From an uncultured Planctomycetales bacterium (GTDB taxonomy: Bacteria > Omnitrophota > Gorgyraeia > Zapsychrales > Fredricksoniimonadaceae): 64,000 nucleotides of DNA. Location of the stretch: assembly GCA_964520655.1 (NCBI GenBank), contig CAZFNI010000012.1, positions 1,917 to 65,916 on the forward strand. The letters are read 5' to 3'. A program made the position numbers and the translations under genes. Every line of letters begins with the position of its first letter. The first letter of the stretch is position 1. Below are positions 1 through 64,000 of this stretch, piece after piece. The notes under the pieces were generated by a model that was given only the letters and a program-made list of their open reading frames with translations, was not told where the DNA came from and did no database searches.

Positions 1-1397
1 GTCCCTATGCCTACATTATTGGGAACAACCATACCCCCAGGTGGGGCAGACAATGTTGCGTATTGCCCAACACTTATCCCTCCTAAAACCCCTAAAGCAC
101 TACCTGGAGAGATCGTCCCCACCCCTAAGTTTGAATTCTTTAGCATTGCACCTAACGGATGAAGGGTTGAAGTCTCATTAAAAATAATAACGGCATCAGT
201 AAGGCTGCCATTATTATTATTATCTCCCACAAGATTCACTGTGTTTCTTGCCCCCAGCAGCAAGTTTCCTGTTACAGGACTGTTGATATATTCGGCAGGA
301 TCATTAAAATAAATCGAATTCAGATCACGCACATATATATTTCCATTAACATCCATCTGTGCAGCCGGTGCCCAGGTCCCGATCCCCACATTGCCATTGG
401 TGACCACCAACCCGCCTTGCGGCGTCGTTGTCCCAATACCAACCTTATCCGACCCAGTCGTGTTATAAACCGTACCAGTACCCGTCGACCAACCAGAGGC
501 CGCCGATGACGATATTGTCCCTGGGGCCATCCATGTCCCGATACCAGTTGAGCCAGAAACCAACACATACCCCGCTGATGGATTTGAGGATAACTGCAAG
601 CCTGTCGTGCGCGTCGTCCCCTGCACATCCAAAGCCGTACCAGGTGCCATCGACCCGATCCCCACATTACCCTCTACGATCAGCCCGCCAGCAGGCGAGG
701 TGCTTTGTATAAACGATGAATTATAATTAGTCCCAATTCCAACGCCACCCCCGGCAACAACAAACATACTTAATGGATTTAATGTGCCGATGCCTACATT
801 CCCGCTGGTTATAATACCTCCCGTCGGAGATGTGCTTGTAGCGAAGGCACCAAAACTCCCTCCGCCCAATACTGATAAAACACTATTTGGATTTGATGTT
901 CCAACACCAACATTACCGTTAAGATCAATTCTCATTTTCTCAGTGGGGACAACATCAGAATTACTTGTACGCGTTGAAAATATTAAAAGCCCCTGATAGC
1001 CTCCGCCTGTAGCCTCACCACCCCCTATCCATGAATGAGGATACGAATAAGTACCCGTTGTTCCATTAAACCCCATATAAACAAATCCCTGTGTCCCACC
1101 CGGATTACCTGCGGCAGTATTTAAACGAATAACTTCTGAACTATTTGCGCCAATAGCAATATTTAATGGTCTATTGGCAACCCAAGTACCTATCCCAACG
1201 TTCCCAGTAAGAACAACCAACCCACCCTGCGGAGTCGTTGTCCCAATACCGATATTACCCGTAGCCCCTTCCACATGGAAATAGTTCCGGGCATTGTTCT
1301 TGATATTAAAATCTTTCGCGGCAAAAGCAGACATAGGGAAAACCCCTGTCAGGCTTAAGAGCATCAAGATCCTTATGTAACAAAAGAATTTTGTCAT
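1..1397 (-). CDS. Giant secreted glycine-rich repeat protein, second paralog, N-terminal ~465 aa (gene runs off the window's left edge)
   Basis: The reverse complement of 1395-1397 is ATG. The translation is MTKFFCYIRILMLLSLTGVFPMSAFA|AKDFNIKNN...GNIGIGTTTPQGGLVV.TGNVGIGT... This has the same signal-peptidase site and the same GNVGIGT repeat modules as the 3066-12659 protein. The frame stays open to position 1. It is absent from the ORF track, presumably because no stop codon falls inside the window. Confidence 0.6.
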   Translation of the reverse strand, partial: MTKFFCYIRILMLLSLTGVFPMSAFAAKDFNIKNNARNYFHVEGATGNIGIGTTTPQGGLVVLTGNVGIGTWVANRPLNIAIGANSSEVIRLNTAAGNPGGTQGFVYMGFNGTTGTYSYPHSWIGGGEATGGGYQGLLIFSTRTSNSDVVPTEKMRIDLNGNVGVGTSNPNSVLSVLGGGSFGAFATSTSPTGGIITSGNVGIGTLNPLSMFVVAGGGVGIGTNYNSSFIQSTSPAGGLIVEGNVGIGSMAPGTALDVQGTTRTTGLQLSSNPSAGYVLVSGSTGIGTWMAPGTISSSAASGWSTGTGTVYNTTGSDKVGIGTTTPQGGLVVTNGNVGIGTWAPAAQMDVNGNIYVRDLNSIYFNDPAEYINSPVTGNLLLGARNTVNLVGDNNNNGSLTDAVIIFNETSTLHPLGAMLKNSNLGVGTISPGSALGVLGGISVGQYATLSAPPGGMVVPNNVGIG

Positions 1398-1425
1398 TTC
1401 AGTTATCATTTACTAGAACTAACCA

Positions 1426-3081
1426 TCAATTCGCCCTTAAAATGATCAAGGGCTTGCTTGCCTCGTGACTGCGATTGGCTTTCAGTTTTAAAAAATACTG
1501 CAAATTATATTGGGCGGTCGTGTCGAAAGGATCGGCGCTGACCGACCGTTTAAAATATTCTTCTGCAGCAGACCAGTCATTTAATTTCAAACAAACAGCC
1601 GCCAGAGTATTTAATGCGTTTTTGGATCTAGGCTCAATGCGGACCGCTTTGGATAAATAAAGCCTGGCCAGCGTCAAATGCCCCTGGAATAACGCGATCG
1701 AGCCCAAATTGGTGTAAATGACATGGTCCCCATATTGGCCAGTGAGCGCAAGTCCGTACTGCTGCGAAGCATCATCAAACTGTCCTTTAACAAAATAGCC
1801 CCGGGCCAAATACTTATGAACTGTCTTGAGCAACGGGCTCTGTTCCTGCCAGTACGAGGCATATTTCATTTCATCATGCCACAGCTCGTTATAGCGCCAC
1901 GAGATCACTACCCATCCGGAGATCAAGACCACGACCATCACCAGTGACACATTGGCAAAAACACGACGAGCAGGCATGACGATCACATCCGCGAGGATCA
2001 TAAAAAATCCGATCGATGTCCACATCAGCCACTGGGGTGCAAACAGCAGCGCCTGACCGTTGAACAATCCGCCAATAGCCATCAATATCATCCCCAGAAA
2101 AAACCAGGAAAATCCTGCCAATATCCAGACTCTATGGCGAAAAAATCTCCAAAGCACCCAGAACATCACACCCCAGACAGCACAGCCTCCCAAAACCCAG
2201 ACCGCTGTCAGATCCCTAACAACAGGTTTCAGTGTCACCGCGACGATACCATCAGGGACAAAGAATCGGGACACATACCAGACCTGCATCGAAAAACAGG
2301 ACGCGGCATATTCCCACAAGCTCATATGGTAGCCATCGAACTTGGCAAAAATATTTCCGTACAGGCTGGCCCATTTCAATCTCAGCAGGAAATACGCAAA
2401 CGCCGTGATCCACAGAATTCTCTGCTCACGCCAGATCTGAGCAGCTTCTTTTTGCTGAACGAACAGCGACAACAAGGCCAGGGCCGGTGGGAATATAAAC
2501 GCATTCTCATGACAGAATAAAGCTCCCAGATAACACAAAAACACAAAGAATCTTTCCCTAAACGATGTCTTTCTAAAACACAGCACATGGGCACAAAACA
2601 GCAGCAATAGTAATTGCAGCGCGAATATCCCGGCAGATTTGTAATTGACGATAATACCGTTTAACGGATGAACCAGAACGAAAACAGGAACAAGTGTTGA
2701 GAACACAACATTTTTGGATAAGTGCAAAAGCAATGACCGTAGCGCCAGACACGCCGCGATGAACATCAACAGATAAAAAACATGGATGATGACAACATTG
2801 CCATTGCTGATGATATTGATCAACCGGGGAACGATCAAGGCCAGCGGCCGGTAATGATCATCTGTTTGCGGCCCTTCCAAATGCAAAACTTTTGCCTTAT
2901 CAGGAACAAGGTTCAACCATAAATTCCTGGGGTCGCGTGACGCGGCATCAGAGAATGTGTGGTCATCGAGCATGACAGGATGATTGAGCGCGTTAAAGAA
3001 TGTCAGCAGCCCCAACAGCAAGAACAAAATAAAAGCATTTCGTTGAAGTGACAGAAATTTGGCCATCATATCACCCACCAT
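1426..3081 (-). CDS. Polytopic membrane glycosyltransferase (PMT/ArnT-like GT-C fold, GT39/GT83-type) with C-terminal TPR repeats
   Basis: 551 aa. The N-terminus has a 'HPVMLDDHTF' acidic loop motif after TM1 and about 11 hydrophobic helices. The last ~150 aa are TPR-like (ARLYLSKAVRIEP..., AEEYFKRSVSADP...). The start overlaps the stop of the giant gene by 16 nt. Confidence 0.5.
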   Translation of the reverse strand: MVGDMMAKFLSLQRNAFILFLLLGLLTFFNALNHPVMLDDHTFSDAASRDPRNLWLNLVPDKAKVLHLEGPQTDDHYRPLALIVPRLINIISNGNVVIIHVFYLLMFIAACLALRSLLLHLSKNVVFSTLVPVFVLVHPLNGIIVNYKSAGIFALQLLLLLFCAHVLCFRKTSFRERFFVFLCYLGALFCHENAFIFPPALALLSLFVQQKEAAQIWREQRILWITAFAYFLLRLKWASLYGNIFAKFDGYHMSLWEYAASCFSMQVWYVSRFFVPDGIVAVTLKPVVRDLTAVWVLGGCAVWGVMFWVLWRFFRHRVWILAGFSWFFLGMILMAIGGLFNGQALLFAPQWLMWTSIGFFMILADVIVMPARRVFANVSLVMVVVLISGWVVISWRYNELWHDEMKYASYWQEQSPLLKTVHKYLARGYFVKGQFDDASQQYGLALTGQYGDHVIYTNLGSIALFQGHLTLARLYLSKAVRIEPRSKNALNTLAAVCLKLNDWSAAEEYFKRSVSADPFDTTAQYNLQYFLKLKANRSHEASKPLIILRAN

Positions 3082-6000
3082 TGTGTACCGTCGCAGACAA
3101 CGGTAAAAGACTGGTACTGAGTTGTTGTTGAGATCGTTGCGCTTCCATCAACCGTTTCCGCGGCGTTGCCGTCTAAGATCACCGCGTTGGCCGATGAGTC
3201 CGTTTTCTTGATATTATAAAGACGACCAGAAACCGTGCTTGCGGCCGGCAAAGTGATCGTGACCGCACCGCCCGAGGCGTCCACCAATATCACATAATCA
3301 TTGACAGTGGCGGTGTAATTCGCGGTCTTGCTGACAACCGCGACCCCCATTGAACCTTTGAGCTGTAACGAGGATTGGGCCGTCCACGTGCCGATACCGA
3401 CATTTCCTCCATAAAGGATGAACTTGTCCTGCGGCGTTGTCGTTCCAATACCGACATTGCCTTCCACCATCATGCCCCCTGTCGGAGCAGCCGAGATAAC
3501 GTAGGCGGAATTCTTCCCTGTGCCGATACCAACCCCTCCTGATACAGAGAGCCTGCTAGACGCCGTGACTGTTCCTATACCCACATTGCCCCCAATTGGA
3601 TTGATCAGAATATTACCTTTTGAAGCATCACTGGTTGAATCGAGCGTCAAATTGCCAGCCGCGTTATATGTTCCATACAACGTATTAAACATAGCCCGGC
3701 CAAGATAATCAACACTGCCTAAAAAGGAACCTGATGCCGTCCAGATACTCAGCACATTCTGCGTGCTTCCCGACGCCGCAACGATACTCACCGCCGATTT
3801 GGCAGTTGTCGTCGGTTTGATCGTAAAATACGATGGCATGGAACCAAATGCAGAAAGAATTGATGGTGAGCTCCCAAAAACCGTTTCCCCAACAACACTA
3901 AAGGGAACTTCATTCGTTAACCACGTTCCGATCCCTACATTTTCTCCCATGACAACCAGCCTGCCCTGCGGTATCGTCGTGCCAATACCGACATTACCTG
4001 CTGCAGTTACATTAACTAAAACATTCCCTGAAGAATCTTGTGCTTGTATCAAGTCCGCAGTTTGTGCCGCTGCTCCCCGAGATATCAACCCCACAACATT
4101 TGATGCTGTCGGGATCAAAGCAACTTGAGCAATATCCGTATAAAAATTACGGGCAAAATTCAAATGCCCTGTAGAGAGCTGGACCCAGTCATATCTACTG
4201 TCTGTTGAATTAAAGACAGCAAAGGCACCAGCTCCTGGAGCGGCAGATGAACCAGTTGATATAAAACTATACGTCTTGCCTGAGGATGCGGCTGCATTCA
4301 ACGAAACTCCTGCGCCTACAGTTGTTGATAGCCCATTTGCTTTCACATACAGAGGGCCAAGAGCGGCGTTTGTCGTATCCCCAACAACCACCATAGGAAA
4401 TTCTGGCGCGTAGCTTCCAACCCCCACGTTACCCTGAATGATCATGCCATTCCCTGGAGTGGTGTAATAGCCGGCATATAAAGTCCCGACCCCGACTCCA
4501 CCTTGAACATCTAGTTTATTCTTGGATAGCGTAGTCCCCAGACCAACATTACCCGAAGCTGTCACATTACTATTAACAATCCCATCAAAAGAACCGCCGT
4601 TATTGTATTGCAATTGCGATGATGAACCTCCCGGTGTTCCTCCCCCTGATGTTGACAACGTGCTTGCCGCCATCCAGGTACCGATACCCGTTGAACCCGA
4701 CACCAGCACATAACCCGATCCAGGATTACTGCGCACACGTAGTGTATTTGTATCAACGCCCGCCGCAGCCGTCCATGTCCCGACACCAAGATTACCCTTG
4801 CTGACAACTAAAGCGTCCTGCGGGGTTGTTGTACCAATGCCCACATTGCCGTTATCAAAAATGGATGAATTCCCAACCGTTGTCGATGATGCAGCCTTTT
4901 GCAAATAATTTGTTGTCATAGAAGTGTAAGACGGATATGTACTCGTATCGACGGAGAGAGTCCCATCGCCAGACCCAGTCTTGACAAAACCGTTGGACGT
5001 CAAATTTGTTATCTTAGGTGCATTGATCCCTGTCGTAAACTTACCGGTACCCACCACATCCAGACTCTGTGCCGGGTTTACGCTTCCAATACCGACATTC
5101 GTTGTAAAATAGGTATCGCTTGTTCCATACACATCAAGTAAAGCCTGCGGTGCCCAGGTGCCGATCCCCACATTCCCATTCGTGACAACAAATCCCCCCT
5201 GCGGCGTCGTTGTACCGATACCGACCTTGTCTGAACCCGTCGTGTTATAAACCGTTCCCGTCCCCGTCGACCAGCCGGAGGCCGCCCCACCCGTCGCCAG
5301 CGTTGACGCCGCCATCCATGTCCCGATACCTGTCGAGGACGAAACCAAGACACTCCCCGCCGCTGCATTGTTGCCGATCAACCGCAAGCCGGTTGTTTCC
5401 AAAGACGCGTTCGCCGCTGTCCAGGTGCCGATGCCGACATTTCCTCCAACAACGATAAACTTATCCTGAGGCGTGTGTGTTCCAATGCCCACATTACCTT
5501 CAATGATCATCCCCCCGGCAGGTGGTGATGTTGTTAGGAATCTATCGCCATTCTTTACTGTACCAACACCAACATTGCCCACGATCGACAATACAGCCTG
5601 CGGGGATGATGTTCCCAAAGCTACATTGCCGCCACCCACATACAATGCCGATTCTGACGACATCGTAAAAGTATTGATGCCAATATTACCTGTCAGCAGA
5701 AAATTGGTTTTATTGGCAGTGCTCCAGGCAAACGTTGGGGGGACTGATCCTGTAGTCGCACCGATCTGAAGCGTTGAATCCGAATTAGATGTTGCCGGAC
5801 CAATACCCCATGCGGCAGTCGATACCCAATTACCGATCATCTGTGGAAATCCCCCACTGCCTGGTCCGCCATAAGTACCGAAATACAGTTGATCAGGGGC
5901 GCCTGATACTGATCGGTTTGCCCGACCAACCTGTAAAGCAACCCCTGGTTTCCAGGTACCGATCCCAACAAATCCATTCATGACCGTCAGTCCAGCGTTG

Positions 6001-9000
6001 CTCGTCAGCACTGTACCGATCCCCACCCCTCCATTGGCGTCAACGATAAATGGCGCGCTGGTCGGACTCCCTACTTGGAAAACCCCTGCCGGAGCCCATG
6101 TCCCTATCCCCACATTCCCATTAGTCACAACCAACCCACCTTGAGGCGTTATTGTTCCAATACCCACATTATCGGATCCCGTCGTGTTATAAACCGTCCC
6201 AGTACCCGTCGACCAGCCTGAAGCCGCAGCCCCAGTTGCCAGGGTGGACGCCGCCATCCATGTACCGATACCTGTCGAGGACGAAACCAGAACACTCCCC
6301 GCCGATGCATTGTTGCCAATCAAACGTAATCCGGTTGTTTCAAGTGAAGCACTATCTGCCGTCCATGTCCCTATACCGACATTCCCGCCGGTCACGGACA
6401 ATCTAGCCTGCGGTGTTATCGTCCCAACACCCAAATTACCGCTGCCGTCAATAACAACATCAGAATTAGAAGTGGAGTTTGACCGTGAGAAATACAATTT
6501 CCCAGCCCCCACCGAGTTTGACGCGGTTGATGCCCCCATGTACCAGGTGTTAGACCCTGTTGCTCCCAGCTGAATGCTGATCATACTGCTTGGATTTAGG
6601 ATATTTAACCCTGTGCCGTCTCCACCCGAAGCTATGATGCGCTGGGTGCCGTTAACATCCAATGTTGTTCCCGGAGCATAGGAACCGATCCCCACATTAC
6701 CTTGAACGATCATCCCACCGCTTGGCGCGGCAGTCGTCAAATAAGGTGAATTGATCCCCGTCCCAACACCGACATTCCCCACAATAGCCATCTTATTTTT
6801 CGGCACAACCGTACCTACCCCCACATTACCATTAGCATCAAAAACAACTTTGTCTGTCAACGAGCCACTGGATGCTGTTGAAAAAACAAGATTGGTGGAG
6901 TTGGCCGCTGTGTATGTGGTTCTTAATGTCGTTAATGGGCTATAATTTTGCCCTAACGCGCCAGCAAAAACGAAACTAATCCCCTGCGAATCACCAACGG
7001 TTGATCTGGACGTGATCATGGATATCGCTGTGCCGTTGGCCGCATCATTCTGGATCTCAACAGTTCTAGCTGATGGCGATGTTCCCGTTGATGTTGTCCA
7101 AAATGCCGCTGCTACGGGTTCACCGCCCACAGCATTAGCCGTAGTAGTATTCTTGAACAACGCCATAGTGTAGGGAACTGCCGACGTCCCAACGCCCACA
7201 TTACCCCCAGAAGTAATAAGCAGTGGCGATGAATCGTTAGGACCACTGTCATTGATGCGCAGCAATTCTTGCGCGCCGTCACCAACAACCTCCAGTTTTG
7301 AATGCGTCGTCCCAGTACCAATACCAACATTCCCCAAACGAACACTCAACGCATTATCCGGCGCCCACGTGCCGATACCCACATTCCCGTTAGTGACGAC
7401 CAATCCGCCTTGCGGCGTTATTGTTCCAATACCAATATTATCTGACCCTGTCGTGTTATAGACTGTCCCGGTTCCTGTCGACCATCCGCTGGCCGCCCCA
7501 GAAGTTGCCAACGTCGATGCCGCCATCCATGTCCCGATACCCGTCGATGACGACACAAGAACACTCCCCGCCGCTGCCCCGTTACCGATCAATCGCAGGC
7601 CGGTTGTTTCCAAAGAGGCATTCGCCGCCGTCCATGTGCCGATCCCGACATTGCCCCCCAAAACAGCGAGCTGTGCCTGCGGTGTCGTTGTCCCTAAGCC
7701 CACATTGCCCTGGACGATCATCCCTCCGCTTGGGGCTGCACTGGTTACAAATGAAGAATTTATTCCAGTGCCAATGCCAACGCCTCCAACAGTAGACAAT
7801 TTATTAAATGGTGTGAATGTCCCAACACCCAAATTACCTGATTCATCGATCGTGATTTTTGCTGCATCCGAAACACCGATCATCACACCAAATACCCGAT
7901 TCACGATACCCCGGCCAAAAACAAAACCATAATGACCATTACTTGCAGCTGGAACACTGTTGCCTATACCGATCGCAACACCATTATCATTGTTTATTGT
8001 ATTGCTAGAACCAATAGCGATCGCTCCGGAAGAAGCATTTGTGTTATTGCTATAACCAAAAACCATGGACTGCCAACCGTTAGTATTTGAATACCCAAGA
8101 CTGATCCCATTGGAACCAGAACCGATGTTTACCCCGCCGGTTGATTGCTCCCCTGTGATTGCGATCGTACTGCTTTTAACTTCCAATGTCGCAATGGGAG
8201 CCCACGTTCCAATCCCCACATTCCCATTCATCACCACAAGCCCGCCCTCTGGAGTAGTTGTTCCAACACCCACCTTATCACTACCCGTTGTGTTATAGAC
8301 TATCCCTGTACCCGTCGACCAACCGGACGCCGCACCGGATGTCGCCAGCGTAGATGCTGCCATCCATGTCCCAATACCAGTCGATGATGACACAAGCACG
8401 CTTCCTGCCGCGGCACCGTTGCCGATCAGCCGCAAGCCGGTTGTTTCCAAAGAAGTATTAGCTGCGGTCCACGTACCAATACCCACATTACCCCCGACAA
8501 CGATCAACTTATCTTGCGGCGTATGTGTTCCAATTCCCACATTACCTTCAATGATCATTCCACCTGCTGGAGGTGATGTTGTCAGGAATCGATCCCCATT
8601 CTTAACAGTGCCTACACCAACATTGCCAACGATCGACAATACAGCCTGCGGCGATGTCGTTCCGATCGCTAGATTCCCTGAGGCTATATACAATGCCGAT
8701 TCTTTTGACATCGCAAAAGTATTGATCCCAATATTACCCGTCAACATTAAATTCGTAGGATAAGTATTAGACCATGTAAATGGAGCAGAAACGGGTGTGG
8801 ACGTACCTCCAATTCTTAACGTAAAATCAGTATTAATCGCTGATGCAGGCCCGATCCCCCATGCTCCAGAACTCATCCAATTCCCAACCATCTGAGGATA
8901 ACCGGCTGTGTTACTATATGAAGCAAACCATAACTGGTCCGGAGATCCGCTAACAATTTGATTATATTTACCAAACTGCATCGCTACATCAGGCTTCCAT

Positions 9001-12000
9001 GTCCCGATACCGACTCTCCCATTTAATATAGTGATCGCAGCGCTCTGCGTATTGACCGTACCAATCCCAATATTACCTTGATTATCTACAACAAAACCCA
9101 GGCCATTACCAACGGAATTAACTTGAAATGCCGCCTGCGGCGCCCATGTTCCGATACCCACATTCCCGTTAGTGACAACCAATCCACCTTGAGGCGTTGT
9201 TGTCCCGATGCCGACATTATCAGAACCCGTAGTGTTGTAAACCGTTCCCGTTCCCGTCGACCAGCCCGAGGCTGCTCCGGATGTCGCCAACGTAGATGCT
9301 GCCATCCATGTCCCGATACCCGTCGATGATGACACTAGCACACTCCCCGCCGCCGCTCCGTTGCCGATCAAACGCAGACCAGTTGTTTCAAGAGACGCAT
9401 TATCTGCTGTCCATGTACCGATCCCTACATTCCCTCCGATCACAGAGAATTTTGCTTGAGGCGTTACTGTGCCAATACCAATATTGCTGCGGTAACTCCC
9501 TGAAGAATTAACCCCCAGGATAACATCACCATCCTGACCACTCCCATTTTTTGCCCCGCCAGTAATATAGACATTCCCCCCGCTGTAATTCGCATTATCG
9601 CCAGGACCACCTGATAAATTCAAATAACCGCCGGGAAGACCTGAAGCACCATAAACACTTCCTGGAACGATATTAATAAAATTACCACCGCTGTATTCTC
9701 CTGCGATCGTTATCGTGGGCCTGGGTTCCGCTCCCCCTGTGGTCCCCCCTTTAAGATTGATCGACCCGCCAGAAGATCCTCCAGTCGTCATATCAATGGT
9801 GGCACCATTATTCGACCCTGACCCGGAATTGCCCGTTGTGATCGCAACCCCTCCCCCAAAGCCTGTTGTCCCATTCTGACCATTCAACGTGATGGAACCG
9901 CCGCTGGCCTGGCTGTTCGCAACACTTCCTCCAGCGGTTAATGTTACCGAACCACCAACACCTGTTCCCGTTGAGGTGCCTCCAGTAAACGAAAGAGAAC
10001 CGCCATTGGTGTTGTTGGCTGTCGGTGTCCCACCTTTCATTTGAATTGATGTACTGTTACTGGATGGTGGAGCATTTACAGCAAAATAAGCCGCAGGGAA
10101 TATACTTCCTATCCCAACATTACCGATCGGCGCCACCACAAAAGCTCCATTAGGCGCCCAGGTGCCTATCCCAACATTCCCATTGGTCACAACTAATCCG
10201 CCTTGCGGTGTCGTTGTCCCGATCCCAATATTATCCGATCCCGTCGTGTTATATACCGTGCCCGTGCCCGTCGACCAACCTGACGCCGCTCCTGATGTCG
10301 CCAGCGTTGACGCAGCCATCCAGGTCCCAATACCCGTTGAACCAGAGACCAAAACACTCCCTGCCGCAGCCCCGTTGCCGATCAACCGCAGACCAGTTGT
10401 TTCAAGAGACGCATTATCTGCTGTCCATGTGCCGATCCCGACATTGCCACCAATAACCGACAGCTTAGATTGAGGCGTCATTGTGCCGATACCCAAATTG
10501 CCCATGCCATCAATCCTCATAAGTTGAGTTGTTACACCGCCTGACTTCTTAGAAAAAGTTGTATTATTCCCTGAAAATATAATCATTTCACCAGAATCAA
10601 TACCAAAACCATACCTATCGCCCCCAACGCCGCCATCGTAAAGATATATTTTATCTAACCCTCCAATTTGAGCAAAGGTAAGCGGTGCTGTTGGTGATGC
10701 ATTTCCAATACCTACATATCCAGTTGTTGTGTCCACTACTAAAGAGTTGATGCCTACTTGTAAAGTTTTATTTGGTGCCCACGTCCCGATCCCAACATTT
10801 CCATTGGTCACAACCAACCCGCCCTGCGAAGTTGACGTCCCAATACCAACATTATCCGTCCCCGTCGTTGTATATACTGTCCCCGTCCCCGAAGTCCACG
10901 GCCCTGACGCCGCCGGCAATGTCCCCGCCGCCATCCAGGTCCCAATACCCGTTGACGACGAAACCAAAACACTCCCTGCCGCAGCCCCGTTGCCGATCAA
11001 CCGCAGGCCAGTCGTTTCCAATGAAGCGTTATCCGCCGTCCATGTACCAATACCGACGTTCCCGCTAGTAACCATAAACGCTCCTTGCGGTGTCGTTGTC
11101 CCAATCCCCACATTACTTCCTCTGCTGGCTGGAATACCCACAATCGCGACATCATATTGCCCGCTCCACATATTTTGAAAATATGTTGATGCTGCCAGAA
11201 TATCAAGTCCATTATTCGAACTTTGAGCGCCATTAGTTGACCAAATAAATCCTCTTGATGCATTAGCACCTAAAGTTAATCTCCCATCCCAGGATCCCGC
11301 CGTGTTCGTGATCGATAAATTCCCCTCAGCTATATCAACTTTAGCAACGGGCTTCCATGTACCAATACCCACATTGCCATTCATCACAACCAACCCGCCC
11401 ACAGGCGTTGTTGTGCCGACACCAACGTTACCATTGCCATTTATCATAAATAGTGTCTTGTAACTGCTAGGGTTTCCTGCTGTGGTTGGTCCCCTGATCA
11501 AACTATATGCATCGTTTTGAACGTCAATTCTCGATGCCCATTCTGGATAACCAGCTTCATCAACCCATCCAGATTCATTGCCGTTAACTCGTATATCAAG
11601 ATAGCGAGCGCCAGCTCCAGCACTCGTGATAAAACGCGAAGAAGGCCCAGACGATGAATAAAATTTCAACGGACTAACTTGACCGCCATTGCCGATGTTA
11701 ACGCCAACAGCATATGAAGCAACACCCAGATCTAATGTGTATGCTGGCACTGTCGTTCCAATGCCGATCAAACCACTGGTAAGCACGTTAAACTTTCGAT
11801 TAACGTCAAATAAACTTACAGGCGCCCACGTCCCAATCCCCACATTCCCATTAGTCACTACTAACCCACCCTGTGGCGTCGTTGTCCCGATACCGATATT
11901 ATCCGACCCCGTCGCCGTATACACCGTCCCCGTACCAGAAGACCATGGTCCAGCCGCCGCCGGCAATGTCCCGGCAGCCATCCACGTCCCGATACCAGTC

Positions 12001-12659
12001 GAAGACGAAACAAGCACGTTCCCCGCCGCCGCACCATTGCCGATCAAACGCAGGCCCGTTGTTTCCAATGATGCCGTAGCTGCCGTCAACGTCCCTATCC
12101 CAACATTGCCTCCCATAACTGCTAAACGCGCTTGGGGTGTTTTTGTACCGATACCAACATTCCCGTCCCCTAAAATACGCATTTTAGAAAGCCAATTGTT
12201 CGTCGTAAAATCTATGTAGGCACTTGAGCTGGCCAAAGTAAATGCCAGATTATTAGTCGATAATGCCGCAGCAAAAGAAGTGTTATTTGTAAGATCATTA
12301 AAAGCCCCTCCAACAAAAGAACCGAATTCAAAAGCTCCTGAACCCGTAGCGTTGATCTGCATCTTTGACCCAGCACCGATCGTATCTGGTATAAACTGAA
12401 TATTCCCCGCAGAACTCACAATTGATAATGGATTTGTTGGTGCCCAGGTACCGATCCCCACATTCCCATTAGTCACCACCAACCTGCCCTGAGGCGTCGT
12501 TGTCCCGATCCCGATATTACCGGTCGCCCCGTCGACATGAAAATAGTTCTGGGTATTGTTTTTAATATTAAAATCTTTGGCAGCAAATGCAAAAGAAGGG
12601 AAAAGCGCGGCTAATAGAATTATTGTAAGAGACTTTAAATAATCTTTTATATATCTCAT
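3066..12659 (-). CDS. Giant secreted glycine-rich beta-helix/tail-fiber-like repeat protein (3197 aa)
   Basis: A 9.6-kb uninterrupted ORF. The N-terminal signal peptide is MRYIKDYLKSLTIILLAALFPSFAFA|AK. There are about 60 'GNVGIGT(W/T)xP' heptads and about 9 near-identical ~95-aa modules of the form GNVGIGTWTADNASLETTGLRLIGNGAAAGSVLVSSSTGIGTWMAASTLATSGAASGWSTGTGTVYNTTGSDNIGIGTTTPQGGLVVTNGNVGIGTWAP. The centre is G/S/T/N-rich low-complexity sequence. A distinct C-terminal ~90-aa domain ends ...YTATVNDYVILVDASGGAVTITLPAASTVSGRLYNIKKTDSSANAVILDGNAAETVDGSATISTTTQYQSFTVVCDGTQWWVI. Confidence 0.85.
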   Translation of the reverse strand: MRYIKDYLKSLTIILLAALFPSFAFAAKDFNIKNNTQNYFHVDGATGNIGIGTTTPQGRLVVTNGNVGIGTWAPTNPLSIVSSAGNIQFIPDTIGAGSKMQINATGSGAFEFGSFVGGAFNDLTNNTSFAAALSTNNLAFTLASSSAYIDFTTNNWLSKMRILGDGNVGIGTKTPQARLAVMGGNVGIGTLTAATASLETTGLRLIGNGAAAGNVLVSSSTGIGTWMAAGTLPAAAGPWSSGTGTVYTATGSDNIGIGTTTPQGGLVVTNGNVGIGTWAPVSLFDVNRKFNVLTSGLIGIGTTVPAYTLDLGVASYAVGVNIGNGGQVSPLKFYSSSGPSSRFITSAGAGARYLDIRVNGNESGWVDEAGYPEWASRIDVQNDAYSLIRGPTTAGNPSSYKTLFMINGNGNVGVGTTTPVGGLVVMNGNVGIGTWKPVAKVDIAEGNLSITNTAGSWDGRLTLGANASRGFIWSTNGAQSSNNGLDILAASTYFQNMWSGQYDVAIVGIPASRGSNVGIGTTTPQGAFMVTSGNVGIGTWTADNASLETTGLRLIGNGAAAGSVLVSSSTGIGTWMAAGTLPAASGPWTSGTGTVYTTTGTDNVGIGTSTSQGGLVVTNGNVGIGTWAPNKTLQVGINSLVVDTTTGYVGIGNASPTAPLTFAQIGGLDKIYLYDGGVGGDRYGFGIDSGEMIIFSGNNTTFSKKSGGVTTQLMRIDGMGNLGIGTMTPQSKLSVIGGNVGIGTWTADNASLETTGLRLIGNGAAAGSVLVSGSTGIGTWMAASTLATSGAASGWSTGTGTVYNTTGSDNIGIGTTTPQGGLVVTNGNVGIGTWAPNGAFVVAPIGNVGIGSIFPAAYFAVNAPPSSNSTSIQMKGGTPTANNTNGGSLSFTGGTSTGTGVGGSVTLTAGGSVANSQASGGSITLNGQNGTTGFGGGVAITTGNSGSGSNNGATIDMTTGGSSGGSINLKGGTTGGAEPRPTITIAGEYSGGNFINIVPGSVYGASGLPGGYLNLSGGPGDNANYSGGNVYITGGAKNGSGQDGDVILGVNSSGSYRSNIGIGTVTPQAKFSVIGGNVGIGTWTADNASLETTGLRLIGNGAAAGSVLVSSSTGIGTWMAASTLATSGAASGWSTGTGTVYNTTGSDNVGIGTTTPQGGLVVTNGNVGIGTWAPQAAFQVNSVGNGLGFVVDNQGNIGIGTVNTQSAAITILNGRVGIGTWKPDVAMQFGKYNQIVSGSPDQLWFASYSNTAGYPQMVGNWMSSGAWGIGPASAINTDFTLRIGGTSTPVSAPFTWSNTYPTNLMLTGNIGINTFAMSKESALYIASGNLAIGTTSPQAVLSIVGNVGVGTVKNGDRFLTTSPPAGGMIIEGNVGIGTHTPQDKLIVVGGNVGIGTWTAANTSLETTGLRLIGNGAAAGSVLVSSSTGIGTWMAASTLATSGAASGWSTGTGIVYNTTGSDKVGVGTTTPEGGLVVMNGNVGIGTWAPIATLEVKSSTIAITGEQSTGGVNIGSGSNGISLGYSNTNGWQSMVFGYSNNTNASSGAIAIGSSNTINNDNGVAIGIGNSVPAASNGHYGFVFGRGIVNRVFGVMIGVSDAAKITIDESGNLGVGTFTPFNKLSTVGGVGIGTGINSSFVTSAAPSGGMIVQGNVGLGTTTPQAQLAVLGGNVGIGTWTAANASLETTGLRLIGNGAAAGSVLVSSSTGIGTWMAASTLATSGAASGWSTGTGTVYNTTGSDNIGIGTITPQGGLVVTNGNVGIGTWAPDNALSVRLGNVGIGTGTTHSKLEVVGDGAQELLRINDSGPNDSSPLLITSGGNVGVGTSAVPYTMALFKNTTTANAVGGEPVAAAFWTTSTGTSPSARTVEIQNDAANGTAISMITSRSTVGDSQGISFVFAGALGQNYSPLTTLRTTYTAANSTNLVFSTASSGSLTDKVVFDANGNVGVGTVVPKNKMAIVGNVGVGTGINSPYLTTAAPSGGMIVQGNVGIGSYAPGTTLDVNGTQRIIASGGDGTGLNILNPSSMISIQLGATGSNTWYMGASTASNSVGAGKLYFSRSNSTSNSDVVIDGSGNLGVGTITPQARLSVTGGNVGIGTWTADSASLETTGLRLIGNNASAGSVLVSSSTGIGTWMAASTLATGAAASGWSTGTGTVYNTTGSDNVGIGTITPQGGLVVTNGNVGIGTWAPAGVFQVGSPTSAPFIVDANGGVGIGTVLTSNAGLTVMNGFVGIGTWKPGVALQVGRANRSVSGAPDQLYFGTYGGPGSGGFPQMIGNWVSTAAWGIGPATSNSDSTLQIGATTGSVPPTFAWSTANKTNFLLTGNIGINTFTMSSESALYVGGGNVALGTSSPQAVLSIVGNVGVGTVKNGDRFLTTSPPAGGMIIEGNVGIGTHTPQDKFIVVGGNVGIGTWTAANASLETTGLRLIGNNAAAGSVLVSSSTGIGTWMAASTLATGGAASGWSTGTGTVYNTTGSDKVGIGTTTPQGGFVVTNGNVGIGTWAPQALLDVYGTSDTYFTTNVGIGSVNPAQSLDVVGTGKFTTGINAPKITNLTSNGFVKTGSGDGTLSVDTSTYPSYTSMTTNYLQKAASSTTVGNSSIFDNGNVGIGTTTPQDALVVSKGNLGVGTWTAAAGVDTNTLRVRSNPGSGYVLVSGSTGIGTWMAASTLSTSGGGTPGGSSSQLQYNNGGSFDGIVNSNVTASGNVGLGTTLSKNKLDVQGGVGVGTLYAGYYTTPGNGMIIQGNVGVGSYAPEFPMVVVGDTTNAALGPLYVKANGLSTTVGAGVSLNAAASSGKTYSFISTGSSAAPGAGAFAVFNSTDSRYDWVQLSTGHLNFARNFYTDIAQVALIPTASNVVGLISRGAAAQTADLIQAQDSSGNVLVNVTAAGNVGIGTTIPQGRLVVMGENVGIGTWLTNEVPFSVVGETVFGSSPSILSAFGSMPSYFTIKPTTTAKSAVSIVAASGSTQNVLSIWTASGSFLGSVDYLGRAMFNTLYGTYNAAGNLTLDSTSDASKGNILINPIGGNVGIGTVTASSRLSVSGGVGIGTGKNSAYVISAAPTGGMMVEGNVGIGTTTPQDKFILYGGNVGIGTWTAQSSLQLKGSMGVAVVSKTANYTATVNDYVILVDASGGAVTITLPAASTVSGRLYNIKKTDSSANAVILDGNAAETVDGSATISTTTQYQSFTVVCDGTQWWVI

Positions 12660-12757
12660 TAGATTATATAGAGATGCGCGTAGTTATAGCTTCTAAATAC
12701 AAAATTATTTTATATTATTAAGATATAGCAACAAGAAAAGAATGGAATATTTTTCGG
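12660..12757 (-). promoter_or_regulatory. AT-rich spacer, probable promoter/5' UTR of the giant repeat-protein gene
   Basis: This is the only intergenic gap (98 nt, strongly AT-rich) between yraN and the giant ORF. No specific -10/-35 elements could be assigned with confidence. Confidence 0.3.
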
Positions 12758-13144
12758 TTATATCCAATTGCAGATAAAAGCGTTCTTCAAATGTCTAATG
12801 TCAGGTCCGGAGCCTGAATGAAGAATAGAAACCACATCAAAAAGGCAAGCAATGCAGGTTGTTTGAAAACATCGTTTAAGGTAAAATTCAGCTAATTTGA
12901 TCAATTTCCGTTGTTTAAAATAATGCACGGCTTCAAACGGCTGGCCACAGGCAATTGAGGCGCGGGTTTTAACTTCGACAAACACAAGCGTCTGATCATC
13001 ACGAGCAATAATGTCGATCTCCCCCATACGGCAGCGGAAATTCCGCTCAACGATCTGGTAACCCAGCTTCGTCAAATATTGACAGGCCGCATCTTCACCG
13101 GATCTTCCAAGATTTTTTCGCGTCATAAGCCCAAAGTTGACCAA
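12758..13144 (-). CDS. yraN: YraN-family (UPF0102) predicted endonuclease
   Basis: 128 aa. GEDAACQYLTKLGYQIVERNFRCRMGEIDIIARDDQTLVFVEVKTR is the characteristic YraN/UPF0102 core. Confidence 0.75.
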   Translation of the reverse strand: MVNFGLMTRKNLGRSGEDAACQYLTKLGYQIVERNFRCRMGEIDIIARDDQTLVFVEVKTRASIACGQPFEAVHYFKQRKLIKLAEFYLKRCFQTTCIACLFDVVSILHSGSGPDIRHLKNAFICNWI

Positions 13145-14253
13145 AGCCCCGCTTGCTCACGGTTTTGCTCAACCATTTTCCTTTGTTCAGCATGCGCGCT
13201 ATCAGTAATATCACCCAACGTTTTCCCATATTCAGCTGTTGCACCAGCCTTTTCAAAGAAAGATTTCCTCTCACCTTCCAAAAAATTAATCCCTTTTGTA
13301 ATGATATTTTTGTAGCTGTTAGCAATATTCGGATGATCACGGTAGCGACCAAGCCAATCGATCGCCTCATTATACTGATCCATCGTCCAATACACTGAAA
13401 GACCCGACACAATATCTTCAATATGGTTCCTTAATTTTTTCTCATCAAAAGACAACAACAACAAAACTTCCGCCTCAGTAAATGGCTTTGCGGGTAACGA
13501 CAATGCATTAAGCAACTCACCATCTACCATATGCTTGGTCTTAAGCTCATCAATGGCTTGTTCAAGCATCGTCCTAGCCTCCTGCCGATGATCTTTCAAC
13601 ACTCGCCCGATCCTTTTAGCTGGGCCGCTCATCATCAATCCCGTTTTGGTGATCTTCCAGACCGGCAGGATCGCCAAGATCCTCTCTTTACGTTCCCCCC
13701 TGAGATTAAACGCGTCAAATAAATTCCCGAACAGATTATCCCCGTCGGAATATTGAAGATACTGGAACGCGCTGCCGCCCTGGCAGCTATCAAGAAGACC
13801 CGCCAGATCATTGCGGAATTCATGCCGGACAAAATATTTATCTCGCAAACAATCGAAAACTGACTGTTTACGCAATGCATTCAGATCCTGACGGTCATTT
13901 GATTCCAGATCCCCTAACCGCTTTTGGTCCATTGCGTACCTTAAATAGGCGATCGTCTGAAAATACTTATACACATCTGCCTCTGCCGGCGCAGCATACG
14001 ACCACAATAGTAACGGTGCATCGCCAATGCGCCTGCGTACGCTCCTGCGGCTTAATTGTTCGATCGACATCTCTATCTGCGCATCTCTATTCAACGTTGC
14101 TGAAAGCATCGGATGGATACCTTTTTCAGAATAGCGGTAAGGAGTTTTATAGGCTGTCATGAAACCCCCGTCGTCCTTATCCACTGCAAAAATATCCGTC
14201 CAGCCATTGATCGGCGCGATCAACATCAATATCCAGACTAAAATCCTCATCAA
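13123..14253 (-). CDS. Secreted hypothetical protein, last gene of the T4SS/T4P operon (possible Tra accessory protein)
   Basis: 376 aa. The N-terminal signal peptide is MMRILVWILMLIAPINGWT. No motif was recognised. It overlaps the upstream gene by 4 nt (ATGA). Confidence 0.5.
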   Translation of the reverse strand: MMRILVWILMLIAPINGWTDIFAVDKDDGGFMTAYKTPYRYSEKGIHPMLSATLNRDAQIEMSIEQLSRRSVRRRIGDAPLLLWSYAAPAEADVYKYFQTIAYLRYAMDQKRLGDLESNDRQDLNALRKQSVFDCLRDKYFVRHEFRNDLAGLLDSCQGGSAFQYLQYSDGDNLFGNLFDAFNLRGERKERILAILPVWKITKTGLMMSGPAKRIGRVLKDHRQEARTMLEQAIDELKTKHMVDGELLNALSLPAKPFTEAEVLLLLSFDEKKLRNHIEDIVSGLSVYWTMDQYNEAIDWLGRYRDHPNIANSYKNIITKGINFLEGERKSFFEKAGATAEYGKTLGDITDSAHAEQRKMVEQNREQAGLWSTLGL

Positions 14254-14696
14254 TTCCTCATTAATTGTCCCATGAGCACTTCCTGGGCCTTGATGATCTG
14301 CTCAGTTTTTTTCTCTTGCCATCTTAAATATTCCCTGGCGTTTTCCTGATTTGGCACATTCAAAAGATTCAGCACAGGCTGCGGCGGCTGATAATAAGTT
14401 ATCTTCCCGTTAGCATCAACCATCGGCTCCCGCCAATCGATCAAAGCTTTATCAGCCAAAAGATCAGACTTTTCTTTTTTCTCAAAATACTCCAAATGTT
14501 GTAAATGATAATAATCATTAGCGGAGGCTTTGTAAGGATGAACGATCAATATTACTATAAAGATGAGGGAACAGCAGTTTTGCAACATTGTATGAACCTC
14601 CAGAAGATCCAGGAGAATTCTTCCTCCTTGTTGCTCCGCTCGCCAACGGCATTCTTTGCCACCCAAAACCGGGGATCCTGACCCAACGGCATGCAT
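14250..14696 (-). CDS. Small secreted hypothetical protein (likely true start near 14588)
   Basis: An internal Met begins a signal-peptide-like segment, MLQNCCSLIFIVILIVHPYKASA. The upstream 5' extension overlaps the TraU-like gene out of frame. The mature part is about 90 aa with no recognised motif. Confidence 0.35.
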   Translation of the reverse strand: MHAVGSGSPVLGGKECRWRAEQQGGRILLDLLEVHTMLQNCCSLIFIVILIVHPYKASANDYYHLQHLEYFEKKEKSDLLADKALIDWREPMVDANGKITYYQPPQPVLNLLNVPNQENAREYLRWQEKKTEQIIKAQEVLMGQLMRN

Positions 14697-15310
14697 TTCT
14701 GTTGATCAGGCTCAACCATCTGGATCTTATCCTGCCAGCGGTTAATGGAAAAAAGGATCGGAGCTTGTGAAATATGCCCGCTCATAAGACCTCCGGCGCT
14801 GATACCTCTTAACGCGATCAATGCTGACGATGCCGCAGGACTGTAATGGCTGACAAATCCTGTTCGAGGATACACAGGCCCCCAATTGCCCACAAATTCA
14901 CGAGCAGTTGTCGTCTCTTGACGCCATTGACGGCTGTCCATCTCAGACCTATATCTCAGCCCCACAGCTGTATTCGTCAATGAGCCACATAAGACCATTT
15001 GTTCAATTTGTTTTAATGGAAAATCATACACATGTGCATCATGAAACCGCAGATTACTGCCGCTTAAAGCATTCAAGCTTGCCTTACGAGCGATCGTATG
15101 GATCACCAATGATGGTTCATAATACGAGATCCAAACTCCCGGAATATCCCCCACCATACAGGCCCCATGACTTTTAAGCTGCCAGCAACTTTGGTCAACA
15201 CGCTCAACCGCGTGCACCAGATTGATCCCGTCCCCCTTTATCTCATCCGCAGAATATGCAAGCACATGTGCGGCTAATATAAACCCTATCAGGATAATTA
15301 TCTTTTTCAT
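14555..15310 (-). CDS. traU: TraU-like F-type T4SS periplasmic protein (shortened relative to F-plasmid TraU)
   Basis: 251 aa with a signal peptide. Remembered F-plasmid TraU motifs are present in order: SCWQL (F: ICWSC), GVWISYYEPSLV (F: GLAIGYWEPMAL), HDAHVYDFPL (F: HVHWYKYPL), MVLCGSL (F: TSLGCLEGG) and YRSEMDSRQW (F: YLSEIDPTW). About 70 aa of the F protein are missing. Confidence 0.5.
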   Translation of the reverse strand: MKKIIILIGFILAAHVLAYSADEIKGDGINLVHAVERVDQSCWQLKSHGACMVGDIPGVWISYYEPSLVIHTIARKASLNALSGSNLRFHDAHVYDFPLKQIEQMVLCGSLTNTAVGLRYRSEMDSRQWRQETTTAREFVGNWGPVYPRTGFVSHYSPAASSALIALRGISAGGLMSGHISQAPILFSINRWQDKIQMVEPDQQKCMPLGQDPRFWVAKNAVGERSNKEEEFSWIFWRFIQCCKTAVPSSL

Positions 15311-16170
15311 AACTTCATAATGAAAGCTAATGCGTAAAACGGAGGCACATGACTATCAGGAATGATCGGATGCGTATGCGACTGATTGCCCCCCGTATCT
15401 GAAGTCAATGAACTGATCTGACCTGTCATGACTGGAGAACTGTGACCATCATATCGGCTCCCCAGCCAGGGCGTTTCATTATACGCATGATGGTGGGCTG
15501 GCATCTCCGCGATAGTCAACGCATGTGGCCCTGTTTCACTGCCATGATCGTGAGAAATACTACCGCCGCTTTTTTCTAATTTCCCCTGAAGATTGGTTTT
15601 ACTGACCCCACCCTCATCTTGCCGCGAGCCAACGATAAATTTATCGCGAAGATCCGGTGTACCATTCTGCCCATCACACAAAACCCAACCTAAAGGAATG
15701 CTGGCGATCGACCCAGACCACGCCACGATCACACCGGAAGCAATTTCATCTTGATCATTAGCCCCGGTAACACTACTCACAACATCTCCCGCGAATGACG
15801 CTTGCAGCAAACGCGAATTAATCATTGGCACTAAATTTAACGGCACTTGAACACTGACACTCATTTTTTTCTCATCAAACATCACTTGGTAGGGATGCCC
15901 CCAGGGGTTAAGTAAAGACCACAGCGGACTTAAGTAACCATCTATTTGCATCTGTTTTAAATCCGTTGGCCATTCATGATGATCCCTGTGATACTTTCTG
16001 CCAGCTGCCTGGATAACCCCCACCTCGGCAATTGTTTTCTCACCGGCACGGATCTCGACAGCGCGGACCATCACCGGCAATACCGCCGTTGTCAACAAAG
16101 CAACAATGCCCATGACGATCGCCAACTCAACTAACGAAAAACCATTTTTTCCTAGAATGTCGCGGTCCAT
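15307..16170 (-). CDS. Type IV prepilin-like protein, large (minor pilin or PilV-like tip-adhesin candidate)
   Basis: 287 aa. The N-terminus MDRDILGKNG|FSLVELAIVMGIVALLTTAVLPV is a class III signal peptide with Gly-1, Phe+1 and Glu+5. A large C-terminal globular region follows. Confidence 0.6.
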   Translation of the reverse strand: MDRDILGKNGFSLVELAIVMGIVALLTTAVLPVMVRAVEIRAGEKTIAEVGVIQAAGRKYHRDHHEWPTDLKQMQIDGYLSPLWSLLNPWGHPYQVMFDEKKMSVSVQVPLNLVPMINSRLLQASFAGDVVSSVTGANDQDEIASGVIVAWSGSIASIPLGWVLCDGQNGTPDLRDKFIVGSRQDEGGVSKTNLQGKLEKSGGSISHDHGSETGPHALTIAEMPAHHHAYNETPWLGSRYDGHSSPVMTGQISSLTSDTGGNQSHTHPIIPDSHVPPFYALAFIMKL

Positions 16171-16601
16171 GTCGTGCTCGCTTCATCATAGTTAACTTTT
16201 GACGCGCTATTATTGAAATAGTTACTTAGCTTATCCGCTTCCGTTTTGACCAAACTATTCAAACTAATGTCAAAACGTGTATTATCCACCGGATTGCTGG
16301 AAACATCAAATTTCCCGCCCCAAGGGTTTGATGCGGCTGCATCAAAAGTATCCGGTAATAATTTAGCTGTTTTTAAAGCCTCAACACTGACGCCCGAGAA
16401 ACTTACTTTACCCAATGCCAGGTAACTTTCTGCAGCGCTACGCAATGTCTGCACACTATTTGCCGCGGATTGAACCCTGGCATTATCCCTCAACCCCGCA
16501 GACATAGAGACCGCCAGGATCAATACAGTTAATACCGCAAGACCTATTGCGAGCTCCACCAAAGAAAACGCCCCTGTTGAATTAATATTGATCCGTTTCA
16601 T
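16152..16601 (-). CDS. Type IV prepilin-like protein (probable major pilin)
   Basis: 149 aa. The N-terminus is MKRININSTG(A)FSLVELAIGLAVLTVLILAV, a prepilin-type hydrophobic N-terminal helix. The cleavage site is either G|A (Glu at +6) or A|F (Glu at +5). Confidence 0.6.
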   Translation of the reverse strand: MKRININSTGAFSLVELAIGLAVLTVLILAVSMSAGLRDNARVQSAANSVQTLRSAAESYLALGKVSFSGVSVEALKTAKLLPDTFDAAASNPWGGKFDVSSNPVDNTRFDISLNSLVKTEADKLSNYFNNSASKVNYDEASTTWTATF

Positions 16602-16618
16602 ACTATCCTCCTTGTGTT

Positions 16619-17815
16619 TTAACCTCCAGCGATCTGATTCAAACTGCCGTAAACAGGGATCAGAAACGCAAAGGCAATGGTAACTAAAAATACGGCACCA
16701 ATGATCAATAGTGCCGGTTGAAGCAAAATCACCGCACGGTCTATCTGTTCGTTCACTCGCTTATTTAGATATTCTGACAAATTCAGGCAATACTGAGGAA
16801 GTCTCGCCATTTCCTCTCCGCGACGTATCGTCATCACGATCAGCGGAGAGAAAAATCGATCAGCTCCCAACGACTCCCACAATGTCCCGCCTCCAAAGAT
16901 ATAGTCCCTGCAACCATAAAAATGTCCGCTGACCGCATTGTTGTTATTAGCATGCAGATCGTCGATACCCTTAATGATCGATGTCCCATTACGCATCAGG
17001 ATCGACAGGTTCAAAAAATAGTACGCCAGATCCGCTTCTTTATTTATGCGCCCCCATATGGGTAAACGATAAACAACAAATTCTCGAATTCGTTTATTAT
17101 TGAATATGAACCCAGCAACCGAGACCAACACTGCTCCTATGATCAAAACTAATAATGCACCATATTGCCTCAGCCACAAGGTCGCAGCAATGATCACACC
17201 CGTTGTTCCATGAACGCGCGTTGATTCAGGCAATAACTGAGCTAATCGCGGTACCACATAAACCCCCACAAACAACATGACGGCACATAATAAGCAAAAT
17301 ACGATCGATGGATATACCAACGCCTCTCTTAATCGTCCCGACACTTCCTCCTGACGTTTAAAGTAATGTGCCAGCATCCTCAACGATCCCTTAAGTTCCC
17401 CACTTTGTTCTCCGCTTTTAATAGTCACCGTCACGATCCAGGGAAATGATTTTGTCGATGCAAAAGCGTCTGCCAAACCTTTCCCTTTGCTGACCTCACT
17501 TTTTATCCCTTCTATTGCGCCCATCAAAACTGCTGATAATTGCACGCTGGATACGGATGCCAGTATCTGGTTGATACTCATCCCTGTCTCATGCATATTC
17601 GCCATATCTTCAAAGAATCCCGACATGATCTTGATAGAGATCCGCTTCGCCCTCTTCAACTGAAGAAATGATCGTACCCAATCCATATAAACAATGATCA
17701 CGTCGATCTTATTGTTTTTTAAATAGCCCAAAACGCTTTCCTTATTCCCCTTAATCACTCCAGAGATTTCTTGACCTTGAGGGGTTATGCCTGAATATTT
17801 CCAATATCCCATCAT
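16619..17815 (-). CDS. GspF/PilC-family inner-membrane platform protein
   Basis: 398 aa. It has two repeated cytoplasmic domains and three TM segments, which is the T2SSF architecture. It immediately follows the GspE-like ATPase, with a 4-nt overlap. Confidence 0.8.
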   Translation of the reverse strand: MMGYWKYSGITPQGQEISGVIKGNKESVLGYLKNNKIDVIIVYMDWVRSFLQLKRAKRISIKIMSGFFEDMANMHETGMSINQILASVSSVQLSAVLMGAIEGIKSEVSKGKGLADAFASTKSFPWIVTVTIKSGEQSGELKGSLRMLAHYFKRQEEVSGRLREALVYPSIVFCLLCAVMLFVGVYVVPRLAQLLPESTRVHGTTGVIIAATLWLRQYGALLVLIIGAVLVSVAGFIFNNKRIREFVVYRLPIWGRINKEADLAYYFLNLSILMRNGTSIIKGIDDLHANNNNAVSGHFYGCRDYIFGGGTLWESLGADRFFSPLIVMTIRRGEEMARLPQYCLNLSEYLNKRVNEQIDRAVILLQPALLIIGAVFLVTIAFAFLIPVYGSLNQIAGG

Positions 17816-19419
17816 CCCAGCACCCTCACCGCTTCTTGCGGTGATATTGCCCCTTGTTTGACCATCATTTTTAATTGCTCAAACATCGCCCCCTCTATAC
17901 CATTTTCCCTGACATGTATTTTTATACCGCGAATATCACCCTCCAATAACATGGAATCAACTGGATCACCGCATTCCAAAACGCTAGCCACTACTGTCCG
18001 CCCCTTATAACCGTCATTACATCCAGAACAACCACCAGCAACTGAAACATCCTCTAACTCTTCCACAAATTTAAACTCACTGCTTGTCCACACAACATCC
18101 TGGCAATGCAGTCTCTGCTTACACAAAGGGCAAAGCAGTCTAACCAAGCGCTGAGAAATAATCATGGATAACGTCGAGGCCATATAGGCATACGGAATAC
18201 CGAGATCATGTAATCGCAATACAGCGTCGAACACCTGATTGGCATGCAGCGTTGCAAAAACCTTATGACCTGTCATCGCCGCCCGGATGGCCTCTTGCGC
18301 GGTAAGATCATCCCTGATCTCCCCGATCAGCATGATATTAGGATCATGTCTTAAGAAAGCTCGAACAGCATTACTGAACGTGATCAGCCGTTTGTCATTA
18401 GTCTGTACCTGAGTCATCAGCGTGTGATGCATTTCAACGGGATCCTCAATAGTCACGATCTTGCGCTCAATGGATTTAATATAATTGAGCATGGCATAAA
18501 GCGTCGTTGTCTTGCCGCAACCAGTTGGCCCAACGATCAGCGCCATCCCTTCCGGTTTAGAAAGCATTGACTTGATCCTTTTCCATAAATAATTGGGGTA
18601 TCCAAGAGAGATCAAGTCGATCGAAGATTTATTTCTATCTAACAAACGCAGCACCAGGGAACTGCCATTGACACAGGGTATGTGCGACACCCTGACATCG
18701 ATATTTTCCCCCCTGTTTTGATATGTAAATCTCGCGTCATGTAGACTGCTAAAATCACTAATGGTCACATCAGCCCTGTGAAAAACAATATTAACCAGCC
18801 TCCGCTGGAGATCCGAACGTAATACCCCATACGCATGCAGAATCCCGTCGATGCGTAGTCTTACTTCTAACGCTTTTGCCGAAGCCTCAATATGAATATC
18901 CGTAGCACCTCGTTTAAGCGCATCCTGCATGCAATGCTCAAACCAGGACAAAACATTGTCTTCATTGACACCCCCCCTGCAAGATACCGAATTTTCGTCA
19001 GCTGAGACCTTATCAATAGCCCTGCACAATGGCTCTTCAGCAGCCAGCATAAAACACGCTTTCGTGTTTAACTTATCCTGAATGACATCAATTGCTCCTA
19101 AATTATCACTATACGCCATAACAAAAACTATCCCATCATCGGTCTTTGCCGGAAACACTTTATGCTTAACGATAAAATCTTTTCCTAACGATGTGACCAT
19201 TCCCTTATGCGCTTCAAAATTACCCTTATAAACACCCCAGCCTGCTTGCCTAGCTAATGCAGAGATCATCTGTTCCTCATTTATAAAATCATAATCGGTG
19301 AGCAGCTTTCCCAAACGTTGACGAACTCCATGGTTTTGCAGAGACAGACAAAAATCTAATGTTTTTTCATCTATGAGACCTTCCCTTAGCAAAATATTCC
19401 CTAACCGCTGCCCTTCCAT
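17812..19419 (-). CDS. GspE/PilB-family type II/IV secretion ATPase
   Basis: 535 aa. The N-terminus is a T2SSE_N-like domain (LGNILLREGLIDEKTLDFCLSLQ...). The Walker A is GPTGCGKTT, with Asp and His boxes present. The C-terminus carries a tetracysteine motif, CPLC...C...CSGC. Confidence 0.9.
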   Translation of the reverse strand: MEGQRLGNILLREGLIDEKTLDFCLSLQNHGVRQRLGKLLTDYDFINEEQMISALARQAGWGVYKGNFEAHKGMVTSLGKDFIVKHKVFPAKTDDGIVFVMAYSDNLGAIDVIQDKLNTKACFMLAAEEPLCRAIDKVSADENSVSCRGGVNEDNVLSWFEHCMQDALKRGATDIHIEASAKALEVRLRIDGILHAYGVLRSDLQRRLVNIVFHRADVTISDFSSLHDARFTYQNRGENIDVRVSHIPCVNGSSLVLRLLDRNKSSIDLISLGYPNYLWKRIKSMLSKPEGMALIVGPTGCGKTTTLYAMLNYIKSIERKIVTIEDPVEMHHTLMTQVQTNDKRLITFSNAVRAFLRHDPNIMLIGEIRDDLTAQEAIRAAMTGHKVFATLHANQVFDAVLRLHDLGIPYAYMASTLSMIISQRLVRLLCPLCKQRLHCQDVVWTSSEFKFVEELEDVSVAGGCSGCNDGYKGRTVVASVLECGDPVDSMLLEGDIRGIKIHVRENGIEGAMFEQLKMMVKQGAISPQEAVRVLG

Positions 19420-19420
19420 C

Positions 19421-19951
19421 TTAACCCCCGATCAAAATAACCTTCTCTTTGCCATCTTTTGTTCTGAGCACCGCCTTATCATCATCGATCCTCACTACGG
19501 TCACGTCACCACGAAGCATCTGGCCCGCTTTTGCTGACACTCTTACACTGTGATCCAACAGCAATCCTAGACGTTCATTCCCAATACGAACAATACCTTG
19601 CAGCTTGATAGGAAAATTTTCCGTATCCTGCTCTTTTTTCTCATTCAACATGGACGTAAAATTATCCTCCTGATCTAATTTTTTGATCCTGGAACGCAGA
19701 TCAGCGCGCTGTAGATCAAGATTTAAGAGTTTTATTTCCCGCATCCGCTTGTTTTCCTGATCAATAAAATCGTCTACATCCTGACGATCTGAGCGCACCG
19801 ATCCTTTTGAGACCATCTGGTCCACCATAGACACTTCCTGTGCATACACATTGCTAAACTCAAGAACAAATACCAGCAAACAAACTAATATACTAAGCCC
19901 CATACACACCCCCATTGATCTGCAGCATGTTATCTTTGAACGCCACGTCAT
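19421..19951 (-). CDS. PilP/GspC-like periplasmic pilus-assembly protein (N-terminal TM, coiled coil, C-terminal beta domain)
   Basis: 176 aa. There is one N-terminal TM segment. The C-terminal segment LQGIVRIGNERLGLLLDHSVRVSAKAGQMLRGDVTVVRIDDDKAVLR resembles the PilP/HR domain. The assignment is by architecture only. Confidence 0.35.
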   Translation of the reverse strand: MTWRSKITCCRSMGVCMGLSILVCLLVFVLEFSNVYAQEVSMVDQMVSKGSVRSDRQDVDDFIDQENKRMREIKLLNLDLQRADLRSRIKKLDQEDNFTSMLNEKKEQDTENFPIKLQGIVRIGNERLGLLLDHSVRVSAKAGQMLRGDVTVVRIDDDKAVLRTKDGKEKVILIGG

Positions 19952-20396
19952 TCTCTATGATCGGGAACTGCTGCTGCCATATTTTATAGTGCCTCAAGAT
20001 ACGAAATATCTCCTCAGGATCCTGAATTTTGAAGAATGAGATCCTGAAAGCAAACCGCTTGATCCCTTCAAAGACCATTGAAGTGTTTTTTATATCAAAA
20101 TCACTATTGGAGATTATCTCGACCTTCATGTTATACCCATAGGTATCCGCATCATGGGTAATTCGAGCAAGGAACCTTGAATAATATTGATCGACTCTTG
20201 ATAAAATTATATCTTCCCTGGATTGAAGAATATCCAATGTTCGTTGTGCATGCAAAATTCTCTCCTTACTCCCCATAATTAGATTTTGTAAATGAAAGCA
20301 TTCTTTTAATATTGGGTAACATGCAAACACAACAATTAGTCCAATCAATAAGCTGCTGATCAAAGTCTTTTTCATCACATCACCTATTCTTTCCAA
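19893..20396 (-). CDS. PilO-like bitopic pilus-assembly protein
   Basis: 167 aa. It has a single N-terminal TM segment (LISSLLIGLIVVFACYPI) followed by a periplasmic domain. The assignment rests on position and architecture only. Confidence 0.3.
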   Translation of the reverse strand: MERIGDVMKKTLISSLLIGLIVVFACYPILKECFHLQNLIMGSKERILHAQRTLDILQSREDIILSRVDQYYSRFLARITHDADTYGYNMKVEIISNSDFDIKNTSMVFEGIKRFAFRISFFKIQDPEEIFRILRHYKIWQQQFPIIENDVAFKDNMLQINGGVYGA

Positions 20397-21538
20397 GATA
20401 ATTCGATCTTTGTCCCCATCTGTTCATTGAAACGTTCTGACGAAATGTTGGCTTTAGACCATTTCCCCTCTCTTATAAATTCCTCCCCTAGGTTCACACT
20501 GCCTGGAACTATTACTGCGTTCATCCAAAAATTACCTCGTTCCTTCTGAGCCACCATAAATTCTTTGATCAAATATCCCTTGGGGACATGAAGATAAAAA
20601 TCCCAGAAAATATCGTCCCACTGAGAATTCTTTAATGAATCCAAATAATCTACAAACTTATTCTTGTATGTGTTCTCCAGCTCACGATTCAATACGCTGA
20701 CTTGCTCCTGGGCATGAACATATTCCTCCTTTAAACGTTTTTCTTTTATCCAGAAAAGACCAACTATTATCCCGCCCAAAATAACACTACCCATGAACAT
20801 GCATCCCTGGAATATCCAATTAAGGCGCATTTGTTTTCTTTTTCTTTGTGCAAGTTCATTTGGAAGAACATAATTATTCGTAAACTTAGCAACCTTTAAT
20901 CCGTCCAATGCAGGATTAACTTCACCAATATCTAGCACTTCTTCGTGTCTTGCCAGTTTTAAATCCACACATGCAGAAAGCCAATCCCTATTATTGCTAA
21001 CAATCACATATGATGATCTCTCCTCTTGATCTTGAGAAAAGATCAACCATGAACGTTTAATCTCCTCGATCATATATTCCCTATCCCGCACAATGATCTG
21101 CCGTGATTCCGAGAAAATCGCACTCCTAAAGATCGTAACCACCATTTTTGATCCCAATGCATCAATAACGATCACAGCTCTATTGTCATTAAGGAATCCT
21201 TTATGTCTTAAATATGCCCGAACGGCCACTGGATATGGAACCAGAACGACAACAGCAGCAGGACTAAAAAATTTGTAAATCTCCTCAATAGCCGCCTGTG
21301 GAACACTCAGCCTTAACGCCTCACGCGCCGTGATCTGTTCCTCAATGAACATTACTTGTGCGTCAACAACCTGCCTTTCTTCATTCTCCTTTTGGACGCG
21401 TTGTACAGAAACACCTAAACATGCCACAAATACTTCTTTTATATGGTTCTTATATTTCCGTGTAAATTCATCTTTGGGAAGTGTTTCAACTCCCTGACCT
21501 GTCCCTACTAACAATAATTCATCAAATATAATTCTCAT
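20384..21538 (-). CDS. PilM/PilN-like fusion (cytoplasmic domain + TM + periplasmic coiled coil). It resembles R64 PilO in size and position.
   Basis: 384 aa. About 240 aa are cytoplasmic. One TM segment (WIFQGCMFMGSVILGGIIVGLFWI) follows, then a coiled-coil periplasmic tail. It sits between the secretin and the PilO/PilP-like genes. Confidence 0.35.
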   Translation of the reverse strand: MRIIFDELLLVGTGQGVETLPKDEFTRKYKNHIKEVFVACLGVSVQRVQKENEERQVVDAQVMFIEEQITAREALRLSVPQAAIEEIYKFFSPAAVVVLVPYPVAVRAYLRHKGFLNDNRAVIVIDALGSKMVVTIFRSAIFSESRQIIVRDREYMIEEIKRSWLIFSQDQEERSSYVIVSNNRDWLSACVDLKLARHEEVLDIGEVNPALDGLKVAKFTNNYVLPNELAQRKRKQMRLNWIFQGCMFMGSVILGGIIVGLFWIKEKRLKEEYVHAQEQVSVLNRELENTYKNKFVDYLDSLKNSQWDDIFWDFYLHVPKGYLIKEFMVAQKERGNFWMNAVIVPGSVNLGEEFIREGKWSKANISSERFNEQMGTKIELSWKE

Positions 21539-21539
21539 T

Positions 21540-23060
21540 TCATCCTTTTCGCGGCGTTATAAAAATGATCAGCTCTGTTTTATTGTCCCGACGCACTTCA
21601 TATTCAAATAACCTTCCCAAGAACGGAACTTTAGAGAGCAGTGGCACATTCTGTTTGGAATGCTCTTTAGCTGATGTGATAAGCCCACCGATCGCTACAG
21701 TTTGCCCCTCTTTTAACTTAACCATGGTATTAAGTGATTTTGTTGTTGTTTGGGGAGCTTCTATCAGACTATTACCCGAGACAATGGTTCGAATATTATC
21801 AATGCTTGTCACAACAGGGGTCACTGACAGAAAAATATCATCACCTGCGATATTTGCCAGTAGTCGCATTGTTACCCCTTCCTGAACTTGGGAGGTTGAT
21901 ACGGAAGTGACAGAACCTGTCTGAGTTGTTTCTATCGTTGACCGATCCACATAACTTTGGGTTGAACCAACCTGAATAACTGCAACCTGATTATTTAAGA
22001 TCTTCACCCTTGGCTGAGACACCACTTCCACTTCCCCCTGCTTAGATAACGCATCGATTGCCATTTTAAAACCATTTGACGATAGACCTGATCCCTCTTT
22101 GCCCCCATCCATATTAAATCTGAGGAAATTTCCACTGCTAAAATTGTTTGAGGCAAAATTGCTGACGAGAGCAATACTATTTAATGTTTTCAGATCACCT
22201 GCCAGTACATTCCAATCAATACCAAAACGATTGTCATCATTTAATCTCACTTCCACAACCTTCACATCCACCTCAATCTGGATAGAGACACGGGCATTTA
22301 GATCCTCAAAATACCTCCTTAATCTCTCTAATTTCACGGGCGTATCCGTTACAACAACCATCCCCGCTGGTTTATTAAGTGATATTTTGGCTGAATCAGA
22401 AGTGAGACCTTTCACATTGGCCAGAACATCATCCCAAAACGAAAGCCCAGCGTTCTGGCTGCTGACAACGATCTTTGTCCCTAGCTTCACCTGCTGATTC
22501 TGACTAGAACCATTCTGATTCTCCCCTGACCGCACAAAAGACTCGTTGCTGGTTGTATCATCAAAACTCTGAACGATCGGCGGTATTAACACCCTAAAAA
22601 TCTGTGTCTGTTCCGCTAAAACAGTCATTTGCCTATCTTCAATCTTGTATCCATATCCCAAAGAATAAAGAATTGTATTAAATACACTGGCGATCGTCAT
22701 ATTTTGCGCATCAATATTGGTCTTTTTGTCCTCAACACCTGGCCCCAACAACACATTAATACCAATAGATTGTGCTAGAGGTTTTAATACACTTGTTAAA
22801 GTCACATCATGGGCATTTATAGATACAACCTTCATCCATTCGTTATTTTCTGTATCAGATATAATTGAAACATCTTTTGAAAAACCATCATCGATCAATA
22901 GCGCAGGTTTCTGCGTGTGGGCCGTTTGCTTGCGCCATTCCTCATTGATTATTTCTACCCTTGCCTTGGTACTCAACGGTTCCGGAAGCCCCCAGATGAT
23001 TCGGCACACTGGTAATGTCAGCAACAGTGTTAAAATCATGATCTTCTGAATTTGGTACAT
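21540..23060 (-). CDS. Secretin (PilQ/GspD/PilN-R64 family outer-membrane channel)
   Basis: 506 aa with a signal peptide. The C-terminus has the canonical secretin domain: SQPRVKILNNQVAVIQVG...GVTMRLLANI...VTPVV...TMVKLKEGQTVAIGGLI...NVPLLSKVPFLGRLFEYEVRRDNKTELIIFITPR. Confidence 0.8.
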   Translation of the reverse strand: MYQIQKIMILTLLLTLPVCRIIWGLPEPLSTKARVEIINEEWRKQTAHTQKPALLIDDGFSKDVSIISDTENNEWMKVVSINAHDVTLTSVLKPLAQSIGINVLLGPGVEDKKTNIDAQNMTIASVFNTILYSLGYGYKIEDRQMTVLAEQTQIFRVLIPPIVQSFDDTTSNESFVRSGENQNGSSQNQQVKLGTKIVVSSQNAGLSFWDDVLANVKGLTSDSAKISLNKPAGMVVVTDTPVKLERLRRYFEDLNARVSIQIEVDVKVVEVRLNDDNRFGIDWNVLAGDLKTLNSIALVSNFASNNFSSGNFLRFNMDGGKEGSGLSSNGFKMAIDALSKQGEVEVVSQPRVKILNNQVAVIQVGSTQSYVDRSTIETTQTGSVTSVSTSQVQEGVTMRLLANIAGDDIFLSVTPVVTSIDNIRTIVSGNSLIEAPQTTTKSLNTMVKLKEGQTVAIGGLITSAKEHSKQNVPLLSKVPFLGRLFEYEVRRDNKTELIIFITPRKG

Positions 23061-23400
23061 ATTTCTCCTTTTGTTGGATTACAAAATCCTCAGATTCTTT
23101 GATCCATTCTCCTGGCTTGATCATGACCAGTTCTTTATGTTCTGGAATAAATGCCCCCTGATCAATATGCCCAGGAATACTGATCTCTTGAACGAGAGGA
23201 GCACTCCAATGATAATCTGGCATAACCTTATAATGACCTTCCTCAAGTATCTGTGATACTTGCTGTTTTACAGCATGTTGATAACTCTTAACATTCATAC
23301 TCTGTTCTGAGAATCTTGCTGTAGCACATCCCGCAAACATCAAAATGAATATCCCCCAGAAATTATTGCAGCCCATATGGATACTCCTTGGCACATACAT
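22942..23400 (-). CDS. Small lipoprotein (PilL-like position, immediately upstream of the secretin)
   Basis: 152 aa. It has a probable lipobox, ILMFAGC. Its 3' end overlaps the secretin start by ~100 nt, so either boundary may be different. Confidence 0.4.
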   Translation of the reverse strand: MYVPRSIHMGCNNFWGIFILMFAGCATARFSEQSMNVKSYQHAVKQQVSQILEEGHYKVMPDYHWSAPLVQEISIPGHIDQGAFIPEHKELVMIKPGEWIKESEDFVIQQKEKYVPNSEDHDFNTVADITSVPNHLGASGTVEYQGKGRNNQ

Positions 23401-25819
23401 TTATGGCCTCAATAAGATCACCGTTCAAAGATTCCACCTTCTGCCACAAATAATCATTATTCCTTGGTTCTGAATTAGCTACCCAATACAAGAATGGATC
23501 AGGAACAAGACGAATGACGCCAGTAGAATTCTCCGACATCACTAAACACTCAGAATATTGGCCTTTAATTGTTTTAATGGATTTAAGTAATTGGATTTTT
23601 TCATCATCGAACGACAATGTCTCTTTAAGCAAATCAATAACTGCTGGATCTTGTTTGAGAAAGATCTTATTGGCCGCATTCGCAATGATCGCCATCCCGC
23701 TTTCTACTCGTGTTAGATCAGCAATCTCCTGTGTTATCGCTATGGTTGAGCAGCGGTATTTTCGGAATGTTTTAAAAGCATTGGTGATAAAATCCGACGT
23801 GTTCTTGACTTTTAATAATGACCACGCCTCATCTATCAATAAATATTTTCGTTTGATCCTCATTGAATCACTGGACACAAAATTTGTCATAAAGAACATT
23901 AGATTCAATAAAACGGCTAACTGCAAATCAGGATATGAACTCAAATTGGCCAATTCAAATACCACAAAACGGGTATTTATCGTGAATTGATTTGGACCGT
24001 CAAAAAATCGGCCATACGGCCCCTTGTTTGTAAACGGGGTCAATCGCAATGCCAGTGTCGGCCCCATCAATGAATTTATACCGCAGCGTTCATTAAAATA
24101 ACTGTCATTAAGAACATTCGTTACATCACTTAAGAACACCTCTGATTTCTCCTTATTATTCTTATAGGCCGTCATAATTGCTTGCTGCAATAACCCTTCC
24201 TCTTCCCGGCTCAAACGGTATCGGTCATCACCACCGCTGGCCATTTGCGATAGCAACGATAAAAGGAAAGATATATTATCTGGCGTGGGTTCATGAGCAA
24301 ATGGGTTGATTGTGACAGGATCGTTCAAATAAAGACTAATGTATTGGCCATTTAAAACCTGGCAAAGCTTCTTATAAGAATCACCCTTATCCAAAACAAA
24401 AAAATGACTGCCTAAACGATCTGCCTGAAGTATAAAATCATTGATAAAAAAACTTTTTCCGGATCCAGATGCTCCAACAACAATTCCGTGCGGGTTAATA
24501 TTCGAATCAAACATATCAAAGAAAACAACTTCATCCCTGCGGTTAGAATACATTTGTGCCGGAGTTGATGTTCCTTGAAATGCACCGAAGATCGGAAGCA
24601 TATCTGCGACATTAATTGACAACAATCTCCTGGATCTTCTAATAAAATTCTCATAATAGGGATCAAAATTAAGCGGCAAACACGTCAGGAATAATGATGC
24701 CCCTATCAGGTCCTCCTTTATCCCGCCGCATTGATATCGGTTTAGACCATTAATGATCTGATCACCAAGATTTTCAACCTCCTCTGCACTTTCCCCAAAT
24801 ACAACCCAATGGAACCTGGCGTTAATTATCTTTTGTCCTCCCTGATACATAGCCCTAACAACTTCATCCAGTTCCTCCTTTTTCGCAACCTCCTCAACCG
24901 ACTTGTCTCCCAACCAATTCTCCTTATGCATGAATGCAAAGTCCTTCTGGATCTTGATCCGCCTTAAAGCATCTTGAGGATCGGCTGACGTCATATTCAC
25001 CACAAAAAGCATAGACTTGGCCTGGTCAAGCAAACTGAATGGTTGAGCCCCTTGAAATTCCTTAGTAAACATGCCGATCGTTGTATGGGCAGGCATTTCT
25101 TTTAAGCTCACAACCCTCATGTATTGGCCCTCGAAATTAAAACCCTTACCACTTGCTTGCGGTGAATTAAAAAGAACCTGGTCTCTTATATTCAGATTAT
25201 TTTCCAGCCTGACATCTGGCACGCTCATGGAACGTTTGGGATTCATTAATTGATATAATAATTGTGTTAGCTCCTGCTCTAAGACAGGCTTAACAGATAC
25301 GCCGGAAGTCTTGAGTAGCCCTCCCAAAAGAGAAGTATGTTGCTCAAATACCTTTTTATGCTCACACAACTCATTTTCAATCCCTTGTGAATGCTTTTTC
25401 CACACAGGGAAGAATCTGATCGTGATATACACATCAATTGCTCTCGTAAAACAGCGCTTCCCATTGTTTTTCTGACGTTTGGTTGCATAAAAAGATGTTG
25501 TCGTTACACCTTGAGCATTCTCTTGGAATTGATCATATTGATCATTCTTGTCCTTACTATTAACATTGACATTCATGATCATTTGACAGGCTAAACGGTC
25601 ATGCGGGAGCCTGGTCAAAACAGTCTGCCAATGCTGCACCAGAATATTCATATCCCTTTGTGTTCTTCCTTCTGAATCAACAAGATTTATCTTCCAAACT
25701 TTTCCCATACTCCCATCAGATAATAAACAAACGTCATCGCAAAACTCAACATACGGCAAAAGATCGACAAAACTCATGCCTTCAGAGAACAATGCCTCTA
25801 TATTCTTGTAACGCAACAC
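23363..25819 (-). CDS. traC: TraC/VirB4-family T4SS ATPase
   Basis: 818 aa. The Walker A is GIVVGASGSGKSFFIND. The Walker B / 'DEAW' motif is RKYLLIDEAWSLL. The size and domain order are VirB4-like. Confidence 0.8.
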   Translation of the reverse strand: MLRYKNIEALFSEGMSFVDLLPYVEFCDDVCLLSDGSMGKVWKINLVDSEGRTQRDMNILVQHWQTVLTRLPHDRLACQMIMNVNVNSKDKNDQYDQFQENAQGVTTTSFYATKRQKNNGKRCFTRAIDVYITIRFFPVWKKHSQGIENELCEHKKVFEQHTSLLGGLLKTSGVSVKPVLEQELTQLLYQLMNPKRSMSVPDVRLENNLNIRDQVLFNSPQASGKGFNFEGQYMRVVSLKEMPAHTTIGMFTKEFQGAQPFSLLDQAKSMLFVVNMTSADPQDALRRIKIQKDFAFMHKENWLGDKSVEEVAKKEELDEVVRAMYQGGQKIINARFHWVVFGESAEEVENLGDQIINGLNRYQCGGIKEDLIGASLFLTCLPLNFDPYYENFIRRSRRLLSINVADMLPIFGAFQGTSTPAQMYSNRRDEVVFFDMFDSNINPHGIVVGASGSGKSFFINDFILQADRLGSHFFVLDKGDSYKKLCQVLNGQYISLYLNDPVTINPFAHEPTPDNISFLLSLLSQMASGGDDRYRLSREEEGLLQQAIMTAYKNNKEKSEVFLSDVTNVLNDSYFNERCGINSLMGPTLALRLTPFTNKGPYGRFFDGPNQFTINTRFVVFELANLSSYPDLQLAVLLNLMFFMTNFVSSDSMRIKRKYLLIDEAWSLLKVKNTSDFITNAFKTFRKYRCSTIAITQEIADLTRVESGMAIIANAANKIFLKQDPAVIDLLKETLSFDDEKIQLLKSIKTIKGQYSECLVMSENSTGVIRLVPDPFLYWVANSEPRNNDYLWQKVESLNGDLIEAINVCAKEYPYGLQ

Positions 25820-26226
25820 TATTTAATCTCCTCTTCTACTTCTTCTTTTTTGGGGATAACGACCGAAGAGCTTGACCTTTGCACTTCTTGATCATCGAAC
25901 CACCTTGGCCCCTGGACCATCACATAGACCCAATGTCCAGATACTAAAACGCCTGTATCATCAACAGAACGGTGATTGGGAACCCAAACTTTCTTTACTA
26001 CAGGGGGTTTGATAACAGGAACATAAGGTTTCACATACCCAAACACTTTTTGCTCCCTAAAACGCTCTGCCACAAATTTTTCTACATCTTCCTTAGCTTC
26101 TCGCATGCTATGATGATACATATCTTCCATAGGCACTCTGCTGTTAGAACTCTGCCTGATCTGCCGATGCCCGCAGCCATTAATTAAGAACATCAATGTG
26201 ATTAACATCACGACGTAATAGACCAT
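25819..26226 (-). CDS. TraV-like (VirB7-like) outer-membrane lipoprotein
   Basis: 135 aa. It has a lipobox, LINGC. It is small and Pro/Val-rich, and lies between the TraB and TraC homologues as in F-like tra operons. Confidence 0.35.
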   Translation of the reverse strand: MVYYVVMLITLMFLINGCGHRQIRQSSNSRVPMEDMYHHSMREAKEDVEKFVAERFREQKVFGYVKPYVPVIKPPVVKKVWVPNHRSVDDTGVLVSGHWVYVMVQGPRWFDDQEVQRSSSSVVIPKKEEVEEEIK

Positions 26227-27337
26227 CGATCATCACTCCTTTTTGAACGACGAAATTAATACTAGTGCCACTGGGCACATGCACAGCAGGTATGATATTT
26301 TGCGTTTGTTTATCGTAATACTGCGACAACTCAGCGGCGCTTTTGGAAAGTCCGGAAAACATGGCGTATTTACCAGCATCCCCCGTGACATTACGTTCAA
26401 CATTACCAAATCGTCCAGATACAGATGTCTGCTCGCTATCAGCCAACGCAGATGACCCTCCAGCCATAAATCCGCCCATAAAAGCCAGTGCCAAAGCTTT
26501 TCCTGTACTGTGCACCAACTGTCCATGTATCCCTAACTCTCCATGACGGTCCGTTACATAACCAATCTCCTGTTCTTTCTCAAAAACCTTACCGTCAGGT
26601 TGAACATAAGAAATCGCAATGATCTGGATTAAGGCACGTTGAGAATTGATGTCCCCTATAGCCTTCCCCAAAGCAAATGCACCCTTTAACGGTATACGCG
26701 CATTGTTGGGCCCGTAAAATGCCTCATCAAGCGTGATCAATACTGGTAATGGACTATTGACATCAACTGACGCATATACTCCTGTTAACAATGTACCTTT
26801 ACAGAAAGAACCGATCGGTAAATACACATCATACTTTTTATTAATAACCCCTCTTACCGGAGCAATCTTCAATTCATAAGATGATTCTTTTGAAATATCA
26901 GAAGAAATTGAAAGCTTACCCAGATCTTCTTTAATTGTTGACAATGTGCCACTGATGTTGAGCTGTTCTTTTTTGTATTGCTCATCTGCCTGTTTTATAC
27001 CTTTGATCTGTTCCTCCATCTCTTTTATCCTGTCTTCAAAATCATAATAATTCTTTTGGAGGCCTTTCATAACTTCCAAACGTTCTGTGTCTCCAACTTT
27101 GACACCTTCATCATCAATGCGCAGTTGCGTACCCTGCTGTTTCGACTTTTCTAAAGAATGTTCATCGCTAGACCATATATAAGATCCAACAACCACTATC
27201 AACAAGACCACACCATAAATGATTAGCGGATTCTTATGCTGAATCGACTTGAGTATTTCAAATAGTTCGTTCATTTGCCTGTATGATAAATATTGTTGTG
27301 TGATCTCTTGCTTGACCCTCTGGCGCAAGGACATCAT
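26180..27337 (-). CDS. traB: TraB/VirB10-family T4SS protein
   Basis: 385 aa. The order is N-terminal TM, coiled coil, then a C-terminal beta-barrel domain. VirB10-like motifs are present: GTLLTGVYASVDVNSPLPV, IPLKGAFALGKA and IPAVHVPSGTSINFVV. Confidence 0.65.
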   Translation of the reverse strand: MMSLRQRVKQEITQQYLSYRQMNELFEILKSIQHKNPLIIYGVVLLIVVVGSYIWSSDEHSLEKSKQQGTQLRIDDEGVKVGDTERLEVMKGLQKNYYDFEDRIKEMEEQIKGIKQADEQYKKEQLNISGTLSTIKEDLGKLSISSDISKESSYELKIAPVRGVINKKYDVYLPIGSFCKGTLLTGVYASVDVNSPLPVLITLDEAFYGPNNARIPLKGAFALGKAIGDINSQRALIQIIAISYVQPDGKVFEKEQEIGYVTDRHGELGIHGQLVHSTGKALALAFMGGFMAGGSSALADSEQTSVSGRFGNVERNVTGDAGKYAMFSGLSKSAAELSQYYDKQTQNIIPAVHVPSGTSINFVVQKGVMIDGLLRRDVNHIDVLN

Positions 27338-27914
27338 CCAAGGATGCAGCGGCTATGATATTCTCAAGACTTAATTGATCTAGAGGGACATTGACCCTAC
27401 GATCAGATTTATTCCTTGCCGTTATGCCATACACCCTAAATTGAGGAAAATCATACGCCAACTCAAAATCTAAAGTAATGTGTGAGTTTTCAAGTACTAT
27501 TTGGCGCTGAACCTTGATCTTTACTGCCCCGGCTGGCTCATTTCCCTGCAGCAAAATTTTCATGATATCGATTGCACTAATCCCGCTCTGATATTTACTA
27601 GAGTTCACACTATTGCCATTGACAACCACATTAAGATCATGCTGTGTAGAAACCTTTAAATTGATCGGATAAGATTTTCCTGATACTCCTTTAACAAAGA
27701 CGTCTGAGGGCGCTTCCGTTTTAGGCAAAATAAAAAGGGAATTATCCATGGCCTCAACTAGTAGGGAATCACTCGCCCCTCCCTTGATTACTTGGGCAAT
27801 ATTCTCTGGAAATGAGACCTCCGAAACTTTACCAACTTCTACATGAACACTTGTTACTTCTTCAGCAAATACTGTAGTAGCCAACATTAAAATAGCGATA
27901 AGGAGTGCATTCAT
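27258..27914 (-). CDS. TraK-like (VirB9-like) periplasmic/OM core protein
   Basis: 218 aa with a signal peptide and a predicted beta-rich fold. It is positioned between the TraE and TraB homologues. Confidence 0.4.
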   Translation of the reverse strand: MNALLIAILMLATTVFAEEVTSVHVEVGKVSEVSFPENIAQVIKGGASDSLLVEAMDNSLFILPKTEAPSDVFVKGVSGKSYPINLKVSTQHDLNVVVNGNSVNSSKYQSGISAIDIMKILLQGNEPAGAVKIKVQRQIVLENSHITLDFELAYDFPQFRVYGITARNKSDRRVNVPLDQLSLENIIAAASLDDVLAPEGQARDHTTIFIIQANERTI

Positions 27915-28567
27915 ATACTTAGCTCCTGATCAATTGACGCCACGATCAAACCCAAAGGATTCTGTTCCGTTGGAGCCACTACATTGATAAGAATCTTAAA
28001 GGTTATATCCTGCTCTTTTACCATTTGCTTCCCCATGAATAACGTCTTTTTAGTCTTGATGGTCACTTTATAATCACCTCTTTCTTTCTTCACCGAAGGC
28101 TCATCAATGACAGTCAATAATGAAGATATTTCACTTTGTTTTATCTCCTCTAGATCTTTACTTAAGCGCGTGCGCGTTTTTGACAATACATATGGCGACA
28201 TAAATCGCTGCGCGCGTGCATAAGCATTTGACGCCGTCACCGGATTGAAATTATTCCAATCCATGATCCATTTGGACACAAAGGTCGATACAACCATAGA
28301 CATATCCGATATTGGCAAAGCCACCCCTGCTTGATATACATTAGGAACATAATAAATAGATTTAGGCTTAACCACTGTCCACATAATGATCCCCGCAAAA
28401 GCCAAACTGACAATCCCAAGCAATAGACAAACGTAAAGCATCCGCTGATACATCAATTCTGATCTTGTCCATCGTTCCACAAACTGAGTACTTTTAGAAT
28501 GTTGTGCTTGCATATGATCCATAATGAGAAACTCCCCTAGGTGACGGAGGCAAACCTGGAAGTCCAA
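27911..28567 (-). CDS. TraE-like (VirB8-like) bitopic T4SS protein (probable true start at an internal Met, ~180 aa)
   Basis: It has a single N-terminal TM segment (LYVCLLLGIVSLAFAGIIMW) followed by a periplasmic domain. It is F-TraE-sized when started at the internal Met. The upstream extension overlaps traL. Confidence 0.45.
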   Translation of the reverse strand: MDFQVCLRHLGEFLIMDHMQAQHSKSTQFVERWTRSELMYQRMLYVCLLLGIVSLAFAGIIMWTVVKPKSIYYVPNVYQAGVALPISDMSMVVSTFVSKWIMDWNNFNPVTASNAYARAQRFMSPYVLSKTRTRLSKDLEEIKQSEISSLLTVIDEPSVKKERGDYKVTIKTKKTLFMGKQMVKEQDITFKILINVVAPTEQNPLGLIVASIDQELSI

Positions 28568-28784
28568 GGCCCTGAGAATATAACCAATGCATCAAATAGC
28601 CAGGCGGTTTTCCACTTTTCAATCTGGATATAAGTATCCAACATATGATCCCTATCGCTCCGGGAACATAAGGTTCAAACAACAAACCGCCAATACCAAT
28701 GACCAATACCACCGCCGCAAGGTCCTCTTGTTCTAGTCCAAAGAATGTTTGTGGCTTATCTATTGTTCGATAGCATGTGTGCAT
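28494..28784 (-). CDS. traL: TraL-like (VirB3-like) T4SS protein
   Basis: 96 aa. YRTIDKPQTFFGLEQEDLAAVVLVIGIGGLL parallels the F TraL YRFPKTLD..IIGLPLDEAIPAAVLLL. KSGKPPGYLMHWLY parallels KKGRSPYWLYNYCY. Confidence 0.55.
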   Translation of the reverse strand: MHTCYRTIDKPQTFFGLEQEDLAAVVLVIGIGGLLFEPYVPGAIGIICWILISRLKSGKPPGYLMHWLYSQGLGLPGLPPSPRGVSHYGSYASTTF

Positions 28785-28787
28785 GTA

Positions 28788-29069
28788 TTAGCCAGTCGCT
28801 ACCCTTTCTAATAAGAGCGGCAAAAATAACAACATTACAAAAGCTACAGCACTAGCAATTGCCAGCTTATATCTTCCTCTTAGCAAAGACGCTACACCTG
28901 ACAGCAGTATCACCACGCCTAACAATTTTGCGATAGGCCCCTTAAGCATCAATACAGACTTCTCTGAAAATTCTTGTACTGTTTTCTCTGGATCATCTGC
29001 CCACACAAATGAAACAAAATCAATTAGATATAAATGCATCAGTACCACCATCTTCATCAAAGATCGCAT
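28788..29069 (-). CDS. TraA/VirB2-like conjugative-type pilin precursor
   Basis: 93 aa. It has a leader peptide, then two hydrophobic helices separated by a basic loop (LRGRYK). This is the F-pilin/TrbC architecture. It is the first small gene after the polytopic membrane protein. Confidence 0.45.
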   Translation of the reverse strand: MRSLMKMVVLMHLYLIDFVSFVWADDPEKTVQEFSEKSVLMLKGPIAKLLGVVILLSGVASLLRGRYKLAIASAVAFVMLLFLPLLLERVATG

Positions 29070-29070
29070 C

Positions 29071-30261
29071 TTAACCTCCTTTAAATATAAGCATTCTGGT
29101 TAATAATACCTGGAACAACAACGATATTAAAAATGCGCCCACAAAGAATGGTTGCTCCCATGCCCACGAAACTTCTTGTTTAAGGACTACTTGTGTTTGA
29201 GCTTGGGCGACCAAGATTGCAGTATAATGACTTATCGCCGCACTCAGTACCCATGATTTGATCCAGATAAGATTTCTGCAGTATTCTCGGAACATCCCGG
29301 GTTGAACGTCTATAAATAATGACAGGACTACAAAAGGGAAGAGAATAGATAAGGTCATCTGTGCAACGCCATGAATATAGGGCAATGCTCGCATTGACCA
29401 GTAAAGCAATTTTGAACAAATCTTTTCTATTCCCTGAGAACTCTTAAGAATATTGTGTTGGGCAAATGACGCCATAATACATTGTTTGACGTCGTTGTCA
29501 TTGTGAGAATCAAGGAATGGTAAGAATACAGCCCTTGCGTCGCGTCTTAAATATTGATTGGACTCCAAATACTTATCACATAATGCACTTAAACTTTTTG
29601 AACCAACCCACTGTTTTTCGGCATACGCAGGATAAAGTTCAAGAATATTTTTATGTCCTGGCCCAATAATCCCAAGAGTTTGATTGGAATTCTCAATCTT
29701 ATAGCGCGATAACACAGGAGCGTATTGCTCATCAATAAAAGACTTAAATCGGTAAGAAAGACCCGAATCCAAAAATCCCACTCTGCTCGCTTCTCTTATA
29801 TAGGCGCTTTGGGTTTCAATGAAATATCCCTTGGGTAGAAACTTCGCTTCTACTGACATGGACTTATCCATCAGGCTAATAATGGCAAAGAATACTTGAT
29901 CTACAGCTCGGCTAATAAACGTAAAAAACACAGGCACTCGATCAATACTTGTTATTGTGTTCTTTAAAGACTTGCTACTACGAAAAGATTTATCGTTAAG
30001 CTCCTGATAGCTACTGATGTCTTTCTGTTCAAAGGATGGCAAAAGCATTAGAACAAGCACAATGATTATAGAGAAGAAAGAAATAAGTAAGTTGAAATGA
30101 CCCGTTCGAATATACCGCCACAGGCTCAGCAAAAAAACTGAACCACCTACCACTAAACCTATCCCGCTCCTCCTGAAAATGTAGTCCATCAGGATATGGG
30201 TAAAGTTAAGGCCAGCTAAATTTAACGCAGCATCTACTGAAGTTAAACCAAACAAATTCAC
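29071..30261 (-). CDS. Polytopic inner-membrane protein, TraG-N/VirB6-like candidate. It is the first gene of the operon.
   Basis: 396 aa with about 7 hydrophobic helices and a central periplasmic loop. No ATPase motifs are present. The assignment is by topology and context only. Confidence 0.3.
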   Translation of the reverse strand: MNLFGLTSVDAALNLAGLNFTHILMDYIFRRSGIGLVVGGSVFLLSLWRYIRTGHFNLLISFFSIIIVLVLMLLPSFEQKDISSYQELNDKSFRSSKSLKNTITSIDRVPVFFTFISRAVDQVFFAIISLMDKSMSVEAKFLPKGYFIETQSAYIREASRVGFLDSGLSYRFKSFIDEQYAPVLSRYKIENSNQTLGIIGPGHKNILELYPAYAEKQWVGSKSLSALCDKYLESNQYLRRDARAVFLPFLDSHNDNDVKQCIMASFAQHNILKSSQGIEKICSKLLYWSMRALPYIHGVAQMTLSILFPFVVLSLFIDVQPGMFREYCRNLIWIKSWVLSAAISHYTAILVAQAQTQVVLKQEVSWAWEQPFFVGAFLISLLFQVLLTRMLIFKGG

Positions 30262-30413
30262 AAACGAGGAAAAACTATTGGGGGAGGTTATTACACTATC
30301 TGACTTAGATTCGTTGGGAGAAACGAAATATTAACTAATAAGCAAATTATATTGATTATTACACAAATGTCAAGAAATTTAATATCATTTGCGCAAAATA
30401 AAAAGAAGCCTTT
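30262..30413 (-). promoter_or_regulatory. AT-rich 152-nt intergenic region, probable promoter of the T4SS/T4P super-operon
   Basis: This is the only sizeable gap upstream of the 21-gene block. It is AT-rich (…aaatttaatatcatttgcgcaaaataaaaag…). Confidence 0.3.
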
Positions 30414-31046
30414 TCATCTATTTGAAGCACCCATCAAATCATTTATAAAATCTAGATTCACATTCACACCTAATTCTTCTGCCTTTCTAACATCTGCCCA
30501 AGCCTTGTCGTATTCCTTTAAATGATAATAAGCTACCGCTCTTAGATTATATGCTTTCCCATATTCAGGTTTTAAGACGATGGCGCGGGAAAGATCATTC
30601 ACCGCTTCATGCAGCTTTTCCTCTTTAGCCAGTGTTTGCCCTCGATTAAAAAAAGCCTGAGGGTCATTGGGATTTAAATCAACTGCTCGGGAGAAATCTT
30701 GGAGAGCCTCTTCACTCCTGCCCTGTTGAGCAAGAACTACACCGCGATTGTTATATGCTTGCGCGAACAACGGATCGATCTCAATGACTTTGTTATATTC
30801 CTCTAAAGCAAGCTCTGGTGAATTTTGTTTATAATATAGGTCGCCCTGCTTTTTGTGTTCCAAGGAGGTATCCGCCAACACAGCAGAAATATTAAATAGG
30901 AATGAAAACAGCAGCATTAAAGATATGCGATCATTCATCATCTGCCTATTGTTGGGGATGGTGGAATTGGGTTTCGTAAAGACGACGGTACAGAGGGCAG
31001 GAAAACAGCAGGTCATCATGAGGTCCGCAGCCAACGATCTTTCCAC
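30414..31046 (-). CDS. Secreted TPR-repeat protein (probable start at MMNDRISLMLLF..., near 30941)
   Basis: It has a signal peptide, then 4 TPR units (AQAYNNRGVVLAQQGRSEEALQDFSRAVDLNPNDPQAFFNRGQTL...). Confidence 0.6.
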   Translation of the reverse strand: MERSLAADLMMTCCFPALCTVVFTKPNSTIPNNRQMMNDRISLMLLFSFLFNISAVLADTSLEHKKQGDLYYKQNSPELALEEYNKVIEIDPLFAQAYNNRGVVLAQQGRSEEALQDFSRAVDLNPNDPQAFFNRGQTLAKEEKLHEAVNDLSRAIVLKPEYGKAYNLRAVAYYHLKEYDKAWADVRKAEELGVNVNLDFINDLMGASNR

Positions 31047-32835
31047 CCTCGATCACAACGATCTTGTCCGCTTTCATGATCGTCGACAAACGATGAGCAA
31101 TGGCGATGACCGTCCTGCCTTGCATGAGCTCATCAAGCGCCTGCTGGACATATTTCTCTGATTCAGAATCCAAAGCACTTGTCGCTTCATCCAATATCAG
31201 GATCGGCGGGTTTTTCAAGATAGCCCTTGCAATCGTTAAACGCTGTTTCTCCCCACCGGATAATCGAAATCCGCGGTCACCCACCATTGTCTCGTAACCC
31301 TTGGGCATTTTCTCAACAAAATGACTGGCGTATGCATGCTGGGCAGCAATTTTGATCTGATCATCCGTCGCATCAAATGTGCCGTATGCGATATTGTTAC
31401 GAACCGTATCATTAAAAAGAACAGCCTCCTGAGTCACAATGCCGATCTGGCCCCGCAGCGATCTAAAGGACAATTCTTTCACATTTACTCCGTCAAACAG
31501 CACATTACCGTTTGAAGCGTCATAGAAACGAGGGATCAGATTGACCAGCGTTGACTTCCCGCTGCCTGTCGGGCCGACAATGGCAATGAGCTCGCCCTTT
31601 TTGATCTCAAGATTGATATCCGCCAGAACAGGGTCCCCTGACTTGTCATAGCTAAAGGTCACGTGGTCAAACACAACTTTCTGCTTAAGGGCATCCGCCT
31701 CTTTGGCATTTTCTTTTTCGACAACGGTCGGCTTAGCATCAAGCACCTCATAGATGCGCTCATTCGCGGCCAGCGCTTGCTGGACAATCGCTTGAACGTT
31801 AGCTAACTTCTTAATGGGCCGTATGACCTGAAGGATCGACACAAAAAAGAATAAAAATACCCCAAAAGATAACTTACCTAAAAGAACATCTTTACCCAAA
31901 ATCATCAAGATGACCATGCCGCAGATCGCACCAGCAATCTCTGTGATCGGTCCGACCATCATCATACTGATCAATGATTTCATCTTGACCTTGTAAAAAC
32001 CTTGATTTTGCTGACGGAAACGTTCGATCTCATATTTCTCCGTGCAAAAGGCTTTTAGAATACGCACTCCGGAGATAGTCTCCAATAAGTGTGAACTAAT
32101 GTCAGCGATCTTCTCCTGGATATTCTTCGATAATTTTCTCAAGCGTTTAGAAACAACGGCCATCGGCCAGCCTATTAGCGGGAACATGATAAAAACGATC
32201 ATTGTCCCCTTGAAATTGACTGTTAATGAAAATGATATGAACACCAGGATCAGAAAAGGCTGACGGAATAAGTCTGTGATCGCATAAGACACGGCATTCT
32301 CGATCGCGGCGACATCGTTCGTGATGCGGGAGACCAATTCCCCTGTACGCTTTTTAGAGAAATAATCCAGTGACAGCGTCTGAATGCGTTCGAATAATCG
32401 TGAACGCACATCCCTCATGACACTTTGGGCAATATCATTCATTAAATAATCACTTAAGAACAACACAGCCTGTTTGACTAAGAACATCGCCAAAAATGTG
32501 ACAGGAATAAGCTTGAACAAGGTCATGGCATCGGCTGTATTAAGCCAATTGACGATCTCATTAAAAAACGCAGGCACTTTATTGGGCAAAATGATCTTTT
32601 TATTGGTAAAAATACGGTCAATGACCGGCAGCATGAAGGACAGCTGTACGCCTTCAAAAAGGGAAGACAAAAGGATAAAGAACAACGCAAGACTAAAACG
32701 CTTTTTGTACCCGCTGACAAAGGAGAGAAGTTTGAGATAATTCTTCATAGGAGATTTGAATTTAGCATGGGGTTTGACATTTGTCGAGGGCTTTGTTAGT
32801 ATCCTTTTCATGCAAAAAATCAACATAGCCCTCAT
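30946..32835 (-). CDS. msbA: MsbA-like lipid A/lipid export ABC transporter (permease + ATPase)
   Basis: It has 6 TM helices. Walker A is GPTGSGKST, the ABC signature is LSGGEKQR and Walker B is ILILDEATSALD. Confidence 0.8.
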   Translation of the reverse strand: MRAMLIFCMKRILTKPSTNVKPHAKFKSPMKNYLKLLSFVSGYKKRFSLALFFILLSSLFEGVQLSFMLPVIDRIFTNKKIILPNKVPAFFNEIVNWLNTADAMTLFKLIPVTFLAMFLVKQAVLFLSDYLMNDIAQSVMRDVRSRLFERIQTLSLDYFSKKRTGELVSRITNDVAAIENAVSYAITDLFRQPFLILVFISFSLTVNFKGTMIVFIMFPLIGWPMAVVSKRLRKLSKNIQEKIADISSHLLETISGVRILKAFCTEKYEIERFRQQNQGFYKVKMKSLISMMMVGPITEIAGAICGMVILMILGKDVLLGKLSFGVFLFFFVSILQVIRPIKKLANVQAIVQQALAANERIYEVLDAKPTVVEKENAKEADALKQKVVFDHVTFSYDKSGDPVLADINLEIKKGELIAIVGPTGSGKSTLVNLIPRFYDASNGNVLFDGVNVKELSFRSLRGQIGIVTQEAVLFNDTVRNNIAYGTFDATDDQIKIAAQHAYASHFVEKMPKGYETMVGDRGFRLSGGEKQRLTIARAILKNPPILILDEATSALDSESEKYVQQALDELMQGRTVIAIAHRLSTIMKADKIVVIEGGKIVGCGPHDDLLFSCPLYRRLYETQFHHPQQ

Positions 32836-33745
32836 TGGCTGCGGCTTCCTGGGCAGCCGTCATCTAAAGACACTTCACAATCTAAGGAACAAGATCAACA
32901 TCACTGCGATATGCGACCATAACGCAGAAAACGCTAAAAGTTTAGCCAAACAATACCATGTTCCTTTTGTCACAGACTATAAGGAGCTTTCCGGAAAAGT
33001 AGATGCCGTTAGCATCTGCACCCCCACGATCTCCCACAAAGAGATCGCTGAATATTTCCTATCTAACAATGTGCACACTTTTGTTGAGAAACCCATTACC
33101 ACAACCATTGACGAGGCCAATGTGCTGGTGGATCTTGCTGCCGCAAAAAACCTAAAACTCCAGGTGGGTCATGTAGAACGTTTTAACGCGGCCTTCACTG
33201 CGATCGCGCCTCTTGTGAAAGATCCCTTATTCATCGAATGCCATCGTCTGAACTTGTTCCCCAACAGGTCGCTTGATATAGGGGTTGTTCTGGATCTGAT
33301 GATCCATGATATCGACATCATTTTAGGTTTGGTCAATTCCCCTATCAAAGACGTTCAGGCTGTTGGCGTTAATGTCTTAACGGACAAAGAAGATATTGCC
33401 AATGCCCGTTTAACTTTTGCGAACGGCTGCGTTTGCAACGTGACCGCCAGCCGCATATCACCGGAAGTGACGCGCAAGATCCGCATGTTCACCAAAAACG
33501 CATATATATCGCTCGACTATGCCAAACAGGAAGCAAAAATGTATACCAAGGATGAACGCGGCATCCACTTGAAAAATTTACCCATTGAAAAAGACGAGCC
33601 GCTCAAACGCGAACTGGAACATTTTATCGATTGCATCCGTGAAGGCAATAAGCCTTTGGTCTCTGGAGCTGAGGGACGTGAAGCGCTGCGCCTCGCACTA
33701 ACCATCAATCAAAAGATATGGGAACACCGACAAAACGCCTCTTGA
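32756..33745 (+). CDS. Gfo/Idh/MocA-family NAD(P)-dependent oxidoreductase
   Basis: INIALIGCGFLGSRH is a Rossmann motif. The rest has the typical Gfo/Idh/MocA layout. Confidence 0.75.
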   Translation: MNLAWGLTFVEGFVSILFMQKINIALIGCGFLGSRHLKTLHNLRNKINITAICDHNAENAKSLAKQYHVPFVTDYKELSGKVDAVSICTPTISHKEIAEYFLSNNVHTFVEKPITTTIDEANVLVDLAAAKNLKLQVGHVERFNAAFTAIAPLVKDPLFIECHRLNLFPNRSLDIGVVLDLMIHDIDIILGLVNSPIKDVQAVGVNVLTDKEDIANARLTFANGCVCNVTASRISPEVTRKIRMFTKNAYISLDYAKQEAKMYTKDERGIHLKNLPIEKDEPLKRELEHFIDCIREGNKPLVSGAEGREALRLALTINQKIWEHRQNAS

Positions 33746-34866
33746 TCGTTGCGGGAGAAGCCTCCGGGGATATGCGTGCCGCCGGGGTTGTCCGCGCCAT
33801 TCTTAAAGATCATCCCGAATATCATTTTATCGGCGTTGGCGGCGAACACATGAAGGCCGCTGGGGTTGAGATCCTGGAGAACATCGACCAGCTAGGTGTT
33901 GTGGGATTTCTCGAAGTGATCAAACACCTCCCCGTGATCACCCGGATCTTCAACAGCATACTTGCCTCGATCAAAGAGCATCAGGTTGACGCTGCTATTT
34001 TAGTCGACTATCCGGGTTTCAACATGAAATTGGCTCAAAGCTTGAAAAAGTCAGGTGTCACTGTCTTTTATTATGTCAGCCCCCAAGTCTGGGCGTGGAA
34101 AGAAAAACGCATCAACGTACTAAAAAAGATCGTCGATAAAATGCTGGTACTTTTTCCCTTTGAAAAAGAGATCTACGCCAAGTACGGCATGGATGTGGAT
34201 TATGTCGGCCACCCCCTCTTAGATGAAGTTAAGATCACGGAACCGCCATCGAGCATCAAAGCCCGTCTAGGTATTAAACCTCAAATGCAGACAATAGGCC
34301 TTCTTCCCGGATCAAGAGAAAAAGAGATCACCCGTCATCTCCCAGAAATGCTTGCCGCGGCAAAGATCCTTCTCTCTAAAAAGCAAGACAGAAAATTCAT
34401 CGTCCTGAGAGCACCGACCATCCCCAAGGAGACGATCAAAAGCATTATCGATGCCAGCGGCGTGGAGGCCATCATTTACGAAGGACCCGTGTACAATGGG
34501 ATCGGAGCAATGGACGCGGTGATGGTCGCATCCGGCACCGCGACACTGGAATGCGGTCTACTGCTTCGTCCCATGGTCATTATGTACAAAACCGCCTGGC
34601 CCACCTATTGGCTGGCGAAAAGTTTCGTTAAAATCCCCTATATCGGATTAGTCAATGTGGTTGCCGGAAAAAAGATCATCCCTGAACTTATCCAGCAGGA
34701 CGCAACAGGCGAGAAACTGGCACAAGCGATTGAGAACATATTCTCTAATCCTAACACCTACGGACAAATGACCAATGATCTGGCCATGGTCAAAGCAAAA
34801 CTTGGCGCCTCCGGTGCTAACAGCCGCGCTGCCGCGATCATAACTTCTTTTCTAGATCAACAATGA
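33718..34866 (+). CDS. lpxB: Lipid-A-disaccharide synthase
   Basis: LLIVAGEASGDMRAAGVV, the length of 382 aa and the overall motif order are those of LpxB. Confidence 0.8.
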   Translation: MGTPTKRLLIVAGEASGDMRAAGVVRAILKDHPEYHFIGVGGEHMKAAGVEILENIDQLGVVGFLEVIKHLPVITRIFNSILASIKEHQVDAAILVDYPGFNMKLAQSLKKSGVTVFYYVSPQVWAWKEKRINVLKKIVDKMLVLFPFEKEIYAKYGMDVDYVGHPLLDEVKITEPPSSIKARLGIKPQMQTIGLLPGSREKEITRHLPEMLAAAKILLSKKQDRKFIVLRAPTIPKETIKSIIDASGVEAIIYEGPVYNGIGAMDAVMVASGTATLECGLLLRPMVIMYKTAWPTYWLAKSFVKIPYIGLVNVVAGKKIIPELIQQDATGEKLAQAIENIFSNPNTYGQMTNDLAMVKAKLGASGANSRAAAIITSFLDQQ

Positions 34867-36640
34867 TGGATTGGACTTTCAAAAGGTCTTCCTGCATGCG
34901 TGACTGGTCGACGTGAACGCTTGCAAACTGCACCATATCCGCGTTCTCATAAACAGCTTTCATGCTGTCGATCACGATAACTGACACACCTTTATCCTTT
35001 AATAACACAAGGATGTCGGACACTGTCAAGCTCGCGGCTGGCCGATGTAATTTGTCTGCCAAATAGTTATTCATTGTTCTGACCAGCACATGATAGAAAT
35101 CTTTGGGTAAGCCGGCATTCAAATGTCCAGAAGCCGTCTTGATCCCCATCCTGGCAGTCTTAAATGCACGATGCCGTCTAGCGAATGCGGTATCCGTCTG
35201 CATCTTGTCATTAAAACGGGTCAACAGCCATAACACCACTGCGAATACACCCATAATAAGAACTCCTGCACGAAACTGCCATTTCCTGGAGAGCTTAATC
35301 AGGGATCTGACCGGATCAATGATATATTTCTTCACATAATCAATCTGGACCACACCTTTAGTTACTGATCCTTTGGAAAGATCCGCAAATCCCACCGCTT
35401 TGAATTCCTGATCTTTCGCGACGGGTGACACTTTAAGTCCAAACGGCCCCTGGGTAATCGTTTTATATTGTCCTGCGATCGGGTCAAAATAATTGAACAC
35501 GATAGCCGGCACCTGCTTGATCTCCTCGCTGGAAGGGATAATGACCTGCTCCACGATCCGGCTATTATCCACATCTTTGATCACAGGATCATAGGTTTTG
35601 AAATTCTTGTCAACAAACTCCGGCATATGCAGCGATCTAAAATTCGCATCACCGGATAATTTCATCCGCAGCGTAATGGGATCCCCCACATGAACCTCAT
35701 AAGGATTAATGGTCACAAAGAAATTCATTTGACCAACGGCTCCTGTAAAATCAGCCGGCTTCCCTTCAGTTGGCAGCTGGTGGACATTGATCTTCATGGC
35801 GCTGGCATTGACCATAATAGGGCGCTCCTGATAACTGTCGAACATGCCATTAAAAAAATCATCATTGAAGAACCCCTTTCCACCTAACGGGTTCGCTCCT
35901 TTTGTCCTGTAAAGTAAACTCCCAGAGATCTGGATGGGACCGATATTCAATTCACCGGGACGTGTGGGATAAATGAATGTTTGATAATCAACAACCGTAT
36001 GCTGCACCCCGTTGACCACCTCATTATACTGAGGGGGTTGGGCAAAATTATCCATCGTAAAACCATTCTGTTCAAACTTTGGGAATTGCAGGTTACGGAT
36101 AGGAAGCTGGTTGATATAGAGCTTAATGCGGATAGGGACCTTTTGCCCTAAATACACGTTGGCTTGGGGCGTTGACACGACCATGAATATCTTATCTTTC
36201 AAAGAAACTGAAGTATCACCGGCAATAGGATTTGCCGCTGTCGGTGAAGACGGTGCCGCATCCGAGATCACCAGGTCAATGGGACCTGTCACATATGATT
36301 TACCGTCGATCACAACCGTTAGCGGTGGGATCTGCACCTGTCCAGTTTTAGTCGGGAAAATGCTGTAATTATACGCGTGTATGCTGGAATATTGGCCATT
36401 GATGATCGAAATGCTTGTGGATGGCCCCAAGTAGTTAGTATCAATCCCATCGATCTTTGGCAATGGGGGTGGTTCAATACCGCCCTTGATACCATGAATG
36501 GTCAATGTCAATTGCCCGGCATCGCCAATGGTCAATTGATTGGATTGGACAGTAGCCTCAACACTAACATCTTCTGCCAGAACCCATCCGCTAAATAATA
36601 CCAGCATCATTACCGATAGCAATACCCGTCTCATCACCAA
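34838..36640 (-). CDS. batD: BatD-like protein (aerotolerance operon member)
   Basis: 600 aa. It has a signal peptide, a large extracytoplasmic region and a late TM segment (VLIMGVFAVVLWLL). It is the last gene of the Bat cluster. Confidence 0.5.
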   Translation of the reverse strand: MVMRRVLLSVMMLVLFSGWVLAEDVSVEATVQSNQLTIGDAGQLTLTIHGIKGGIEPPPLPKIDGIDTNYLGPSTSISIINGQYSSIHAYNYSIFPTKTGQVQIPPLTVVIDGKSYVTGPIDLVISDAAPSSPTAANPIAGDTSVSLKDKIFMVVSTPQANVYLGQKVPIRIKLYINQLPIRNLQFPKFEQNGFTMDNFAQPPQYNEVVNGVQHTVVDYQTFIYPTRPGELNIGPIQISGSLLYRTKGANPLGGKGFFNDDFFNGMFDSYQERPIMVNASAMKINVHQLPTEGKPADFTGAVGQMNFFVTINPYEVHVGDPITLRMKLSGDANFRSLHMPEFVDKNFKTYDPVIKDVDNSRIVEQVIIPSSEEIKQVPAIVFNYFDPIAGQYKTITQGPFGLKVSPVAKDQEFKAVGFADLSKGSVTKGVVQIDYVKKYIIDPVRSLIKLSRKWQFRAGVLIMGVFAVVLWLLTRFNDKMQTDTAFARRHRAFKTARMGIKTASGHLNAGLPKDFYHVLVRTMNNYLADKLHRPAASLTVSDILVLLKDKGVSVIVIDSMKAVYENADMVQFASVHVDQSRMQEDLLKVQSIIVDLEKKL

Positions 36641-37455
36641 TCCTTGGCTACAGGCTTTTCTTCGCCCTTAGTTCTCTCGATAAAATTCAAAAGCCCCTGA
36701 GGCTCCTCATTGCGTTGGTAATCTTCTAAAATATCTTTAGCTTCTTGGGGATCCAGCGCACCATCTCCTTTATTTTCTGTCCCACTGTTCTTATTGTCTA
36801 GGGATTTCTTAGTCTGTTGATCTTTCGGCTCAGATGAAGCGTCATGTTTTTCCTGCTGTTTGTCTTTATCTCCGTTCTTTTGCTCCTCACCTGACTTATT
36901 GGGCTGCTCCTGCTGCCCTTGACCCTGGTCATTCTTTTGTCCCTGATCACGCTGATCCTCTTTACCCGACTTGTCTTTATCCTTTTGATCCTTATTATGA
37001 TCTTTGTTCTGATCTTTTTGCTGATCTTGCTCTTTATCCTTTTTCTGTTGTTGCTTTTGCTGTTGATCCTGCTGCTGTTTCTTCTTTTTCTTTAGTTTCT
37101 CTAATTCTCTAGAAACAATATCACGATTAAAGACAGCATCGGCATCCTTACCGTTCTTGTTAATCACGTCGATATAACTTGAAAGAGACTTCTCCAGATC
37201 ATCGATCGCCCCATCTAAATTCGTTTGAGCTCGAGCCTTACCCTGACGAAAATAGGTGTTTCCTAAATTATACCGCGCGACATCGTCCTGCCCACCTTCC
37301 TTTAAGGCATTCTGGTAGAACTTGACAGCTTCCTCATACTGTCCTTGACGGTAGCTGGCATTACCATTCTTAACGATATCGGCAGAATTGCCCGCCCAAA
37401 GGTTGGAAGCAGCGGTCAGAATAATAAAGCAATTAAGCACACACTTAAGAACCAT
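36634..37455 (-). CDS. batC: BatC-like TPR protein with a long K/Q/D-rich low-complexity tail
   Basis: There are N-terminal TPRs (YRQGQYEEAVKFYQNALK...). A ~110-aa KKKKQQQDQQQKQQQKKDKEQDQQKD... segment follows. Confidence 0.55.
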   Translation of the reverse strand: MVLKCVLNCFIILTAASNLWAGNSADIVKNGNASYRQGQYEEAVKFYQNALKEGGQDDVARYNLGNTYFRQGKARAQTNLDGAIDDLEKSLSSYIDVINKNGKDADAVFNRDIVSRELEKLKKKKKQQQDQQQKQQQKKDKEQDQQKDQNKDHNKDQKDKDKSGKEDQRDQGQKNDQGQGQQEQPNKSGEEQKNGDKDKQQEKHDASSEPKDQQTKKSLDNKNSGTENKGDGALDPQEAKDILEDYQRNEEPQGLLNFIERTKGEEKPVAKDW

Positions 37456-38387
37456 TGGAACCTTTCGTAATACTTCTTCTCTTTTCTCTGTTCAACATCT
37501 GTTTTATCCAGTTTTGATATCTGTTCCTGGTACAAATAATCCAAACCGAATTGCGCCCCGGACGAACGGACATACGCACCACTGGTTAAATACGCGATCT
37601 GCTGCAGAACATTCTCATTCAATCGGGATTTCACATAATTACCCTGAGCATCTTTCAAATATTGAACGCCTCCGTTCTCATCCGGGATCTGGATCAAATC
37701 CCCCGCTGCTGTTCCCATCCCAACTGTATAGATCTTCATGTTAAGCTCTTTGGCCTTCTTGGCCGAACTTAACAGTTCCCCCTCAAGATCTTCACCATCA
37801 GTGATGATGACCAAGGATTTATAATGCCCTTTGGACCCTTTATAGGCTTTCTCTGCCTCAGTGATCGCGCTGGAAATATCTGTTCCGCCGCGGGGAATGG
37901 TGTCGGTACTTAGGTCATTGAGACTTAAAAAAAAACCATTGTAATCATTGGTCAAGGGACAGACCAAAAAAGCTGTTCCCGCGAATGCGATCAACCCTAC
38001 TCTGTCGCCTTTTAATTTCTTTAACAGATCTTTTATCTCTAATTTGGTCCGCTCAAGCCGGGAAGGCTTGACATCCTGAGTTAACATGCTTTTTGAAACA
38101 TCGACCGCGATCAAAATATCAACGCCCTGACGTTTAACATCTTCGATTTTGTATCCCCATTGTGGACGCGCTAAGGCAATACAGGCAAATGCCAAAAGAA
38201 CCACCAGCGCTATTGCTTTACGCTGCCAGAAACGCCGGCTGTCAGCTTTCAACTTAGGCGATAACAATTCATTCTGCACAAAACGGTCTGTCAACACTGA
38301 CCGGCGCTGGTATAAAAAGTACAATCCAAACGCCACTAGCGGCAGAAACCACAAACCATGCAAATATATCGGCGCTCCGAAATCCAT
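37416..38387 (-). CDS. batB: BatB-like von Willebrand factor A-domain membrane protein
   Basis: There are two N-terminal TM segments. The VWA MIDAS motif is DVSKSM. Confidence 0.7.
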   Translation of the reverse strand: MDFGAPIYLHGLWFLPLVAFGLYFLYQRRSVLTDRFVQNELLSPKLKADSRRFWQRKAIALVVLLAFACIALARPQWGYKIEDVKRQGVDILIAVDVSKSMLTQDVKPSRLERTKLEIKDLLKKLKGDRVGLIAFAGTAFLVCPLTNDYNGFFLSLNDLSTDTIPRGGTDISSAITEAEKAYKGSKGHYKSLVIITDGEDLEGELLSSAKKAKELNMKIYTVGMGTAAGDLIQIPDENGGVQYLKDAQGNYVKSRLNENVLQQIAYLTSGAYVRSSGAQFGLDYLYQEQISKLDKTDVEQRKEKKYYERFQWFLSVCLIALLF

Positions 38388-38388
38388 C

Positions 38389-39384
38389 TTACGGTATCCT
38401 AAAGAACAATGTGTTGATCAATAGTGTCTCTAGTGCCAAAAACAATATTCCAGCAATGACGAATACACCGAACAGTTCCTGATACTGCTTATACCCCACC
38501 TGTTCGATCTTTGTTTTTTCCAACTGATCGATCGCTTTATACACATTGCGCAGCGATTCCGTGTCGGTAGCCCGGTAATATTGCGCATGAGTCATATCCG
38601 CGATCTTTTTAAGACCTTCTTCATCAATGTCTGTTGGAATATTCTGGTAGAATGTGCGGCCGAACATATCCTTGACGGGATAAGGCGCATACCCTTTGGC
38701 GCCGGCACCGATGGTGTAGACCTTGATCCCCAGCGCGGCTGCTGTTTTGGCCGCGGTCATCGGTTCAATAGAACCCGTATTATTGACCCCGTCCGTCAAA
38801 AGGATAATGATCTTGGATTTGGCTTTACTGTTCTTAAAGCGTGAGATCCCCGATGCAATGCCCGAACCGATCGCTGTCCCATCCTCGATCAGTCCTAAAC
38901 GCATCCTGGATAAATTAGCCTGAAGCCAATTGCGGTCGGTCGTCAACGGACAAATGGTGTAGGCTTTAGCAGCAAACCCGATCAAACCGATCTGGTCGTT
39001 GGGACGGGCATCAATGAACTCCCCGACAACTTTCTTAATGATATCAAATCGATTCAAGCGTTTCCCGTCGATCTTAAAGTCCTCCGCCATCATACTACCG
39101 GAACAGTCCAGTGCCAGAACAATATCGATCCCCTCAGACAAAACGCGACTCTCCTCCAACACTTTCCTGGGACCGGCGATCGCGATACACAACAGCACCG
39201 CGGCCAGAACACGGCAGGCCAATGGAAGCCAGGAAAACTGCAGCCTCCAGGTCGATGGCAAACCACCCACAATATCCGTGGATGAGAAGATGACATCTTC
39301 CTGTTTGTGTCTGCGCCAAAAAAAGAACATCACAAAAAGGATCACAGGGATCAGCACAAGCAATATGGGCGTTTTAAATTCCAT
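38389..39384 (-). CDS. batA: BatA-like von Willebrand factor A-domain membrane protein
   Basis: There is an N-terminal TM segment. The VWA motif is LDCSGSM, followed by a C-terminal TM segment. Confidence 0.7.
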   Translation of the reverse strand: MEFKTPILLVLIPVILFVMFFFWRRHKQEDVIFSSTDIVGGLPSTWRLQFSWLPLACRVLAAVLLCIAIAGPRKVLEESRVLSEGIDIVLALDCSGSMMAEDFKIDGKRLNRFDIIKKVVGEFIDARPNDQIGLIGFAAKAYTICPLTTDRNWLQANLSRMRLGLIEDGTAIGSGIASGISRFKNSKAKSKIIILLTDGVNNTGSIEPMTAAKTAAALGIKVYTIGAGAKGYAPYPVKDMFGRTFYQNIPTDIDEEGLKKIADMTHAQYYRATDTESLRNVYKAIDQLEKTKIEQVGYKQYQELFGVFVIAGILFLALETLLINTLFFRIP

Positions 39385-39877
39385 GGTGTGTGTCCATAAT
39401 CAATTGCTTAGCCAGATCGAAATTCTGCTGAGCTTCATTCACGGTCGGCAAATGTTTGGCAAATTTAACCATATCGCACCCATTCAAGAAATCTCTTAGT
39501 GATCTTTTATGATCATCAGTTAACAGCGTGCTGGTTTGCGCGAATACCAGGAATTCTTCCGTGGTCATCTCGGGAGCCTTGAATCCAAATTGCCCCTCCA
39601 GATAATGACGGACAATGTCGGATAAACAAATATAAAATTCTTTAAACTGACCTAACTGCGGATATCCTTTCTGATAAAGCTCCTCTAATGCTTTTAGCGC
39701 GAGCTCAGCGGGCGGCCGTGAAGATATGGCCGGCAATGGCTCTGCCGGAGCCTTTTTCCTTCTTTTTAACCAGATATACGATCCCGCGATGATCAAAACA
39801 AGCAGTACACCTAACATGATCCATCCCCAAAGTGGGAATTCTACTGGAACCCGGATGTCTTTGATATCCTCTGTCAT
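39374..39877 (-). CDS. DUF4381-like small membrane protein of the Bat/MoxR operon
   Basis: 167 aa. It has one TM segment (LWGWIMLGVLLVLIIAGSYIWL). It sits between the DUF58 and batA genes, as in Bat operons. Confidence 0.4.
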   Translation of the reverse strand: MTEDIKDIRVPVEFPLWGWIMLGVLLVLIIAGSYIWLKRRKKAPAEPLPAISSRPPAELALKALEELYQKGYPQLGQFKEFYICLSDIVRHYLEGQFGFKAPEMTTEEFLVFAQTSTLLTDDHKRSLRDFLNGCDMVKFAKHLPTVNEAQQNFDLAKQLIMDTHHGI

Positions 39878-40752
39878 CGCCGGCCTTTTCTTCTGGCAAA
39901 AAAACTGATCAATGCTTTCGCATATGGTTCGTGGGTATGCACATCAATATGATCGACCCCTGTTTGAGCGAACAATCGCTCTCTGGCGTCAAGCCTCTGT
40001 CTGGCCTGGGCGGCATAGGCATCACGGACTTTTCTGTTGCTGGTATCCACAACCCTTTGCGCTCCCGTCTCGGCATCTTTTAAACTCACCAGCCCGCAAT
40101 CCGGCAATACGGCTTCACGCAGGTCATTGAGTGTTATCGCTATGATATCGTGATATTTATTCGTGATCTGAAGGGATTTTCTGTAGTTCTCTGACGTAAA
40201 AAAGTCTGAAATAACAAACGCAACGCTTTTACGTTTGGTCACTTTGCTTAAATAATCCAGGGCCATTTTCAGATCCGTACCTGTCCCCTTAGGCTTAAAA
40301 TACAACACCTCTCGGATGACCCGAAGCACATGGCTTTTGCCTTTACGCGGCGGGATGAACAGCTCGATCTCATCAGTGAACATGAGCAGTCCGACTTTAT
40401 CATTATTGCGGATCGCGGAAAATGCCAGGACAGCGGCGATCTCGGCGGCCAGTGTATTCTTTAATTCTTTGGTGGATCCAAAATAGGTGGAAGCGGACGC
40501 GTCAACTAAGATCATCACTGTCAGCTCGCGTTCTTCGACATATTTTTTGATATGAGCCAGTCCAGTACGGGCCGTCACATTCCAGTCAATGGTACGGACA
40601 TCATCACCGGGCTGGTATTCCCTCACCTCGTCAAATTCCATCCCCCGGCCTTTAAACACGCTGTGATACGCACCGGCGAAAATATCGCTGACTAAGTGAG
40701 TGGTCGTGATCTCAATGCGACGGACTTTTTCTAGGACAGCTTTGGGGATCAT
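39874..40752 (-). CDS. DUF58-family protein (VWA-like, MoxR partner)
   Basis: 292 aa. REYQPGDDVRTIDWNVTAR is the DUF58 hallmark. Confidence 0.7.
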   Translation of the reverse strand: MIPKAVLEKVRRIEITTTHLVSDIFAGAYHSVFKGRGMEFDEVREYQPGDDVRTIDWNVTARTGLAHIKKYVEERELTVMILVDASASTYFGSTKELKNTLAAEIAAVLAFSAIRNNDKVGLLMFTDEIELFIPPRKGKSHVLRVIREVLYFKPKGTGTDLKMALDYLSKVTKRKSVAFVISDFFTSENYRKSLQITNKYHDIIAITLNDLREAVLPDCGLVSLKDAETGAQRVVDTSNRKVRDAYAAQARQRLDARERLFAQTGVDHIDVHTHEPYAKALISFFARRKGRR

Positions 40753-41744
40753 GGGACTTCGATGGTATCAAAAATGATCTTGATCAGGTCTTCCGCAGTT
40801 TTTTCTTCCGCTTCGGCCTCGTAGCTGACCGCTATGCGATGGCGCAGAACATCTAGACCTATCGATTTAACATCCTGCGGCGTCACAAATCCTCGCCCAA
40901 CGATAAATGCGTACGCTTTAGCCGCGATGGCTAAATTGATCGTGGCCCTGGGACTTGCCCCGTATTGAATAAGACCCTTGAGATCCTTTAATTTATATTG
41001 CTCGGGATAGCGCGTGGCTTCCACGAGGTCGACAATATAATGCTCGATCTTCTCATCCATATAGACCTCATCAACGATCGATCGCAGACGGATGATGTCC
41101 TGGGGATGAAGGATCGGACGAACCTCATGATGGCTTTTGGTCGTGGCCATTCGCCTGAGGATCTTTAACTCTTCAACCTTTGTGGGATAGGTGATCTTGA
41201 CCTTGAGCATAAAACGGTCAACCTGGGCTTCAGGCAAAGGATATGTCCCTTCCTGCTCGATCGGATTCTGGGTAGCCAGAACTAGGAATGGTTCCGGTAG
41301 TTTTAAGGTCTCTTCCCCGATCGTCACCTGTCGTTCCTGCATGGCTTCCAGCAATGCGCTCTGGACTTTAGCCGGCGCGCGATTGATCTCATCGGCCAGG
41401 ATAATATTGGCGAATATGGGCCCTTTTTTAACATTGAATTGCCCGCTGCGCTGATCGTAGATCAATGTGCCTGTCAGATCCGCCGGCAGCATATCTGGAG
41501 TAAACTGCAGCCGGGCGAACTTTGCCTGAATAGTTTGGGATAATGTTTTAACCGCTGTGGTCTTGGCTAAGCCGGGAACCCCCTCGATCAAAATATGGCC
41601 ATTGGCAAGGATCCCAACCAGAAGCCTGTCTAATAAAGCTGTCTGGCCGACTAGAACTTTAGAGGCTTCCATGCGGATCGCTTCAATGACCGCAGATTCT
41701 TTTTTAATTTTCTCATTAATTTCTGCAATGTTGACCGAAGACAT
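40749..41744 (-). CDS. moxR: MoxR-family AAA+ ATPase
   Basis: The Walker A is GVPGLAKT. The length is ~330 aa and the layout is typical of MoxR. Confidence 0.85.
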   Translation of the reverse strand: MSSVNIAEINEKIKKESAVIEAIRMEASKVLVGQTALLDRLLVGILANGHILIEGVPGLAKTTAVKTLSQTIQAKFARLQFTPDMLPADLTGTLIYDQRSGQFNVKKGPIFANIILADEINRAPAKVQSALLEAMQERQVTIGEETLKLPEPFLVLATQNPIEQEGTYPLPEAQVDRFMLKVKITYPTKVEELKILRRMATTKSHHEVRPILHPQDIIRLRSIVDEVYMDEKIEHYIVDLVEATRYPEQYKLKDLKGLIQYGASPRATINLAIAAKAYAFIVGRGFVTPQDVKSIGLDVLRHRIAVSYEAEAEEKTAEDLIKIIFDTIEVP

Positions 41745-41938
41745 ATGATCCTCCCTTACACATCTTGAATTGGAATAGCCTTATTATAGTTTGTTTATGG
41801 TTAATTTCAATATACACCTTTAATAGGCACAGCACTCAATCTTGCAGCCATTGGGTCACAATAAACGAGGGCTACCTCCTCTATTTGTCCCCTATTTTTA
41901 ATTGACTTTTCCCCCTCTTTCCCCTATCTTGATGCGAT

Positions 41939-44900
41939 ATGAATCCGTCTATTCAACAACACCCCATCGCCAGGCTACTTAAAGATCGCATCCTTATTTT
42001 AGACGGTGCAATGGGCACCATGATCCAAAAGCACAAACCCGATGAAAAAACCTATCGCGGCGAGAGGTTCAAGGACTTTGCCCATGATGTTAAAGGCAAC
42101 AATGAGTTATTATCCCTCACCCAGCCTCAGATCATCCGTTCAATCCACGAGGCGTATTTAGCCGCAGGTGCGGACATCATTGAGACCAACACCTTCAATG
42201 CAAACCGCGTTTCCATGGCAGATTATCACATGGAATCATTAGTCTATGAATTAAACTTGACCTCTGCTAGGATCGCCCGCGAGGCTTGCGATAAATTCAC
42301 GCGGCAGAACCCTCAAAAACCGCGTTTTGTCGCCGGATCTGTCGGACCGACCAATAAAACAGCGTCTATATCTCCGGATGTTAATGACCCGGCTTTTCGC
42401 GGAATAAATTTTGACCAGCTCGTTGAGGCTTATTTGGAACAGCTTAAAGGGTTGGTCGACGGCGGTGTTGACCTGTTCTTGGTTGAGACCATTTTTGATA
42501 CATTGAACGCCAAAGCCGCCTTGTTCGCGATAGATACCTTTTGCGCTTCATTAGGCAGAAAGATCCCGATCATGATCTCCGGGACGATCACGGATGCCAG
42601 CGGACGCACCCTGTCAGGACAAACGACAGAAGCTTTCTGGATATCCATTAAACACAGCAACCCTTTAAGTTTTGGGCTCAACTGCGCGCTGGGCGCCAAA
42701 GACATGCGCCCTTATATCGAAGAATGTTCACGCATCGCGGATTGCTTTATCAGCTGCTATCCAAACGCCGGTCTACCCAACACCTTTGGCGAATATGACC
42801 AGGGATCACAGGAAATGGCAGGTTTGATACAAGATTTTGCCCAGAGCGGTTTTCTAAATATTGTCGGCGGATGCTGTGGAACAACGCCTGAGCATATCCA
42901 GGCGATCGCTGCCATCGTCAAGGACCTTAAGCCGCGCGCCATTCCAGTAATTCAACCACACACCTCATTTAGCGGCTTAGAACCATTGATCAAACGCAAA
43001 GAGACCAATTTCATCAATGTCGGGGAACGCACCAATGTCACCGGCTCCAAACAATTTGCCCGTCTAATCATGGCCGGACAATTCGACCAAGCCCTGGCTG
43101 TTGCCCGGCAGCAGGTCGAGAACGGCGCACAGATAATAGATGTGAACATGGATGAAGCCATGCTTAATTCCGTTGAGTCCATGACAAAGTTCCTGAACTT
43201 AGTCGCGGCAGAACCGGACATTAGTAAAGTCCCCATCATGATCGACTCTTCCCGCTGGAACGTGATCGAGGCTGGACTTAAATGCGTCCAGGGTAAAGCC
43301 ATTGTCAATTCGATCAGCATGAAAGAAGGTGAACAAGAATTCATCCGTCAGGCGACACTTGTTAAACGCTACGGCGCAGCCGCAGTTGTCATGGCTTTTG
43401 ATGAGAAAGGTCAAGCGGATACGGTTGAACGCCGTGTCAGCATCTGTCAGCGGGCCTATCACCTCTTAACTAAATCAGTCGGATTTGATCCTTCTGACAT
43501 TATCTTTGATCCAAACATTTTCGCGGTCGCAACCGGTATCGAAGAGCACAATAATTACGCGGTGGACTTCTTTAAAGCCACCCGTATCATCAAAGAAACC
43601 TGCCCCGGATGCCTTATTTCCGGCGGGGTCAGCAATGTTTCTTTTTCTTTCCGAGGTAATGATCCTGTCAGGGAAGCCATGCATTCTGCATTCCTTTACC
43701 ATGCTATTAAAGCCGGCATGGACATGGGGATCGTTAATGCCGGGATGATCGCGGTATACGACCAGATCCCCCAGGACCTATTGATCCTTGTTGAAGATGT
43801 GCTGCAAAACCGCCGCCCGGATGCAACGGAACGTCTGGTTTCCTTTGCTGAGAACTTTAAAACTCAAGGCAAAAAGACGGAAGAAGACCAAAGCTGGCGC
43901 AAAGAACCTGTTGAAAAACGGCTTTCCTATGCCTTGATCAAAGGCATTGTAGATTTCATTGATGTGGATGTCGAAGAAGCCCGTCTTAGATCCAGCAGAC
44001 CTCTGGATGTGATCGAAGGCCCATTGATGGATGGGATGAATATTGTCGGAGATCTTTTTGGAAGCGGAAAGATGTTCCTGCCCCAGGTCGTCAAAAGCGC
44101 CCGGGTCATGAAAAAAGCTGTAGCCTATCTTCTGCCCTACATGGAACAGAACAAAGATGATCAGGCAAAGAATGCCGGCGTTATCCTGATGGCGACCGTC
44201 AAAGGAGACGTGCATGATATCGGTAAAAACATCGTCGGAGTTGTTTTATCCTGCAACAATTTCAAAGTCATTGATCTTGGCGTCATGGTGTCATGTGAAA
44301 GAATACTCAAAGCGGCGAAAGAAGAAAAAGTTGATATGATCGGCCTTTCCGGGCTTATCACCCCCTCATTAGACGAAATGGTCCATGTGGCCCGCGAAAT
44401 GCAGCGCCTTGATTTTACTATTCCCTTAATGATCGGAGGAGCTACCACCTCCCCTAATCATACGGCCGTCAAGATCACACCCGGTTACCCCAAAGGATTC
44501 ACTGTACACGTCAAAGACGCGTCGCGTGCTGTCGGTGTCTGCCGGGCACTCATGGATAAAAACGCCAGAAAAGAATTTATCTTATCGGCCAACGCGCAAT
44601 ATGAAAACCTGCGTCTTGAGCACCAAAAACTTTACCAGCAGCGGACTCTCGTCAGTTTACCCGAAGCGAGAAAAAAGAAGCTGGATATTGATTGGACCAC
44701 CTACCGTCCTGTCAAACCTTCCTTCCTTGGGATCAAAACGCTGGATCACATAGATCTGACAACCATCCGAAGCTATATTGATTGGTCGCCGTTCTTCATC
44801 GCCTGGGAACTCAAGGGTAAATTTCCCAACATCCTTAAAGACACCACTTATGGGGCCGAAGCCACACGCGTCTATAATGATGCCAATAATATCCTAGATG

Positions 44901-45622
44901 AGATCATCCGCAAGAGATCTTTGACAGCGAAAGCCTGTGTAGGTTTTTTTGCGGCAAACAGCATTGGGGATGACATTGAACTTTACACCGACGATACCCG
45001 TTCAAAGGTCTTAGGGGTTGTTCATAGCCTGCGCCAGCAATCCCCCGTTCGTCAGGATGATGCTTTCTTAGCGCAAGCGGATTATATTGCACCTAAGGAC
45101 AGCGGCGTACGTGATTATCTGGGGGCTTTTGCCTTAACAACCGGCATCGGACTAGATCAAATGGTCGCTGCCTATGAGGCTGATCACGACGATTATAAAA
45201 GCATTCTGGCCAAGGCCGTAGCTGATCGTTTAGCCGAAGCATTCGCCGAATACCTGCATGAACTGGTCCGGAAAGAATTATGGGGATATGCCCCGGACGA
45301 GAATCTCACCCGGGAACAGCTCACTCATGTGGATTATACCGGCATCCGTCCGGCTCCGGGTTATCCGGCATGTCCTGACCACACGGAAAAAGAATTTTTA
45401 TTCAAGATGCTTGATGCACACCGGATCACCGGCATCAGTTTAACAGAAAATTTTGCCATGACACCTACCGCTGCTGTCTGCGGACATTATTTCTCACTGC
45501 CGCAATCAAAATATTTTTCTTTAGGGAAGATCGGTAAGGACCAGGTGGAAGACTACGCCATACGCAAAAATATGCCTGTCCAAACAGTTGAACGCTGGCT
45601 TGGCCCTAATTTGGGTTATTAA
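41939..45622 (+). CDS. metH: Cobalamin-dependent methionine synthase
   Basis: 1227 aa. The order of the homocysteine-binding, pterin-binding, B12-binding ([10 protein letters not shown]) and AdoMet-activation domains is that of MetH. Confidence 0.9.
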
Positions 45623-46124
45623 GACCCCGGGCAAAACTTTCCAAACGTTTCTGCGCCATTTGACTCCAAAATATCTCTTCAGTAGATGCCTGAGCGATCA
45701 CTTTTTGATAAAGAGCTGCCGATTTCTGATCATCGTGAAGCTGCTGATGGCAATACGCCAAATAATACATCGAGGGGATAAATAAGGAGTTGTGGTCGGA
45801 AAGACTTAAGAAATCCTGAAAGGCATCTTTTGCCGCCCTCCAGTTTCGTTGTTCATAATAATGCTGGGCCTTAAAATAGATCTTATTGATCTTGGCTAAA
45901 GGCTGTACCGAATCCTGGGCAAAACAATCAAGGTCACTTTTTAACAGCACCAGCAGGCTCATCAGCAAGATCCTCATCGCCTGCACCTTGATCAGCTTCA
46001 TCAGCGGCTGCTTCATCATTGACAGCCTCATCATCGCTGGTATTAGGGCCTTCTTCCATGACCGGCTCAGTATCTTTTTCACTGCTGTAATATTCTGTAT
46101 CATCCTTGCCATAACCCTCATCAT
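45606..46124 (-). CDS. Hypothetical secreted protein (start uncertain; possibly the 3' part of a frameshifted gene with 45934-46290)
   Basis: The internal segment [21 protein letters not shown] resembles a signal peptide. The remainder is TPR-like ([24 protein letters not shown]). It overlaps the next ORF in a different frame. Confidence 0.3.
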
Positions 46125-46290
46125 TCTCGATCAATTGGGTTTCTTCTTCAGGCTCGTTGACAGAAACTGCTTGAGCATAGGACGCTGCCGGAATTACTGA
46201 CAAGAACATCAATCCCATCAGGGATGATAATAATATATTTGACATATTCTCCCCTTTTTTTATTAATATACCACAATTCACTCTACCCAA
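45934..46290 (-). CDS. Secreted, highly acidic low-complexity protein
   Basis: The signal peptide is MSNILLSSLMGLMFLSVIPAASYAQA. A D/E-rich tail follows. Confidence 0.35.
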   Translation of the reverse strand: MGRVNCGILIKKGENMSNILLSSLMGLMFLSVIPAASYAQAVSVNEPEEETQLIENDEGYGKDDTEYYSSEKDTEPVMEEGPNTSDDEAVNDEAAADEADQGAGDEDLADEPAGAVKK

Positions 46291-46313
46291 CAGGTGAATT
46301 TTTATTTTTAAGT

Positions 46314-46952
46314 CTAAACCAACCCCTGATCCAACGCATATTTCACCAGGGCCGCTGTATTCCTGACCCCAAGCTTATGATTAAGCCTGTTGCGGTGCGC
46401 TTCAACCGTTCGAACACTGATCTTTAACTGAGCCGCGATATTTTTGTTGGCCAATCCTCCCGCTACGCAATGCACAATTTGTTTCTCCCTGCTTGTGAGA
46501 ATATCTATACTTCTCGCAGAATGTGCATTTAAAGAACGGGCGAATTGCAGCGCTATCTGATCAGAGATCGACGGTGAAACATAGCGCTTGCCCCCCATCA
46601 CGACTTTCAAGGCTGTGATCAATTCATCAAATGCACAATCCTTAAGAACATAACCGTGAGCACCCATCGCTAACGCACGTTTATAATGCTCTGTATCTTT
46701 GTGCATGGTCAAGATCAGGCATTTTAACTTGGGGTATAAAACCCTGATCTTTTCAAGGGCCTGCAAACCGTCTAAGTTCGGCATGGACAGATCCAGAACA
46801 AGACAATCCAGCGCTTTCATATTGATCTTATCGAGCAATTCTTCACCATCGCCGGCCTGGCCGACAATCTTGAACTCACGGCTGGACTCCAGGAGGTTTT
46901 TTAAACCATTGCGGAAAATCTCATGATCATCGACAAGGAATATGCGGATCAT
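46314..46952 (-). CDS. NarL/LuxR-family two-component response regulator
   Basis: The receiver domain is MIRIFLVDDHEIFRNGL...LDLSMPNLDG. The C-terminal LuxR HTH is ILTSREKQIVHCVAGGLANKNIAAQLKISVRTVEAHR. Confidence 0.8.
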   Translation of the reverse strand: MIRIFLVDDHEIFRNGLKNLLESSREFKIVGQAGDGEELLDKINMKALDCLVLDLSMPNLDGLQALEKIRVLYPKLKCLILTMHKDTEHYKRALAMGAHGYVLKDCAFDELITALKVVMGGKRYVSPSISDQIALQFARSLNAHSARSIDILTSREKQIVHCVAGGLANKNIAAQLKISVRTVEAHRNRLNHKLGVRNTAALVKYALDQGLV

Positions 46953-46959
46953 TCAACGA

Positions 46960-47772
46960 TTAATACCCGTAACGAGTTTTGCGATAATTGCCGTGTCTTT
47001 TAACTGTGGACTGTTCATCTATCGGTTGATAGGATTCTGTCGGTGCGTCCCAGGGACTGACAACCGGCATGTCGCCGAAAAATTTCTTAGCCCACTCGAT
47101 CTCGACACGCTCCAGAGCCCGGACTGCGCAGGGCCTCAGGGCGGTATTCAACTGTACCTCATCCGGATTAAGCCGTCGCGCCACATCGGCAAGATCGGCA
47201 ACGCTGTCAATATTTTCATCAATGAGCATCACCTGCAAAGCCAGCTTGCCTTTGAATTTTTCCCGGAATTCACCGATCGCCGCAACAATGGCATTGAAAT
47301 CCAGGCCGCATTGCCCATCAACATTGACAAAAGACTCCTGATCATTCGCATCCAGTTTAGCTAAGACAAAATCCGCTTCCAATAGATCTGATTGAACCCC
47401 AGGATCGGTCATTAAAGAAGAATTGGTGATCACGGCGATCTTCTCTCGGCGGACTTGCCGTATCGCCCGGATCATTTCACCCAAATTACTGGCAAGCGTC
47501 GGCTCACCTCTGCCGGAAAATGTCAGATAATCAATGAAATACTTAGGAAGGCGCTGCAGCTCTTCAATGATGTCCTGTGTGCGTACATATTCCTGACGTT
47601 TATGGACCAGTTCCTTGGTTGTTCCCAACTGGCAATACACACAATTCATATTGCAGACTTTATCCTCACAGGACAATGGGTCGATCCCCAGCGACCGTCC
47701 AAGTCTCCAGGAATACACCGGCCCATACAGATATTTAAACGGCTGCGACATAAATGTCCCTCCATTAAACAC
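46960..47772 (-). CDS. Radical SAM enzyme
   Basis: It has the CNMNCVYCQ (CxxxCxxC) cluster motif and is 270 aa. The subfamily was not assigned. Confidence 0.65.
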   Translation of the reverse strand: MFNGGTFMSQPFKYLYGPVYSWRLGRSLGIDPLSCEDKVCNMNCVYCQLGTTKELVHKRQEYVRTQDIIEELQRLPKYFIDYLTFSGRGEPTLASNLGEMIRAIRQVRREKIAVITNSSLMTDPGVQSDLLEADFVLAKLDANDQESFVNVDGQCGLDFNAIVAAIGEFREKFKGKLALQVMLIDENIDSVADLADVARRLNPDEVQLNTALRPCAVRALERVEIEWAKKFFGDMPVVSPWDAPTESYQPIDEQSTVKRHGNYRKTRYGY

Positions 47773-47835
47773 ACGTTTCAGATAGGGTTATTGATTTACT
47801 ATAGATCACTTGGCGCAGCAGCCATATGCGTATTT

Positions 47836-49920
47836 CTACGGATGTATCAAGAGGGACCCCAGTTTAAATACAGCCAGGGCAAAACCATAAGCGAGGATGA
47901 ACATATAGACGAATTGGAACAGCGGCCACTTCCAGGAATTTGTCTCCCTGAACACAACGGCCATCGTACTAACGCACTGCATGGCAAATACATAAAAGAC
48001 CATGATACTTAAACATACCAGAGGTGTGAATAACGGCTTTCCGTCAGGCCAGGATGCTTTCTCAAACGCGTCTTTTAATGAGTCTTCCCTGGCATCTTTG
48101 CCGATATTAAAAACGATGTTCATCGTTGAGACAAACACTTCCCGGGCGGCAAATGAGGCGATCAAGCCGATGCCGATGCGCCAATCATATCCCAGCGGCT
48201 TGATGACCGGCTCGATCAAAGTCCCCGCCTGCCCCGCATAGCTATGCTTTAATGCCAGAGCCTCATCCATTCCTTCATGTTTTGGGTACGTCATTAACGC
48301 CCAAAGAATGATCGACAATGCCAGAATGATCGTCCCCGCACGCTGAAGGAACATGCCGCTGCGTTCCCACATATGCATCGCAATTGTTTTCCACGACGGG
48401 AAACGATACGGAGGCAATTCCATTAAGAATACTGGCTTTACAGATCTTAGTAAGGTCCTTTTAAAGATGAGGGCCATGATGCAGGCACCTGCGATGCCAA
48501 GTAAATACAACACAAGCATAACCCCGGCTTTCTGCATAGGGCCAGCTTTGGGCATCAACGCAGCGATCATGATCGCATAGACCGGCAAACGCGCTGAACA
48601 GCTCATCAGTGGCGCCACCAAGATCGTCACCAAACGGTCTTTAGGACTTTCAATGGTCCTCGCCGACATGATCCCCGGGATCGCACAGGCAAAGGAGCTT
48701 AACAGAGGAATGAACGATTTCCCATGCAAACCAACTTTGCTCATCACCCGATCCATGATAAATGCCGCACGCGCCATGTAACCGGTATCCTGCAACAAGC
48801 CGATAAAGAAAAACAGGATCAAGATCTGGGGCAAAAAGACCATCACCCCTCCGACTCCAGGAATGATCCCATTGACCATCAGATCTTTAAGATCCCCTAC
48901 GGCCATATGCGCACCGACCCAATCACCGAACACAGTGAACATATTATTGATAAAATCCATCGGAATGCTGGCTAGGGTAAAGATACAAAAGAACATGAAC
49001 CCCATCAGCAGGATAAAGAACATCCAGCCGAATATCTTGTGGGTCAGAAAACGGTCCAGCTTCTCGGTCAGATCCATGCCGATCTTTTCCTGCTGGATCA
49101 CGATCTCTTTGATGATGAATTTTATCCAGTCATATCTTGCCTCGATCACCGCTGTTCTGGAAGAAACGCCCAATGCCGCAACTTTCTTCAAAACCTCGGC
49201 AACTGCGGGATATGTCTGGGGATCGGTAAATCGTTTTGGGTCAACTTTTGATTGGGACAATAAATTCAAGCCCTCGGCAAAAGCCGCGTAGGCAGGAAGT
49301 TTTTCATGTTTTTGCAGCACTGCGGCCATTTCTTTGGCCAGATCTTCCATGACCGGGGCCATGCGCCAGGAACGCTTATAACGTGCCTTGACCCCTTCCT
49401 TGATCAATGATCTGATCTGATCAATACCGATATTTTGACTGGCCACCGCTTCAACAACAGGAACGCCGAAGATGGTAGAAAGCTTCTCGGTATCGATGCG
49501 CTTACCCTGTCGTTTGACCTCATCCATCATATTGAGGACCAGCATCATGGGCAATCCCAGGTCCTGAACCTGCGTGACCAAATACAAATTACGCTCTAAA
49601 TTTCCAGCATCTACAACGCACACCACCAGGTCAGGGACAGCACACCCTTCTTCCTTACCGAAAAGCACATCACGGGCGACCTGTTCGTCTAAAGAACGGA
49701 CGGAAAGACTATACGTCCCAGGAAGATCAATGACCTCTACCGTCTGAGAATCTCCCAGGTCCAGCACGCCCGTTTTTTTCTCAACTGTAACGCCCGGATA
49801 ATTACCCACCTTCTGACGCAAATGGGTCAAGGCATTAAACAGCGTGGTTTTGCCGGAATTGGGATTCCCTACTAGAGCAATGCTGTGATGGTGAGTTTTA
49901 TCTGATACAGTGGTTGGCAC
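47836..49920 (-). CDS. feoB: Ferrous iron transporter B
   Basis: The N-terminal G-domain is IALVGNPNSGKTTLFNALT. A polytopic membrane domain follows. Confidence 0.9.
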   Translation of the reverse strand: MPTTVSDKTHHHSIALVGNPNSGKTTLFNALTHLRQKVGNYPGVTVEKKTGVLDLGDSQTVEVIDLPGTYSLSVRSLDEQVARDVLFGKEEGCAVPDLVVCVVDAGNLERNLYLVTQVQDLGLPMMLVLNMMDEVKRQGKRIDTEKLSTIFGVPVVEAVASQNIGIDQIRSLIKEGVKARYKRSWRMAPVMEDLAKEMAAVLQKHEKLPAYAAFAEGLNLLSQSKVDPKRFTDPQTYPAVAEVLKKVAALGVSSRTAVIEARYDWIKFIIKEIVIQQEKIGMDLTEKLDRFLTHKIFGWMFFILLMGFMFFCIFTLASIPMDFINNMFTVFGDWVGAHMAVGDLKDLMVNGIIPGVGGVMVFLPQILILFFFIGLLQDTGYMARAAFIMDRVMSKVGLHGKSFIPLLSSFACAIPGIMSARTIESPKDRLVTILVAPLMSCSARLPVYAIMIAALMPKAGPMQKAGVMLVLYLLGIAGACIMALIFKRTLLRSVKPVFLMELPPYRFPSWKTIAMHMWERSGMFLQRAGTIILALSIILWALMTYPKHEGMDEALALKHSYAGQAGTLIEPVIKPLGYDWRIGIGLIASFAAREVFVSTMNIVFNIGKDAREDSLKDAFEKASWPDGKPLFTPLVCLSIMVFYVFAMQCVSTMAVVFRETNSWKWPLFQFVYMFILAYGFALAVFKLGSLLIHP

Positions 49921-50469
49921 TTAAAGTAAATTGACCATGATCTGGTCAGCTTCCTGTTTACGCAAAGATAATAAATAACCGCGGACCTTGATCTCGATGG
50001 GGTCGCCCAAAGGGGCATACCGGACGATCTCAATGGTCTCACCCGGGGTCAAGCCCATCTCTTCTAAGCGTTCGCTTTCCTCGAACATAAATTGCTGTAG
50101 AACGCCGCGCTGACCGACCGCCATGGTGCTTAATGCCGCCTGGCCTTTGGCACGCGTAACTGAGTGGCCTTGACATGGACAAATGTCCTTCACCATGATC
50201 TTTTGGGCGAGTTCCTTGCTTAAGATCACCTTTGTATCGCAGACTTTACAGATCAATGAACCGCTGTCGCTGACTTTTTCGATAATAGACGACTCGCAAA
50301 AGCCCATTTCCCTCAGGCGATCGCAGATCCCTTCGTCTCCGCAAAGACACTCCACCTTTAAACTTGTCCGCGTACCCGCTTTAGACAATGTTTTAGAATC
50401 AGCGTGACAGACACAGGTATCTTTCTTAATAAATTTATCCCAAAAACTCATGACTCTCCGCAGGAACAA
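49921..50469 (-). CDS. feoA: Tandem FeoA-FeoA protein with a Cys-rich N-terminus
   Basis: There are two SH3-like FeoA modules. It lies directly upstream of feoB and abuts it. Confidence 0.6.
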   Translation of the reverse strand: MFLRRVMSFWDKFIKKDTCVCHADSKTLSKAGTRTSLKVECLCGDEGICDRLREMGFCESSIIEKVSDSGSLICKVCDTKVILSKELAQKIMVKDICPCQGHSVTRAKGQAALSTMAVGQRGVLQQFMFEESERLEEMGLTPGETIEIVRYAPLGDPIEIKVRGYLLSLRKQEADQIMVNLL

Positions 50470-50731
50470 TCACCGCAAGGGCTCTTCCCTAATGTTTTAA
50501 ATTTTCTCAATAACCTCAGGACAAGATAGATCAGGCTCAGCAAAACCAATACAGGAACGATCAATGGACGATCCTTTTTGAATTAAATACGTCAATATTT
50601 AACTTATTTATAGCAGATTGCGCCTTAAAGTCAATAGGTATTGATACGGACAGGATGTGTCGTATTTCTAAAATCTTTTGATTTGTTCCCTGGAATGATC
50701 TATACTTCAACACAAGAATTTCTATTCTTAT

Positions 50732-50807
50732 GCGCCTGTAGCTCAATTTTGGATAGAGCGAGACACTCCTAACGTCTAGGCTGACCGTTCGATTCGGTCC
50801 AGGCGCA
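50732..50807 (+). tRNA. tRNA-Arg (anticodon CCT)
   Basis: A hand-folded cloverleaf fits. The acceptor stem is GCGCCTG/CAGGCGC. The D-arm is GCTC-AATTTTGGATA-GAGC. The anticodon stem is AGACA/CGTCT with one A-C mismatch. The anticodon loop is CT-CCT-AA. The T-arm is GACCG-TTCGATT-CGGTC. The discriminator is A. There is no encoded CCA. Confidence 0.75.
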
Positions 50808-50808
50808 C

Positions 50809-52290
50809 TTATCTTGACTGATAAGGTTCAAGCGCTTTAACATAGCCTTCAGGAGCGTTATACCCCAAGATCCTGGCTTCTTCCAAATAGCGGATCGCCC
50901 CTTTAAAATCCTTGGATTTGTAGGACAGAATGGACAAATTAACAAATGCATTGACGTGCTTGGGATCAATGCTCGTGGTTTTCAAATAAGAAGCGATCGC
51001 CTCAGCTGTCTGACCCAAAGTCGCGTAGACATTCCCCATATTATAATAGGCTTCGCTGTGTTTGGGATTGATCTCCACCGCTCTCTCATAATCATTGAGC
51101 GATTCCCGAAGTTCGCCGGCTGTTTCATTGAGATATCCCAAATTAAAGAATGCCTGGTCATTATTGGGATCGATCTTGATGACCTTCTCATACAAGCTCC
51201 TGGCACGGCTGACATCGCCTAAAGCGTTATAGATTATCCCTAAATTCAAATACGCTTTCGTCGTACGCGGGTACAGTTTCACAATGCGGGAATAGAGGAT
51301 GATGGCATTCTTGTAATCCCCCGCTTCTTTTAAACGATACGCCACATTCTGCAGGGTTTTTTCATGCTTGGGGTCCAGTTCCAAAGCTTTGCGGTAATAA
51401 CGCATCGCCTGTTCATATCCTCCGACCTGCTCATATAAAAATCCCAGATTAAAATAATCGTTGGCTGAATAATTCTTGCGTTTGCTGACCTGTTCATACT
51501 CAGCAAGCATTTCTTCCCGCTTTTCCTTATATATCCTTTCCTGAGGATATTTCATGACCGCTTTACCGTAGGCTTCCATGACCCTCAAATACACATCTTC
51601 TTCGTCGGGAACAGTGCTCAACAATTGGTTGAACAAACGCACCAATTCTTCGCTGTTACCCTCGTTAATATAGATATCCCCCAATCCGAAATACCCTTCC
51701 GCGTTCTTGGGGTACTGAACGATCGCACGTCGGTAGAGCTCTTTTGCCTCTGCCGTTTTCCCCTGCTCGAGGATTAATATGCGCGCCCAATGCTGCATGG
51801 CATCAGACGTATTGCCATGAGTAACGCGATAACCCCATAACGTTTGCTGATCCTTCCACACGCTGTTGATCTGAAGTGTCAGCATCATCAGTCCCAGGAT
51901 AAGGACATAGACCCCGATCAAAAATAAATGCCTGACCACTGCTTCCTGGGTCTTGAGGAACTTATAAAATCGTTCATAGCCTATACCTGCATATGCCCCA
52001 GCACCCCAGACGATCACGTATGCGACGGCATTAAATGCGCTAAAGACACCGGATGCCCACACATAGGCATGACCTGGGAATAAGGCAAATAACAATGCCC
52101 CGATCAAAGAGGCCCTTACGCCGACTTTCAGCTGCAGGTAAACATACAACGCAAAAACCATGAAAATATGTAACACTAAAACCAGCGGCTCTACCCATGA
52201 CTGGAATGAATTAATGATGATCGAATAATTAGCAGCAATAACTATAAGGATAAGGACGAAGATCGCCGGAAGGAACTTTTTTGGCTGCAT
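50809..52290 (-). CDS. Membrane-anchored TPR-repeat protein
   Basis: The N-terminus has about 5 TM helices. At least 8 TPR units follow (YNNAIILYSRIVKLYP..., AYYNMGNVYATLGQ...). Confidence 0.55.
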   Translation of the reverse strand: MQPKKFLPAIFVLILIVIAANYSIIINSFQSWVEPLVLVLHIFMVFALYVYLQLKVGVRASLIGALLFALFPGHAYVWASGVFSAFNAVAYVIVWGAGAYAGIGYERFYKFLKTQEAVVRHLFLIGVYVLILGLMMLTLQINSVWKDQQTLWGYRVTHGNTSDAMQHWARILILEQGKTAEAKELYRRAIVQYPKNAEGYFGLGDIYINEGNSEELVRLFNQLLSTVPDEEDVYLRVMEAYGKAVMKYPQERIYKEKREEMLAEYEQVSKRKNYSANDYFNLGFLYEQVGGYEQAMRYYRKALELDPKHEKTLQNVAYRLKEAGDYKNAIILYSRIVKLYPRTTKAYLNLGIIYNALGDVSRARSLYEKVIKIDPNNDQAFFNLGYLNETAGELRESLNDYERAVEINPKHSEAYYNMGNVYATLGQTAEAIASYLKTTSIDPKHVNAFVNLSILSYKSKDFKGAIRYLEEARILGYNAPEGYVKALEPYQSR

Positions 52291-52889
52291 CAGTACTGAA
52301 TAAGCGAATGGACCGGGAACCCTTTAAGCTTAGATTTCCCTTTTAAGAATTTCAATTCAATGATAAAAGCAACACCTATCAATTTTGCACTTTGGCTTTT
52401 AAGCAGATCAAGAACAGCCCTGACCGTACCGCCAGTCGCCAAAAGATCATCAACGACCAAAACCCTGGCCCCTTTGACGATGGCATCTTCATGCATCTCT
52501 AATGTGTCGGTGCCATATTCCAACTGATAAGTAATGCTTGTCGTTTTATAAGGAAGCTTGCCTTTTTTGCGGACCGGAATAAAACCAGCCCCCAATTTAT
52601 ATGCCAATGCAGCCCCAAAGATAAAACCACGGGCCTCAACACCGACGACATATTCTACTTTCTTTCCCTTATATTTTAACGCCAGCGCATCAATCGTCTT
52701 TTTGAAAGCTGCTGGATGTTTCAATAAAGTGGAAATATCCTTAAAAATGATCCCTTTTTTAGGGAAGTCTGGAATATCACGGATATGTTTTTTAAGGTCA
52801 TTGACGGTCATACTAAAGATCTCCCATCGACTTAGCCCGAACAAAACGCGCTGGCAACACTTCTTTGACAGGAAGCTTGGCTTTGCCAT
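52290..52889 (-). CDS. apt: Adenine phosphoribosyltransferase (likely true start at MTVNDLKK, ~52811)
   Basis: DIPDFPKKGIIFKDIS...VVGVEARGFIFG...VLVVDDLLATGGT is the Apt PRPP-binding motif. Confidence 0.8.
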   Translation of the reverse strand: MAKPSFLSKKCCQRVLFGLSRWEIFSMTVNDLKKHIRDIPDFPKKGIIFKDISTLLKHPAAFKKTIDALALKYKGKKVEYVVGVEARGFIFGAALAYKLGAGFIPVRKKGKLPYKTTSITYQLEYGTDTLEMHEDAIVKGARVLVVDDLLATGGTVRAVLDLLKSQSAKLIGVAFIIELKFLKGKSKLKGFPVHSLIQY

Positions 52890-53667
52890 GGCTGATCTGA
52901 TACAACATCTCCAAACCTAAACGTCCCATTTCAACCAACGGTTGGGCGACAGTGGCCAGCTTGATCGGCGAGTGCGTATTAAGCGGATTATCATCAAAAC
53001 CGCAAACAGCCAATTCTTGAGGGACAGCGATCTTTTTTGTTTTAGCCACGTCCAATACTTCCAGCGCCATGACGTCAGACGCTGCAAAGATAGCCGTTGG
53101 ACGGTCTTTTATTTTCAGCAGGTCCTGTGTTGCCTGGCGTGCTGGAGTCCTTAAGAAACCACCTATCTTGACATACCTCTTATCTGGAGTGATATTATGC
53201 TTCTTTAACGCATCATTATACCCCTCCAACCTGGAACTGCCCGCCTGTGTCGAGAGATCCCCGGCAATCGTCGCGATCTTGGTATGACCAAGCTTGATGA
53301 ATTCTTCAACAACATTGTAAGCCGCTTTGTAATTATTCACGGCAATATAATTGATCGGCTCGGAAATAATATTATTCAAAACCAAACACGGCATGCCGCG
53401 CATGATGGCCTTCTTGACGATCTCCAGGTCATTATCGATATCCGCGAATAAAACACCGTCCACATGCTTACGGTCAAGCAGCGTCGCATCAAGCCAGGAG
53501 GAATGATCCTGACGGTCAGTGATATGCACGAGGAAATCCACATTCAAACGGGAGGCCGCCAGATTGACGCCTTTGGTGATCTCGCCTGTATAGTATGCGT
53601 GAAAGATATCTTCAAACCGGGGCAAGATCAGGACATAGATTGGTTTTCTTTTTAAAGCCGCCGCCAT
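52813..53667 (-). CDS. LacI-family periplasmic-binding-fold domain protein (no N-terminal HTH seen)
   Basis: It has a sugar-binding-domain-like fold (…AIFAASDVMALEVLD…VPQELAVCGFDDNPL…). It has no helix-turn-helix at the N-terminus. Confidence 0.55.
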   Translation of the reverse strand: MAAALKRKPIYVLILPRFEDIFHAYYTGEITKGVNLAASRLNVDFLVHITDRQDHSSWLDATLLDRKHVDGVLFADIDNDLEIVKKAIMRGMPCLVLNNIISEPINYIAVNNYKAAYNVVEEFIKLGHTKIATIAGDLSTQAGSSRLEGYNDALKKHNITPDKRYVKIGGFLRTPARQATQDLLKIKDRPTAIFAASDVMALEVLDVAKTKKIAVPQELAVCGFDDNPLNTHSPIKLATVAQPLVEMGRLGLEMLYQISHGKAKLPVKEVLPARFVRAKSMGDL

Positions 53668-54491
53668 TACTTTTCCTCCCCCTGCGATTCTTTTTCGTTT
53701 AAGAACTTCTTTAGCTTCTTGATGGTCAGTTCCTGGATCTGACGGACGCGTTCACGGGAAATACTAAGCTTCTTGGCGATCTCCGACAGGGTATGCTCCA
53801 CCCCATCCTCGCCCAAGCCATAGCGCATTTCTATGATGGTGCGTTCGCGCTCATCTAACCAATTCAGCAAAGACTGGGCGCGCTCCTTATTCAAGAACAT
53901 TTCCACCGACGCGTCAGGAGCTGCCATCGATTCATCTTCGATGATGTCCTTGATCTGACCTTCACCATCCTCGCCTAATGGGGCATCAAGGCTTGACATT
54001 TTAGTGATCGCCCCTTCAAGCTCACGAACCTTATCAACGGAGACCTTTAATTTCTTGGCGATCTCGGCAACGCTTGGACGGCGCCGCAGCGCGTGGGTCA
54101 ATTTCTCGACCATCTTGCGGTATTTCATGATCTCTTCGTTAAGATAGACGGGAACACGGATCATTTTCCCCTGATCGATGATCGCGCGGGAGATCCCCTG
54201 CTTGATCCACCAGGCCGCGTATGTCGAGAAACGAAAACCTTTATCAGGGTCGAATTTATCCACCCCGCGCATCAGTCCAATATTACCTTCCTCGATCAAA
54301 TCACTTAAAGAGATCCCTAGATTGGTATAACGCTTGGCAATGCTGATAACAAGCCTCAAATTCGACTTGATCATCGCGTCGCGCGCCGTCTTATCCCCTT
54401 TTTGGATACGCTTGGCCAGCTCAACTTCTTGCGCGGCCGTCAACAGCGGGATATTCTTGATCTCTTTTAAGTAGACTTTAATCGGGTCCAT
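53667..54491 (-). CDS. Sigma-70 family RNA polymerase sigma factor (group 1/2 type, no region 1.1)
   Basis: Region 2 is [37 protein letters not shown]. Region 4 is [26 protein letters not shown]. Confidence 0.85.
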
Positions 54492-54519
54492 TATTTCCCT
54501 TTGTTTGAAGGGTTATTGA

Positions 54520-57285
54520 TTACTTTGCCTTCTTTTTCGATTCGATCGCCGCCTGCGCCGCCGCTAAACGGGCGATAGGCACGCGGTACGGTGAACAAGA
54601 TACGTAATTCATCCCGGCCTTGTGGCAGAATTTCACGCTTTGGGCTTCACCGCCGTGTTCCCCGCAAATACCAACTTTTAAATTCTTGCGGGTGGAACGA
54701 CCGCGCTCAATACCCCACTTGACGAGCATCCCGACGCCGCTTTGATCCAGACTTTGGAATGGATCATCACGCAGAATGCCTTTACCCCCATCTTTCTCCG
54801 TTGCGACATATACCGGAAGGAAGCGGCCGGCATCGTCGCGGGAAAGACCTAAGGTCATCTGTGTCAAATCATTGGTACCGAAGCTGAAGAACTCCGCAAC
54901 TTCTGCTAATTGATCCGCCAGCAGGGCCGCACGCGGGATCTCGATCATGGTCCCAACCAAATAAGGTAGTTTCACCTTAGCAGTTTTGATCAAACGATCA
55001 GCCACAAGCCTTGTCTGCTGTTCTAGAATACTAAGCTCTTTTTTATCAATGGTCAAGGGGTGCATGATCTCAGGATAAACCTTGATGCCTTCCTTAACGC
55101 ATTGGATCGCTGCTTCAATGATCGCGGTGGTCTGCATTTCCAGAATTTCCGGATAGGTGATCGACAAACGGCAGCCGCGGTGACCAAGCATGGGGTTTGA
55201 TTCATGCAGTTGTTCGCAGCGGTGACGGATCTTATCCGGGGAAATGCCCGTGACCTTGCTTAATTTCTCAACACCCGCGTTGTCCTTCGGAGTGAACTCA
55301 TGCAGCGGCGGATCGATCAAACGGATCGTGACCGGCTTGCCGTTCATGGCCTTGAATATGCCATAGAAATCATTGCGTTGGAACGGCAGCAATTTCGCTA
55401 AAGCGCCTTTTCTGGATTCCACTGTATCCGCAACGATCATTTCCTGGATGGCCAGACGGCGTTCCTCTGTATCGAAGAACATGTGTTCTGTGCGGCACAA
55501 CCCGATCCCTTCAGCCCCCATCTTGATGGCATTCTCGGCATCATAAGGTGTGTCAGCATTGGTACGCACATTGATCGTACGGAACGTGTCCGCCCACTTT
55601 AAGACAGTGTAGTAGCTTTGAGGTAATTCCGGTTCCTTCAACGGAAGATCGCCGACAAAGATATCACCTGCAGAACCATCGAGAGTGATGTACTCACCAT
55701 GCTTGACCGTCTTGCCATGGATAGTAAACTGTTTTGCTTCATAATTGATATTCAACGCTTCGCATCCAACGATACAGCATTTCCCCCAACCGCGGGCAAC
55801 GACAGCCGCGTGTGATGTTTTCCCGCCGGTGGCCGTCAAGATACCTTTGGCTGCGTGCATACCGCCGACATCTTCAGGGCTTGTCTCTTTACGGACCAAA
55901 ATGACCTTCTCGCCTTTATGCGCTAATTTCTCGGCCTCTTCAGCGGTGAACACAACCTTACCGGAAGCAGCGCCTGGAACAGCATTGATACCGGAACCGA
56001 TCTTGGCATTTTTTAATTGCTCAGCCGTGGTCCTCTTGGTGTCAATGACCGGATAGAATAAACGTTCAATATCATCGGAATTGATACGACCTACCGCTTG
56101 TTCCTTTGTCAGAACAGGTTTAACCGCCATAGCGGCATATTTCTTGGGCAAATACCCCTTCTTGACCAAGTCATTGGCTTGAGCCTTGCTTAACAAAGGC
56201 TTGGTGGCGTGATCCAAGGCGATCTGGAATGCTGCCGACGGAGAACGTTTTCCCGTGCGGCACTGAAGCATGTATAATTTTTCATCTTCGATCGTGAATT
56301 CCAGGTCCTGCATTTCCTTATAATAGGATTCCAAGATCGCGCGTACGGCGCATAATTGATCATACGCCTTCGGCATGGTCTGCTGCAAGGTTTCCAATTT
56401 CAGCGGCGTACGGATACCGGCAACGACGTCTTCGCCTTGAGCGTTGATCAAGTAATCGCCGTAGAAAATATTCTCGCCGGTATTCGGGTCTCTGGTAAAA
56501 CATACGCCTGTACCGCTGTTCTCACCCTTGTTGCCGAACACCATTTGCACGACGTTTACGGCCGTCCCTTTGAGGTCTGTGATCTTCTCAACGCGGCGGT
56601 AGGTCTGGGCCTTTTCCGCTTCCCAGCTATTGAAGACCGCCATGATCGCACCCCACAACTGTTTCCAGGGATCTTGGGGAAAGTCTTCCTTTTTATTCAA
56701 TTTATAGAAAGCCTTGAATTGATCACACAATTCCTTGAGCTTTTCAGCAGGGATCTCAGGATCGTTCTTTACGCCGATCTGATGCTTCATCTCATGCAGC
56801 ATGTCTTCCATCGGCTGCTTGGAGAGCCCCATGGCTGTCGAGGAATACATTTGGATGAAACGGCGGTACGCATCATAAGCGAAACGCGGATTGCCGGTTT
56901 TCTTCGCTAAACCCTCGACGGATTTATCATTTAACCCTAAATTCAAAATAGTTTCCAACATCCCCGGCATGGAACGCGCCGCACCGGAACGGACGGAGAT
57001 CAACAAAGGATCATTAGCGTCGCCTAACTTCTTGCCCGTGACCTTTTCTAATTTCACAACAGCGTCGCGCACTTCTTTTTCCAAGCCTTTAGGCAGCTTG
57101 CGGCCTAACTTATAATATTCTTCGCAGGTTTGGATACTGACCGTAAAACCCGCCGGAACACTGATACCGATCGAGGTCATTTCCATCAACCCTACGCCTT
57201 TACCGCCCAACACATTCTTTGTAAGATCTGAACCCTTCGCTTCCGCTTTTCCAGCGCCGTATGAAAATACATGCTTGTTTGCCAT
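54520..57285 (-). CDS. ppdK: Pyruvate, phosphate dikinase
   Basis: 921 aa. The N-terminus GGKGVGLMEMTSIGISVPAGF, the phospho-His region and the PEP-utilising C-terminal TIM barrel match PpdK. Confidence 0.9.
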   Translation of the reverse strand: MANKHVFSYGAGKAEAKGSDLTKNVLGGKGVGLMEMTSIGISVPAGFTVSIQTCEEYYKLGRKLPKGLEKEVRDAVVKLEKVTGKKLGDANDPLLISVRSGAARSMPGMLETILNLGLNDKSVEGLAKKTGNPRFAYDAYRRFIQMYSSTAMGLSKQPMEDMLHEMKHQIGVKNDPEIPAEKLKELCDQFKAFYKLNKKEDFPQDPWKQLWGAIMAVFNSWEAEKAQTYRRVEKITDLKGTAVNVVQMVFGNKGENSGTGVCFTRDPNTGENIFYGDYLINAQGEDVVAGIRTPLKLETLQQTMPKAYDQLCAVRAILESYYKEMQDLEFTIEDEKLYMLQCRTGKRSPSAAFQIALDHATKPLLSKAQANDLVKKGYLPKKYAAMAVKPVLTKEQAVGRINSDDIERLFYPVIDTKRTTAEQLKNAKIGSGINAVPGAASGKVVFTAEEAEKLAHKGEKVILVRKETSPEDVGGMHAAKGILTATGGKTSHAAVVARGWGKCCIVGCEALNINYEAKQFTIHGKTVKHGEYITLDGSAGDIFVGDLPLKEPELPQSYYTVLKWADTFRTINVRTNADTPYDAENAIKMGAEGIGLCRTEHMFFDTEERRLAIQEMIVADTVESRKGALAKLLPFQRNDFYGIFKAMNGKPVTIRLIDPPLHEFTPKDNAGVEKLSKVTGISPDKIRHRCEQLHESNPMLGHRGCRLSITYPEILEMQTTAIIEAAIQCVKEGIKVYPEIMHPLTIDKKELSILEQQTRLVADRLIKTAKVKLPYLVGTMIEIPRAALLADQLAEVAEFFSFGTNDLTQMTLGLSRDDAGRFLPVYVATEKDGGKGILRDDPFQSLDQSGVGMLVKWGIERGRSTRKNLKVGICGEHGGEAQSVKFCHKAGMNYVSCSPYRVPIARLAAAQAAIESKKKAK

Positions 57286-57312
57286 TGCAACTGCCTTTCT
57301 TTTTACCGTTTG

Positions 57313-58653
57313 CTATAAACGTTCTTTAATATATTTGTACAAATGATCAAGGGAAACGCGCTCCTGTTTCATAGTGTCGCGGTCCCGGACGGTGACCTGT
57401 TTATCTTCTAAGGATTGCACATCGACGGTGACGCAAAATACCGTGCCGACCTCATCCTGACGGCGATACAGCTTCCCGATCGCAGCGGAATCATCATACA
57501 CACAAACAATATCTTTTTGAAGCTCTGATTTGATTTTCTTGGCCAGGCTGACGATCCCTTCGTTCTTCTTTAACAATGGAAGAACAGCAACCTTGATCGG
57601 CGCCAATTTGGGATGGAATTTCATGACCACGCGAGTCTGCTCATTGACCGTTTCTTCATGATAGGCGTCGACTAAGAACGCCAGCGTGCCGCGGTCGCAG
57701 CCGCCGGAAGGTTCGATGACATGAGGATAAAATTTCTCATTGGTGACGGGATCGTGGTACATCAGATCCTGACCGGAGAACTGGGCATGCTGCTTAAGAT
57801 CATAATCGCCGCGATTGGCAATGCCTTCCAATTCCGATAACCCGAATGGAAATTCGTATTCAACGTCCGTGCAGCCGGCGGCATAATGTGCCAGCTCTTC
57901 CTTGCCGTGGACGCGTAATTTTAAATTCTCTTTTTTGATCCCTAGATCCAGATACCATTGATACCGCGCCTTGATCCATTCGTCATACTTGGCAGCCGCA
58001 TCTTCGGGACGGCAGAAATACTCAATTTCCATCTGTTCAAATTCTCTGGTGCGGAAAGTAAAATTTCCCGGCGTTATCTCATTGCGGAATGATTTACCGA
58101 TCTGGGCGATCCCAAACGGCAGTTTGCGGTGGGTCGCGTCGACCACATTGGGAAAATTGACAAAAATACCCTGAGCTGTCTCCGGGCGCAAATAGACGAC
58201 CGACGAAGAATCCTCCATCGCCCCCACGCTGGTCTTAAGCATCAGATTGAACGCGCGCGGTTCGGTGAATTCATTGGCCCCGCAATTAGGGCATTTGCCT
58301 TTCAGGTGGTCCTGACGGAAACGGCGTTTGCACTTTTTACAATCTACTAACACGTCGGTAAAATTATCCGTGTGTCCAGATGCCTTCCAGGTCATCGGAT
58401 GCATTAAAATGCTGGCATCCAGTCCGACGACATCCTCGCGGTGATGCACGACCGCCTGCCACCAGGCTGCTTTGACATTGCGTTTAAGTTCAGCACCCAT
58501 AGGACCATAGTCCCAGGCACCGCTTAAACCGCCATAAATTTCACTTGATTGGAAGATAAAACCGCGGCGTTTACAAACCGCAACGATCTTATCCATAAGA
58601 GTTGTTTCTGCCATAGAAGCCGCTATTGTAGCGAAAAGATTTTTAAATTGCAA
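57313..58653 (-). CDS. glyQS: Glycine--tRNA ligase (dimeric alpha2 type)
   Basis: RRGFIFQSSEIYGGLSGAWDYGPMGAELKRN is the class II motif 1 region of GlyRS. The length is 446 aa. Confidence 0.9.
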   Translation of the reverse strand: MQFKNLFATIAASMAETTLMDKIVAVCKRRGFIFQSSEIYGGLSGAWDYGPMGAELKRNVKAAWWQAVVHHREDVVGLDASILMHPMTWKASGHTDNFTDVLVDCKKCKRRFRQDHLKGKCPNCGANEFTEPRAFNLMLKTSVGAMEDSSSVVYLRPETAQGIFVNFPNVVDATHRKLPFGIAQIGKSFRNEITPGNFTFRTREFEQMEIEYFCRPEDAAAKYDEWIKARYQWYLDLGIKKENLKLRVHGKEELAHYAAGCTDVEYEFPFGLSELEGIANRGDYDLKQHAQFSGQDLMYHDPVTNEKFYPHVIEPSGGCDRGTLAFLVDAYHEETVNEQTRVVMKFHPKLAPIKVAVLPLLKKNEGIVSLAKKIKSELQKDIVCVYDDSAAIGKLYRRQDEVGTVFCVTVDVQSLEDKQVTVRDRDTMKQERVSLDHLYKYIKERL

Positions 58654-58673
58654 GTGCCATATGTCGGCATTTT

Positions 58674-59378
58674 TTAGAACAATTTCGCGGTGATATATGC
58701 CAAAGCGGCATCCACCCGCAGTATCCTGGGCCCGAAACTTGCTTTGATAAACCCCTCGGCTTCAAACAATTCCAGCTCAAATGGGGTGATCCCTCCCTCC
58801 GGACCTATGACAAGGACAATGGGGACCTTGGACGCCCCTGCCAATTCATCTGTACCGCCTGGATGGGCAAGTATTTTCACACACCCCTGCGAGATCTTCG
58901 GCAGCTCATCCTGCACAAATGGTTTAAATTGAGGGTGGAATGTTACCTTAGGCATGCGCGTATCTTTGGCCTGCTCTAACCCCAGCGTCAAATGCTCCCT
59001 GACCGACTCCTCCCGCAATGTCCTGGAATTCCACAAGCTTTTTTCAACACGGCTGAAATTGATCACATGAATGTCTTTGAGGCCCAGCATCGCGGAAAAG
59101 AATAACGCGCGTTTGAACAAATGCGGTCTTGGCAACGCTAGAACCAGCGTCATCGGAAGCGGCGATGGCGGCGGCTGGTCTAACTTCACCGCCAGCTCGA
59201 CCCCTTCAGTGATACTGACCACTTCACCTTTGCCCATTTGGCCATCGCATAATCCGACCGTTAACACATCGCCGTGCTTGGACTTTAAGACTGTGGTGAT
59301 GTGATCGAAACGGTGGCCAAAAAGACGAACCCGGTCGACAGCGATAAAATCTTCAGAGAACAATAAGATCAGGTTCAT
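58674..59378 (-). CDS. rsmE: 16S rRNA (uracil1498-N3)-methyltransferase
   Basis: The C-terminal LVIGPEGGITPFELELFEAEGFIKASFGPRILRVDAALAY is the RsmE signature. Confidence 0.75.
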   Translation of the reverse strand: MNLILLFSEDFIAVDRVRLFGHRFDHITTVLKSKHGDVLTVGLCDGQMGKGEVVSITEGVELAVKLDQPPPSPLPMTLVLALPRPHLFKRALFFSAMLGLKDIHVINFSRVEKSLWNSRTLREESVREHLTLGLEQAKDTRMPKVTFHPQFKPFVQDELPKISQGCVKILAHPGGTDELAGASKVPIVLVIGPEGGITPFELELFEAEGFIKASFGPRILRVDAALAYITAKLF

Positions 59379-60196
59379 ATCAGCTGGTTTGACTCATCCT
59401 GCGGCATGTGGAACGAATGCGCGTCGTCGGGGAAAGACCCGTCAGCAACGTCCTGTTTATATTGCTTAAACGCGTCCTGCATCAGTGGCGCAAGGTCAAT
59501 GAACTTCTTCGAGAATTTCGGACTGCGGCCCGTGGTCAAGCCCAACAGATCATGGCTGACAAGCACCTGGCCGTCGCAGTATTTCCCAGCGCCTATGCCA
59601 AATGTAGGGATTGACAACTGATCCGTGATGATCCGTGCTAATTCTTGAGGAATACATTCCAGCACAATGGCAAAACAGCCAGCCTCCTGCAAACCCTTCG
59701 CTTGGGCAATGATCTTTTTAGCAGAGGCCGCATCCTTACCCTGGACTTTCATGCCGTCTTTAGAAGCAACTGTCTGCGGAGTTAGGCCGATATGACCCAT
59801 GACAGCGATGCCTGACTTGACTATTGAGGCCGCTACGGTTAAACATTCCCCAAACCATTCCAGCTTGACCGCTTTGCAGCCAGCTTCCTGGACAAACAGT
59901 TGCGCATTAGCGACAGATTTCTGGGGATCGACCTGATAGGCTTCAAATGGCATATCTCCGACGACTAGAGCACTCTTGACCGCGCGGGTCACCGCTTTGC
60001 AATGATGCAGCATTTCACTCATCCCCACCTGAGTGGTTGACTCCAATCCCAGGACAACATTAGCCAGCGAATCTCCCACCAGGATCACGTCGATCCCGCT
60101 TTGATCCATCCAGTAAGCGGTGGGATGATCGTAAGCCGTCAGCATTGTCAGCTTCCGCCCCGTTCTCTTGCTGTTTAAAATATCTGATACTGTCAT
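59375..60196 (-). CDS. panB: 3-methyl-2-oxobutanoate hydroxymethyltransferase
   Basis: KLTMLTAYDHPTAYWMDQSGIDVILVGDSLANVVLG is the PanB N-terminus. Confidence 0.85.
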   Translation of the reverse strand: MTVSDILNSKRTGRKLTMLTAYDHPTAYWMDQSGIDVILVGDSLANVVLGLESTTQVGMSEMLHHCKAVTRAVKSALVVGDMPFEAYQVDPQKSVANAQLFVQEAGCKAVKLEWFGECLTVAASIVKSGIAVMGHIGLTPQTVASKDGMKVQGKDAASAKKIIAQAKGLQEAGCFAIVLECIPQELARIITDQLSIPTFGIGAGKYCDGQVLVSHDLLGLTTGRSPKFSKKFIDLAPLMQDAFKQYKQDVADGSFPDDAHSFHMPQDESNQLI

Positions 60197-61545
60197 GACT
60201 TTAAGAACTCCGCGATCTTAAATGCTGCGGCCTTGCCACTGGCTATGGCATCGACAACACTACCTGCACCCGTGACCACATTGCCGGCAGCAAAAACTTT
60301 TTCGATGGATGTCAACCCTGTCTGCGCGTCGACCCAGATGCTGCCGTCCGCGTCCAGCCGCAATTGAGGCAAATGCTGCGCGATGAACGTGTTGGGCTTC
60401 CGGCCCGTTGCCAGAACAACGGTTTGTGCCTCAATGCTCTTGTTCTCTGATCCATCCGCACTAACGACCAGACGATCATTCTCCTCCTTGACCGTCAACG
60501 CTTCCACCTGAACGGACCTTGCAAAACCAAATGCGTTGCCGTCGATGGCCAATGCTTTCATCGGCGCGGCAATAACAACCCCTTCTTCCCGCGCCAATTC
60601 CAGATCTTCCGCCCCCACACCCAGCTGTTCTTCCAATCCATCAAAGATCAAGGTGACTTTCTGGCCGGCCCGAATGGAAAGACGGGCTGCATCCAAAGCC
60701 GCCCAGCCTCCTCCCACAACGACCGTATGTGTCCCTTGCCAAATCCCCCTCTTATCAACATTGAATTGTTTGGACAATTGCTGGGCGAACATCAATAATT
60801 CACCCGCATAATACACACCGCCTAAATTATGCCCTTTAAGATCAATCAAATTGGGAACCCCGGCACCCAGCGCCAATAATACCGCCGCCTGATTGCCAGC
60901 AAAAACATCCTGCATGGACATCGTTGCCCCCACAAAAGCATTTGTCTTAAGAGTCACCCCGAGACTGGTCAACATATCAAATTGTTCATCGATGATCTTT
61001 GTCGGAAGACGGAATTCAGGCAAGGCATAACGCAGCAACCCGCCCGGTTGAGGCAATGCCTCAAGCATGGTCACGGAATATCCGGACTGAGCTAAATAAA
61101 ACGCAGCGCTCATACCGGCAGGGCCTGATCCAACGATCGTTACTTTTCTATTTTTTTGCGGCGGTTTTTTTTCTTTAGGGAATTTCAGCTTGCCGGTATC
61201 CGAGGCATAGCGCTCCAACGCCCGGATCGAAACAGCAGCCCCTTCTTCATGAAAAATACACGCTTTTTCGCAAGGTGCCGGACAAATGCGCCCGCAGATC
61301 GCAGGGAATGGATTCTCCAGACGTATGCGCGTCAACGCGCCCAATGCGTCATCTTCCCGCAACAGCCGGATGAATCCCGGGATATCGACCCCTAAGGGAC
61401 AGCCCGACAAACAAGTGGCCACGGCGCATTGCGGGCAGCGTCGGGCCTCCTCTACGTTTTCTTTTTTGTTAAACCCAAGAATGACTTCACCAACATTGGT
61501 AATCCGCCGTTCTTTAGGTTGGATGGGAGGGTTTGTTTTTCCCAT
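60193..61545 (-). CDS. GltD/SudA-like NAD(P)H-dependent FAD/[Fe-S] oxidoreductase (NfnB-like large subunit)
   Basis: The N-terminal Cys clusters are CPQCAVATCLSGCP...CGRICPAPCEKAC. The FAD/NAD(P) Rossmann motif is VTIVGSGPAGMSAAFYLA. Confidence 0.75.
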   Translation of the reverse strand: MGKTNPPIQPKERRITNVGEVILGFNKKENVEEARRCPQCAVATCLSGCPLGVDIPGFIRLLREDDALGALTRIRLENPFPAICGRICPAPCEKACIFHEEGAAVSIRALERYASDTGKLKFPKEKKPPQKNRKVTIVGSGPAGMSAAFYLAQSGYSVTMLEALPQPGGLLRYALPEFRLPTKIIDEQFDMLTSLGVTLKTNAFVGATMSMQDVFAGNQAAVLLALGAGVPNLIDLKGHNLGGVYYAGELLMFAQQLSKQFNVDKRGIWQGTHTVVVGGGWAALDAARLSIRAGQKVTLIFDGLEEQLGVGAEDLELAREEGVVIAAPMKALAIDGNAFGFARSVQVEALTVKEENDRLVVSADGSENKSIEAQTVVLATGRKPNTFIAQHLPQLRLDADGSIWVDAQTGLTSIEKVFAAGNVVTGAGSVVDAIASGKAAAFKIAEFLKS

Positions 61546-62333
61546 GCCTGCTCCTTATTTGCCTGGTCGCGTTTGGCCAGATCGTCAAAATCTATACGTT
61601 TACCGTCGAATTGCGGACCATTTACGCAAGCTAACATAAATGCTCCGTCCACACGCACCCGGCATGATCCGCACATCCCCATGCCGCTGACCATGTGCGG
61701 GTTGACGGTGACCCAGATCGGGATATTCCTTTCACCCGCCATGCGGCTCGCCCCCTGCATCATCTCAACAGAACCAATGGCATAGACCGCGTTCACTTTG
61801 AATTTTTCAAGCAGATCACTTAATAGACCCGTCGCCAATCCTTTGCGTTCATAGGATCCATCGTTGGTAGTAATGAACAATTCATCGCATACGACACGCA
61901 TCTGCGCTTCTAACATCAATACTTTCTTGGACTTGGCACCGATGATCCCGATGACCCTGTTCCCTTTTTTCTTTAAAGCCCGGCAAATCGGCAGGATCTG
62001 CGCCGCACCTATCCCCGTCGCCGCGCAAATAACAACGCCGTATTTCTCAATGATCGAAGGCCTTCCCAAGGGACCGACCATGGAGTAAACCTTTTGCCCG
62101 ATAGACATTTCCCCCAACGCTTTGGTCGCTTCTCCCGACTCATGCACAATGAGCGTGATCACACCTTTGCGCTCATCAGCGTCGATAATAGACATTGGGA
62201 TTGGATTAATAGAAGGTGACGGTGAGACCATCACGAATTGACCGGGCAAGGCTTTGGAAGCAATATGAACAGCGGCAATATCGATCCGTTTGATATCTAA
62301 GGCAATGACCTGTTTATTAACGACCTTGAACAT
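61452..62333 (-). CDS. PyrK/SudB-like ferredoxin-NADP+ reductase-type subunit (NfnA-like small subunit)
   Basis: 293 aa. It has an FAD/NAD-binding fold and a C-terminal 2Fe-2S Cys cluster (CGSCRVRVDG...C). It is paired with the GltD-like gene. Confidence 0.7.
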   Translation of the reverse strand: MFKVVNKQVIALDIKRIDIAAVHIASKALPGQFVMVSPSPSINPIPMSIIDADERKGVITLIVHESGEATKALGEMSIGQKVYSMVGPLGRPSIIEKYGVVICAATGIGAAQILPICRALKKKGNRVIGIIGAKSKKVLMLEAQMRVVCDELFITTNDGSYERKGLATGLLSDLLEKFKVNAVYAIGSVEMMQGASRMAGERNIPIWVTVNPHMVSGMGMCGSCRVRVDGAFMLACVNGPQFDGKRIDFDDLAKRDQANKEQAWEKQTLPSNLKNGGLPMLVKSFLGLTKKKT

Positions 62334-62521
62334 TAAAAGAATACTCCTGGAGGCGGTTTGGGCATATTGTTCGCCACCTGCAGCACCTGTCCTAACAAAC
62401 CAAAAATACCGCCAATGATCTGACCTGGCAAGGAAAAAATTTCACACCCGCTCAATCCGATACAGCACAATACCAGAAATAAAAACCTGACCCACGGAAA
62501 AAGTAAACGCCTGATCATCAA
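62333..62521 (-). CDS. Small hydrophobic hypothetical protein
   Basis: 62 aa with one hydrophobic segment and a possible lipobox, GLSGC. The coding status is weak. Confidence 0.25.
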   Translation of the reverse strand: MMIRRLLFPWVRFLFLVLCCIGLSGCEIFSLPGQIIGGIFGLLGQVLQVANNMPKPPPGVFF

Positions 62522-63948
62522 TTCACCGTCAATTCCGCCTCTAATGACGAAGGCGTGGAAGAAAAACTTATCCCTTCAGAATTAAAAGCCCCAATCCCCT
62601 TGACCACTGGCACTGCCACATGAGACATATTATACATAAGCAAACGGTACTGCTGCGACAAGAGCATGTTTTTGGCGACCACCCGGTCAATATCCTTTAA
62701 TTGAGCGGCGTCATCCTTGATCGTCTGTTCAGCAAGGGCGATCTGGTCGTCGATATTCTTCACAGCCCCTTCATCATTGCCAGCCTCATCCAAAGATCCA
62801 CCGGAAGATATTTTCTCTTTTAACTCTTTAAGCTTGTCTTTAGCCAGACGGATCTCTTCTTTCTGAGTGATAATATCTTCCGCTAGTTCTTTTTTCTTGG
62901 ACTCCGCGTCTTTCTTATATGCCGAGGCCCTCTCCACTTGAGTGGAGAGATAATGGTCATACCATTCTATCCCGCCCAAAGCGCGCTGTGCGATCTCTTT
63001 GATCTTGAAATAAAAAATACCGTTGGGTTTGCCCTGAGTCAATCCGTGCGCCTTAAACTGTTTATTCTCCATGATCGATGAGGAAGGGTCGATCAAGGTA
63101 TCGATCGACTTTCGTATGAGCTGACGGGAGGACGCCAGCAAGAAATAATTGTCCCGGATCGCAAAACCAGGATCCACATTACCGCCAAAGGGAAGCGCAA
63201 CATAACGGATATCACTGCCCTGATAATTCTCTGTCGCGACAAGACTAAATCCTTGCTTAGAATTCAGAACACCGTCTAACAAAGCTTTGGCCTTCTGAGG
63301 ATCTGAAACCCTCACGAACAACAGAAAACGCGGATATGGGAATGCGCCCTGGATATCCACATCCGTCAAATACCCTCCTGCTTCCTGCTCCAGCAAACCG
63401 AAAAGCCCTCCCACATCATCACTGGATAATTTCTTCTGCAGGGATTTCCGGATCTTTTTCGGCTGACTTTCCAGAACGGATTCAGCTTTGGACTTAAAGG
63501 CCGCGGACATTGACTTAAAATCATAGCACCCTCCCCAATGGGACAGGATCGCCGACGGTGGGATCAACGCCAGCCCGCGGCTATTTGATGCATCGCAGGC
63601 AAAAAATTTCTGGAACGCAGGATCTGTTTTCTGGGCGTCGAACAATAAAACAGTCTTGAATTTATTCATCTCTCCCGGAAGGAACGACAACCCGTATGCG
63701 TTAAAACCGGTTTGTTTGGTCAACGCCGCGCCCCATAATGGATCTCCCAAACGGGCGGCGCCGTTTAAACGGACAAACATCATCCCATGGGAGGCTGGGT
63801 AAGATCGCGCTACCATCTCCTTAAACAGCCCGTCATTCTTTAAAGAAAGACGTTTATGGTTGATCGTCGCGATCACGTCATTGATCAGTGTACTTTTCTC
63901 GTCCGTAAAAACCAACACATTTCGGATATGGGCATATTTAAAGGACAC
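62518..63948 (-). CDS. Hypothetical protein with a C-terminal coiled coil
   Basis: 476 aa long ORF. No recognised motif. Confidence 0.5.
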   Translation of the reverse strand: MSFKYAHIRNVLVFTDEKSTLINDVIATINHKRLSLKNDGLFKEMVARSYPASHGMMFVRLNGAARLGDPLWGAALTKQTGFNAYGLSFLPGEMNKFKTVLLFDAQKTDPAFQKFFACDASNSRGLALIPPSAILSHWGGCYDFKSMSAAFKSKAESVLESQPKKIRKSLQKKLSSDDVGGLFGLLEQEAGGYLTDVDIQGAFPYPRFLLFVRVSDPQKAKALLDGVLNSKQGFSLVATENYQGSDIRYVALPFGGNVDPGFAIRDNYFLLASSRQLIRKSIDTLIDPSSSIMENKQFKAHGLTQGKPNGIFYFKIKEIAQRALGGIEWYDHYLSTQVERASAYKKDAESKKKELAEDIITQKEEIRLAKDKLKELKEKISSGGSLDEAGNDEGAVKNIDDQIALAEQTIKDDAAQLKDIDRVVAKNMLLSQQYRLLMYNMSHVAVPVVKGIGAFNSEGISFSSTPSSLEAELTVN

Positions 63949-64000
63949 CTCTTTTTTCTTAAATGTCAGATGAACGATGGCATGACCATTGAGTTGATCT

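Follow-up and report, generated by a model that had tools for sequence, protein, structure and literature searches.

One gene run, probably two units: a conjugation-derived T4SS with a nested type IVb pilus beside giant phage-tail-fibre-like adhesins

Does a long, tightly packed run of genes on one strand form one system, or two that have become neighbours? This locus raises the question because, in the 64-kb stretch of DNA that we analysed (the window), the minus strand carries all 24 consecutive genes from position 30261 down to position 1. The original prediction was that this co-orientation and packing reflect co-regulation of a T4SS and type IV pilus (T4P), a YraN nuclease, giant fibres and their glycosyltransferase. 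Our ORF listing, translation and gap table bore out the run itself, the final gene of which (fibre 2) continues past the window edge. Junctions are overlaps or at most 17 nt, except for a 98-nt gap (12660-12757). This is one of two gaps above 20 nt named at the outset; the other, 27 nt at 1399-1425, shrinks to 16 nt if fibre 2 starts at an in-frame upstream ATG at 1409.

The run is real, but its direction carries little weight as a sign of co-regulation. Of the 52 genes called in the whole window, the minus strand carries 49, with 91% of coding bases, and GC skew stays negative from end to end. Given this background, the chance of a 24-gene same-strand run is ∼0.94^24 (∼0.2), so the co-orientation is no more than expected by chance. 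Packing is somewhat tighter between 30261 and 1, where gaps exceed 20 nt at 1-2 of 23 junctions, compared with ∼6-7 of 22 for the rest of the window, which fits two long operons rather than one. We consider it probable that these are two independent units, neighbours in this lineage only: a conjugation-derived T4SS/pilus operon and a set of giant adhesins. Unit 1 (30373-12758) is one sigma-70-driven operon of 21 genes encoding an F-type (MPF_F-like) T4SS with a nested type IVb pilus. Unit 2 (12659-1) comprises fibre 1, a TPR membrane protein and fibre 2, and has its own AT-rich upstream region. The idea of one island survives for the T4SS, pilus and YraN but finds no support for the fibres, which lie beside the cluster in no relative compared.

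Beyond 30261, a 152-nt gap separates the T4SS/T4P operon from two further minus-strand genes. These and the T4SS features of unit 1 are:

30946-32835, minus strand: MsbA-like ABC transporter, past the 152-nt gap
30414-31046, minus strand: TPR protein, past the 152-nt gap
30346-30373, minus strand: sigma-70 consensus promoter (TTGACA-16-TATAAT, 12/12) at the head of the operon
29071-30261, minus strand: TraG_N-like polytopic membrane protein (VirB6-like), first operon gene (Pfam TraG_N)
28788-29069, minus strand: T4SS pilin, TrbC/VirB2-like, 93 aa (weak Pfam TrbC match, E = 0.0017)
28494-28784, minus strand: TraL (Pfam TraL, 31.3 bits; cutoff 24.4)
27911-28567, minus strand: TraE-like protein (weak DUF2895 and TIGR02761 TraE matches)
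27258-27914, minus strand: TraK/VirB9-like protein (weak DUF3438, TIGR03749, VirB9 and TraK_Ftype matches; position conserved)
26180-27337, minus strand: TraB/VirB10 with a TrbI domain (Pfam TrbI, 75.7 bits)
25819-26226, minus strand: TraV lipoprotein (Pfam TraV, 24.2 bits; cutoff 21; lipobox LINGC)
23363-25819, minus strand: TraC/VirB4 ATPase (Pfam P-loop_TraG, 139.9 bits, and TraC_F_IV, 44.3 bits, both above cutoff)
22942-23400, minus strand: small conserved lipoprotein of 152 aa between TraC and the secretin (lipobox FAGC)
14555-15310, minus strand: TraU (Pfam TraU, 59.8 bits; cutoff 26.5)
14250-14696, minus strand: short TraF-like remnant
13123-14253, minus strand: divergent TraH-like protein, 376 aa, with positional orthologues in subfamily A

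The promoter is one of only two sites in the whole 64 kb that score 11/12 or better against the sigma-70 consensus. Next comes a ∼85-nt leader in which CCCCAA motifs recur, and both promoter and leader are kept 5′ of the TraG_N-like gene in two relatives (L040 and L043). The F-type T4SS core is present, as TraL, TrbI and TraV exceed their Pfam cutoffs and the genes follow the F order. NCBIfam matches agree for TraL (32.2 bits; cutoff 30.95) and F-type TraB (E = 2e-21), while the best NCBIfam match of TraC, TraC-F-type, reaches 369 bits and so falls short of the 567 set as equivalog cutoff; its Walker A motif (GASGSGKS) is intact. The TraG_N-like protein matches Pfam TraG_N slightly below cutoff (E = 6.4e-8, 32.4 bits; cutoff 36.1), and its orthologues in L039, L040 and L043 match the same family. 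TraE, TraK and the pilin give weak matches here; TraE-like orthologues in L039, L040, L043 and L045 match PF05309 TraE, the L043 pilin orthologue matches TrbC, and the L001 pilin counterpart is 60% identical. TraF and TraH are identified here solely through subfamily A orthologues. The TraF-like remnant is placed by tblastn inside ∼240-aa ORFs of L006, L011, L012 and L022 that match TraF/Thioredoxin_2, and its translation probably begins at an internal codon, which would yield the ∼105-116 aa seen in L001 and L002. The 376-aa TraH-like protein had no direct match in Pfam or NCBIfam family searches, and its positional orthologues in subfamily A match Pfam TraH (48.8 bits; cutoff 25). From the F-specific set, TraW, TraN and TrbC were not detected. 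The 152-aa lipoprotein has no family match and has orthologues in every full-length locus.

Between traC and traU, inside the T4SS operon, sits a type IVb pilus module, and the operon ends with yraN:

21540-23060, minus strand: secretin, MshL/PilN-like (Pfam Secretin, 119 bits)
19421-21538, minus strand: three conserved genes (384, 167 and 176 aa), their secretin-to-ATPase position conserved in relatives
17812-19419, minus strand: T2SSE-family pilus extension ATPase (Pfam T2SSE, 317 bits; Walker A intact)
16619-17815, minus strand: T2SSF/PilC-type platform protein (Pfam T2SSF, 126.6 bits)
16152-16601, minus strand: PilS-like major type IV pilin (weak PilS and Bundlin matches, and N_methyl)
15307-16170, minus strand: PilV-like minor pilin (N_methyl and Collar matches)
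12758-13126, minus strand: YraN/UPF0102 PD-(D/E)xK nuclease-fold protein, final operon gene (Pfam UPF0102, 105.9 bits)

The pilus core of secretin, T2SSE ATPase and T2SSF platform protein is complete. The secretin scores below the NCBIfam cutoffs for both MshL (216.7 bits) and PilN type IVB (136.6 bits; cutoff 287.65). At residues 5-58 the ATPase has an MshEN-type c-di-GMP-binding domain (NF053729, 44.6 bits; cutoff 38). No Pfam or NCBIfam match was found for the 384-, 167- and 176-aa proteins, which are presumed pilus alignment or assembly proteins, and no Peptidase_A24 match to indicate a prepilin peptidase occurs among the window ORFs. Both pilins bear the prepilin N-methylation motif. The PilS-like pilin (PilS N-terminal domain, 20.9 bits; cutoff 22) has a class III signal peptide, G/AFSLVELAI, and is 71-79% identical in L001 and L002. 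The C-terminal half of the PilV-like protein (residues 132-287) is a phage tail-fibre tip (collar/HxH) domain that matches solved tail-fibre tips in the PDB (9qgo_A and 9nxk_A, E ∼2e-11), and we presume from this resemblance that the protein is a tip adhesin. YraN is clearly assigned (NCBIfam NF009154, 123.7 bits; cutoff 109) and its catalytic motif, EIDIIA...VFVEVK, is intact. Here, as in L001 and L002, its start codon shares 4 nt (ATGA) with the stop of the TraH-like gene; a YraN attached to the cluster is confined to the three closest genomes. The T4SS/T4P genes are one tightly coupled unit, with YraN part of it in this clade, and on both points the original grouping is supported: the secretion and pilus genes have their own consensus promoter (30373-30346), and YraN is translationally coupled to them in three genomes.

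The same gene order is found across Omnitrophota-like bacteria, in ∼15 loci with all or part of the cluster. Synteny is gene-for-gene from the pilin to YraN in L001/L005 and from TraC to YraN in L002, and the order TraC-secretin-ATPase-PilS-PilV-TraU-TraF-TraH recurs in L006, L011, L012, L014, L022, L039 and L045/46. The Walker motifs are intact here, and over three genomes the cluster ORFs are intact at 35-79% identity, which argues that the cluster would be functional rather than decaying.

Unit 2 begins beyond the 98-nt gap:

12660-12757, minus strand: AT-rich intergenic region of 98 nt (24% GC), boundary of the two units
3066-12659, minus strand: giant fibre 1, 3197 aa, with Sec signal peptide, repeat motifs and C-terminal knob
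1426-3081, minus strand: polytopic membrane protein of 551 aa with C-terminal TPR repeats (TPR matches only)
1-1409, minus strand: fibre 2, paralogue of fibre 1, at least 469 aa, running past the window edge

The gap contains a weak promoter-like site (TTGCTA-16-AATAAT, 12731-12704, 9/12), and the fibre genes of close relatives have AT-rich upstream regions too. Since no terminator hairpin was found after YraN or within the gap, read-through from the T4SS/T4P operon into the fibre genes is possible. Both fibres carry Sec signal peptides and have an N-terminal region and modules in common (families D2 and D5). Fibre 1 contains 44 GNVGIGT-type motifs and eight conserved modules of ∼130 aa, and gave no match in Pfam or NCBIfam. 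Its C-terminal ∼95 aa were modelled at pLDDT >90 as a knob like those of phage tail fibres and gp10; the repeat region was modelled as a monomer only (pLDDT 42-57). In Foldseek searches the knob superposed on T4 gp10 (rmsd 2.8 Å over 98 columns), also matched the KP1 baseplate, and had 185 BFVD matches at E of 1e-3 or better; against an uncultured Caudovirales protein the rmsd was 0.7 Å at 45% identity. We read the fibres as Sec-exported, phage-tail-fibre-like giant adhesins that are probably trimeric. They differ from phage fibres, tailspikes and gp10 in that they are cellular proteins, exported by Sec and up to 3197 aa long; they lack an S74 chaperone domain, and phage structural genes are absent from their surroundings.

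The 551-aa protein starts 16 nt before fibre 1 ends. Its earlier label of glycosyltransferase lacks support, as Pfam, NCBIfam and PDB searches yield only TPR matches and a Mannosyl_trans4 hit is non-significant (E = 0.052); its AlphaFold2 single-sequence model (pLDDT 48.5) is too poor for reading a fold. For a GT-C membrane glycosyltransferase a catalytic acidic motif would be expected in the first loop; by eye only, a 'DD' can be seen in the first predicted loop of this protein. In L040 and L043, homologues lie directly 5′ of the T4SS/T4P cluster, which hints that this TPR membrane family may have some link to the machine.

Could the two units nevertheless work as one? The machine, YraN, the fibres and the TPR membrane protein might form a single co-regulated contact-dependent attachment or attack system, in which the secretin and pilus (or the T4SS) would export or display the Sec-delivered fibres. 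The shared strand, the 98-nt spacing without a terminator and the TPR-membrane homologues adjoining the cluster in L040 and L043 speak for this, as does the fact that fibres with Sec signals still require an outer-membrane route; a phage receptor-binding-type domain, moreover, makes up both the PilV tip and the knob of the fibre. There is precedent in the type IVb pilus systems TCP of V. cholerae and CFA/III of ETEC, which secrete the operon-encoded TcpF and CofJ. Omnitrophota giant genes also tend to follow secretion or pilus loci according to two preprints (10.1101/2023.11.21.568195; 10.64898/2026.06.07.730766). In the locus of West-Roberts et al. 2023, as here, a large surface protein lies directly 3′ of a multi-gene secretin/GspE/GspF-type locus in a probable Omnitrophota relative, and a prey-attachment role was proposed. 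However, that locus is T2SS/Tad-like (gspD/E/F, rcpC, Rotamase_2 and a downstream pilZ) and its giant genes are 25 kb or longer (10.1101/2023.11.21.568195), whereas the fibre gene here is 9.6 kb, the machine combines an F-type T4SS and a type IVb pilus, RcpC, rotamase and PilZ are lacking, and the adjacency is not conserved.

Comparison with relatives makes a single system unlikely, because the adjacency is unique to this contig among the cluster and fibre loci compared. All 10 cluster loci that show downstream DNA lack the fibres and the 551-aa protein 3′ of the cluster and have other genes there: HicAB with an outer-membrane protein, restriction-modification or defence genes, or waaA-lpxK, and in L002 hairpins followed by another ORF. 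Conversely, no T4SS/T4P genes lie within 10 kb of the fibres at five fibre loci in other genomes, where fibre orthologues adjoin mreD-PBP2 or rpsB-tsf. Both modules were found on one contig in one relative genome (L001/L003), in which they are ∼55 kb apart; the other fibre and cluster loci come from separate contigs. The fibre of that genome, P0008, shows 75% identity in the C-terminal knob and lies beside mreD-PBP2. The fibre family also occurs in CPR bacteria, Elusimicrobiota, Margulisbacteria and Flavobacteriales, and the named fibre matches include no V. archaeovorus protein, although the V. archaeovorus genome has the cluster. Co-orientation, finally, is the window background. Co-localisation of the fibres and the 551-aa protein with the machine, whose absence in relatives the original prediction had named as counting against it, was seen in no relative.

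The variable slot 3′ of the cluster in every genome examined, which holds defence genes in others and would be filled by fibre genes here, suggests a different reading: the whole region could be a decayed or domesticated integrative conjugative element, with the T4SS/T4P as mating module and the fibres as cargo. In keeping with this, subfamily A clusters have TraD-like, MobC-like, superinfection-immunity and toxin-antitoxin genes, followed by restriction-modification or defence islands, and the T4SS half has a GC content of 0.39-0.41, below the 0.43-0.52 of its flanks. We find this origin quite improbable for the region as a whole, as the window has no integrase, relaxase, coupling protein, att-like repeat (the longest repeat common to the two bounding gaps is 7 nt) or flanking tRNA, its sole tRNA being 20 kb away. 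In three genomes the cluster has housekeeping genes for lipid A at its flanks (msbA and lpxB here; waaA-lpxK in both L040 and L043), and the fibre orthologues elsewhere occupy core chromosomal contexts (mreD-PBP2, rpsB-tsf). It is highly improbable that the cluster and YraN serve, like ComB, to take up or release DNA rather than to transfer material from cell to cell. In favour of this reading, the cluster lacks a coupling protein and relaxase, YraN is translationally coupled with an intact PD-(D/E)xK motif, and DNA uptake is commonly mediated by type IV pili. Against it, no genomes but the three closest have YraN tied to the cluster, no ComEC, ComEA or DprA gene lies nearby, and the PilV tip resembles a binder of cell-surface receptors, not of DNA.

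For two independent units, we propose that unit 1 would act in order: the c-di-GMP-responsive ATPase extends the PilS pilus, the phage tail-fibre receptor-binding tip of the PilV minor pilin grips the surface of another cell, and the F-type envelope complex (TraK/B/V core, TraC motor, TraL/E/G_N and TraU/F/H) then docks to form a cell-to-cell conduit. Such cooperation would be analogous to mating by IncI plasmids (R64, TP114) and PAPI-1/SPI-7, which combine a T4SS with a type IVb 'thin' mating pilus bearing a PilV adhesin (PMC9045228, PMC5297154). The likeness extends to the secretin, PilQ-type ATPase and PilR-type platform and probably to the PilS major and PilV minor pilins, the C-terminus of PilV being the part that would set the bound cell surface. 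In contrast to those systems, which are MPF_I or MPF_G, the T4SS here is F-type, the pilus genes have no operon to themselves but sit within that of the T4SS between traC and traU, a phage tail-fibre collar/HxH domain takes the place of a shufflon-encoded segment at the PilV tip, and the cluster has no shufflon, Rci recombinase or prepilin peptidase; in this clade it also lacks a coupling protein and relaxase and has a chromosomal context. The T4SS resembles MPF_F of the F plasmid in its TraL-TraE-TraK-TraB-TraV-TraC order and its F-specific TraU and TraF-like, TraH-like and TraG_N-like proteins. It differs in that NCBIfam scores, TraL excepted, fall below curated cutoffs, TraW, TraN and TrbC are undetected, TraF is truncated, TraG_N comes first and not last, and TraD and TraI are absent from the window.

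The relatives fit an epibiotic or predatory small-celled lineage, as had been suggested. All named TraC relatives above 40% identity (40-57%) are Omnitrophica/Omnitrophota, the best plasmid relatives reach only 22-29%, and the predator Ca. Velamenicoccus archaeovorus has the same cluster. From these TraC relatives an Omnitrophota-like lineage is probable; the submitter label of the nearest genome is 'uncultured Planctomycetales'. The V. archaeovorus cluster includes a coupling protein, and such TraD-like and MobC-like genes occur only in subfamily A clusters, which also carry a superinfection-immunity gene and toxin-antitoxin insertions. Because it retains these two proteins, the V. archaeovorus-type version looks like a DNA-conjugation module, judging by gene content. 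In the 64-kb window, no ORF has a coupling protein (TraD/VirD4) or relaxase domain, and tblastn with the V. archaeovorus TraD-like protein gave no match; subfamily A loci have both.

Coupling-protein-less T4SSs repurposed for adhesion or periplasmic export are exemplified by Bartonella Trw, Bordetella Ptl and H. pylori ComB, all P-type (VirB-like) and without a nested type IV pilus. The cluster here is F-type with a nested pilus, and shares with them a conserved, intact, conjugation-derived T4SS without coupling protein or relaxase (here, within the 64-kb window). The clade of the window appears to have lost the coupling and MobC-like proteins from a cluster that sits among lipid-A genes and has a clade-specific, translationally coupled final gene in yraN. 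Its cluster may have been repurposed for adhesion or for export of periplasmic substrates, or may be served by a coupling protein encoded elsewhere.

The 24 consecutive genes from window position 30261 down to 1 all lie on the minus strand, and the near-continuous run described in the original prediction was borne out by the ORF list, the translations and the gap table. Genes within the run overlap or lie at most 17 nt apart, with the exception of a 98-nt gap at 12660-12757. This gap had been reported together with a second one of 27 nt near 1409; taking the ATG at 1409 as the start shortens the latter to 16 nt. Upstream, the run extends past a 152-nt gap to 32835. The dense packing is real and fits two long operons, laid out as follows:

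30261-12758, minus strand: secretion and pilus gene cluster, in four successive blocks
First block, minus strand: TraG_N-like gene, VirB2-type pilin, TraL, TraE-like, TraK/VirB9-like, TraB/VirB10, TraV lipoprotein, TraC/VirB4
Second block, minus strand: small lipoprotein, secretin, three genes without a family match
Third block, minus strand: T2SSE ATPase with MshEN c-di-GMP domain, T2SSF platform protein, PilS-like pilin
Last block, minus strand: PilV-like minor pilin, TraU, 148-aa ORF, 376-aa ORF, YraN (above the NCBIfam cutoff)
12659-3066, minus strand: fibre 1
3081-1426, minus strand: 551-aa TPR membrane protein
1409-1, minus strand: fibre 2, running off the window edge

Co-orientation is little informative, because the minus strand holds 49 of the 52 genes in the window and 91% of its coding bases; the GC skew stays negative along its whole length. 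More generally, where 94% of a contig's genes share one strand, neither adjacency nor co-orientation is evidence for a functional island. The remainder of the window is housekeeping (MsbA-like transporter, LpxB, Bat/MoxR, MetH, FeoAB, PPDK, a sigma-70 factor and a tRNA synthetase). The sole tRNA, tRNA-Arg(CCT) at 50732-50808 (plus strand), sits in a 339-nt gap between minus-strand genes, far from the cluster, with no integrase or repeat seen close to it. No Rfam families were found in the window.

Gene identities in the cluster were assigned by Pfam, NCBIfam and PDB searches. By gene content, the machine is a predicted F-type T4SS, between whose traC and traU genes a type IVb pilus module is nested. 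In the window, the 376-aa and 148-aa ORFs, the three genes between secretin and ATPase (u384, u167 and u176) and the small lipoprotein (u152) gave nothing usable against Pfam at E up to 10. In more distant loci, orthologues of the 376-aa ORF match Pfam TraH (48.8 bits) and those of the 148-aa ORF match TraF/thioredoxin; therefore, the cluster tail is probably TraU-TraF-TraH, as in the F plasmid. Walker A is intact in both ATPases. The PilV-like pilin (15307-16170, minus strand) fuses a type IV prepilin N-terminus to a C-terminal phage tail-fibre tip with HxH motifs, its residues 132-287 matching the solved tips 9qgo_A and 9nxk_A in the PDB (E about 2e-11). This fusion is kept in the related loci L001 and L002, and in many metagenome loci at 37-46% identity. 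The pilus ATPase (17812-19419, minus strand) matches NF053729 at residues 5-58 (44.6 bits; cutoff 38), a c-di-GMP-binding domain of MshEN type, so that pilus extension may be gated by c-di-GMP. No coupling-protein, relaxase or integrase domain was found in any ORF of the 64 kb, nor did tblastn with a related coupling protein match the window.

A scan of the genome collection with the ATPase returned a single relative locus, L001, in which all genes from pilin to YraN are in the same order. L002, reached via the 376-aa protein (two word-index matches), keeps that order for the stretch from TraC to YraN. The wider family was recovered only via a metagenome scan with a concatenated PilS, PilV, TraU and TraH-like alignment, which gave 34 loci, and a TraC search, which gave 269 proteins with E below 1e-30. 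Named TraC relatives at 40-57% identity are all Candidatus Omnitrophica/Omnitrophota, including that of Candidatus Velamenicoccus archaeovorus LiM (49% identity to the window TraC). The best plasmid relatives of the window TraC are only 22-29% identical; nested pilus genes are absent from both plasmids inspected (pQBR103 and Myxococcus pYRE). In the literature searched, including that on Omnitrophota, we found no description of this operon with a type IVb pilus nested in an F-type T4SS. The nearest genome carries the submitter label 'uncultured Planctomycetales'; the window is probably from the Omnitrophota or a closely related PVC lineage.

The loci fall into two subfamilies. In subfamily A (V. 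archaeovorus L039, L045/46, L006, L011, L012, L014 and L022), TraG_N and pilin are separated by a gene for a TraD-like coupling protein and by a weakly MobC-like one; toxin-antitoxin and immunity insertions are also present. Subfamily B (the window, L001/L005, L002, L040 and L043) is without these genes; L040 and L043 also lack PilV, TraU, TraF, TraH and YraN at that position. In L039 (CP019384 602710-625244), L045 and L046, the variable insertions in the operon are Imm_superinfect, NYN, ParE and a GNAT/TacA toxin-antitoxin pair, and the weak MobC 'replication-relaxation' gene adjoins the TraD-like gene. L002, the closest relative, has a DUF559/Vsr-like endonuclease gene (7243-7611) inserted between the platform and PilS pilin genes. 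L043 carries GT2, radical-SAM and PIN genes between TraB and TraV, and its secretin is seemingly split (12847-14383) into a 407-aa ORF without a Pfam match and a 109-aa ORF with the Secretin domain, which could reflect a frameshift or pseudogene.

A perfect TTGACA-16-TATAAT promoter sequence lies at 30373-30346, inside the 152-nt gap ahead of the TraG_N-like gene. Only two sites in the whole window match at least 11/12 positions, and the second (TTGAAA-16-TATAAT, 11/12, 41783-41810, minus strand) heads a seven-gene MoxR-DUF58-BatA/B/TPR/BatD aerotolerance-type operon (34838-41744, minus strand). The promoter position recurs before the orthologous TraG_N-like gene in L040 and L043, together with a leader of about 85-110 nt that holds two or three (T)CCCCAA motifs (window 30262-30373, minus strand; L040 4590-4738; L043 2314-2425). 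The leader may be regulatory. At the other end of the cluster, the YraN start overlaps the stop codon of the TraH-like gene (ATGA) in the window, L001 and L002. The 98-nt gap that follows is 24% GC, with no terminator hairpin found and a 9/12 match as its sole promoter-like site; an independent fibre promoter here is plausible. Aligned upstream regions of fibre genes are merely AT-rich and weakly similar, at most suggestive of a common promoter.

Fibre 1 is a 3197-aa protein with a Sec signal peptide, 44 GNVGIGT-type motifs, eight conserved modules of ~130 aa and a composition rich in Gly (17.5%), Thr (12.6%) and Ser (10.4%). Its last 95 residues were modelled at pLDDT above 90 from an alignment of 20 C-termini. 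Because the model matches phage tail-fibre, tailspike and baseplate domains (T4 gp10, KP1 baseplate and CBA120 TSP4), 'fibre' is a fair description; matches to uncultured Caudovirales proteins reach 45% identity (rmsd 0.7 Å). Fibre 2 is a paralogue with the N-terminal region in common. Across 1-12700, the two genes share DNA modules of 164-300 nt (73-82% identity, 6-13 copies). Such repeats may break short-read assemblies; fibre genes lie at contig ends in several relatives (L004, L042 and the locus of the fibre homologue P0015).

The 551-aa gene between the fibres overlaps the last 16 nt of fibre 1. It encodes a polytopic membrane protein that ends in TPR repeats; none of the searches backs a glycosyltransferase domain, which leaves its earlier label as a glycosyltransferase without support. 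AlphaFold without an alignment gave a pLDDT of 48.5, and the protein was left out of the fold search. Homologues occur just upstream of the T4SS/pilus cluster in L040 and L043 (28% identity, E=2e-62), the sole comparative hint that the two units may be linked.

The original prediction held that a lack of co-localisation in relatives would count against one island, and this is what was seen: other DNA follows the cluster there, and the fibres are found without a T4SS or type IV pilus gene within 10 kb (L003, L042, L004, L041 and the P0015 locus). Fibre homologues adjoin mreD-PBP2 in L003 and L042 and rpsB-tsf-pyrH-frr in L004, and form fibre/Laminin_G_3 clusters flanked by TPR proteins in L041 and the P0015 locus. 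L003, whose homologue P0008 is 75% identical to the window fibre across the final 130 aa, shares a 420-kb contig with L001; by contig coordinates, the fibre cluster there is on the strand of YraN and begins ~55 kb downstream of it. None of the 34 metagenome cluster loci has a fibre or TPR-membrane match. Further named homologues come from CPR bacteria, Elusimicrobiota, Margulisbacteria and Flavobacteriales, and the range of the fibre family thus far exceeds that of the cluster. The window has no small Laminin_G_3 protein, its TPR membrane protein occupying the place where such proteins (about 240-260 aa) are repeatedly encoded, immediately 3′ of fibre genes, in relatives:

L003 15721-16482: Laminin_G_3 protein
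L003 24627-25415: Laminin_G_3 protein
L041 8884-9648: Laminin_G_3 protein
P0015 locus: Laminin_G_3 protein

Downstream content differs in every genome. The cluster is followed by HicA/HicB and a FadL-like outer-membrane protein in L001/L005, by GC-rich hairpins and then another ORF in L002, by waaA-lpxK in L040 (20529-22532) and L043 (21039-22505), and by Vsr+Dcm, type III restriction-modification, D12 methylase, or patatin with HsdM in L006, L011, L012 and L022. No synteny was found between the L005 DNA downstream of the cluster and the window. In these subfamily A loci, restriction-modification and defence genes (Vsr+Dcm+HATPase, type III RM, D12 methylase, patatin, HsdM) always come after the last cluster gene, a position that looks like a defence-island hotspot:

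L006 15994-21019: defence stretch after the cluster
L011 15410-20352: defence stretch after the cluster
L012 16660-20952: defence stretch after the cluster
L022 17722-23144: defence stretch after the cluster

Lipid-A genes flank the cluster in three genomes (in the window, the MsbA-like transporter and LpxB upstream, 30946-34866), which suggests a fixed chromosomal site in this clade and not a mobile element. The longest att-like repeat between the two bounding gaps is a 7-nt match.

The best-supported reading is two units: an F-type T4SS with a nested type IVb pilus, and a phage-tail-fibre-like adhesin locus. In subfamily A, the first resembles a conjugation system; the version in the window's clade is without a coupling protein, is surrounded by lipid-A genes of the chromosome and has a clade-specific YraN as its last gene. 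The adhesin locus neighbours it in the window's lineage only. Of the single functional island proposed originally, the T4SS/pilus/YraN operon is supported, and the inclusion of the fibres, placed elsewhere in relatives, is not. That machine and fibres are a single island is a minority view, favoured by possible read-through across the 98-nt gap, by phage receptor-binding-type modules in both units and by the recurrence of the TPR-membrane family near the cluster. A full ICE was rejected, with no integrase, relaxase or coupling protein found in the 64 kb, as was a West-Roberts T2SS-like giant-gene locus, with no rcpC, rotamase or pilZ there. The conserved operon is moderately interesting by itself, the proposed island is largely unsupported, and the fibres deserve analysis as a family of their own.

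The ultra-small, uncultivated Omnitrophota probably live as predators or parasites, V. archaeovorus being, to our knowledge, the one cultivated predator among them. T4a pili, Tad pili and giant proteins are treated in the published work consulted on the phylum. The working model, drawn by analogy from the mating pili of IncI and PAPI-1 (PMC9045228, PMC5297154), would have the PilV tip bind the target cell, with the T4SS then forming a conduit. A wider reading, which seems to us improbable, would make the nested-pilus T4SS an organelle that ultra-small Omnitrophota use throughout the phylum for contact with host or prey, its pilus catching the target by a phage-receptor-binding tip ahead of the conduit; in the clade without a coupling protein, this machine would have been domesticated and would cooperate with the neighbouring tail-fibre-like giant adhesins as one attachment/attack apparatus. 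If so, the adjacency in the window would be a recent consolidation of that function. The operon itself, not described in the literature searched yet present in V. archaeovorus, is relevant to how Omnitrophota attach to and exploit cells. It offers testable candidates for contact machinery: a PilV with a phage receptor-binding tip, an ATPase predicted to be gated by c-di-GMP, and clades that either have or lack a coupling protein.

Follow-up and report, generated by a model that had tools for sequence, protein, structure and literature searches.

A very long secreted protein related to MAT-type fibres, encoded beside a putative GT-C glycosyltransferase gene

Results

Organization of the locus

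The window analysed here, a stretch of 64,000 nucleotides, encodes on its minus strand a protein of 3197 aa that we refer to as the giant fibre. Its ORF (3066..12659) runs from an ATG start to a TGA stop at 3066-3068 with zero internal stops in the ORF list and translation, and the NCBI record P0121 is an identical 3197-aa protein. Downstream, on the same strand, lie a gene for a membrane protein with TPR repeats (1426..3081; the GT-C/TPR gene) and a second fibre paralog (1..1409, with its start at 1409 or 1397), which encodes at least 469 aa, extends past the window start and carries the same signal peptide and head along with at least one module. This second paralog had gone unnoticed in the original prediction; a candidate small fibre-related gene, 'orf115' (320-667), proved to be an out-of-frame ORF inside it and was rejected. 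The genes LpxB, MetH and PPDK mark the context as chromosomal and diderm, and a scan of the window found clusters of the repeat motif only within 0-12.7 kb, on the minus strand.

The ORF is genuine and intact. The Logan contig L006 (SRR26835473) provides an independent match to window positions 285-3683, gap-free and at 99.7% identity, which confirms the 3' end of the giant gene and both junctions and carries the same start of the second paralog. The original prediction, which had correctly read a 9.6-kb frame with a signal peptide, also ranked it among the largest possible bacterial ORFs; this is contradicted by fibre relatives of 3.7-4.9 thousand aa and by Omnitrophota proteins of 39,678 to 147,155 aa (10.1101/2023.11.21.568195; 10.64898/2026.06.07.730766). 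Searched as a whole against Pfam and NCBIfam, the giant fibre gave no family match even at E<=1.

A signal peptide and a conserved head

Reading the N-terminus by eye, we recognise a Sec-type signal peptide at aa 1-26 (MRYIKDYLKSLTIILLAALFPSFAFA; 12582..12659, minus strand), with a charged n-region, a hydrophobic core and an AXA site of the signal-peptidase-I type, followed by AKDF. By the same inspection the N-terminus has no lipobox, and a family scan found no prepilin N-methylation motif. The A-x-A-(A)-KDFN junction is common to paralogs and relatives of the giant fibre. Beyond it lies a conserved mature head, (A)KDFNIKNNTQNYFHVDGATGNIGIGTTTPQGRLVVTNGNVGIGTW (12435..12581, minus strand), which carries the first doublet of capping loops, beginning at about residue 47, ~20 residues past the cleavage site. 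The head of the second paralog is nearly identical, and P0122, P0126, a 1213-aa protein on contig L002 and a fibre on contig L008 likewise have a KDFN[IV]KN[ND]TQ head after their signal peptides. This head may serve as an anchor or a recognition element.

The repeat motif is a capping loop

The heptad GNVGIGT occurs 27 times in exact form, and successively relaxed versions occur 44 (GN[VIL]G[IVL]G[TS]), 54 (N[VIL]G[IVL]G[TS]) and 67 times ([VIL]G[IVL][GN][TS]), against 0.01-1.25 expected from composition-preserving shuffles; an earlier count of about 60 thus holds for the relaxed motif. Twenty-nine motifs form doublets 17-19 aa apart (18-residue doublets). The motif corresponds to the published MAT/S74 capping-loop consensus, V-G-G/N-pi-x-x-P-x-x-x-L, which was defined on crystal structures (PMC10769870), and a relaxed form of that consensus matches the giant fibre 45 times, compared with 0.12 in shuffles.

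Eight old modules under purifying selection

The protein contains eight conserved modules of ~110-125 aa each, all encoded on the minus strand: copy 1 at aa 166-290 (11790..12164), copy 2 at aa 515-639 (10743..11117), copy 3 at aa 720-844 (10128..10502), copy 4 at aa 1058-1182 (9114..9488; the reference of alignment A2), copy 5 at aa 1372-1496 (8172..8546), copy 6 at aa 1651-1775 (7335..7709), copy 7 at aa 2074-2198 (6066..6440) and copy 8 at aa 2388-2512 (5124..5498). A divergent ninth module follows at aa 2602-2726 (4482..4856, minus strand), with 41-46% identity to the other copies. Nine copies of a ~95-aa module had been counted originally, where we find eight longer ones and this outlier. 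The protein sequences of the eight are 75-95% identical, in keeping with the near-identity first described; the same description of the DNA does not stand, the DNA identity being only 69-81%. Parts of the array also repeat at a larger scale, as a super-module of ~370 aa whose first copy lies at aa ~1135-1500 (8160..9257, minus strand) and second at aa ~2151-2510 (5130-6209), with 56-96% identity along the block in a chunk-wise self-BLAST.

How recent are these repeats? Between modules the mean pS is 0.61 and the mean pN 0.089, a dN/dS of about 0.08, and this ratio holds both within the giant fibre and across genomes. Synonymous sites are therefore near saturation, indicating old duplicates under purifying selection rather than an assembly artefact. 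Copy 8 is nearest to the last module of P0122 (pS 0.39, pN 0.02). The giant fibre is a clear case of intragenic repeats maintained by purifying selection and not of recent duplication. The module recurs in 84 related proteins of 1.8-4.9 thousand aa and has relatives in 38 viral contigs, and a scan of genome contigs found only two distant relatives, an Omnitrophota MAG and a Planctomycetales MAG. An '85%' match on the viral contig L011 was set aside, since it is confined to a small part of a glycine-rich, tail-fibre-like protein of 703 aa.

These data bear on the suspicion that the gene is an assembly artefact or a pseudogene produced by repeat collapse or expansion, or else that it encodes the tail fibre of a prophage or tailocin. 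Its sequence is highly repetitive, and both the motif and the C-terminal domain are phage-like. However, the frame is open over 9.6 kb at the dN/dS given above, the longest exact DNA repeat within the gene is 44 nt, L006 independently supports its 3' end, the protein has a signal peptide, the window holds no phage structural genes, and relatives are chromosomal, lying beside mreD/PBP2 or rpsB/tsf. We regard this explanation as largely refuted already and give it almost no weight; the interrupted ORF or repeat mis-assembly that the original prediction had raised against itself was not seen.

Between copies 3 and 4 lies a G/S/T/N-rich stretch (aa ~865-1045; 9525..10067, minus strand) with the capping-loop motif absent from its core; a composition scan of aa 901-1000 gave 63% G/S/T/N and zero motifs, and there are few internal matches. 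A low-complexity region of this composition had been predicted for the middle of the protein, and it is found instead about 30% along. Pfam has no match within the stretch (aa ~865-1045). Judged by a GGS-x-x-L/F-type periodicity, it may be a beta-solenoid spacer.

Structural relatives of the shaft

When the module profile was compared with the PDB, only the five solved fibre structures of Bdellovibrio MAT (mosaic adhesive trimer) proteins matched, among them Bd2133 (E 1.3e-11), Bd1334, Bd2439 and Bd3182. A single-sequence search of the PDB with the giant fibre matched Bd3182 only, and in phmmer aa 2597-2726, spanning the ninth module, align to the fibre-tip crystal structure of that protein (8ojn_C, E 1.8e-4). 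PHROG tail-fibre families gave weak matches. Together with the capping-loop consensus, these results bear out the tail-fibre-like build first noticed from the repeats, and by homology the giant fibre is a very long relative of MAT-type fibres, an already-described kind. AF2 modelled the conserved module poorly as a single chain (pLDDT 64.6), a result compatible with an obligate oligomer but no proof of one.

The C-terminal tip domain

The last 93 residues (aa 3105-3197; 3069..3347, minus strand) form the discrete C-terminal beta-sandwich of ~90 aa that had been anticipated, modelled by AF2 with eight strands at a pLDDT of 92.7. In structure comparisons the fold resembles domains of phage tailspikes, of the T4 baseplate (gp10-like) and of CBA120 TSP4. 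The domain scores 15.5 bits against Pfam PF25692 Phage_depo_C (E 0.024), short of the gathering score of 25 bits, and the relatives P0064 and P0071, with 24.7 and 24.3 bits, also remain below that cut-off. Within the fibre family it is present in 23 of 121 sequences, at the extreme C-terminus in 21 of these 23; other fibre relatives end in Peptidase_S74 (PF13884), an intramolecular chaperone with an S-D-x-x-x-K catalytic motif. The giant fibre itself has no Peptidase_S74 domain in Pfam at E<=1 and ends in the sandwich instead.

The tip domain had been expected to recur at the ends of large surface proteins. It does recur, and is far commoner than that: a search at E<=1e-3 returned 74,968 clusters, an upper bound, since fibre-motif columns are included among the 226 positions of the profile. 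A restriction to short proteins, which we had considered, was an artefact of an apparently length-biased search; searched exhaustively, the domain turns up in proteins of every size. The domain is mainly of phage-fibre or tailspike type. A beta-sandwich that had lacked a name now has a fold and a size, that of tens of thousands of clusters in phages, giant viruses and bacteria.

The weak Phage_depo_C match, with the beta-solenoid-like periodicity of aa 865-1045, raises the idea of a tailspike-like enzyme, in which a beta-helix that degrades polysaccharides would be formed by the G/S/T/N stretch or by some other insert, with the tip as a depolymerase sandwich. We consider this highly improbable, since Pfam and NCBIfam searches found no pectate-lyase, Beta_helix, glycoside-hydrolase or peptidase match anywhere in the giant fibre even at E<=1, and since the same sandwich sits on many non-enzymatic fibres, on giant-virus collagen-repeat proteins and on baseplate proteins.

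A coupled glycosyltransferase-like gene

The GT-C/TPR gene (1426..3081, minus strand) encodes a multi-pass membrane domain with an invariant DD motif, followed by C-terminal TPR repeats. Its start overlaps the stop of the giant gene, either in an ATGA at 3066-3069 (the start in the public record) or by 16 nt (an upstream ATG). TPR repeats are its sole Pfam matches; for the membrane domain the best at E<=10 is Mannosyl_trans4 (E 0.068), and against the PDB phmmer returned TPR matches only and a profile search nothing. Relatives align along ~90% of the length at 21-25% identity, and PF13231 is present in several of them; the DD, YRP and HP residues are invariant. Five of six distant relatives, full-length homologs at E 1e-13 to 1e-9, match PMT_2 (best E 6.5e-9), suggesting that the downstream gene is a divergent, PMT_2-like relative of GT-C glycosyltransferases. 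On contigs L008 and L010, GT-C/TPR arrays adjoin fibre or large glycine-rich secreted proteins; the closest fibre relatives, on L001 and L002, have no GT-C neighbour, and a 771-aa gene downstream of the P0122 homolog, tried as a GT-C gene, turned out to be another fibre-like protein. In the periplasm, the Ser/Thr-rich fibre is probably O-glycosylated by this translationally coupled enzyme.

The upstream T4SS/T4P cluster

Upstream of the giant gene, and on the same strand, a T4SS and T4P cluster occupies 13.1-30.3 kb. The neighbourhood had suggested that the fibre is cargo, pilus-tip adhesin or partner of this T4SS/type IVb pilus machine, and the idea has some attraction: T2SS/T4P-like secretion loci have been described as conserved and as generally preceding Omnitrophota giant genes (10.1101/2023.11.21.568195), and no alternative outer-membrane export route is evident, neither a route nor an anchor being identifiable for the giant fibre. 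However, tblastn with the 19 cluster proteins found no homolog of any of them in the ~10 kb around fibre or GT-C relatives at ten chromosomal loci; this is a small sample with flanks of at most 10 kb, and since none of the ten has T4SS/T4P genes, the cargo idea is left unsupported. The cluster is also of conjugation type (TraU, TraC, TraV, TrbI, TraG_N, DUF3438, DUF2895), unlike the gspD/E/F-rcpC locus of the preprint, and GC content drops to 0.39-0.41 in the T4SS block. Between the cluster and the giant gene lie a UPF0102 gene of housekeeping type and an AT-rich spacer of 98 nt (12660..12757, minus strand), and the fibre itself starts with a Sec signal peptide and lacks the prepilin motif. 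We therefore think a partnership with this machine very unlikely. The spacer contains the promoter-like hexamers TTGCTA-16-AATAAT at 12731-12704, and the giant gene probably has its own promoter; this sign is a weak one, as promoter and terminator scans of the region gave counts no higher than in shuffles.

Discussion

Taken together, our analysis points, with a probability of roughly 70%, to a Sec-exported, phage-tail-fibre-like surface fibre of the MAT kind, probably homotrimeric, in a diderm host that, judged by its relatives, is most likely a member of the Omnitrophota. The signal peptide would be cut between AFA and A, and three chains would intertwine into a beta-helical shaft in which GNVGIGTxxPxxxLxV capping loops close each segment, the eight conserved shaft modules alternating with variable knob or spacer segments. 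Scaled from published MAT dimensions, such a rod might measure very roughly 0.13-0.23 micrometres. The conserved head would remain at the cell surface, while the C-terminal beta-sandwich would cap the distal end as a trimer-registering and/or target-binding tip, in place of the S74 chaperone-protease. With such a fibre the cell would make contact with surfaces or with other cells, whether host or prey. The cell-surface fibre or adhesin of the original prediction is still the best reading by homology, because MAT fibres have been shown experimentally on the cell surface (PMC10769870).

Does the protein reach out to a target, or does it simply build the envelope? As a structural component (an S-layer-like coat, a sheath or a spacer) it would have no specific adhesive target, and its conserved modules would serve self-assembly alone. 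A bulk structural role would suit genomes that encode several paralogs in tandem, every one of them with a single invariant module in many copies. Pfam and NCBIfam reveal no recognisable lectin or enzyme domain, and in CBA120 TSP4-N and the gp10-like baseplate proteins of T4 the tip fold is used for docking of a purely architectural kind. Yet among solved structures the nearest relatives are adhesive fibres, a long rod of this build is typical of adhesins that reach out, and tips vary within the family, as target recognition would explain better than a uniform coat would. We consider a purely structural role unlikely.

A bolder version of the surface-fibre reading would make the protein an O-glycosylated filament of ~0.2 micrometres for capturing hosts or prey, belonging to an Omnitrophota episymbiont or predator. 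The eight modules, conserved although synonymous divergence is saturated, would then be more than shaft and would act as docking or glycosylation sites at regular spacing for the coupled PMT-like GT-C/TPR enzyme, perhaps with export across the outer membrane via the neighbouring hybrid T4SS/T4P apparatus. This full combination seems quite doubtful; if true, bacteria would have their own counterpart to the TMTC-type O-mannosylation that modifies repeated beta-rich adhesion domains.

None of these results overturns current understanding. The Omnitrophota, ultra-small bacteria that have not been cultured, are believed to live on other cells, either attached to them or as predators. Of the cell-surface devices with which predatory bacteria recognise prey, only MAT-type fibres have so far been understood structurally. 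The giant fibre, whose head is conserved, whose phage-like tip is exchangeable and whose gene has a glycosyltransferase-like neighbour of its own, offers concrete material for studying how Omnitrophota cells reach and hold partners. An Omnitrophica MAT is present in Table S3 of the MAT study (PMC10769870), and single MAT deletions in Bdellovibrio gave small phenotypes.

The closest known systems are the MAT fibres of Bdellovibrio bacteriovorus and other predators (Caulton et al. 2024; PDB 8OND, 8OML, 8OL4, 8OJN), with which the giant fibre shares a signal peptide, a predicted beta-helix shaft closed by capping loops and the occurrence of several paralogs per genome, and its relatives, like the MAT family, have interchangeable C-terminal tips, S74 or non-S74. 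It is much longer, with 3197 aa against the 417-1915 aa of the MAT proteins listed (PMC10769870), and differs in having eight internal modules that hardly vary, set between variable inserts, in a tip that is a gp10/TSP4-N/Phage_depo_C-like sandwich and not a solved MAT tip, and in the coupled PMT_2-like GT-C/TPR gene downstream. [quoted passage not shown] The giant-fibre subfamily shares a conserved head of its own, KDFNIKNNTQ, and the capping loops of the giant fibre begin ~20 residues past the cleavage site.

Phage tail fibres and tailspikes with S74 (PF13884), such as the L-shaped fibre pb1 of T5 and the K1F endosialidase, share the capping-loop feature and the triple beta-helix logic (PMC10769870), and some giant relatives end in the same domain. 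By contrast, the giant fibre lacks S74, has a secretion signal and is chromosomal, with no phage genes nearby. Its tip strongly resembles the Phage_depo_C sandwich of phage depolymerases in fold, with a sub-threshold match in sequence; in T4 gp10-type proteins and the N-terminal XD domains of CBA120 TSP4 the same fold is a docking platform near the N-terminus, whereas here it would be a distal C-terminal cap. The trimeric autotransporter adhesins (YadA/Hia) are long, modular, repetitive and trimeric surface fibres of diderms, a build also proposed for the giant fibre, and some giant-fibre relatives carry weak annotations of the YadA head repeat, PF05658. However, the giant fibre has no membrane-anchor barrel and no YadA, Hia or HIM domains, YadA_anchor has no match in it in Pfam or NCBIfam, its C-terminus being a soluble sandwich, and its polarity is probably opposite, with the tip C-terminal.

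The downstream gene compares with PMT/TMTC-type GT-C O-mannosyltransferases with TPR repeats in its multi-pass domain, the acidic DD after the first helix and the C-terminal TPR, and its distant relatives score on PMT as well as PMT_2, but its own membrane domain has no significant Pfam or PDB match. Finally, the Omnitrophota giants (Archaeovorins, Dockerin-type; West-Roberts et al. 2023 and a 2026 complete-genome preprint) probably come from the same phylum and are also long secreted repeat proteins, proposed for attachment to prey or host, with repeats that are old at the nucleotide level and a secretion-type locus upstream. Compared with those proteins of >=7,000 aa, the giant fibre is much smaller, lacks enzyme, dockerin, C39 and SecA-like domains, and is built on another type of repeat.

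Results

The protein encoded at window positions 3066..12659 (minus strand), here called the giant, is in our reading a Sec-exported fibre of the kind known as mosaic adhesive trimers (MATs) in Bdellovibrio bacteriovorus and other predators; we put the probability of this reading, under which the protein would be trimeric and displayed on the surface, at roughly 0.7. The 3197-aa ORF of the original prediction is present and open throughout, running from ATG to TGA over 3197 codons without internal stop (ORF list and translation), and the public NCBI collection includes an identical protein of 3197 aa (P0121, from a 68,977-bp contig). Read by eye, residues 1-26 (MRYIKDYLKSLTIILLAALFPSFAFA) run from a charged stretch through a hydrophobic one to an AXA site, as in signal-peptidase-I substrates, and lack a lipobox, which is consistent with the cleavable signal peptide proposed earlier. 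The protein is rich in Gly (17.5%), Thr (12.6%), Ser (10.4%) and Asn (7.6%). GNVGIGT occurs exactly 27 times, against a mean of 0.01 in composition-preserving shuffles, and progressively relaxed forms occur 44 (GN[VIL]G[IVL]G[TS]; shuffles 0.03), 54 (N[VIL]G[IVL]G[TS]; 0.09) and 67 times ([VIL]G[IVL][GN][TS]; 1.25). With these counts, and 29 doublets of the form GNVGIGTTTPQGGLVVTNGNVGIGTW spaced 17-19 residues apart, the earlier figure of about 60 motifs is thus reasonable if the relaxed motif is meant. A G/S/T/N-rich stretch at aa ~865-1045 is motif-free, and a ~370-aa block is duplicated (aa ~1135-1500 and ~2151-2510, 56-96% identity).

What does the shaft resemble? Pfam and NCBIfam gave no match over the whole giant, and PHROGs gave weak tail-fibre matches. 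As a single sequence, its sole PDB match was Bd3182(632-782) of B. bacteriovorus (E 1.8e-4, giant aa 2597-2726). A profile of the conserved module (alignment A2, the giant's nine modules plus 26 from relatives) matched PDB entries confined to Bdellovibrio MAT fibres: Bd2133 (E 1.3e-11), two constructs of Bd1334 (E 4e-4 and 3.9e-3), Bd2439 (E 1.5e-3) and Bd3182 (E 0.022). As shown by Caulton et al. (PMC10769870), MATs are intertwined trimeric beta-helical fibres displayed on the surface; a conserved N-terminal domain follows their signal peptide, and their tips are exchangeable between S74 chaperone-proteases and other folds. The consensus published there for their "capping loops", V-G-G/N-pi-x-x-P-x-x-x-L, is the motif seen in the giant. 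The tail-fibre-like build first proposed is thus upheld by the PHROG and PDB matches and the capping-loop motif. The AF2 monomer model of the module is poor (pLDDT 64.6), as would be expected for an obligate intertwined trimer, yet it is no evidence for one.

Nine modules, anchored on TGIGTWMA, are present, and eight of them are 75-95% identical as protein, but the ninth (aa 2602-2726) shares only 41-46% with the others, and the claim of near-identity at the DNA level was wrong: the eight are only 69-81% identical as DNA. Over a 92-codon ungapped core, synonymous differences between modules average a proportion of 0.61, near saturation, against a non-synonymous proportion of 0.089 (dN/dS 0.04-0.14); the modules are therefore old duplicates kept by purifying selection and not recent tandem expansions. 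Comparison with the modules of the closest homolog, P0122, gave pS 0.39-0.72 and pN 0.02-0.11. Across the modules at aa 166-2512 and those of P0122 (locus L001), pN stays at 0.02-0.14 despite near-saturated synonymous sites, both within the protein and across genomes, a conservation that shaft packing by itself does not obviously explain. "Dissolved nucleotide tandems", like the giant's modules, have been reported for long Omnitrophota proteins in general (2026 preprint, 10.64898/2026.06.07.730766).

A rival reading holds that the giant is a prophage fibre or an assembly artefact. Short-read repeat collapse is unlikely because the longest exact DNA repeat within the gene is only 44 nt, and window 285-3683 aligns gap-free at 99.7% identity to L006, a Logan contig of independent origin; both argue against the repeat mis-assembly named as a risk in the original prediction. 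As to phages, module relatives lie on 38 viral contigs (27-43% identity), one of them a glycine-rich protein matching tail-fibre PHROGs. A module HMM found near-full-length modules in 84 collected sequences, mostly related proteins 1.8-4.9 thousand aa long, and as many as 18 in one protein; named sources of the relatives include Omnitrophota, Patescibacteria, Elusimicrobiota, Margulisbacteria and others. Apart from the fibre locus and the T4SS/T4P cluster described below, the window is ordinary diderm chromosome, with LpxB, MetH, FeoB, PPDK, a tRNA synthetase and a BatA-D/MoxR operon, the last a complete BatA-D / VWA / DUF58 / MoxR (AAA_3) operon of aerotolerance type at 34838-41744 (-).

The small, recurrent C-terminal beta-sandwich anticipated earlier is real: AF2 models the last ~93 residues as an eight-stranded sandwich (pLDDT 92.7). 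Fold comparison with this model, given as bare figures, matched an Acinetobacter phage tailspike depolymerase (11.8), the N-terminal part of CBA120 TSP4 (10.7 and 10.0), the Klebsiella phage KP1 long-tail-fibre proximal subunit (9.9), the KP1 baseplate protein Gp9 (8.5), a Pseudomonas phage capsid spike (8.2), CpaA (7.7) and StcE (6.9). Foldseek was concordant and added the T4 baseplate. BFVD yielded 394 matches at E<=1e-3, among them tail fibres, minor tail proteins and giant-virus collagen-repeat proteins, with identity to uncultured phage proteins of up to 57%; the sequence relation to Pfam Phage_depo_C was below threshold. An exhaustive profile search returned up to 74,968 clusters at E<=1e-3 and up to 37,678 at E<=1e-10, upper bounds because the profile also spanned part of the fibre motif. 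Among the best 150 matches most have 2-3 copies, the last one C-terminal in 87. This is a very common domain, mainly of phage-fibre type. Its apparent confinement to short proteins proved an artefact, refuted by the exhaustive search: the homologue search apparently returns only proteins ~0.55-1.75 times the query length, for the tip domain, the giant and the GT-C/TPR relatives alike. In a set of 121 giant-related sequences (including the giant's own record and one duplicate), 23 carry the domain, always as a single copy and in 21 at the extreme C-terminus, and others end in Peptidase_S74, so the tip mosaicism that defines MATs is also found among the giant's relatives. An enzymatic, tailspike-like fibre is a rival to the MAT-kind reading.

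Motif clusters in the window are limited to the giant and a second fibre paralog at 1-1409 (-), at least 469 aa long and running past the window start, which shares the giant's signal peptide and, in its mature form, the head AKDFNIKNN.RNYFHVEGATGNIGIGT, and which contains one or more conserved modules. Open at the window edge, this paralog is absent from the ORF listing, and the original prediction does not name it. A 115-aa "ORF" at 320-667 (-) is an out-of-frame artefact inside this paralog, and its tblastn matches to other fibre genes arise from alternative-frame translation of repeat DNA. The related fibre proteins P0122, P0126 and P0128 are likewise encoded in tandem arrays, each comprising two to four fibre genes, beside rpsB/tsf, mreD/PBP2 or sigma-factor genes. 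In L002, which carries P0126, the second and the fourth fibre gene are each followed by a small Laminin_G_3 (concanavalin-like lectin) gene (L002 15721-16482 and 24627-25415); the products may be accessory lectins for the fibres.

Directly downstream, a gene at 1426-3081 (-) encodes 551 aa (547 aa with the public-record start); its start overlaps the giant's stop codon (ATGA), and the two are translationally coupled. In the protein, some ten hydrophobic segments precede the TPR repeats, and the membrane domain has no significant match in Pfam or PDB. Full-length homologs (E 1e-13 to 1e-9), mostly named Omnitrophota TPR proteins, bear PMT_2, which 5/6 distant relatives match (best E 6.5e-9), and the invariant residues comprise a DD pair behind the first helix plus YRP and HP motifs; we therefore read the gene as a putative divergent GT-C protein glycosyltransferase. 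Its relatives occur as paralog arrays, with as many as six or seven members per locus, in three contigs, probably from Omnitrophota genomes (L007, L008, L010), adjoining large glycine-rich secreted proteins and, in L008, near a fibre gene with a KDFNVKNNTQ head. The fibre-GT-C linkage is recurrent, though not universal.

Upstream, a 98-nt AT-rich spacer and a UPF0102/YraN gene, then a T4SS/T4P cluster (13123-30261), all lie on the giant's strand. Conjugation-type T4SS genes (TraU, TraC, TraV, TrbI, DUF3438, DUF2895, TraG_N) are intermixed with those of a type IVb pilus (two N-methyl pilins, T2SSF, T2SSE, secretin), and GC in the distal half (20-30 kb) is 0.39-0.41 vs 0.45-0.52 elsewhere. The system may be a remnant or domesticated, since the window shows no recognisable relaxase, coupling protein or integrase. 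At 15307-16170 (-), the cluster encodes a 287-aa minor pilin resembling PilV that has an N-methylation motif and weakly matches the phage tail Collar domain (E 0.0012); it is a candidate adhesin of the pilus tip. A lone tRNA-Arg(CCT) gene lies ~20 kb from the T4SS block (50732-50808 (+)). Adjacency had suggested that the giant might be cargo or partner of this machine, but none of the 19 cluster proteins found a match by tblastn at ten related loci, and the expected co-occurrence is not seen beyond the window. The published T2SS/T4P-like locus conserved upstream of Omnitrophota giant genes also differs, comprising gspD/E/F, rcpC and rotamase (West-Roberts et al., 10.1101/2023.11.21.568195) instead of conjugation-type genes. 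L010 (Logan SRR14932504) is syntenic with window 54520-61545, keeping PPDK, tRNA-synthetase, RsmE-like methyltransferase and Fer4_20 oxidoreductase; there a GT-C/TPR array and a G-rich protein >1752 aa directly adjoin the PPDK-Fer4_20 block with no T4SS, so the fibre/GT-C locus and the secretion cluster move independently.

Discussion

We propose that the giant would be exported via Sec as a trimeric MAT-kind fibre, its N-terminal head remaining cell-proximal and its beta-sandwich lying at the distal end as a tip or trimer-registering cap, and that it is probably a glycosylation substrate of the coupled GT-C/TPR enzyme. Such a fibre would make contact with other cells; the rival here is a non-adhesive envelope component. 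The mature Bd3182 fibre of ~760 residues measures ~550 A, and a 370-residue stretch of Bd2133 spans 142-150 A (PMC10769870); scaled from these MATs, the MAT-kind fibre might be very roughly 0.13-0.23 micrometres long.

The MAT family, its motif, tip swapping and one Omnitrophica member are already published, and the tip fold is known from phages. The MATs in Table S3 of Caulton et al. (PMC10769870), drawn from several predators, range from 417 to 1915 aa, and one of them is an Omnitrophica protein of 713 aa. For the giant itself, relatives point to Omnitrophota as the probable source. New here are the near-invariant modules in a modular layout, the conserved KDFNIKNN head of the giant's fibre group, the coupled PMT_2-like gene, a beta-sandwich tip of this type on a giant fibre of cellular origin, and the sheer size of the giant, 1.7 times the longest MAT listed.

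Follow-up and report, generated by a model that had tools for sequence, protein, structure and literature searches.

Sequence and model comparisons support placing the protein encoded at positions 1426 to 3081 of the window (the whole stretch of 64,000 nucleotides analysed here) in the GT-C glycosyltransferase superfamily, with TMTC (GT105), and not PMT, ArnT, or PglB, as the nearest described family. The gene is real, and is encoded by an Omnitrophota bacterium between two giant tail-fibre-like surface protein genes. The tentatively preferred reading is a TMTC-like GT-C/TPR enzyme that is coupled to the giants with GNVGIGT repeats and may glycosylate the exported fibres at Ser/Thr. A dedicated O-glycosyltransferase of the giant fibres, as proposed by the original prediction, is plausible from the sequence; the window copy lacks several motif residues that are likely to bind the donor.

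All window coordinates given for the parts below are on the reverse strand. The longest open reading frame (1426..3081, including the stop) runs from ATG to TGA and encodes 551 aa, a length far beyond chance expectation; sequence search finds homologues with a best E-value of 7e-164, and an identical copy is present on an independently assembled contig, L001, which derives from run SRR26835473. In the public data the identical protein (P0001) is called as 547 aa long and begins at Met5 (start 3069, ATG 3069-3067), with a Shine-Dalgarno-like stretch, GGTGG, just ahead of it. The 16-nt overlap with the stop of the 3197-aa upstream gene (TGA at 3068-3066) that was originally described is true for the longest frame (3066..3081), and with the gene-caller start it becomes a canonical 4-nt ATGA (3066-3069). 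The spacer from the stop to the first ATG of the next gene, at 1397, measures 28 nt (1398..1425) rather than the 27 nt given earlier, and 61 nt if the downstream gene uses the start seen on L001. Promoter and terminator scans give nothing above chance, and no such site is reported in the 28-nt spacer.

The upstream gene, giant 1 (3066..12659), encodes a candidate substrate of 3197 aa with a Sec-type signal peptide, 65 [VIL]G[IVL]G motifs (59 with Thr next), and a C-terminal end of ~100 aa similar to the ends of phage tail fibres. Its composition (17.5% G, 12.6% T, and 10.4% S) agrees with the Ser/Thr-rich fibre that had been predicted. The downstream GNVGIGT-repeat gene (1..1397) also has a signal peptide and is the second candidate substrate; its product shares 44% identity with the N-terminal part of giant 1. 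Calling it the next giant gene is correct as to the repeat type, while the size visible before the window edge, where the gene is cut, is at least 465 aa. A literature search returns no paper with the repeat motif NVGIGT. A large type II/type IV-like secretion gene cluster adjoins, and the giant fibre genes lie downstream of it.

Hydropathy and AlphaFold models agree on the polytopic membrane protein noted earlier, its N-terminal module covering residues 1-400. According to AlphaFold, Foldseek, the positive-inside rule, and hhalign, the GT-C membrane module (residues 1-405, 1867..3081) has 11 predicted TM helices in a 1-6-4 layout, with the N-terminus inside and the C-terminus on the periplasmic side, in agreement with the 11-TM 1-6-4 model described for TMTC (PMC6801728). 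The short loops contain 15 K/R on the cytoplasmic side versus 0 on the periplasmic side. As for the external loops, EL4 has ~54 residues, and EL1, with 63 residues after TM1, contains the acidic pair D39-D40, in line with the DD motif reported for the first extracytoplasmic loop. The C-terminal TPRs are confirmed by Pfam (TPR_1, TPR_2, and TPR_8 at residues 455-518, E down to 4e-12) and by the model, which has eight helices between residues 404 and 536. They form a domain of 3-4 repeats (residues 406-540, 1462..1866), which is predicted to be periplasmic because of the odd TM count and the positive-inside rule.

Foldseek results for the full-length model are swamped by TPR matches, and a transmembrane-only AlphaFold model (pLDDT 86.7) was made for this reason. 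With this model, GT-C enzymes take all of the first 24 places (TM-score 0.36-0.54, probability at least 0.66), including STT3, Pmt4, Pmt1/2, ArnT, AglB, ALG9/12, DPY19, AftA/D, and PIG-U, and beyond them the probability falls sharply to at most 0.12 (other membrane proteins). E-values are modest, the best being 1.6e-3. The structural comparison with PMT, ArnT, and AglB that had been suggested as a check returns all of them as GT-C matches. Aligning the family profile with residues 9-431 (the membrane domain) of human TMTC3 by hhalign gives a probability of 99.8% (E = 2.9e-28) over 384 columns, end to end; in the TMTC3 sequence used, 22 of 22 motif residues fit the numbering of Table 4 in PMC7801869. 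Two unrelated polytopic proteins used as negative controls score <1%. The earlier label of a PMT/GT-C-type protein with TPRs is upheld as to GT-C by the Foldseek and hhalign results, but its PMT part is too loose, with neither a MIR domain nor a PMT match.

Pfam PMT_2 is matched by 11 of 30 homologues, which also favours GT-C; the protein itself has no PMT or PMT_2 match at E up to 1, a sub-threshold match to Mannosyl_trans4 (E = 0.05-0.12), and no MIR domain in the Pfam scan. DUF1736 is found neither in the protein nor in the 30 homologues. Searches of PDB sequences with the protein and with the full-length profile return TPR proteins only, and the transmembrane-only profile finds nothing there, even at E = 10. 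Several relatives carry the JGI label 'protein O-mannosyl-transferase', and the transmembrane-domain family as a whole comprises 129,650 clusters at 50% identity; looking up clusters yielded no names. Regarding the function of bacterial TMTC-like proteins, the literature search found nothing beyond a remark in PMC7801869.

Comparison with the established GT-C families leads to several rejections. PMT/POMT enzymes (GT39, including actinobacterial Pmt) share the GT-C fold, 11 TM helices with an acidic pair in the first loop, and secreted clients rich in Ser/Thr, and Pmt4 and Pmt1/2 rank high among the structural matches; membership is nevertheless rejected, as the window protein has no PMT or PMT_2 match, only ~54 residues in EL4 (PMTs carry their MIR domain between TM7 and TM8), and a C-terminal TPR domain in place of MIR. 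ArnT (GT83, the lipid A aminoarabinose transferase) is a structural match as well (5f15, TM-score 0.49) and, as a bacterial inner-membrane enzyme using an undecaprenyl-phosphate sugar, resembles the proposed enzyme. It is rejected on defining features: with 13 TM helices and a globular domain in the periplasm, ArnT lacks TPRs and acts on a lipid. The PglB/STT3 type (GT66) is rejected on the absence of WWD (WWDYG motif) from the translation and on a C-terminal domain that is TPR, and the PglL/Wzy_C type on the absence of Wzy_C from Pfam matches at E up to 1. TMEM260 (DUF2723) likewise combines a GT-C module with a luminal C-terminal TPR-like region, and distant bacterial homologues of it are mentioned in PMC10214176. 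The sequence kinship of the window protein is with TMTC, however, and DUF2723 is matched by 0 of the 30 homologues scanned.

TMTC1-4 (CAZy GT105) are animal ER protein O-mannosyltransferases for cadherins and protocadherins. Like them, the window protein carries its TPRs on the non-cytoplasmic side, after a GT-C module of 11 TM helices. It also has in common with them the EL1 DD, the YRP core, the HP that closes TM3, and the glutamate of EL3, as well as multiple paralogues that suggest client-specific enzymes. In contrast to the animal proteins it is bacterial, and a polyprenyl phosphate sugar of bacterial origin would serve as its donor; its TPRs number 3-4 instead of forming a longer region, and its proposed clients are fibre-like repeat proteins rather than cadherin domains. 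TMTC1-4 together with TMEM260 are protein-specific O-mannosyltransferases, whose luminal TPR domains are proposed to pick folded repeat domains (PMC7801869, PMC10214176).

An alignment of 291 family members indicates which motif residues are kept. The catalytic-type pair D39-D40 in EL1 (2962..2967, TMTC motif M1) has D in 287 and 286 of the 291 sequences, respectively, and aligns with D31/D32 of TMTC3 in hhalign. Y77-R78-P79 (2845..2853), also in EL1, is the conserved core of M2 (SHKSYRP), in which SHKS is replaced by T73-D74-D75-H76. H191-E192 (2506..2511) corresponds to M4 in EL3, KE(T/Q)xxT: the glutamate is kept (288/291), and the lysine is replaced by histidine throughout the clade. Taken together, D39, D40, Y77-R78-P79, H138-P139, E192, and P198 are invariant or nearly so among the relatives, and all are present in the window.

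Other TMTC motifs are missing. M3 (RxD, EL2) is absent, with G151/F153 in its place (R in 157/291 and D/E in 270/291 for the family), and so is M5 (DW, in EL4, the DUF1736 segment), where V282-T283 occupy the aligned columns. As for M7 in EL5, which is ERxxY in TMTC and E-H/R-W-x-Y in the bacterial consensus, the window has the degenerate A348-P-Q350-W-L-M353 (2023..2040), while the relatives have E/D at the first of these positions in 285 sequences (98%), H/R at the second in 287 (99%), and Y at the third in 277 (95%). The losses of M3 and M5 are common to the divergent clade to which the protein belongs, defined by HPxNG, F153, and H191-E192, and the clade also lacks the HTE of EL2. In contrast, the M7 loss (348, 350, and aromatic/aliphatic at 353) sets the window copy apart from all of its 12 close relatives; E348 is also lost in two clade paralogues from multi-paralogue arrays, L006_3726 and L003_5497. 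The window protein is the most divergent member of its subfamily, deviating at 34 positions where its 12 closest relatives are conserved. In TMTC models the M7 residues touch the donor phosphate (PMC7801869). The transferred sugar need not be mannose, since the TMTC motifs modelled as contacting mannose are not conserved.

Canonical bacterial TMTC-like proteins, such as the Omnitrophota pair in L010, have the same architecture and a homologous membrane domain (profile E down to 1e-135), and tandem paralogue arrays are common among them. Unlike the window clade, they keep HPxHTE, RxD, K/R-E, E-Y, and E-H/R-W-x-Y, and none of those examined has a giant or a secreted repeat protein as its neighbour. 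A scan of GTDB species genomes yields only 3 subfamily loci, all on short MAG contigs labelled 'uncultured Planctomycetales'. In L002, L003, L005, L006, and L007, genes for large secreted repeat proteins rich in Gly/Ser/Thr alternate with a total of 17 clade paralogues, and every HPxNG contig of at least 10 kb shows such alternation with genes for secreted proteins. A GNVGIGT gene is also present in L003, and in L006 a paralogue overlaps such a gene by 28 nt, with the same layout as in the window. The closest orthologues, on the other hand, directly follow a gene for a secreted protein of ~300 aa (p300), and not a GNVGIGT giant, in 6 of 6 other loci, and no p300 partner is found among all window ORFs by HMM search with all filters off. 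The distant family members have no giant neighbours at the loci examined: some lie among envelope glycopolymer genes (PMT_2, DUF2298, LytR_cpsA_psr, and FemAB, in L011), and others form giant-free tandem arrays (L010 and L012). Next to the L012 array there are genes for a polyprenyl-phosphate sugar synthase (GT2, a type of about 230-320 aa) and a flippase. The expected co-conservation with giant repeat genes is accordingly found within the clade but breaks down among distant members, which routinely occur without giants, a situation that the original prediction had named as refuting it and that applies here at the level of the family. In L002 and L003 the orthologues are followed by two conserved polytopic proteins; these were also considered as GT-C proteins and rejected, being not detectably GT-C related and having no Pfam match.

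A role in fibre modification is favoured because of the coupling with giant 1, the predicted periplasmic orientation of the TPR domain, and the alternation of clade members with repeat genes, including the L006 layout. It is weakened by the p300 pairing of the closest orthologues, the giant-free distant members, and the loss of E348, H350, and Y353. Under this role, the protein would be an inner-membrane GT-C enzyme with a cytoplasmic N-terminus, its D39-D40 loop and short TPR domain facing the periplasm, and its gene would be transcribed together with the giant GNVGIGT fibre genes and coupled to them in translation. Catalytic activity, donor, acceptor, and timing relative to export may then be pictured as follows. 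Sec-exported fibre proteins would be caught by the TPR domain on emergence into the periplasm, and a polyprenyl-phosphate-sugar donor would supply a single sugar for transfer to hydroxyl groups of Ser/Thr, one candidate acceptor site being the Thr in the GIGT repeats; the glycosylated fibres would afterwards be exported to the cell surface. No gene for a polyprenyl-phosphate sugar synthase (GT2) is found among the window ORFs scanned.

A broader and less probable proposal is that the whole HPxNG/F153/H191-E192 clade performs client-specific bacterial protein glycosylation. Each paralogue would modify the secreted repeat protein encoded beside it, be it a tail-fibre-like GNVGIGT giant, a propeller-like SEGFVV giant, or a p300 protein, using a remodelled donor pocket and a sugar other than mannose.

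The strongest competing explanation, although rather unlikely, is that the window copy is a catalytically dead or weakened TMTC-like protein, which serves as a TPR scaffold or chaperone for the giant fibres in export or assembly, or as a non-catalytic partner of an active paralogue, comparable to the dimers in which PMTs act. The losses of E348, H350, and Y353, conserved in 95-99% of the 291 relatives, point in this direction, as do the 34 lineage-specific changes, the parallel E348 losses in multi-paralogue arrays, and the adjoining secretion gene cluster. No second paralogue that could be the active partner is seen within the 64-kb window. DD, YRP, HP, and E are the residues most directly linked to catalysis and metal binding in GT-C enzymes, and D39-D40, YRP, HP, and E192 are all intact, as is the reading frame, of which L001 provides the independently assembled identical copy.

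Alternatively, the protein could be an active GT-C enzyme with an acceptor other than the giants, which is unlikely. It would then be a general periplasmic protein O-glycosyltransferase or an ArnT-like transferase acting on envelope lipid or polysaccharide, its TPR domain docking other machinery. The presence of ArnT among the structural matches is in favour of this, as PMC7801869 reports that no homologue of TMTCs with a solved structure is closer than ArnT, and so are the huge size of the family and the distant members near envelope glycopolymer genes or in giant-free arrays. Against it stand the full-length architecture, which is that of the protein-specific TMTC type, the alternation with secreted protein genes in every HPxNG contig of sufficient length, and the many paralogues per locus, which suit acceptor specialisation better than one lipid acceptor. 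ATGA coupling is typical of maintained operons, and an accidental adjacency in a rearranged, decaying locus, with the gene as a relic paralogue heading for loss and having no giant-linked role, is very improbable: the divergence of the window copy, the missing p300 partner, and a flanking gene order unlike that of the related contig L005 would fit it, but the 551 codons contain no frameshift or internal stop, the invariant family residues are kept, and the ATGA coupling to the upstream gene is tight.

Bacterial TMTC-like proteins are very numerous (~130,000 clusters at 50% identity), yet no functional study was found, and the window locus and its relatives offer concrete pairs of candidate enzyme and candidate substrate genes. 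An inactive window copy would illustrate a GT-C pseudo-enzyme kept as a TPR scaffold. If the pairing is true, protein-specific O-glycosylation by TPR-bearing GT-C enzymes would be older than animals, and the pairing would account for the large expansions of paralogues in these bacteria. The giant adhesins of these uncultured, possibly predatory or epibiotic bacteria would in that case be glycoproteins, which bears on prey or host binding. Should the client-specific reading of the whole clade be true, Omnitrophota would have glycan-coated attachment fibres and a prokaryotic counterpart of the TMTC-cadherin pathway.

The 551-aa protein encoded at 1426-3081 of the window (minus strand) is best, if tentatively, read as a periplasm-facing, polyprenyl-phosphate-sugar-dependent protein O-glycosyltransferase whose TPR domain would recruit co-expressed fibre proteins. 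Its reading frame was confirmed as 551 codons running from ATG to TGA, as was the 16-nt overlap of this longest ORF with the TGA (3068-3066) of the gene for the 3197-aa protein (giant 1; 3066-12659, minus strand). The spacer to the next giant gene, originally given as 27 nt, measures 28 nt to the ATG at 1397; this second gene, downstream of the ORF, runs past the window edge. In the public annotation, the identical protein (P0001) has 547 aa and starts at Met5 (ATG 3069-3067), which yields a classical ATGA 4-nt overlap with the 3197-aa gene. Met5 is preceded by a GGTGG stretch, as read from the sequence, and appears the likelier start compared with the longest-ORF ATG. All three genes also occur, in unchanged order, in an independently assembled 3.4-kb contig (L001), and a scan of window positions 1-15000 gave no promoter- or terminator-like sites above chance, with none reported within the 28-nt spacer. 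Judging by the overlap, the short spacer, the L001 gene order, and the lack of promoter or terminator excess, giant 1, the glycosyltransferase gene, and the downstream giant look like one translationally coupled transcription unit.

Giant 1 has a Sec-type signal peptide and is rich in Gly (17.5%), Thr (12.6%), and Ser (10.4%). Of its 65 [VIL]G[IVL]G motifs, 59 have Thr as the next residue, and most come in pairs at 18-residue spacing (GNVGIGTTTPxxxLxVxxGNVGIGTW). Its last ~100 aa (window 3069-3400, minus strand) are similar to the C-terminal ends of tail-fibre, minor-tail, and baseplate-wedge proteins from phages, with 43.7% identity to a Thermocrinis virus protein (E = 3e-17) and further similarity to Halorubrum, Streptomyces, and Microcystis phage proteins, which suggests a receptor-binding tip. 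The downstream giant has this signal peptide and these repeats at its start and shares 44% identity with the giant 1 N-terminus; a Pfam scan returned no match for either giant. Directly upstream on the same strand lies a hybrid secretion cluster (14555-32835) that combines type II/type IV-pilus components with components of F-type type IV secretion: a TraU-like protein, a pseudopilin with an N-methylation motif, GspF, GspE, a secretin, a TraC/VirB4-like ATPase, TrbI-like, DUF3438, and TraG_N-like proteins, a small TPR protein, and an ABC exporter. This position matches the remark that a type II/type IV-like secretion system generally precedes giant genes in Omnitrophota (bioRxiv 10.1101/2023.11.21.568195). 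As for the rest of the window, 34838-41744 (minus strand) holds an 'aerotolerance' operon (BatA/BatB/BatD with a BatC-like TPR protein, DUF58, and MoxR AAA), and the best named relatives of the methionine synthase are almost all Candidatus Omnitrophica/Omnitrophota (65-71% identity).

According to Pfam, the window protein contains only TPRs (residues ~430-530, E down to 4e-12), with no significant match for its membrane part. We place this part in GT-C, with sequence and model pointing the same way, because of Pfam transitivity, fold, profile alignment to TMTC3, and source annotation. PMT_2 is matched by 11 of 30 homologue membrane domains (best E = 6.4e-9) and PMT by 1 of 30. The AlphaFold model of residues 1-405, built from 30 aligned sequences, reaches pLDDT 86.7 and pTM 0.89. 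The originally predicted GT-C fold was recovered by Foldseek against PDB, where ranks 1-24 are exclusively GT-C enzymes (STT3/OST, Pmt4, Pmt1-Pmt2, ArnT, AglB, ALG12, ALG9, DPY19, AftA, AftD, and PIG-U) with TM-scores of 0.36-0.54 and modest E-values (best 1.6e-3); beyond these the probability collapses, at unrelated transporters. Against the membrane domain of human TMTC3, the family profile gives an alignment of 384 columns (99.8% probability, E = 2.9e-28), and two unrelated polytopic controls score <1%; in the TMTC3 sequence used, 22/22 motif residues fall at the positions of Table 4 in PMC7801869. JGI annotates several relatives as 'protein O-mannosyl-transferase'. Full-length homologues, a sugar-transferase module followed by TPRs, are found in many poorly characterised prokaryotes (PMC7801869), and exhaustive scanning by HMMER with the profile of the membrane domain yields 129,650 50%-identity clusters at E <= 1e-3 and 51,103 at E <= 1e-30. 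The window protein is therefore a member of a very large family, known but functionally unstudied.

Short loops between the model helices carry 15 Lys/Arg residues on the cytoplasmic side and 0 on the periplasmic side. Eleven TM helices in a 1-6-4 layout are predicted, with the N-terminus in the cytoplasm and the C-terminus in the periplasm, the arrangement reported for POMT and TMTC (PMC6801728); this topology would expose both the D39-D40 loop and the TPR domain to the periplasm. Residues near-universal in 291 relatives and kept in the window protein are D39, D40, Y77, R78, P79, H100, H138, P139, and E192, as well as P198, Y230, R234, Y269, P276, S356, G358, N398, and W401. With respect to the seven motifs of TMTC (PMC7801869), the animal protein O-mannosyltransferases, M1 (DD) is kept as D39-D40, M2 (SHKSYRP) keeps its YRP core only, and M4 (KE) keeps E but has H for K (H191-E192). 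Lost are M3 (RxD; G151/F153), M5 (DW; V282-T283), and M7 (ERxxY, bacterial consensus E-H/R-W-x-Y; A348-(P)-Q350-W-L-M353). The window protein is homologous to TMTC and appears to work alike, but fails 3 of the 7 motifs and for that reason is not filed as a strict GT105 member; it is described as a divergent bacterial TMTC-like GT-C. This kind of protein, TPR-bearing and TMTC-like, is already known. PMT identity was rejected (no MIR domain, no PMT match), as were ArnT, PglB, and PglL on their defining features.

The M3 loss, the loss of HTE after HP, and the M4 K-to-H change are common to 17/17 paralogues of related loci and define a clade signature (HPxNG / F153 / H191-E192), and the canonical Omnitrophota pair at locus L010 retains HPxHTE, RxD, K/R-E, and E-H..Y. 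That the variant residues are conserved across the clade speaks for an active site that was remodelled, not decayed. Literature searches found no description of this HPxNG clade, nor of the way its members alternate, in Omnitrophota, with secreted repeat proteins and giant proteins of tail-fibre-like type. The M7 columns are E/D at 348 in 285/291 relatives, H/R at 350 in 287/291, and Y at 353 in 277/291; among 18 clade members, E348 is absent only in the window protein and two others. Those paralogues, L006 3726-5402 (P) and L003 5497-7146 (G), both lie within multi-paralogue arrays, so its repeated loss may be a sign of partner subunits that are non-catalytic. In its 13-member subfamily the window protein also diverges most, deviating at 34 positions on which at least 11 of the 12 relatives are uniform. 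M7 touches the donor phosphate in TMTC models (PMC7801869), and activity is in doubt chiefly because this motif is lost; the loss drives the next reading, an unlikely one, in which the protein is a TPR scaffold or a partner subunit and is non-catalytic.

Few close relatives (36-47% identity) turned up: 12 in a search of 5.8 billion proteins and three loci in GTDB species genomes. In 6/6 other distinct loci the closest orthologue is immediately preceded by a ~300-aa secreted Pfam-less protein, p300 (L002 7177-8154; L003, same contig as L004 and L009, 7150-8055; L005 8958-9881; L006 8794-9696; L007 627-1502; L008 2-595). The p300 protein ends in a YP(L/I)LI(D/E) motif; its domain recurs N-terminally in larger repeat proteins (E = 1e-17 and 2e-13) and has no counterpart in any window ORF. 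In every contig of at least 10 kb, clade paralogues and large secreted Gly/Ser/Thr-rich repeat proteins form an alternating array. L002 has rep1367 with a paralogue 2 nt downstream, and L005 has a propeller-like 'SEGFVV...WGQWLGG' giant (>1749 aa), two paralogues, p300, and the orthologue. L006 repeats the window layout, with a GNVGIGT gene overlapped by 28 nt by that of a 626-aa paralogue; L003 has a GNVGIGT protein too, 5 kb downstream. The distant canonical members have no secreted repeat-protein or giant neighbours: L010 is a tandem pair adjoining secretin genes, L011 lies amid envelope glycopolymer genes, and L012 (524-15864) has seven tandem paralogues and, after them, a radical-SAM gene and a GT2 of 234 aa that is a candidate polyprenyl-phosphate sugar synthase. 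The tie to adjacent repeat-protein genes behind the original prediction thus fails for the broad family and holds for the window gene's clade, where the association is descriptive. An active enzyme with another acceptor, favoured by the breadth of the family and the orthologues' different partner (p300), is improbable, and a relic gene highly improbable.

The same arrays hold a second class of large secreted repeat proteins (L005 11-5260, L002 1000-5103, L006 5404-8778) with a ~60-aa unit (SEGFVVEIxDGGTPxLxWGQWLGGxxxDxVxALAVxGDEIYAGGYSxxSTSFE) that may fold as a beta-propeller; for one of them a weak CBM60 match was obtained. Two conserved Pfam-less polytopic membrane proteins follow the orthologue at L002 11614-15961 and L003 10272-14730 (679/715 aa and 787/788 aa, 50-54% identity between loci), and hhalign detects no link between them and the GT-C profile. 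An arylsulfotransferase (ASST) gene between two TMTC-like genes of the L003 array (4041-5411) may hint at a second kind of modification. Gene order is conserved between window 54520-62333 (minus strand) and L005 11861-21776 (PPDK, class II tRNA synthetase, RNA methyltransferase, PanB, Fer4_20/Pyr_redox); this block adjoins the glycosyltransferase array in L005, which carries orthologue P0010, and lies 50 kb away in the window.

Scans of window ORFs turned up no donor-synthase gene. The sugar need not be mannose, since the motifs modelled as contacting mannose are not conserved. According to the O-glycosyltransferase reading, the TPR domain would recruit the co-expressed fibre proteins once Sec has exported them and before they are secreted, and the enzyme would transfer a sugar to them from a polyprenyl-phosphate donor, with Thr of the repeated GIGT motif as a candidate site only.
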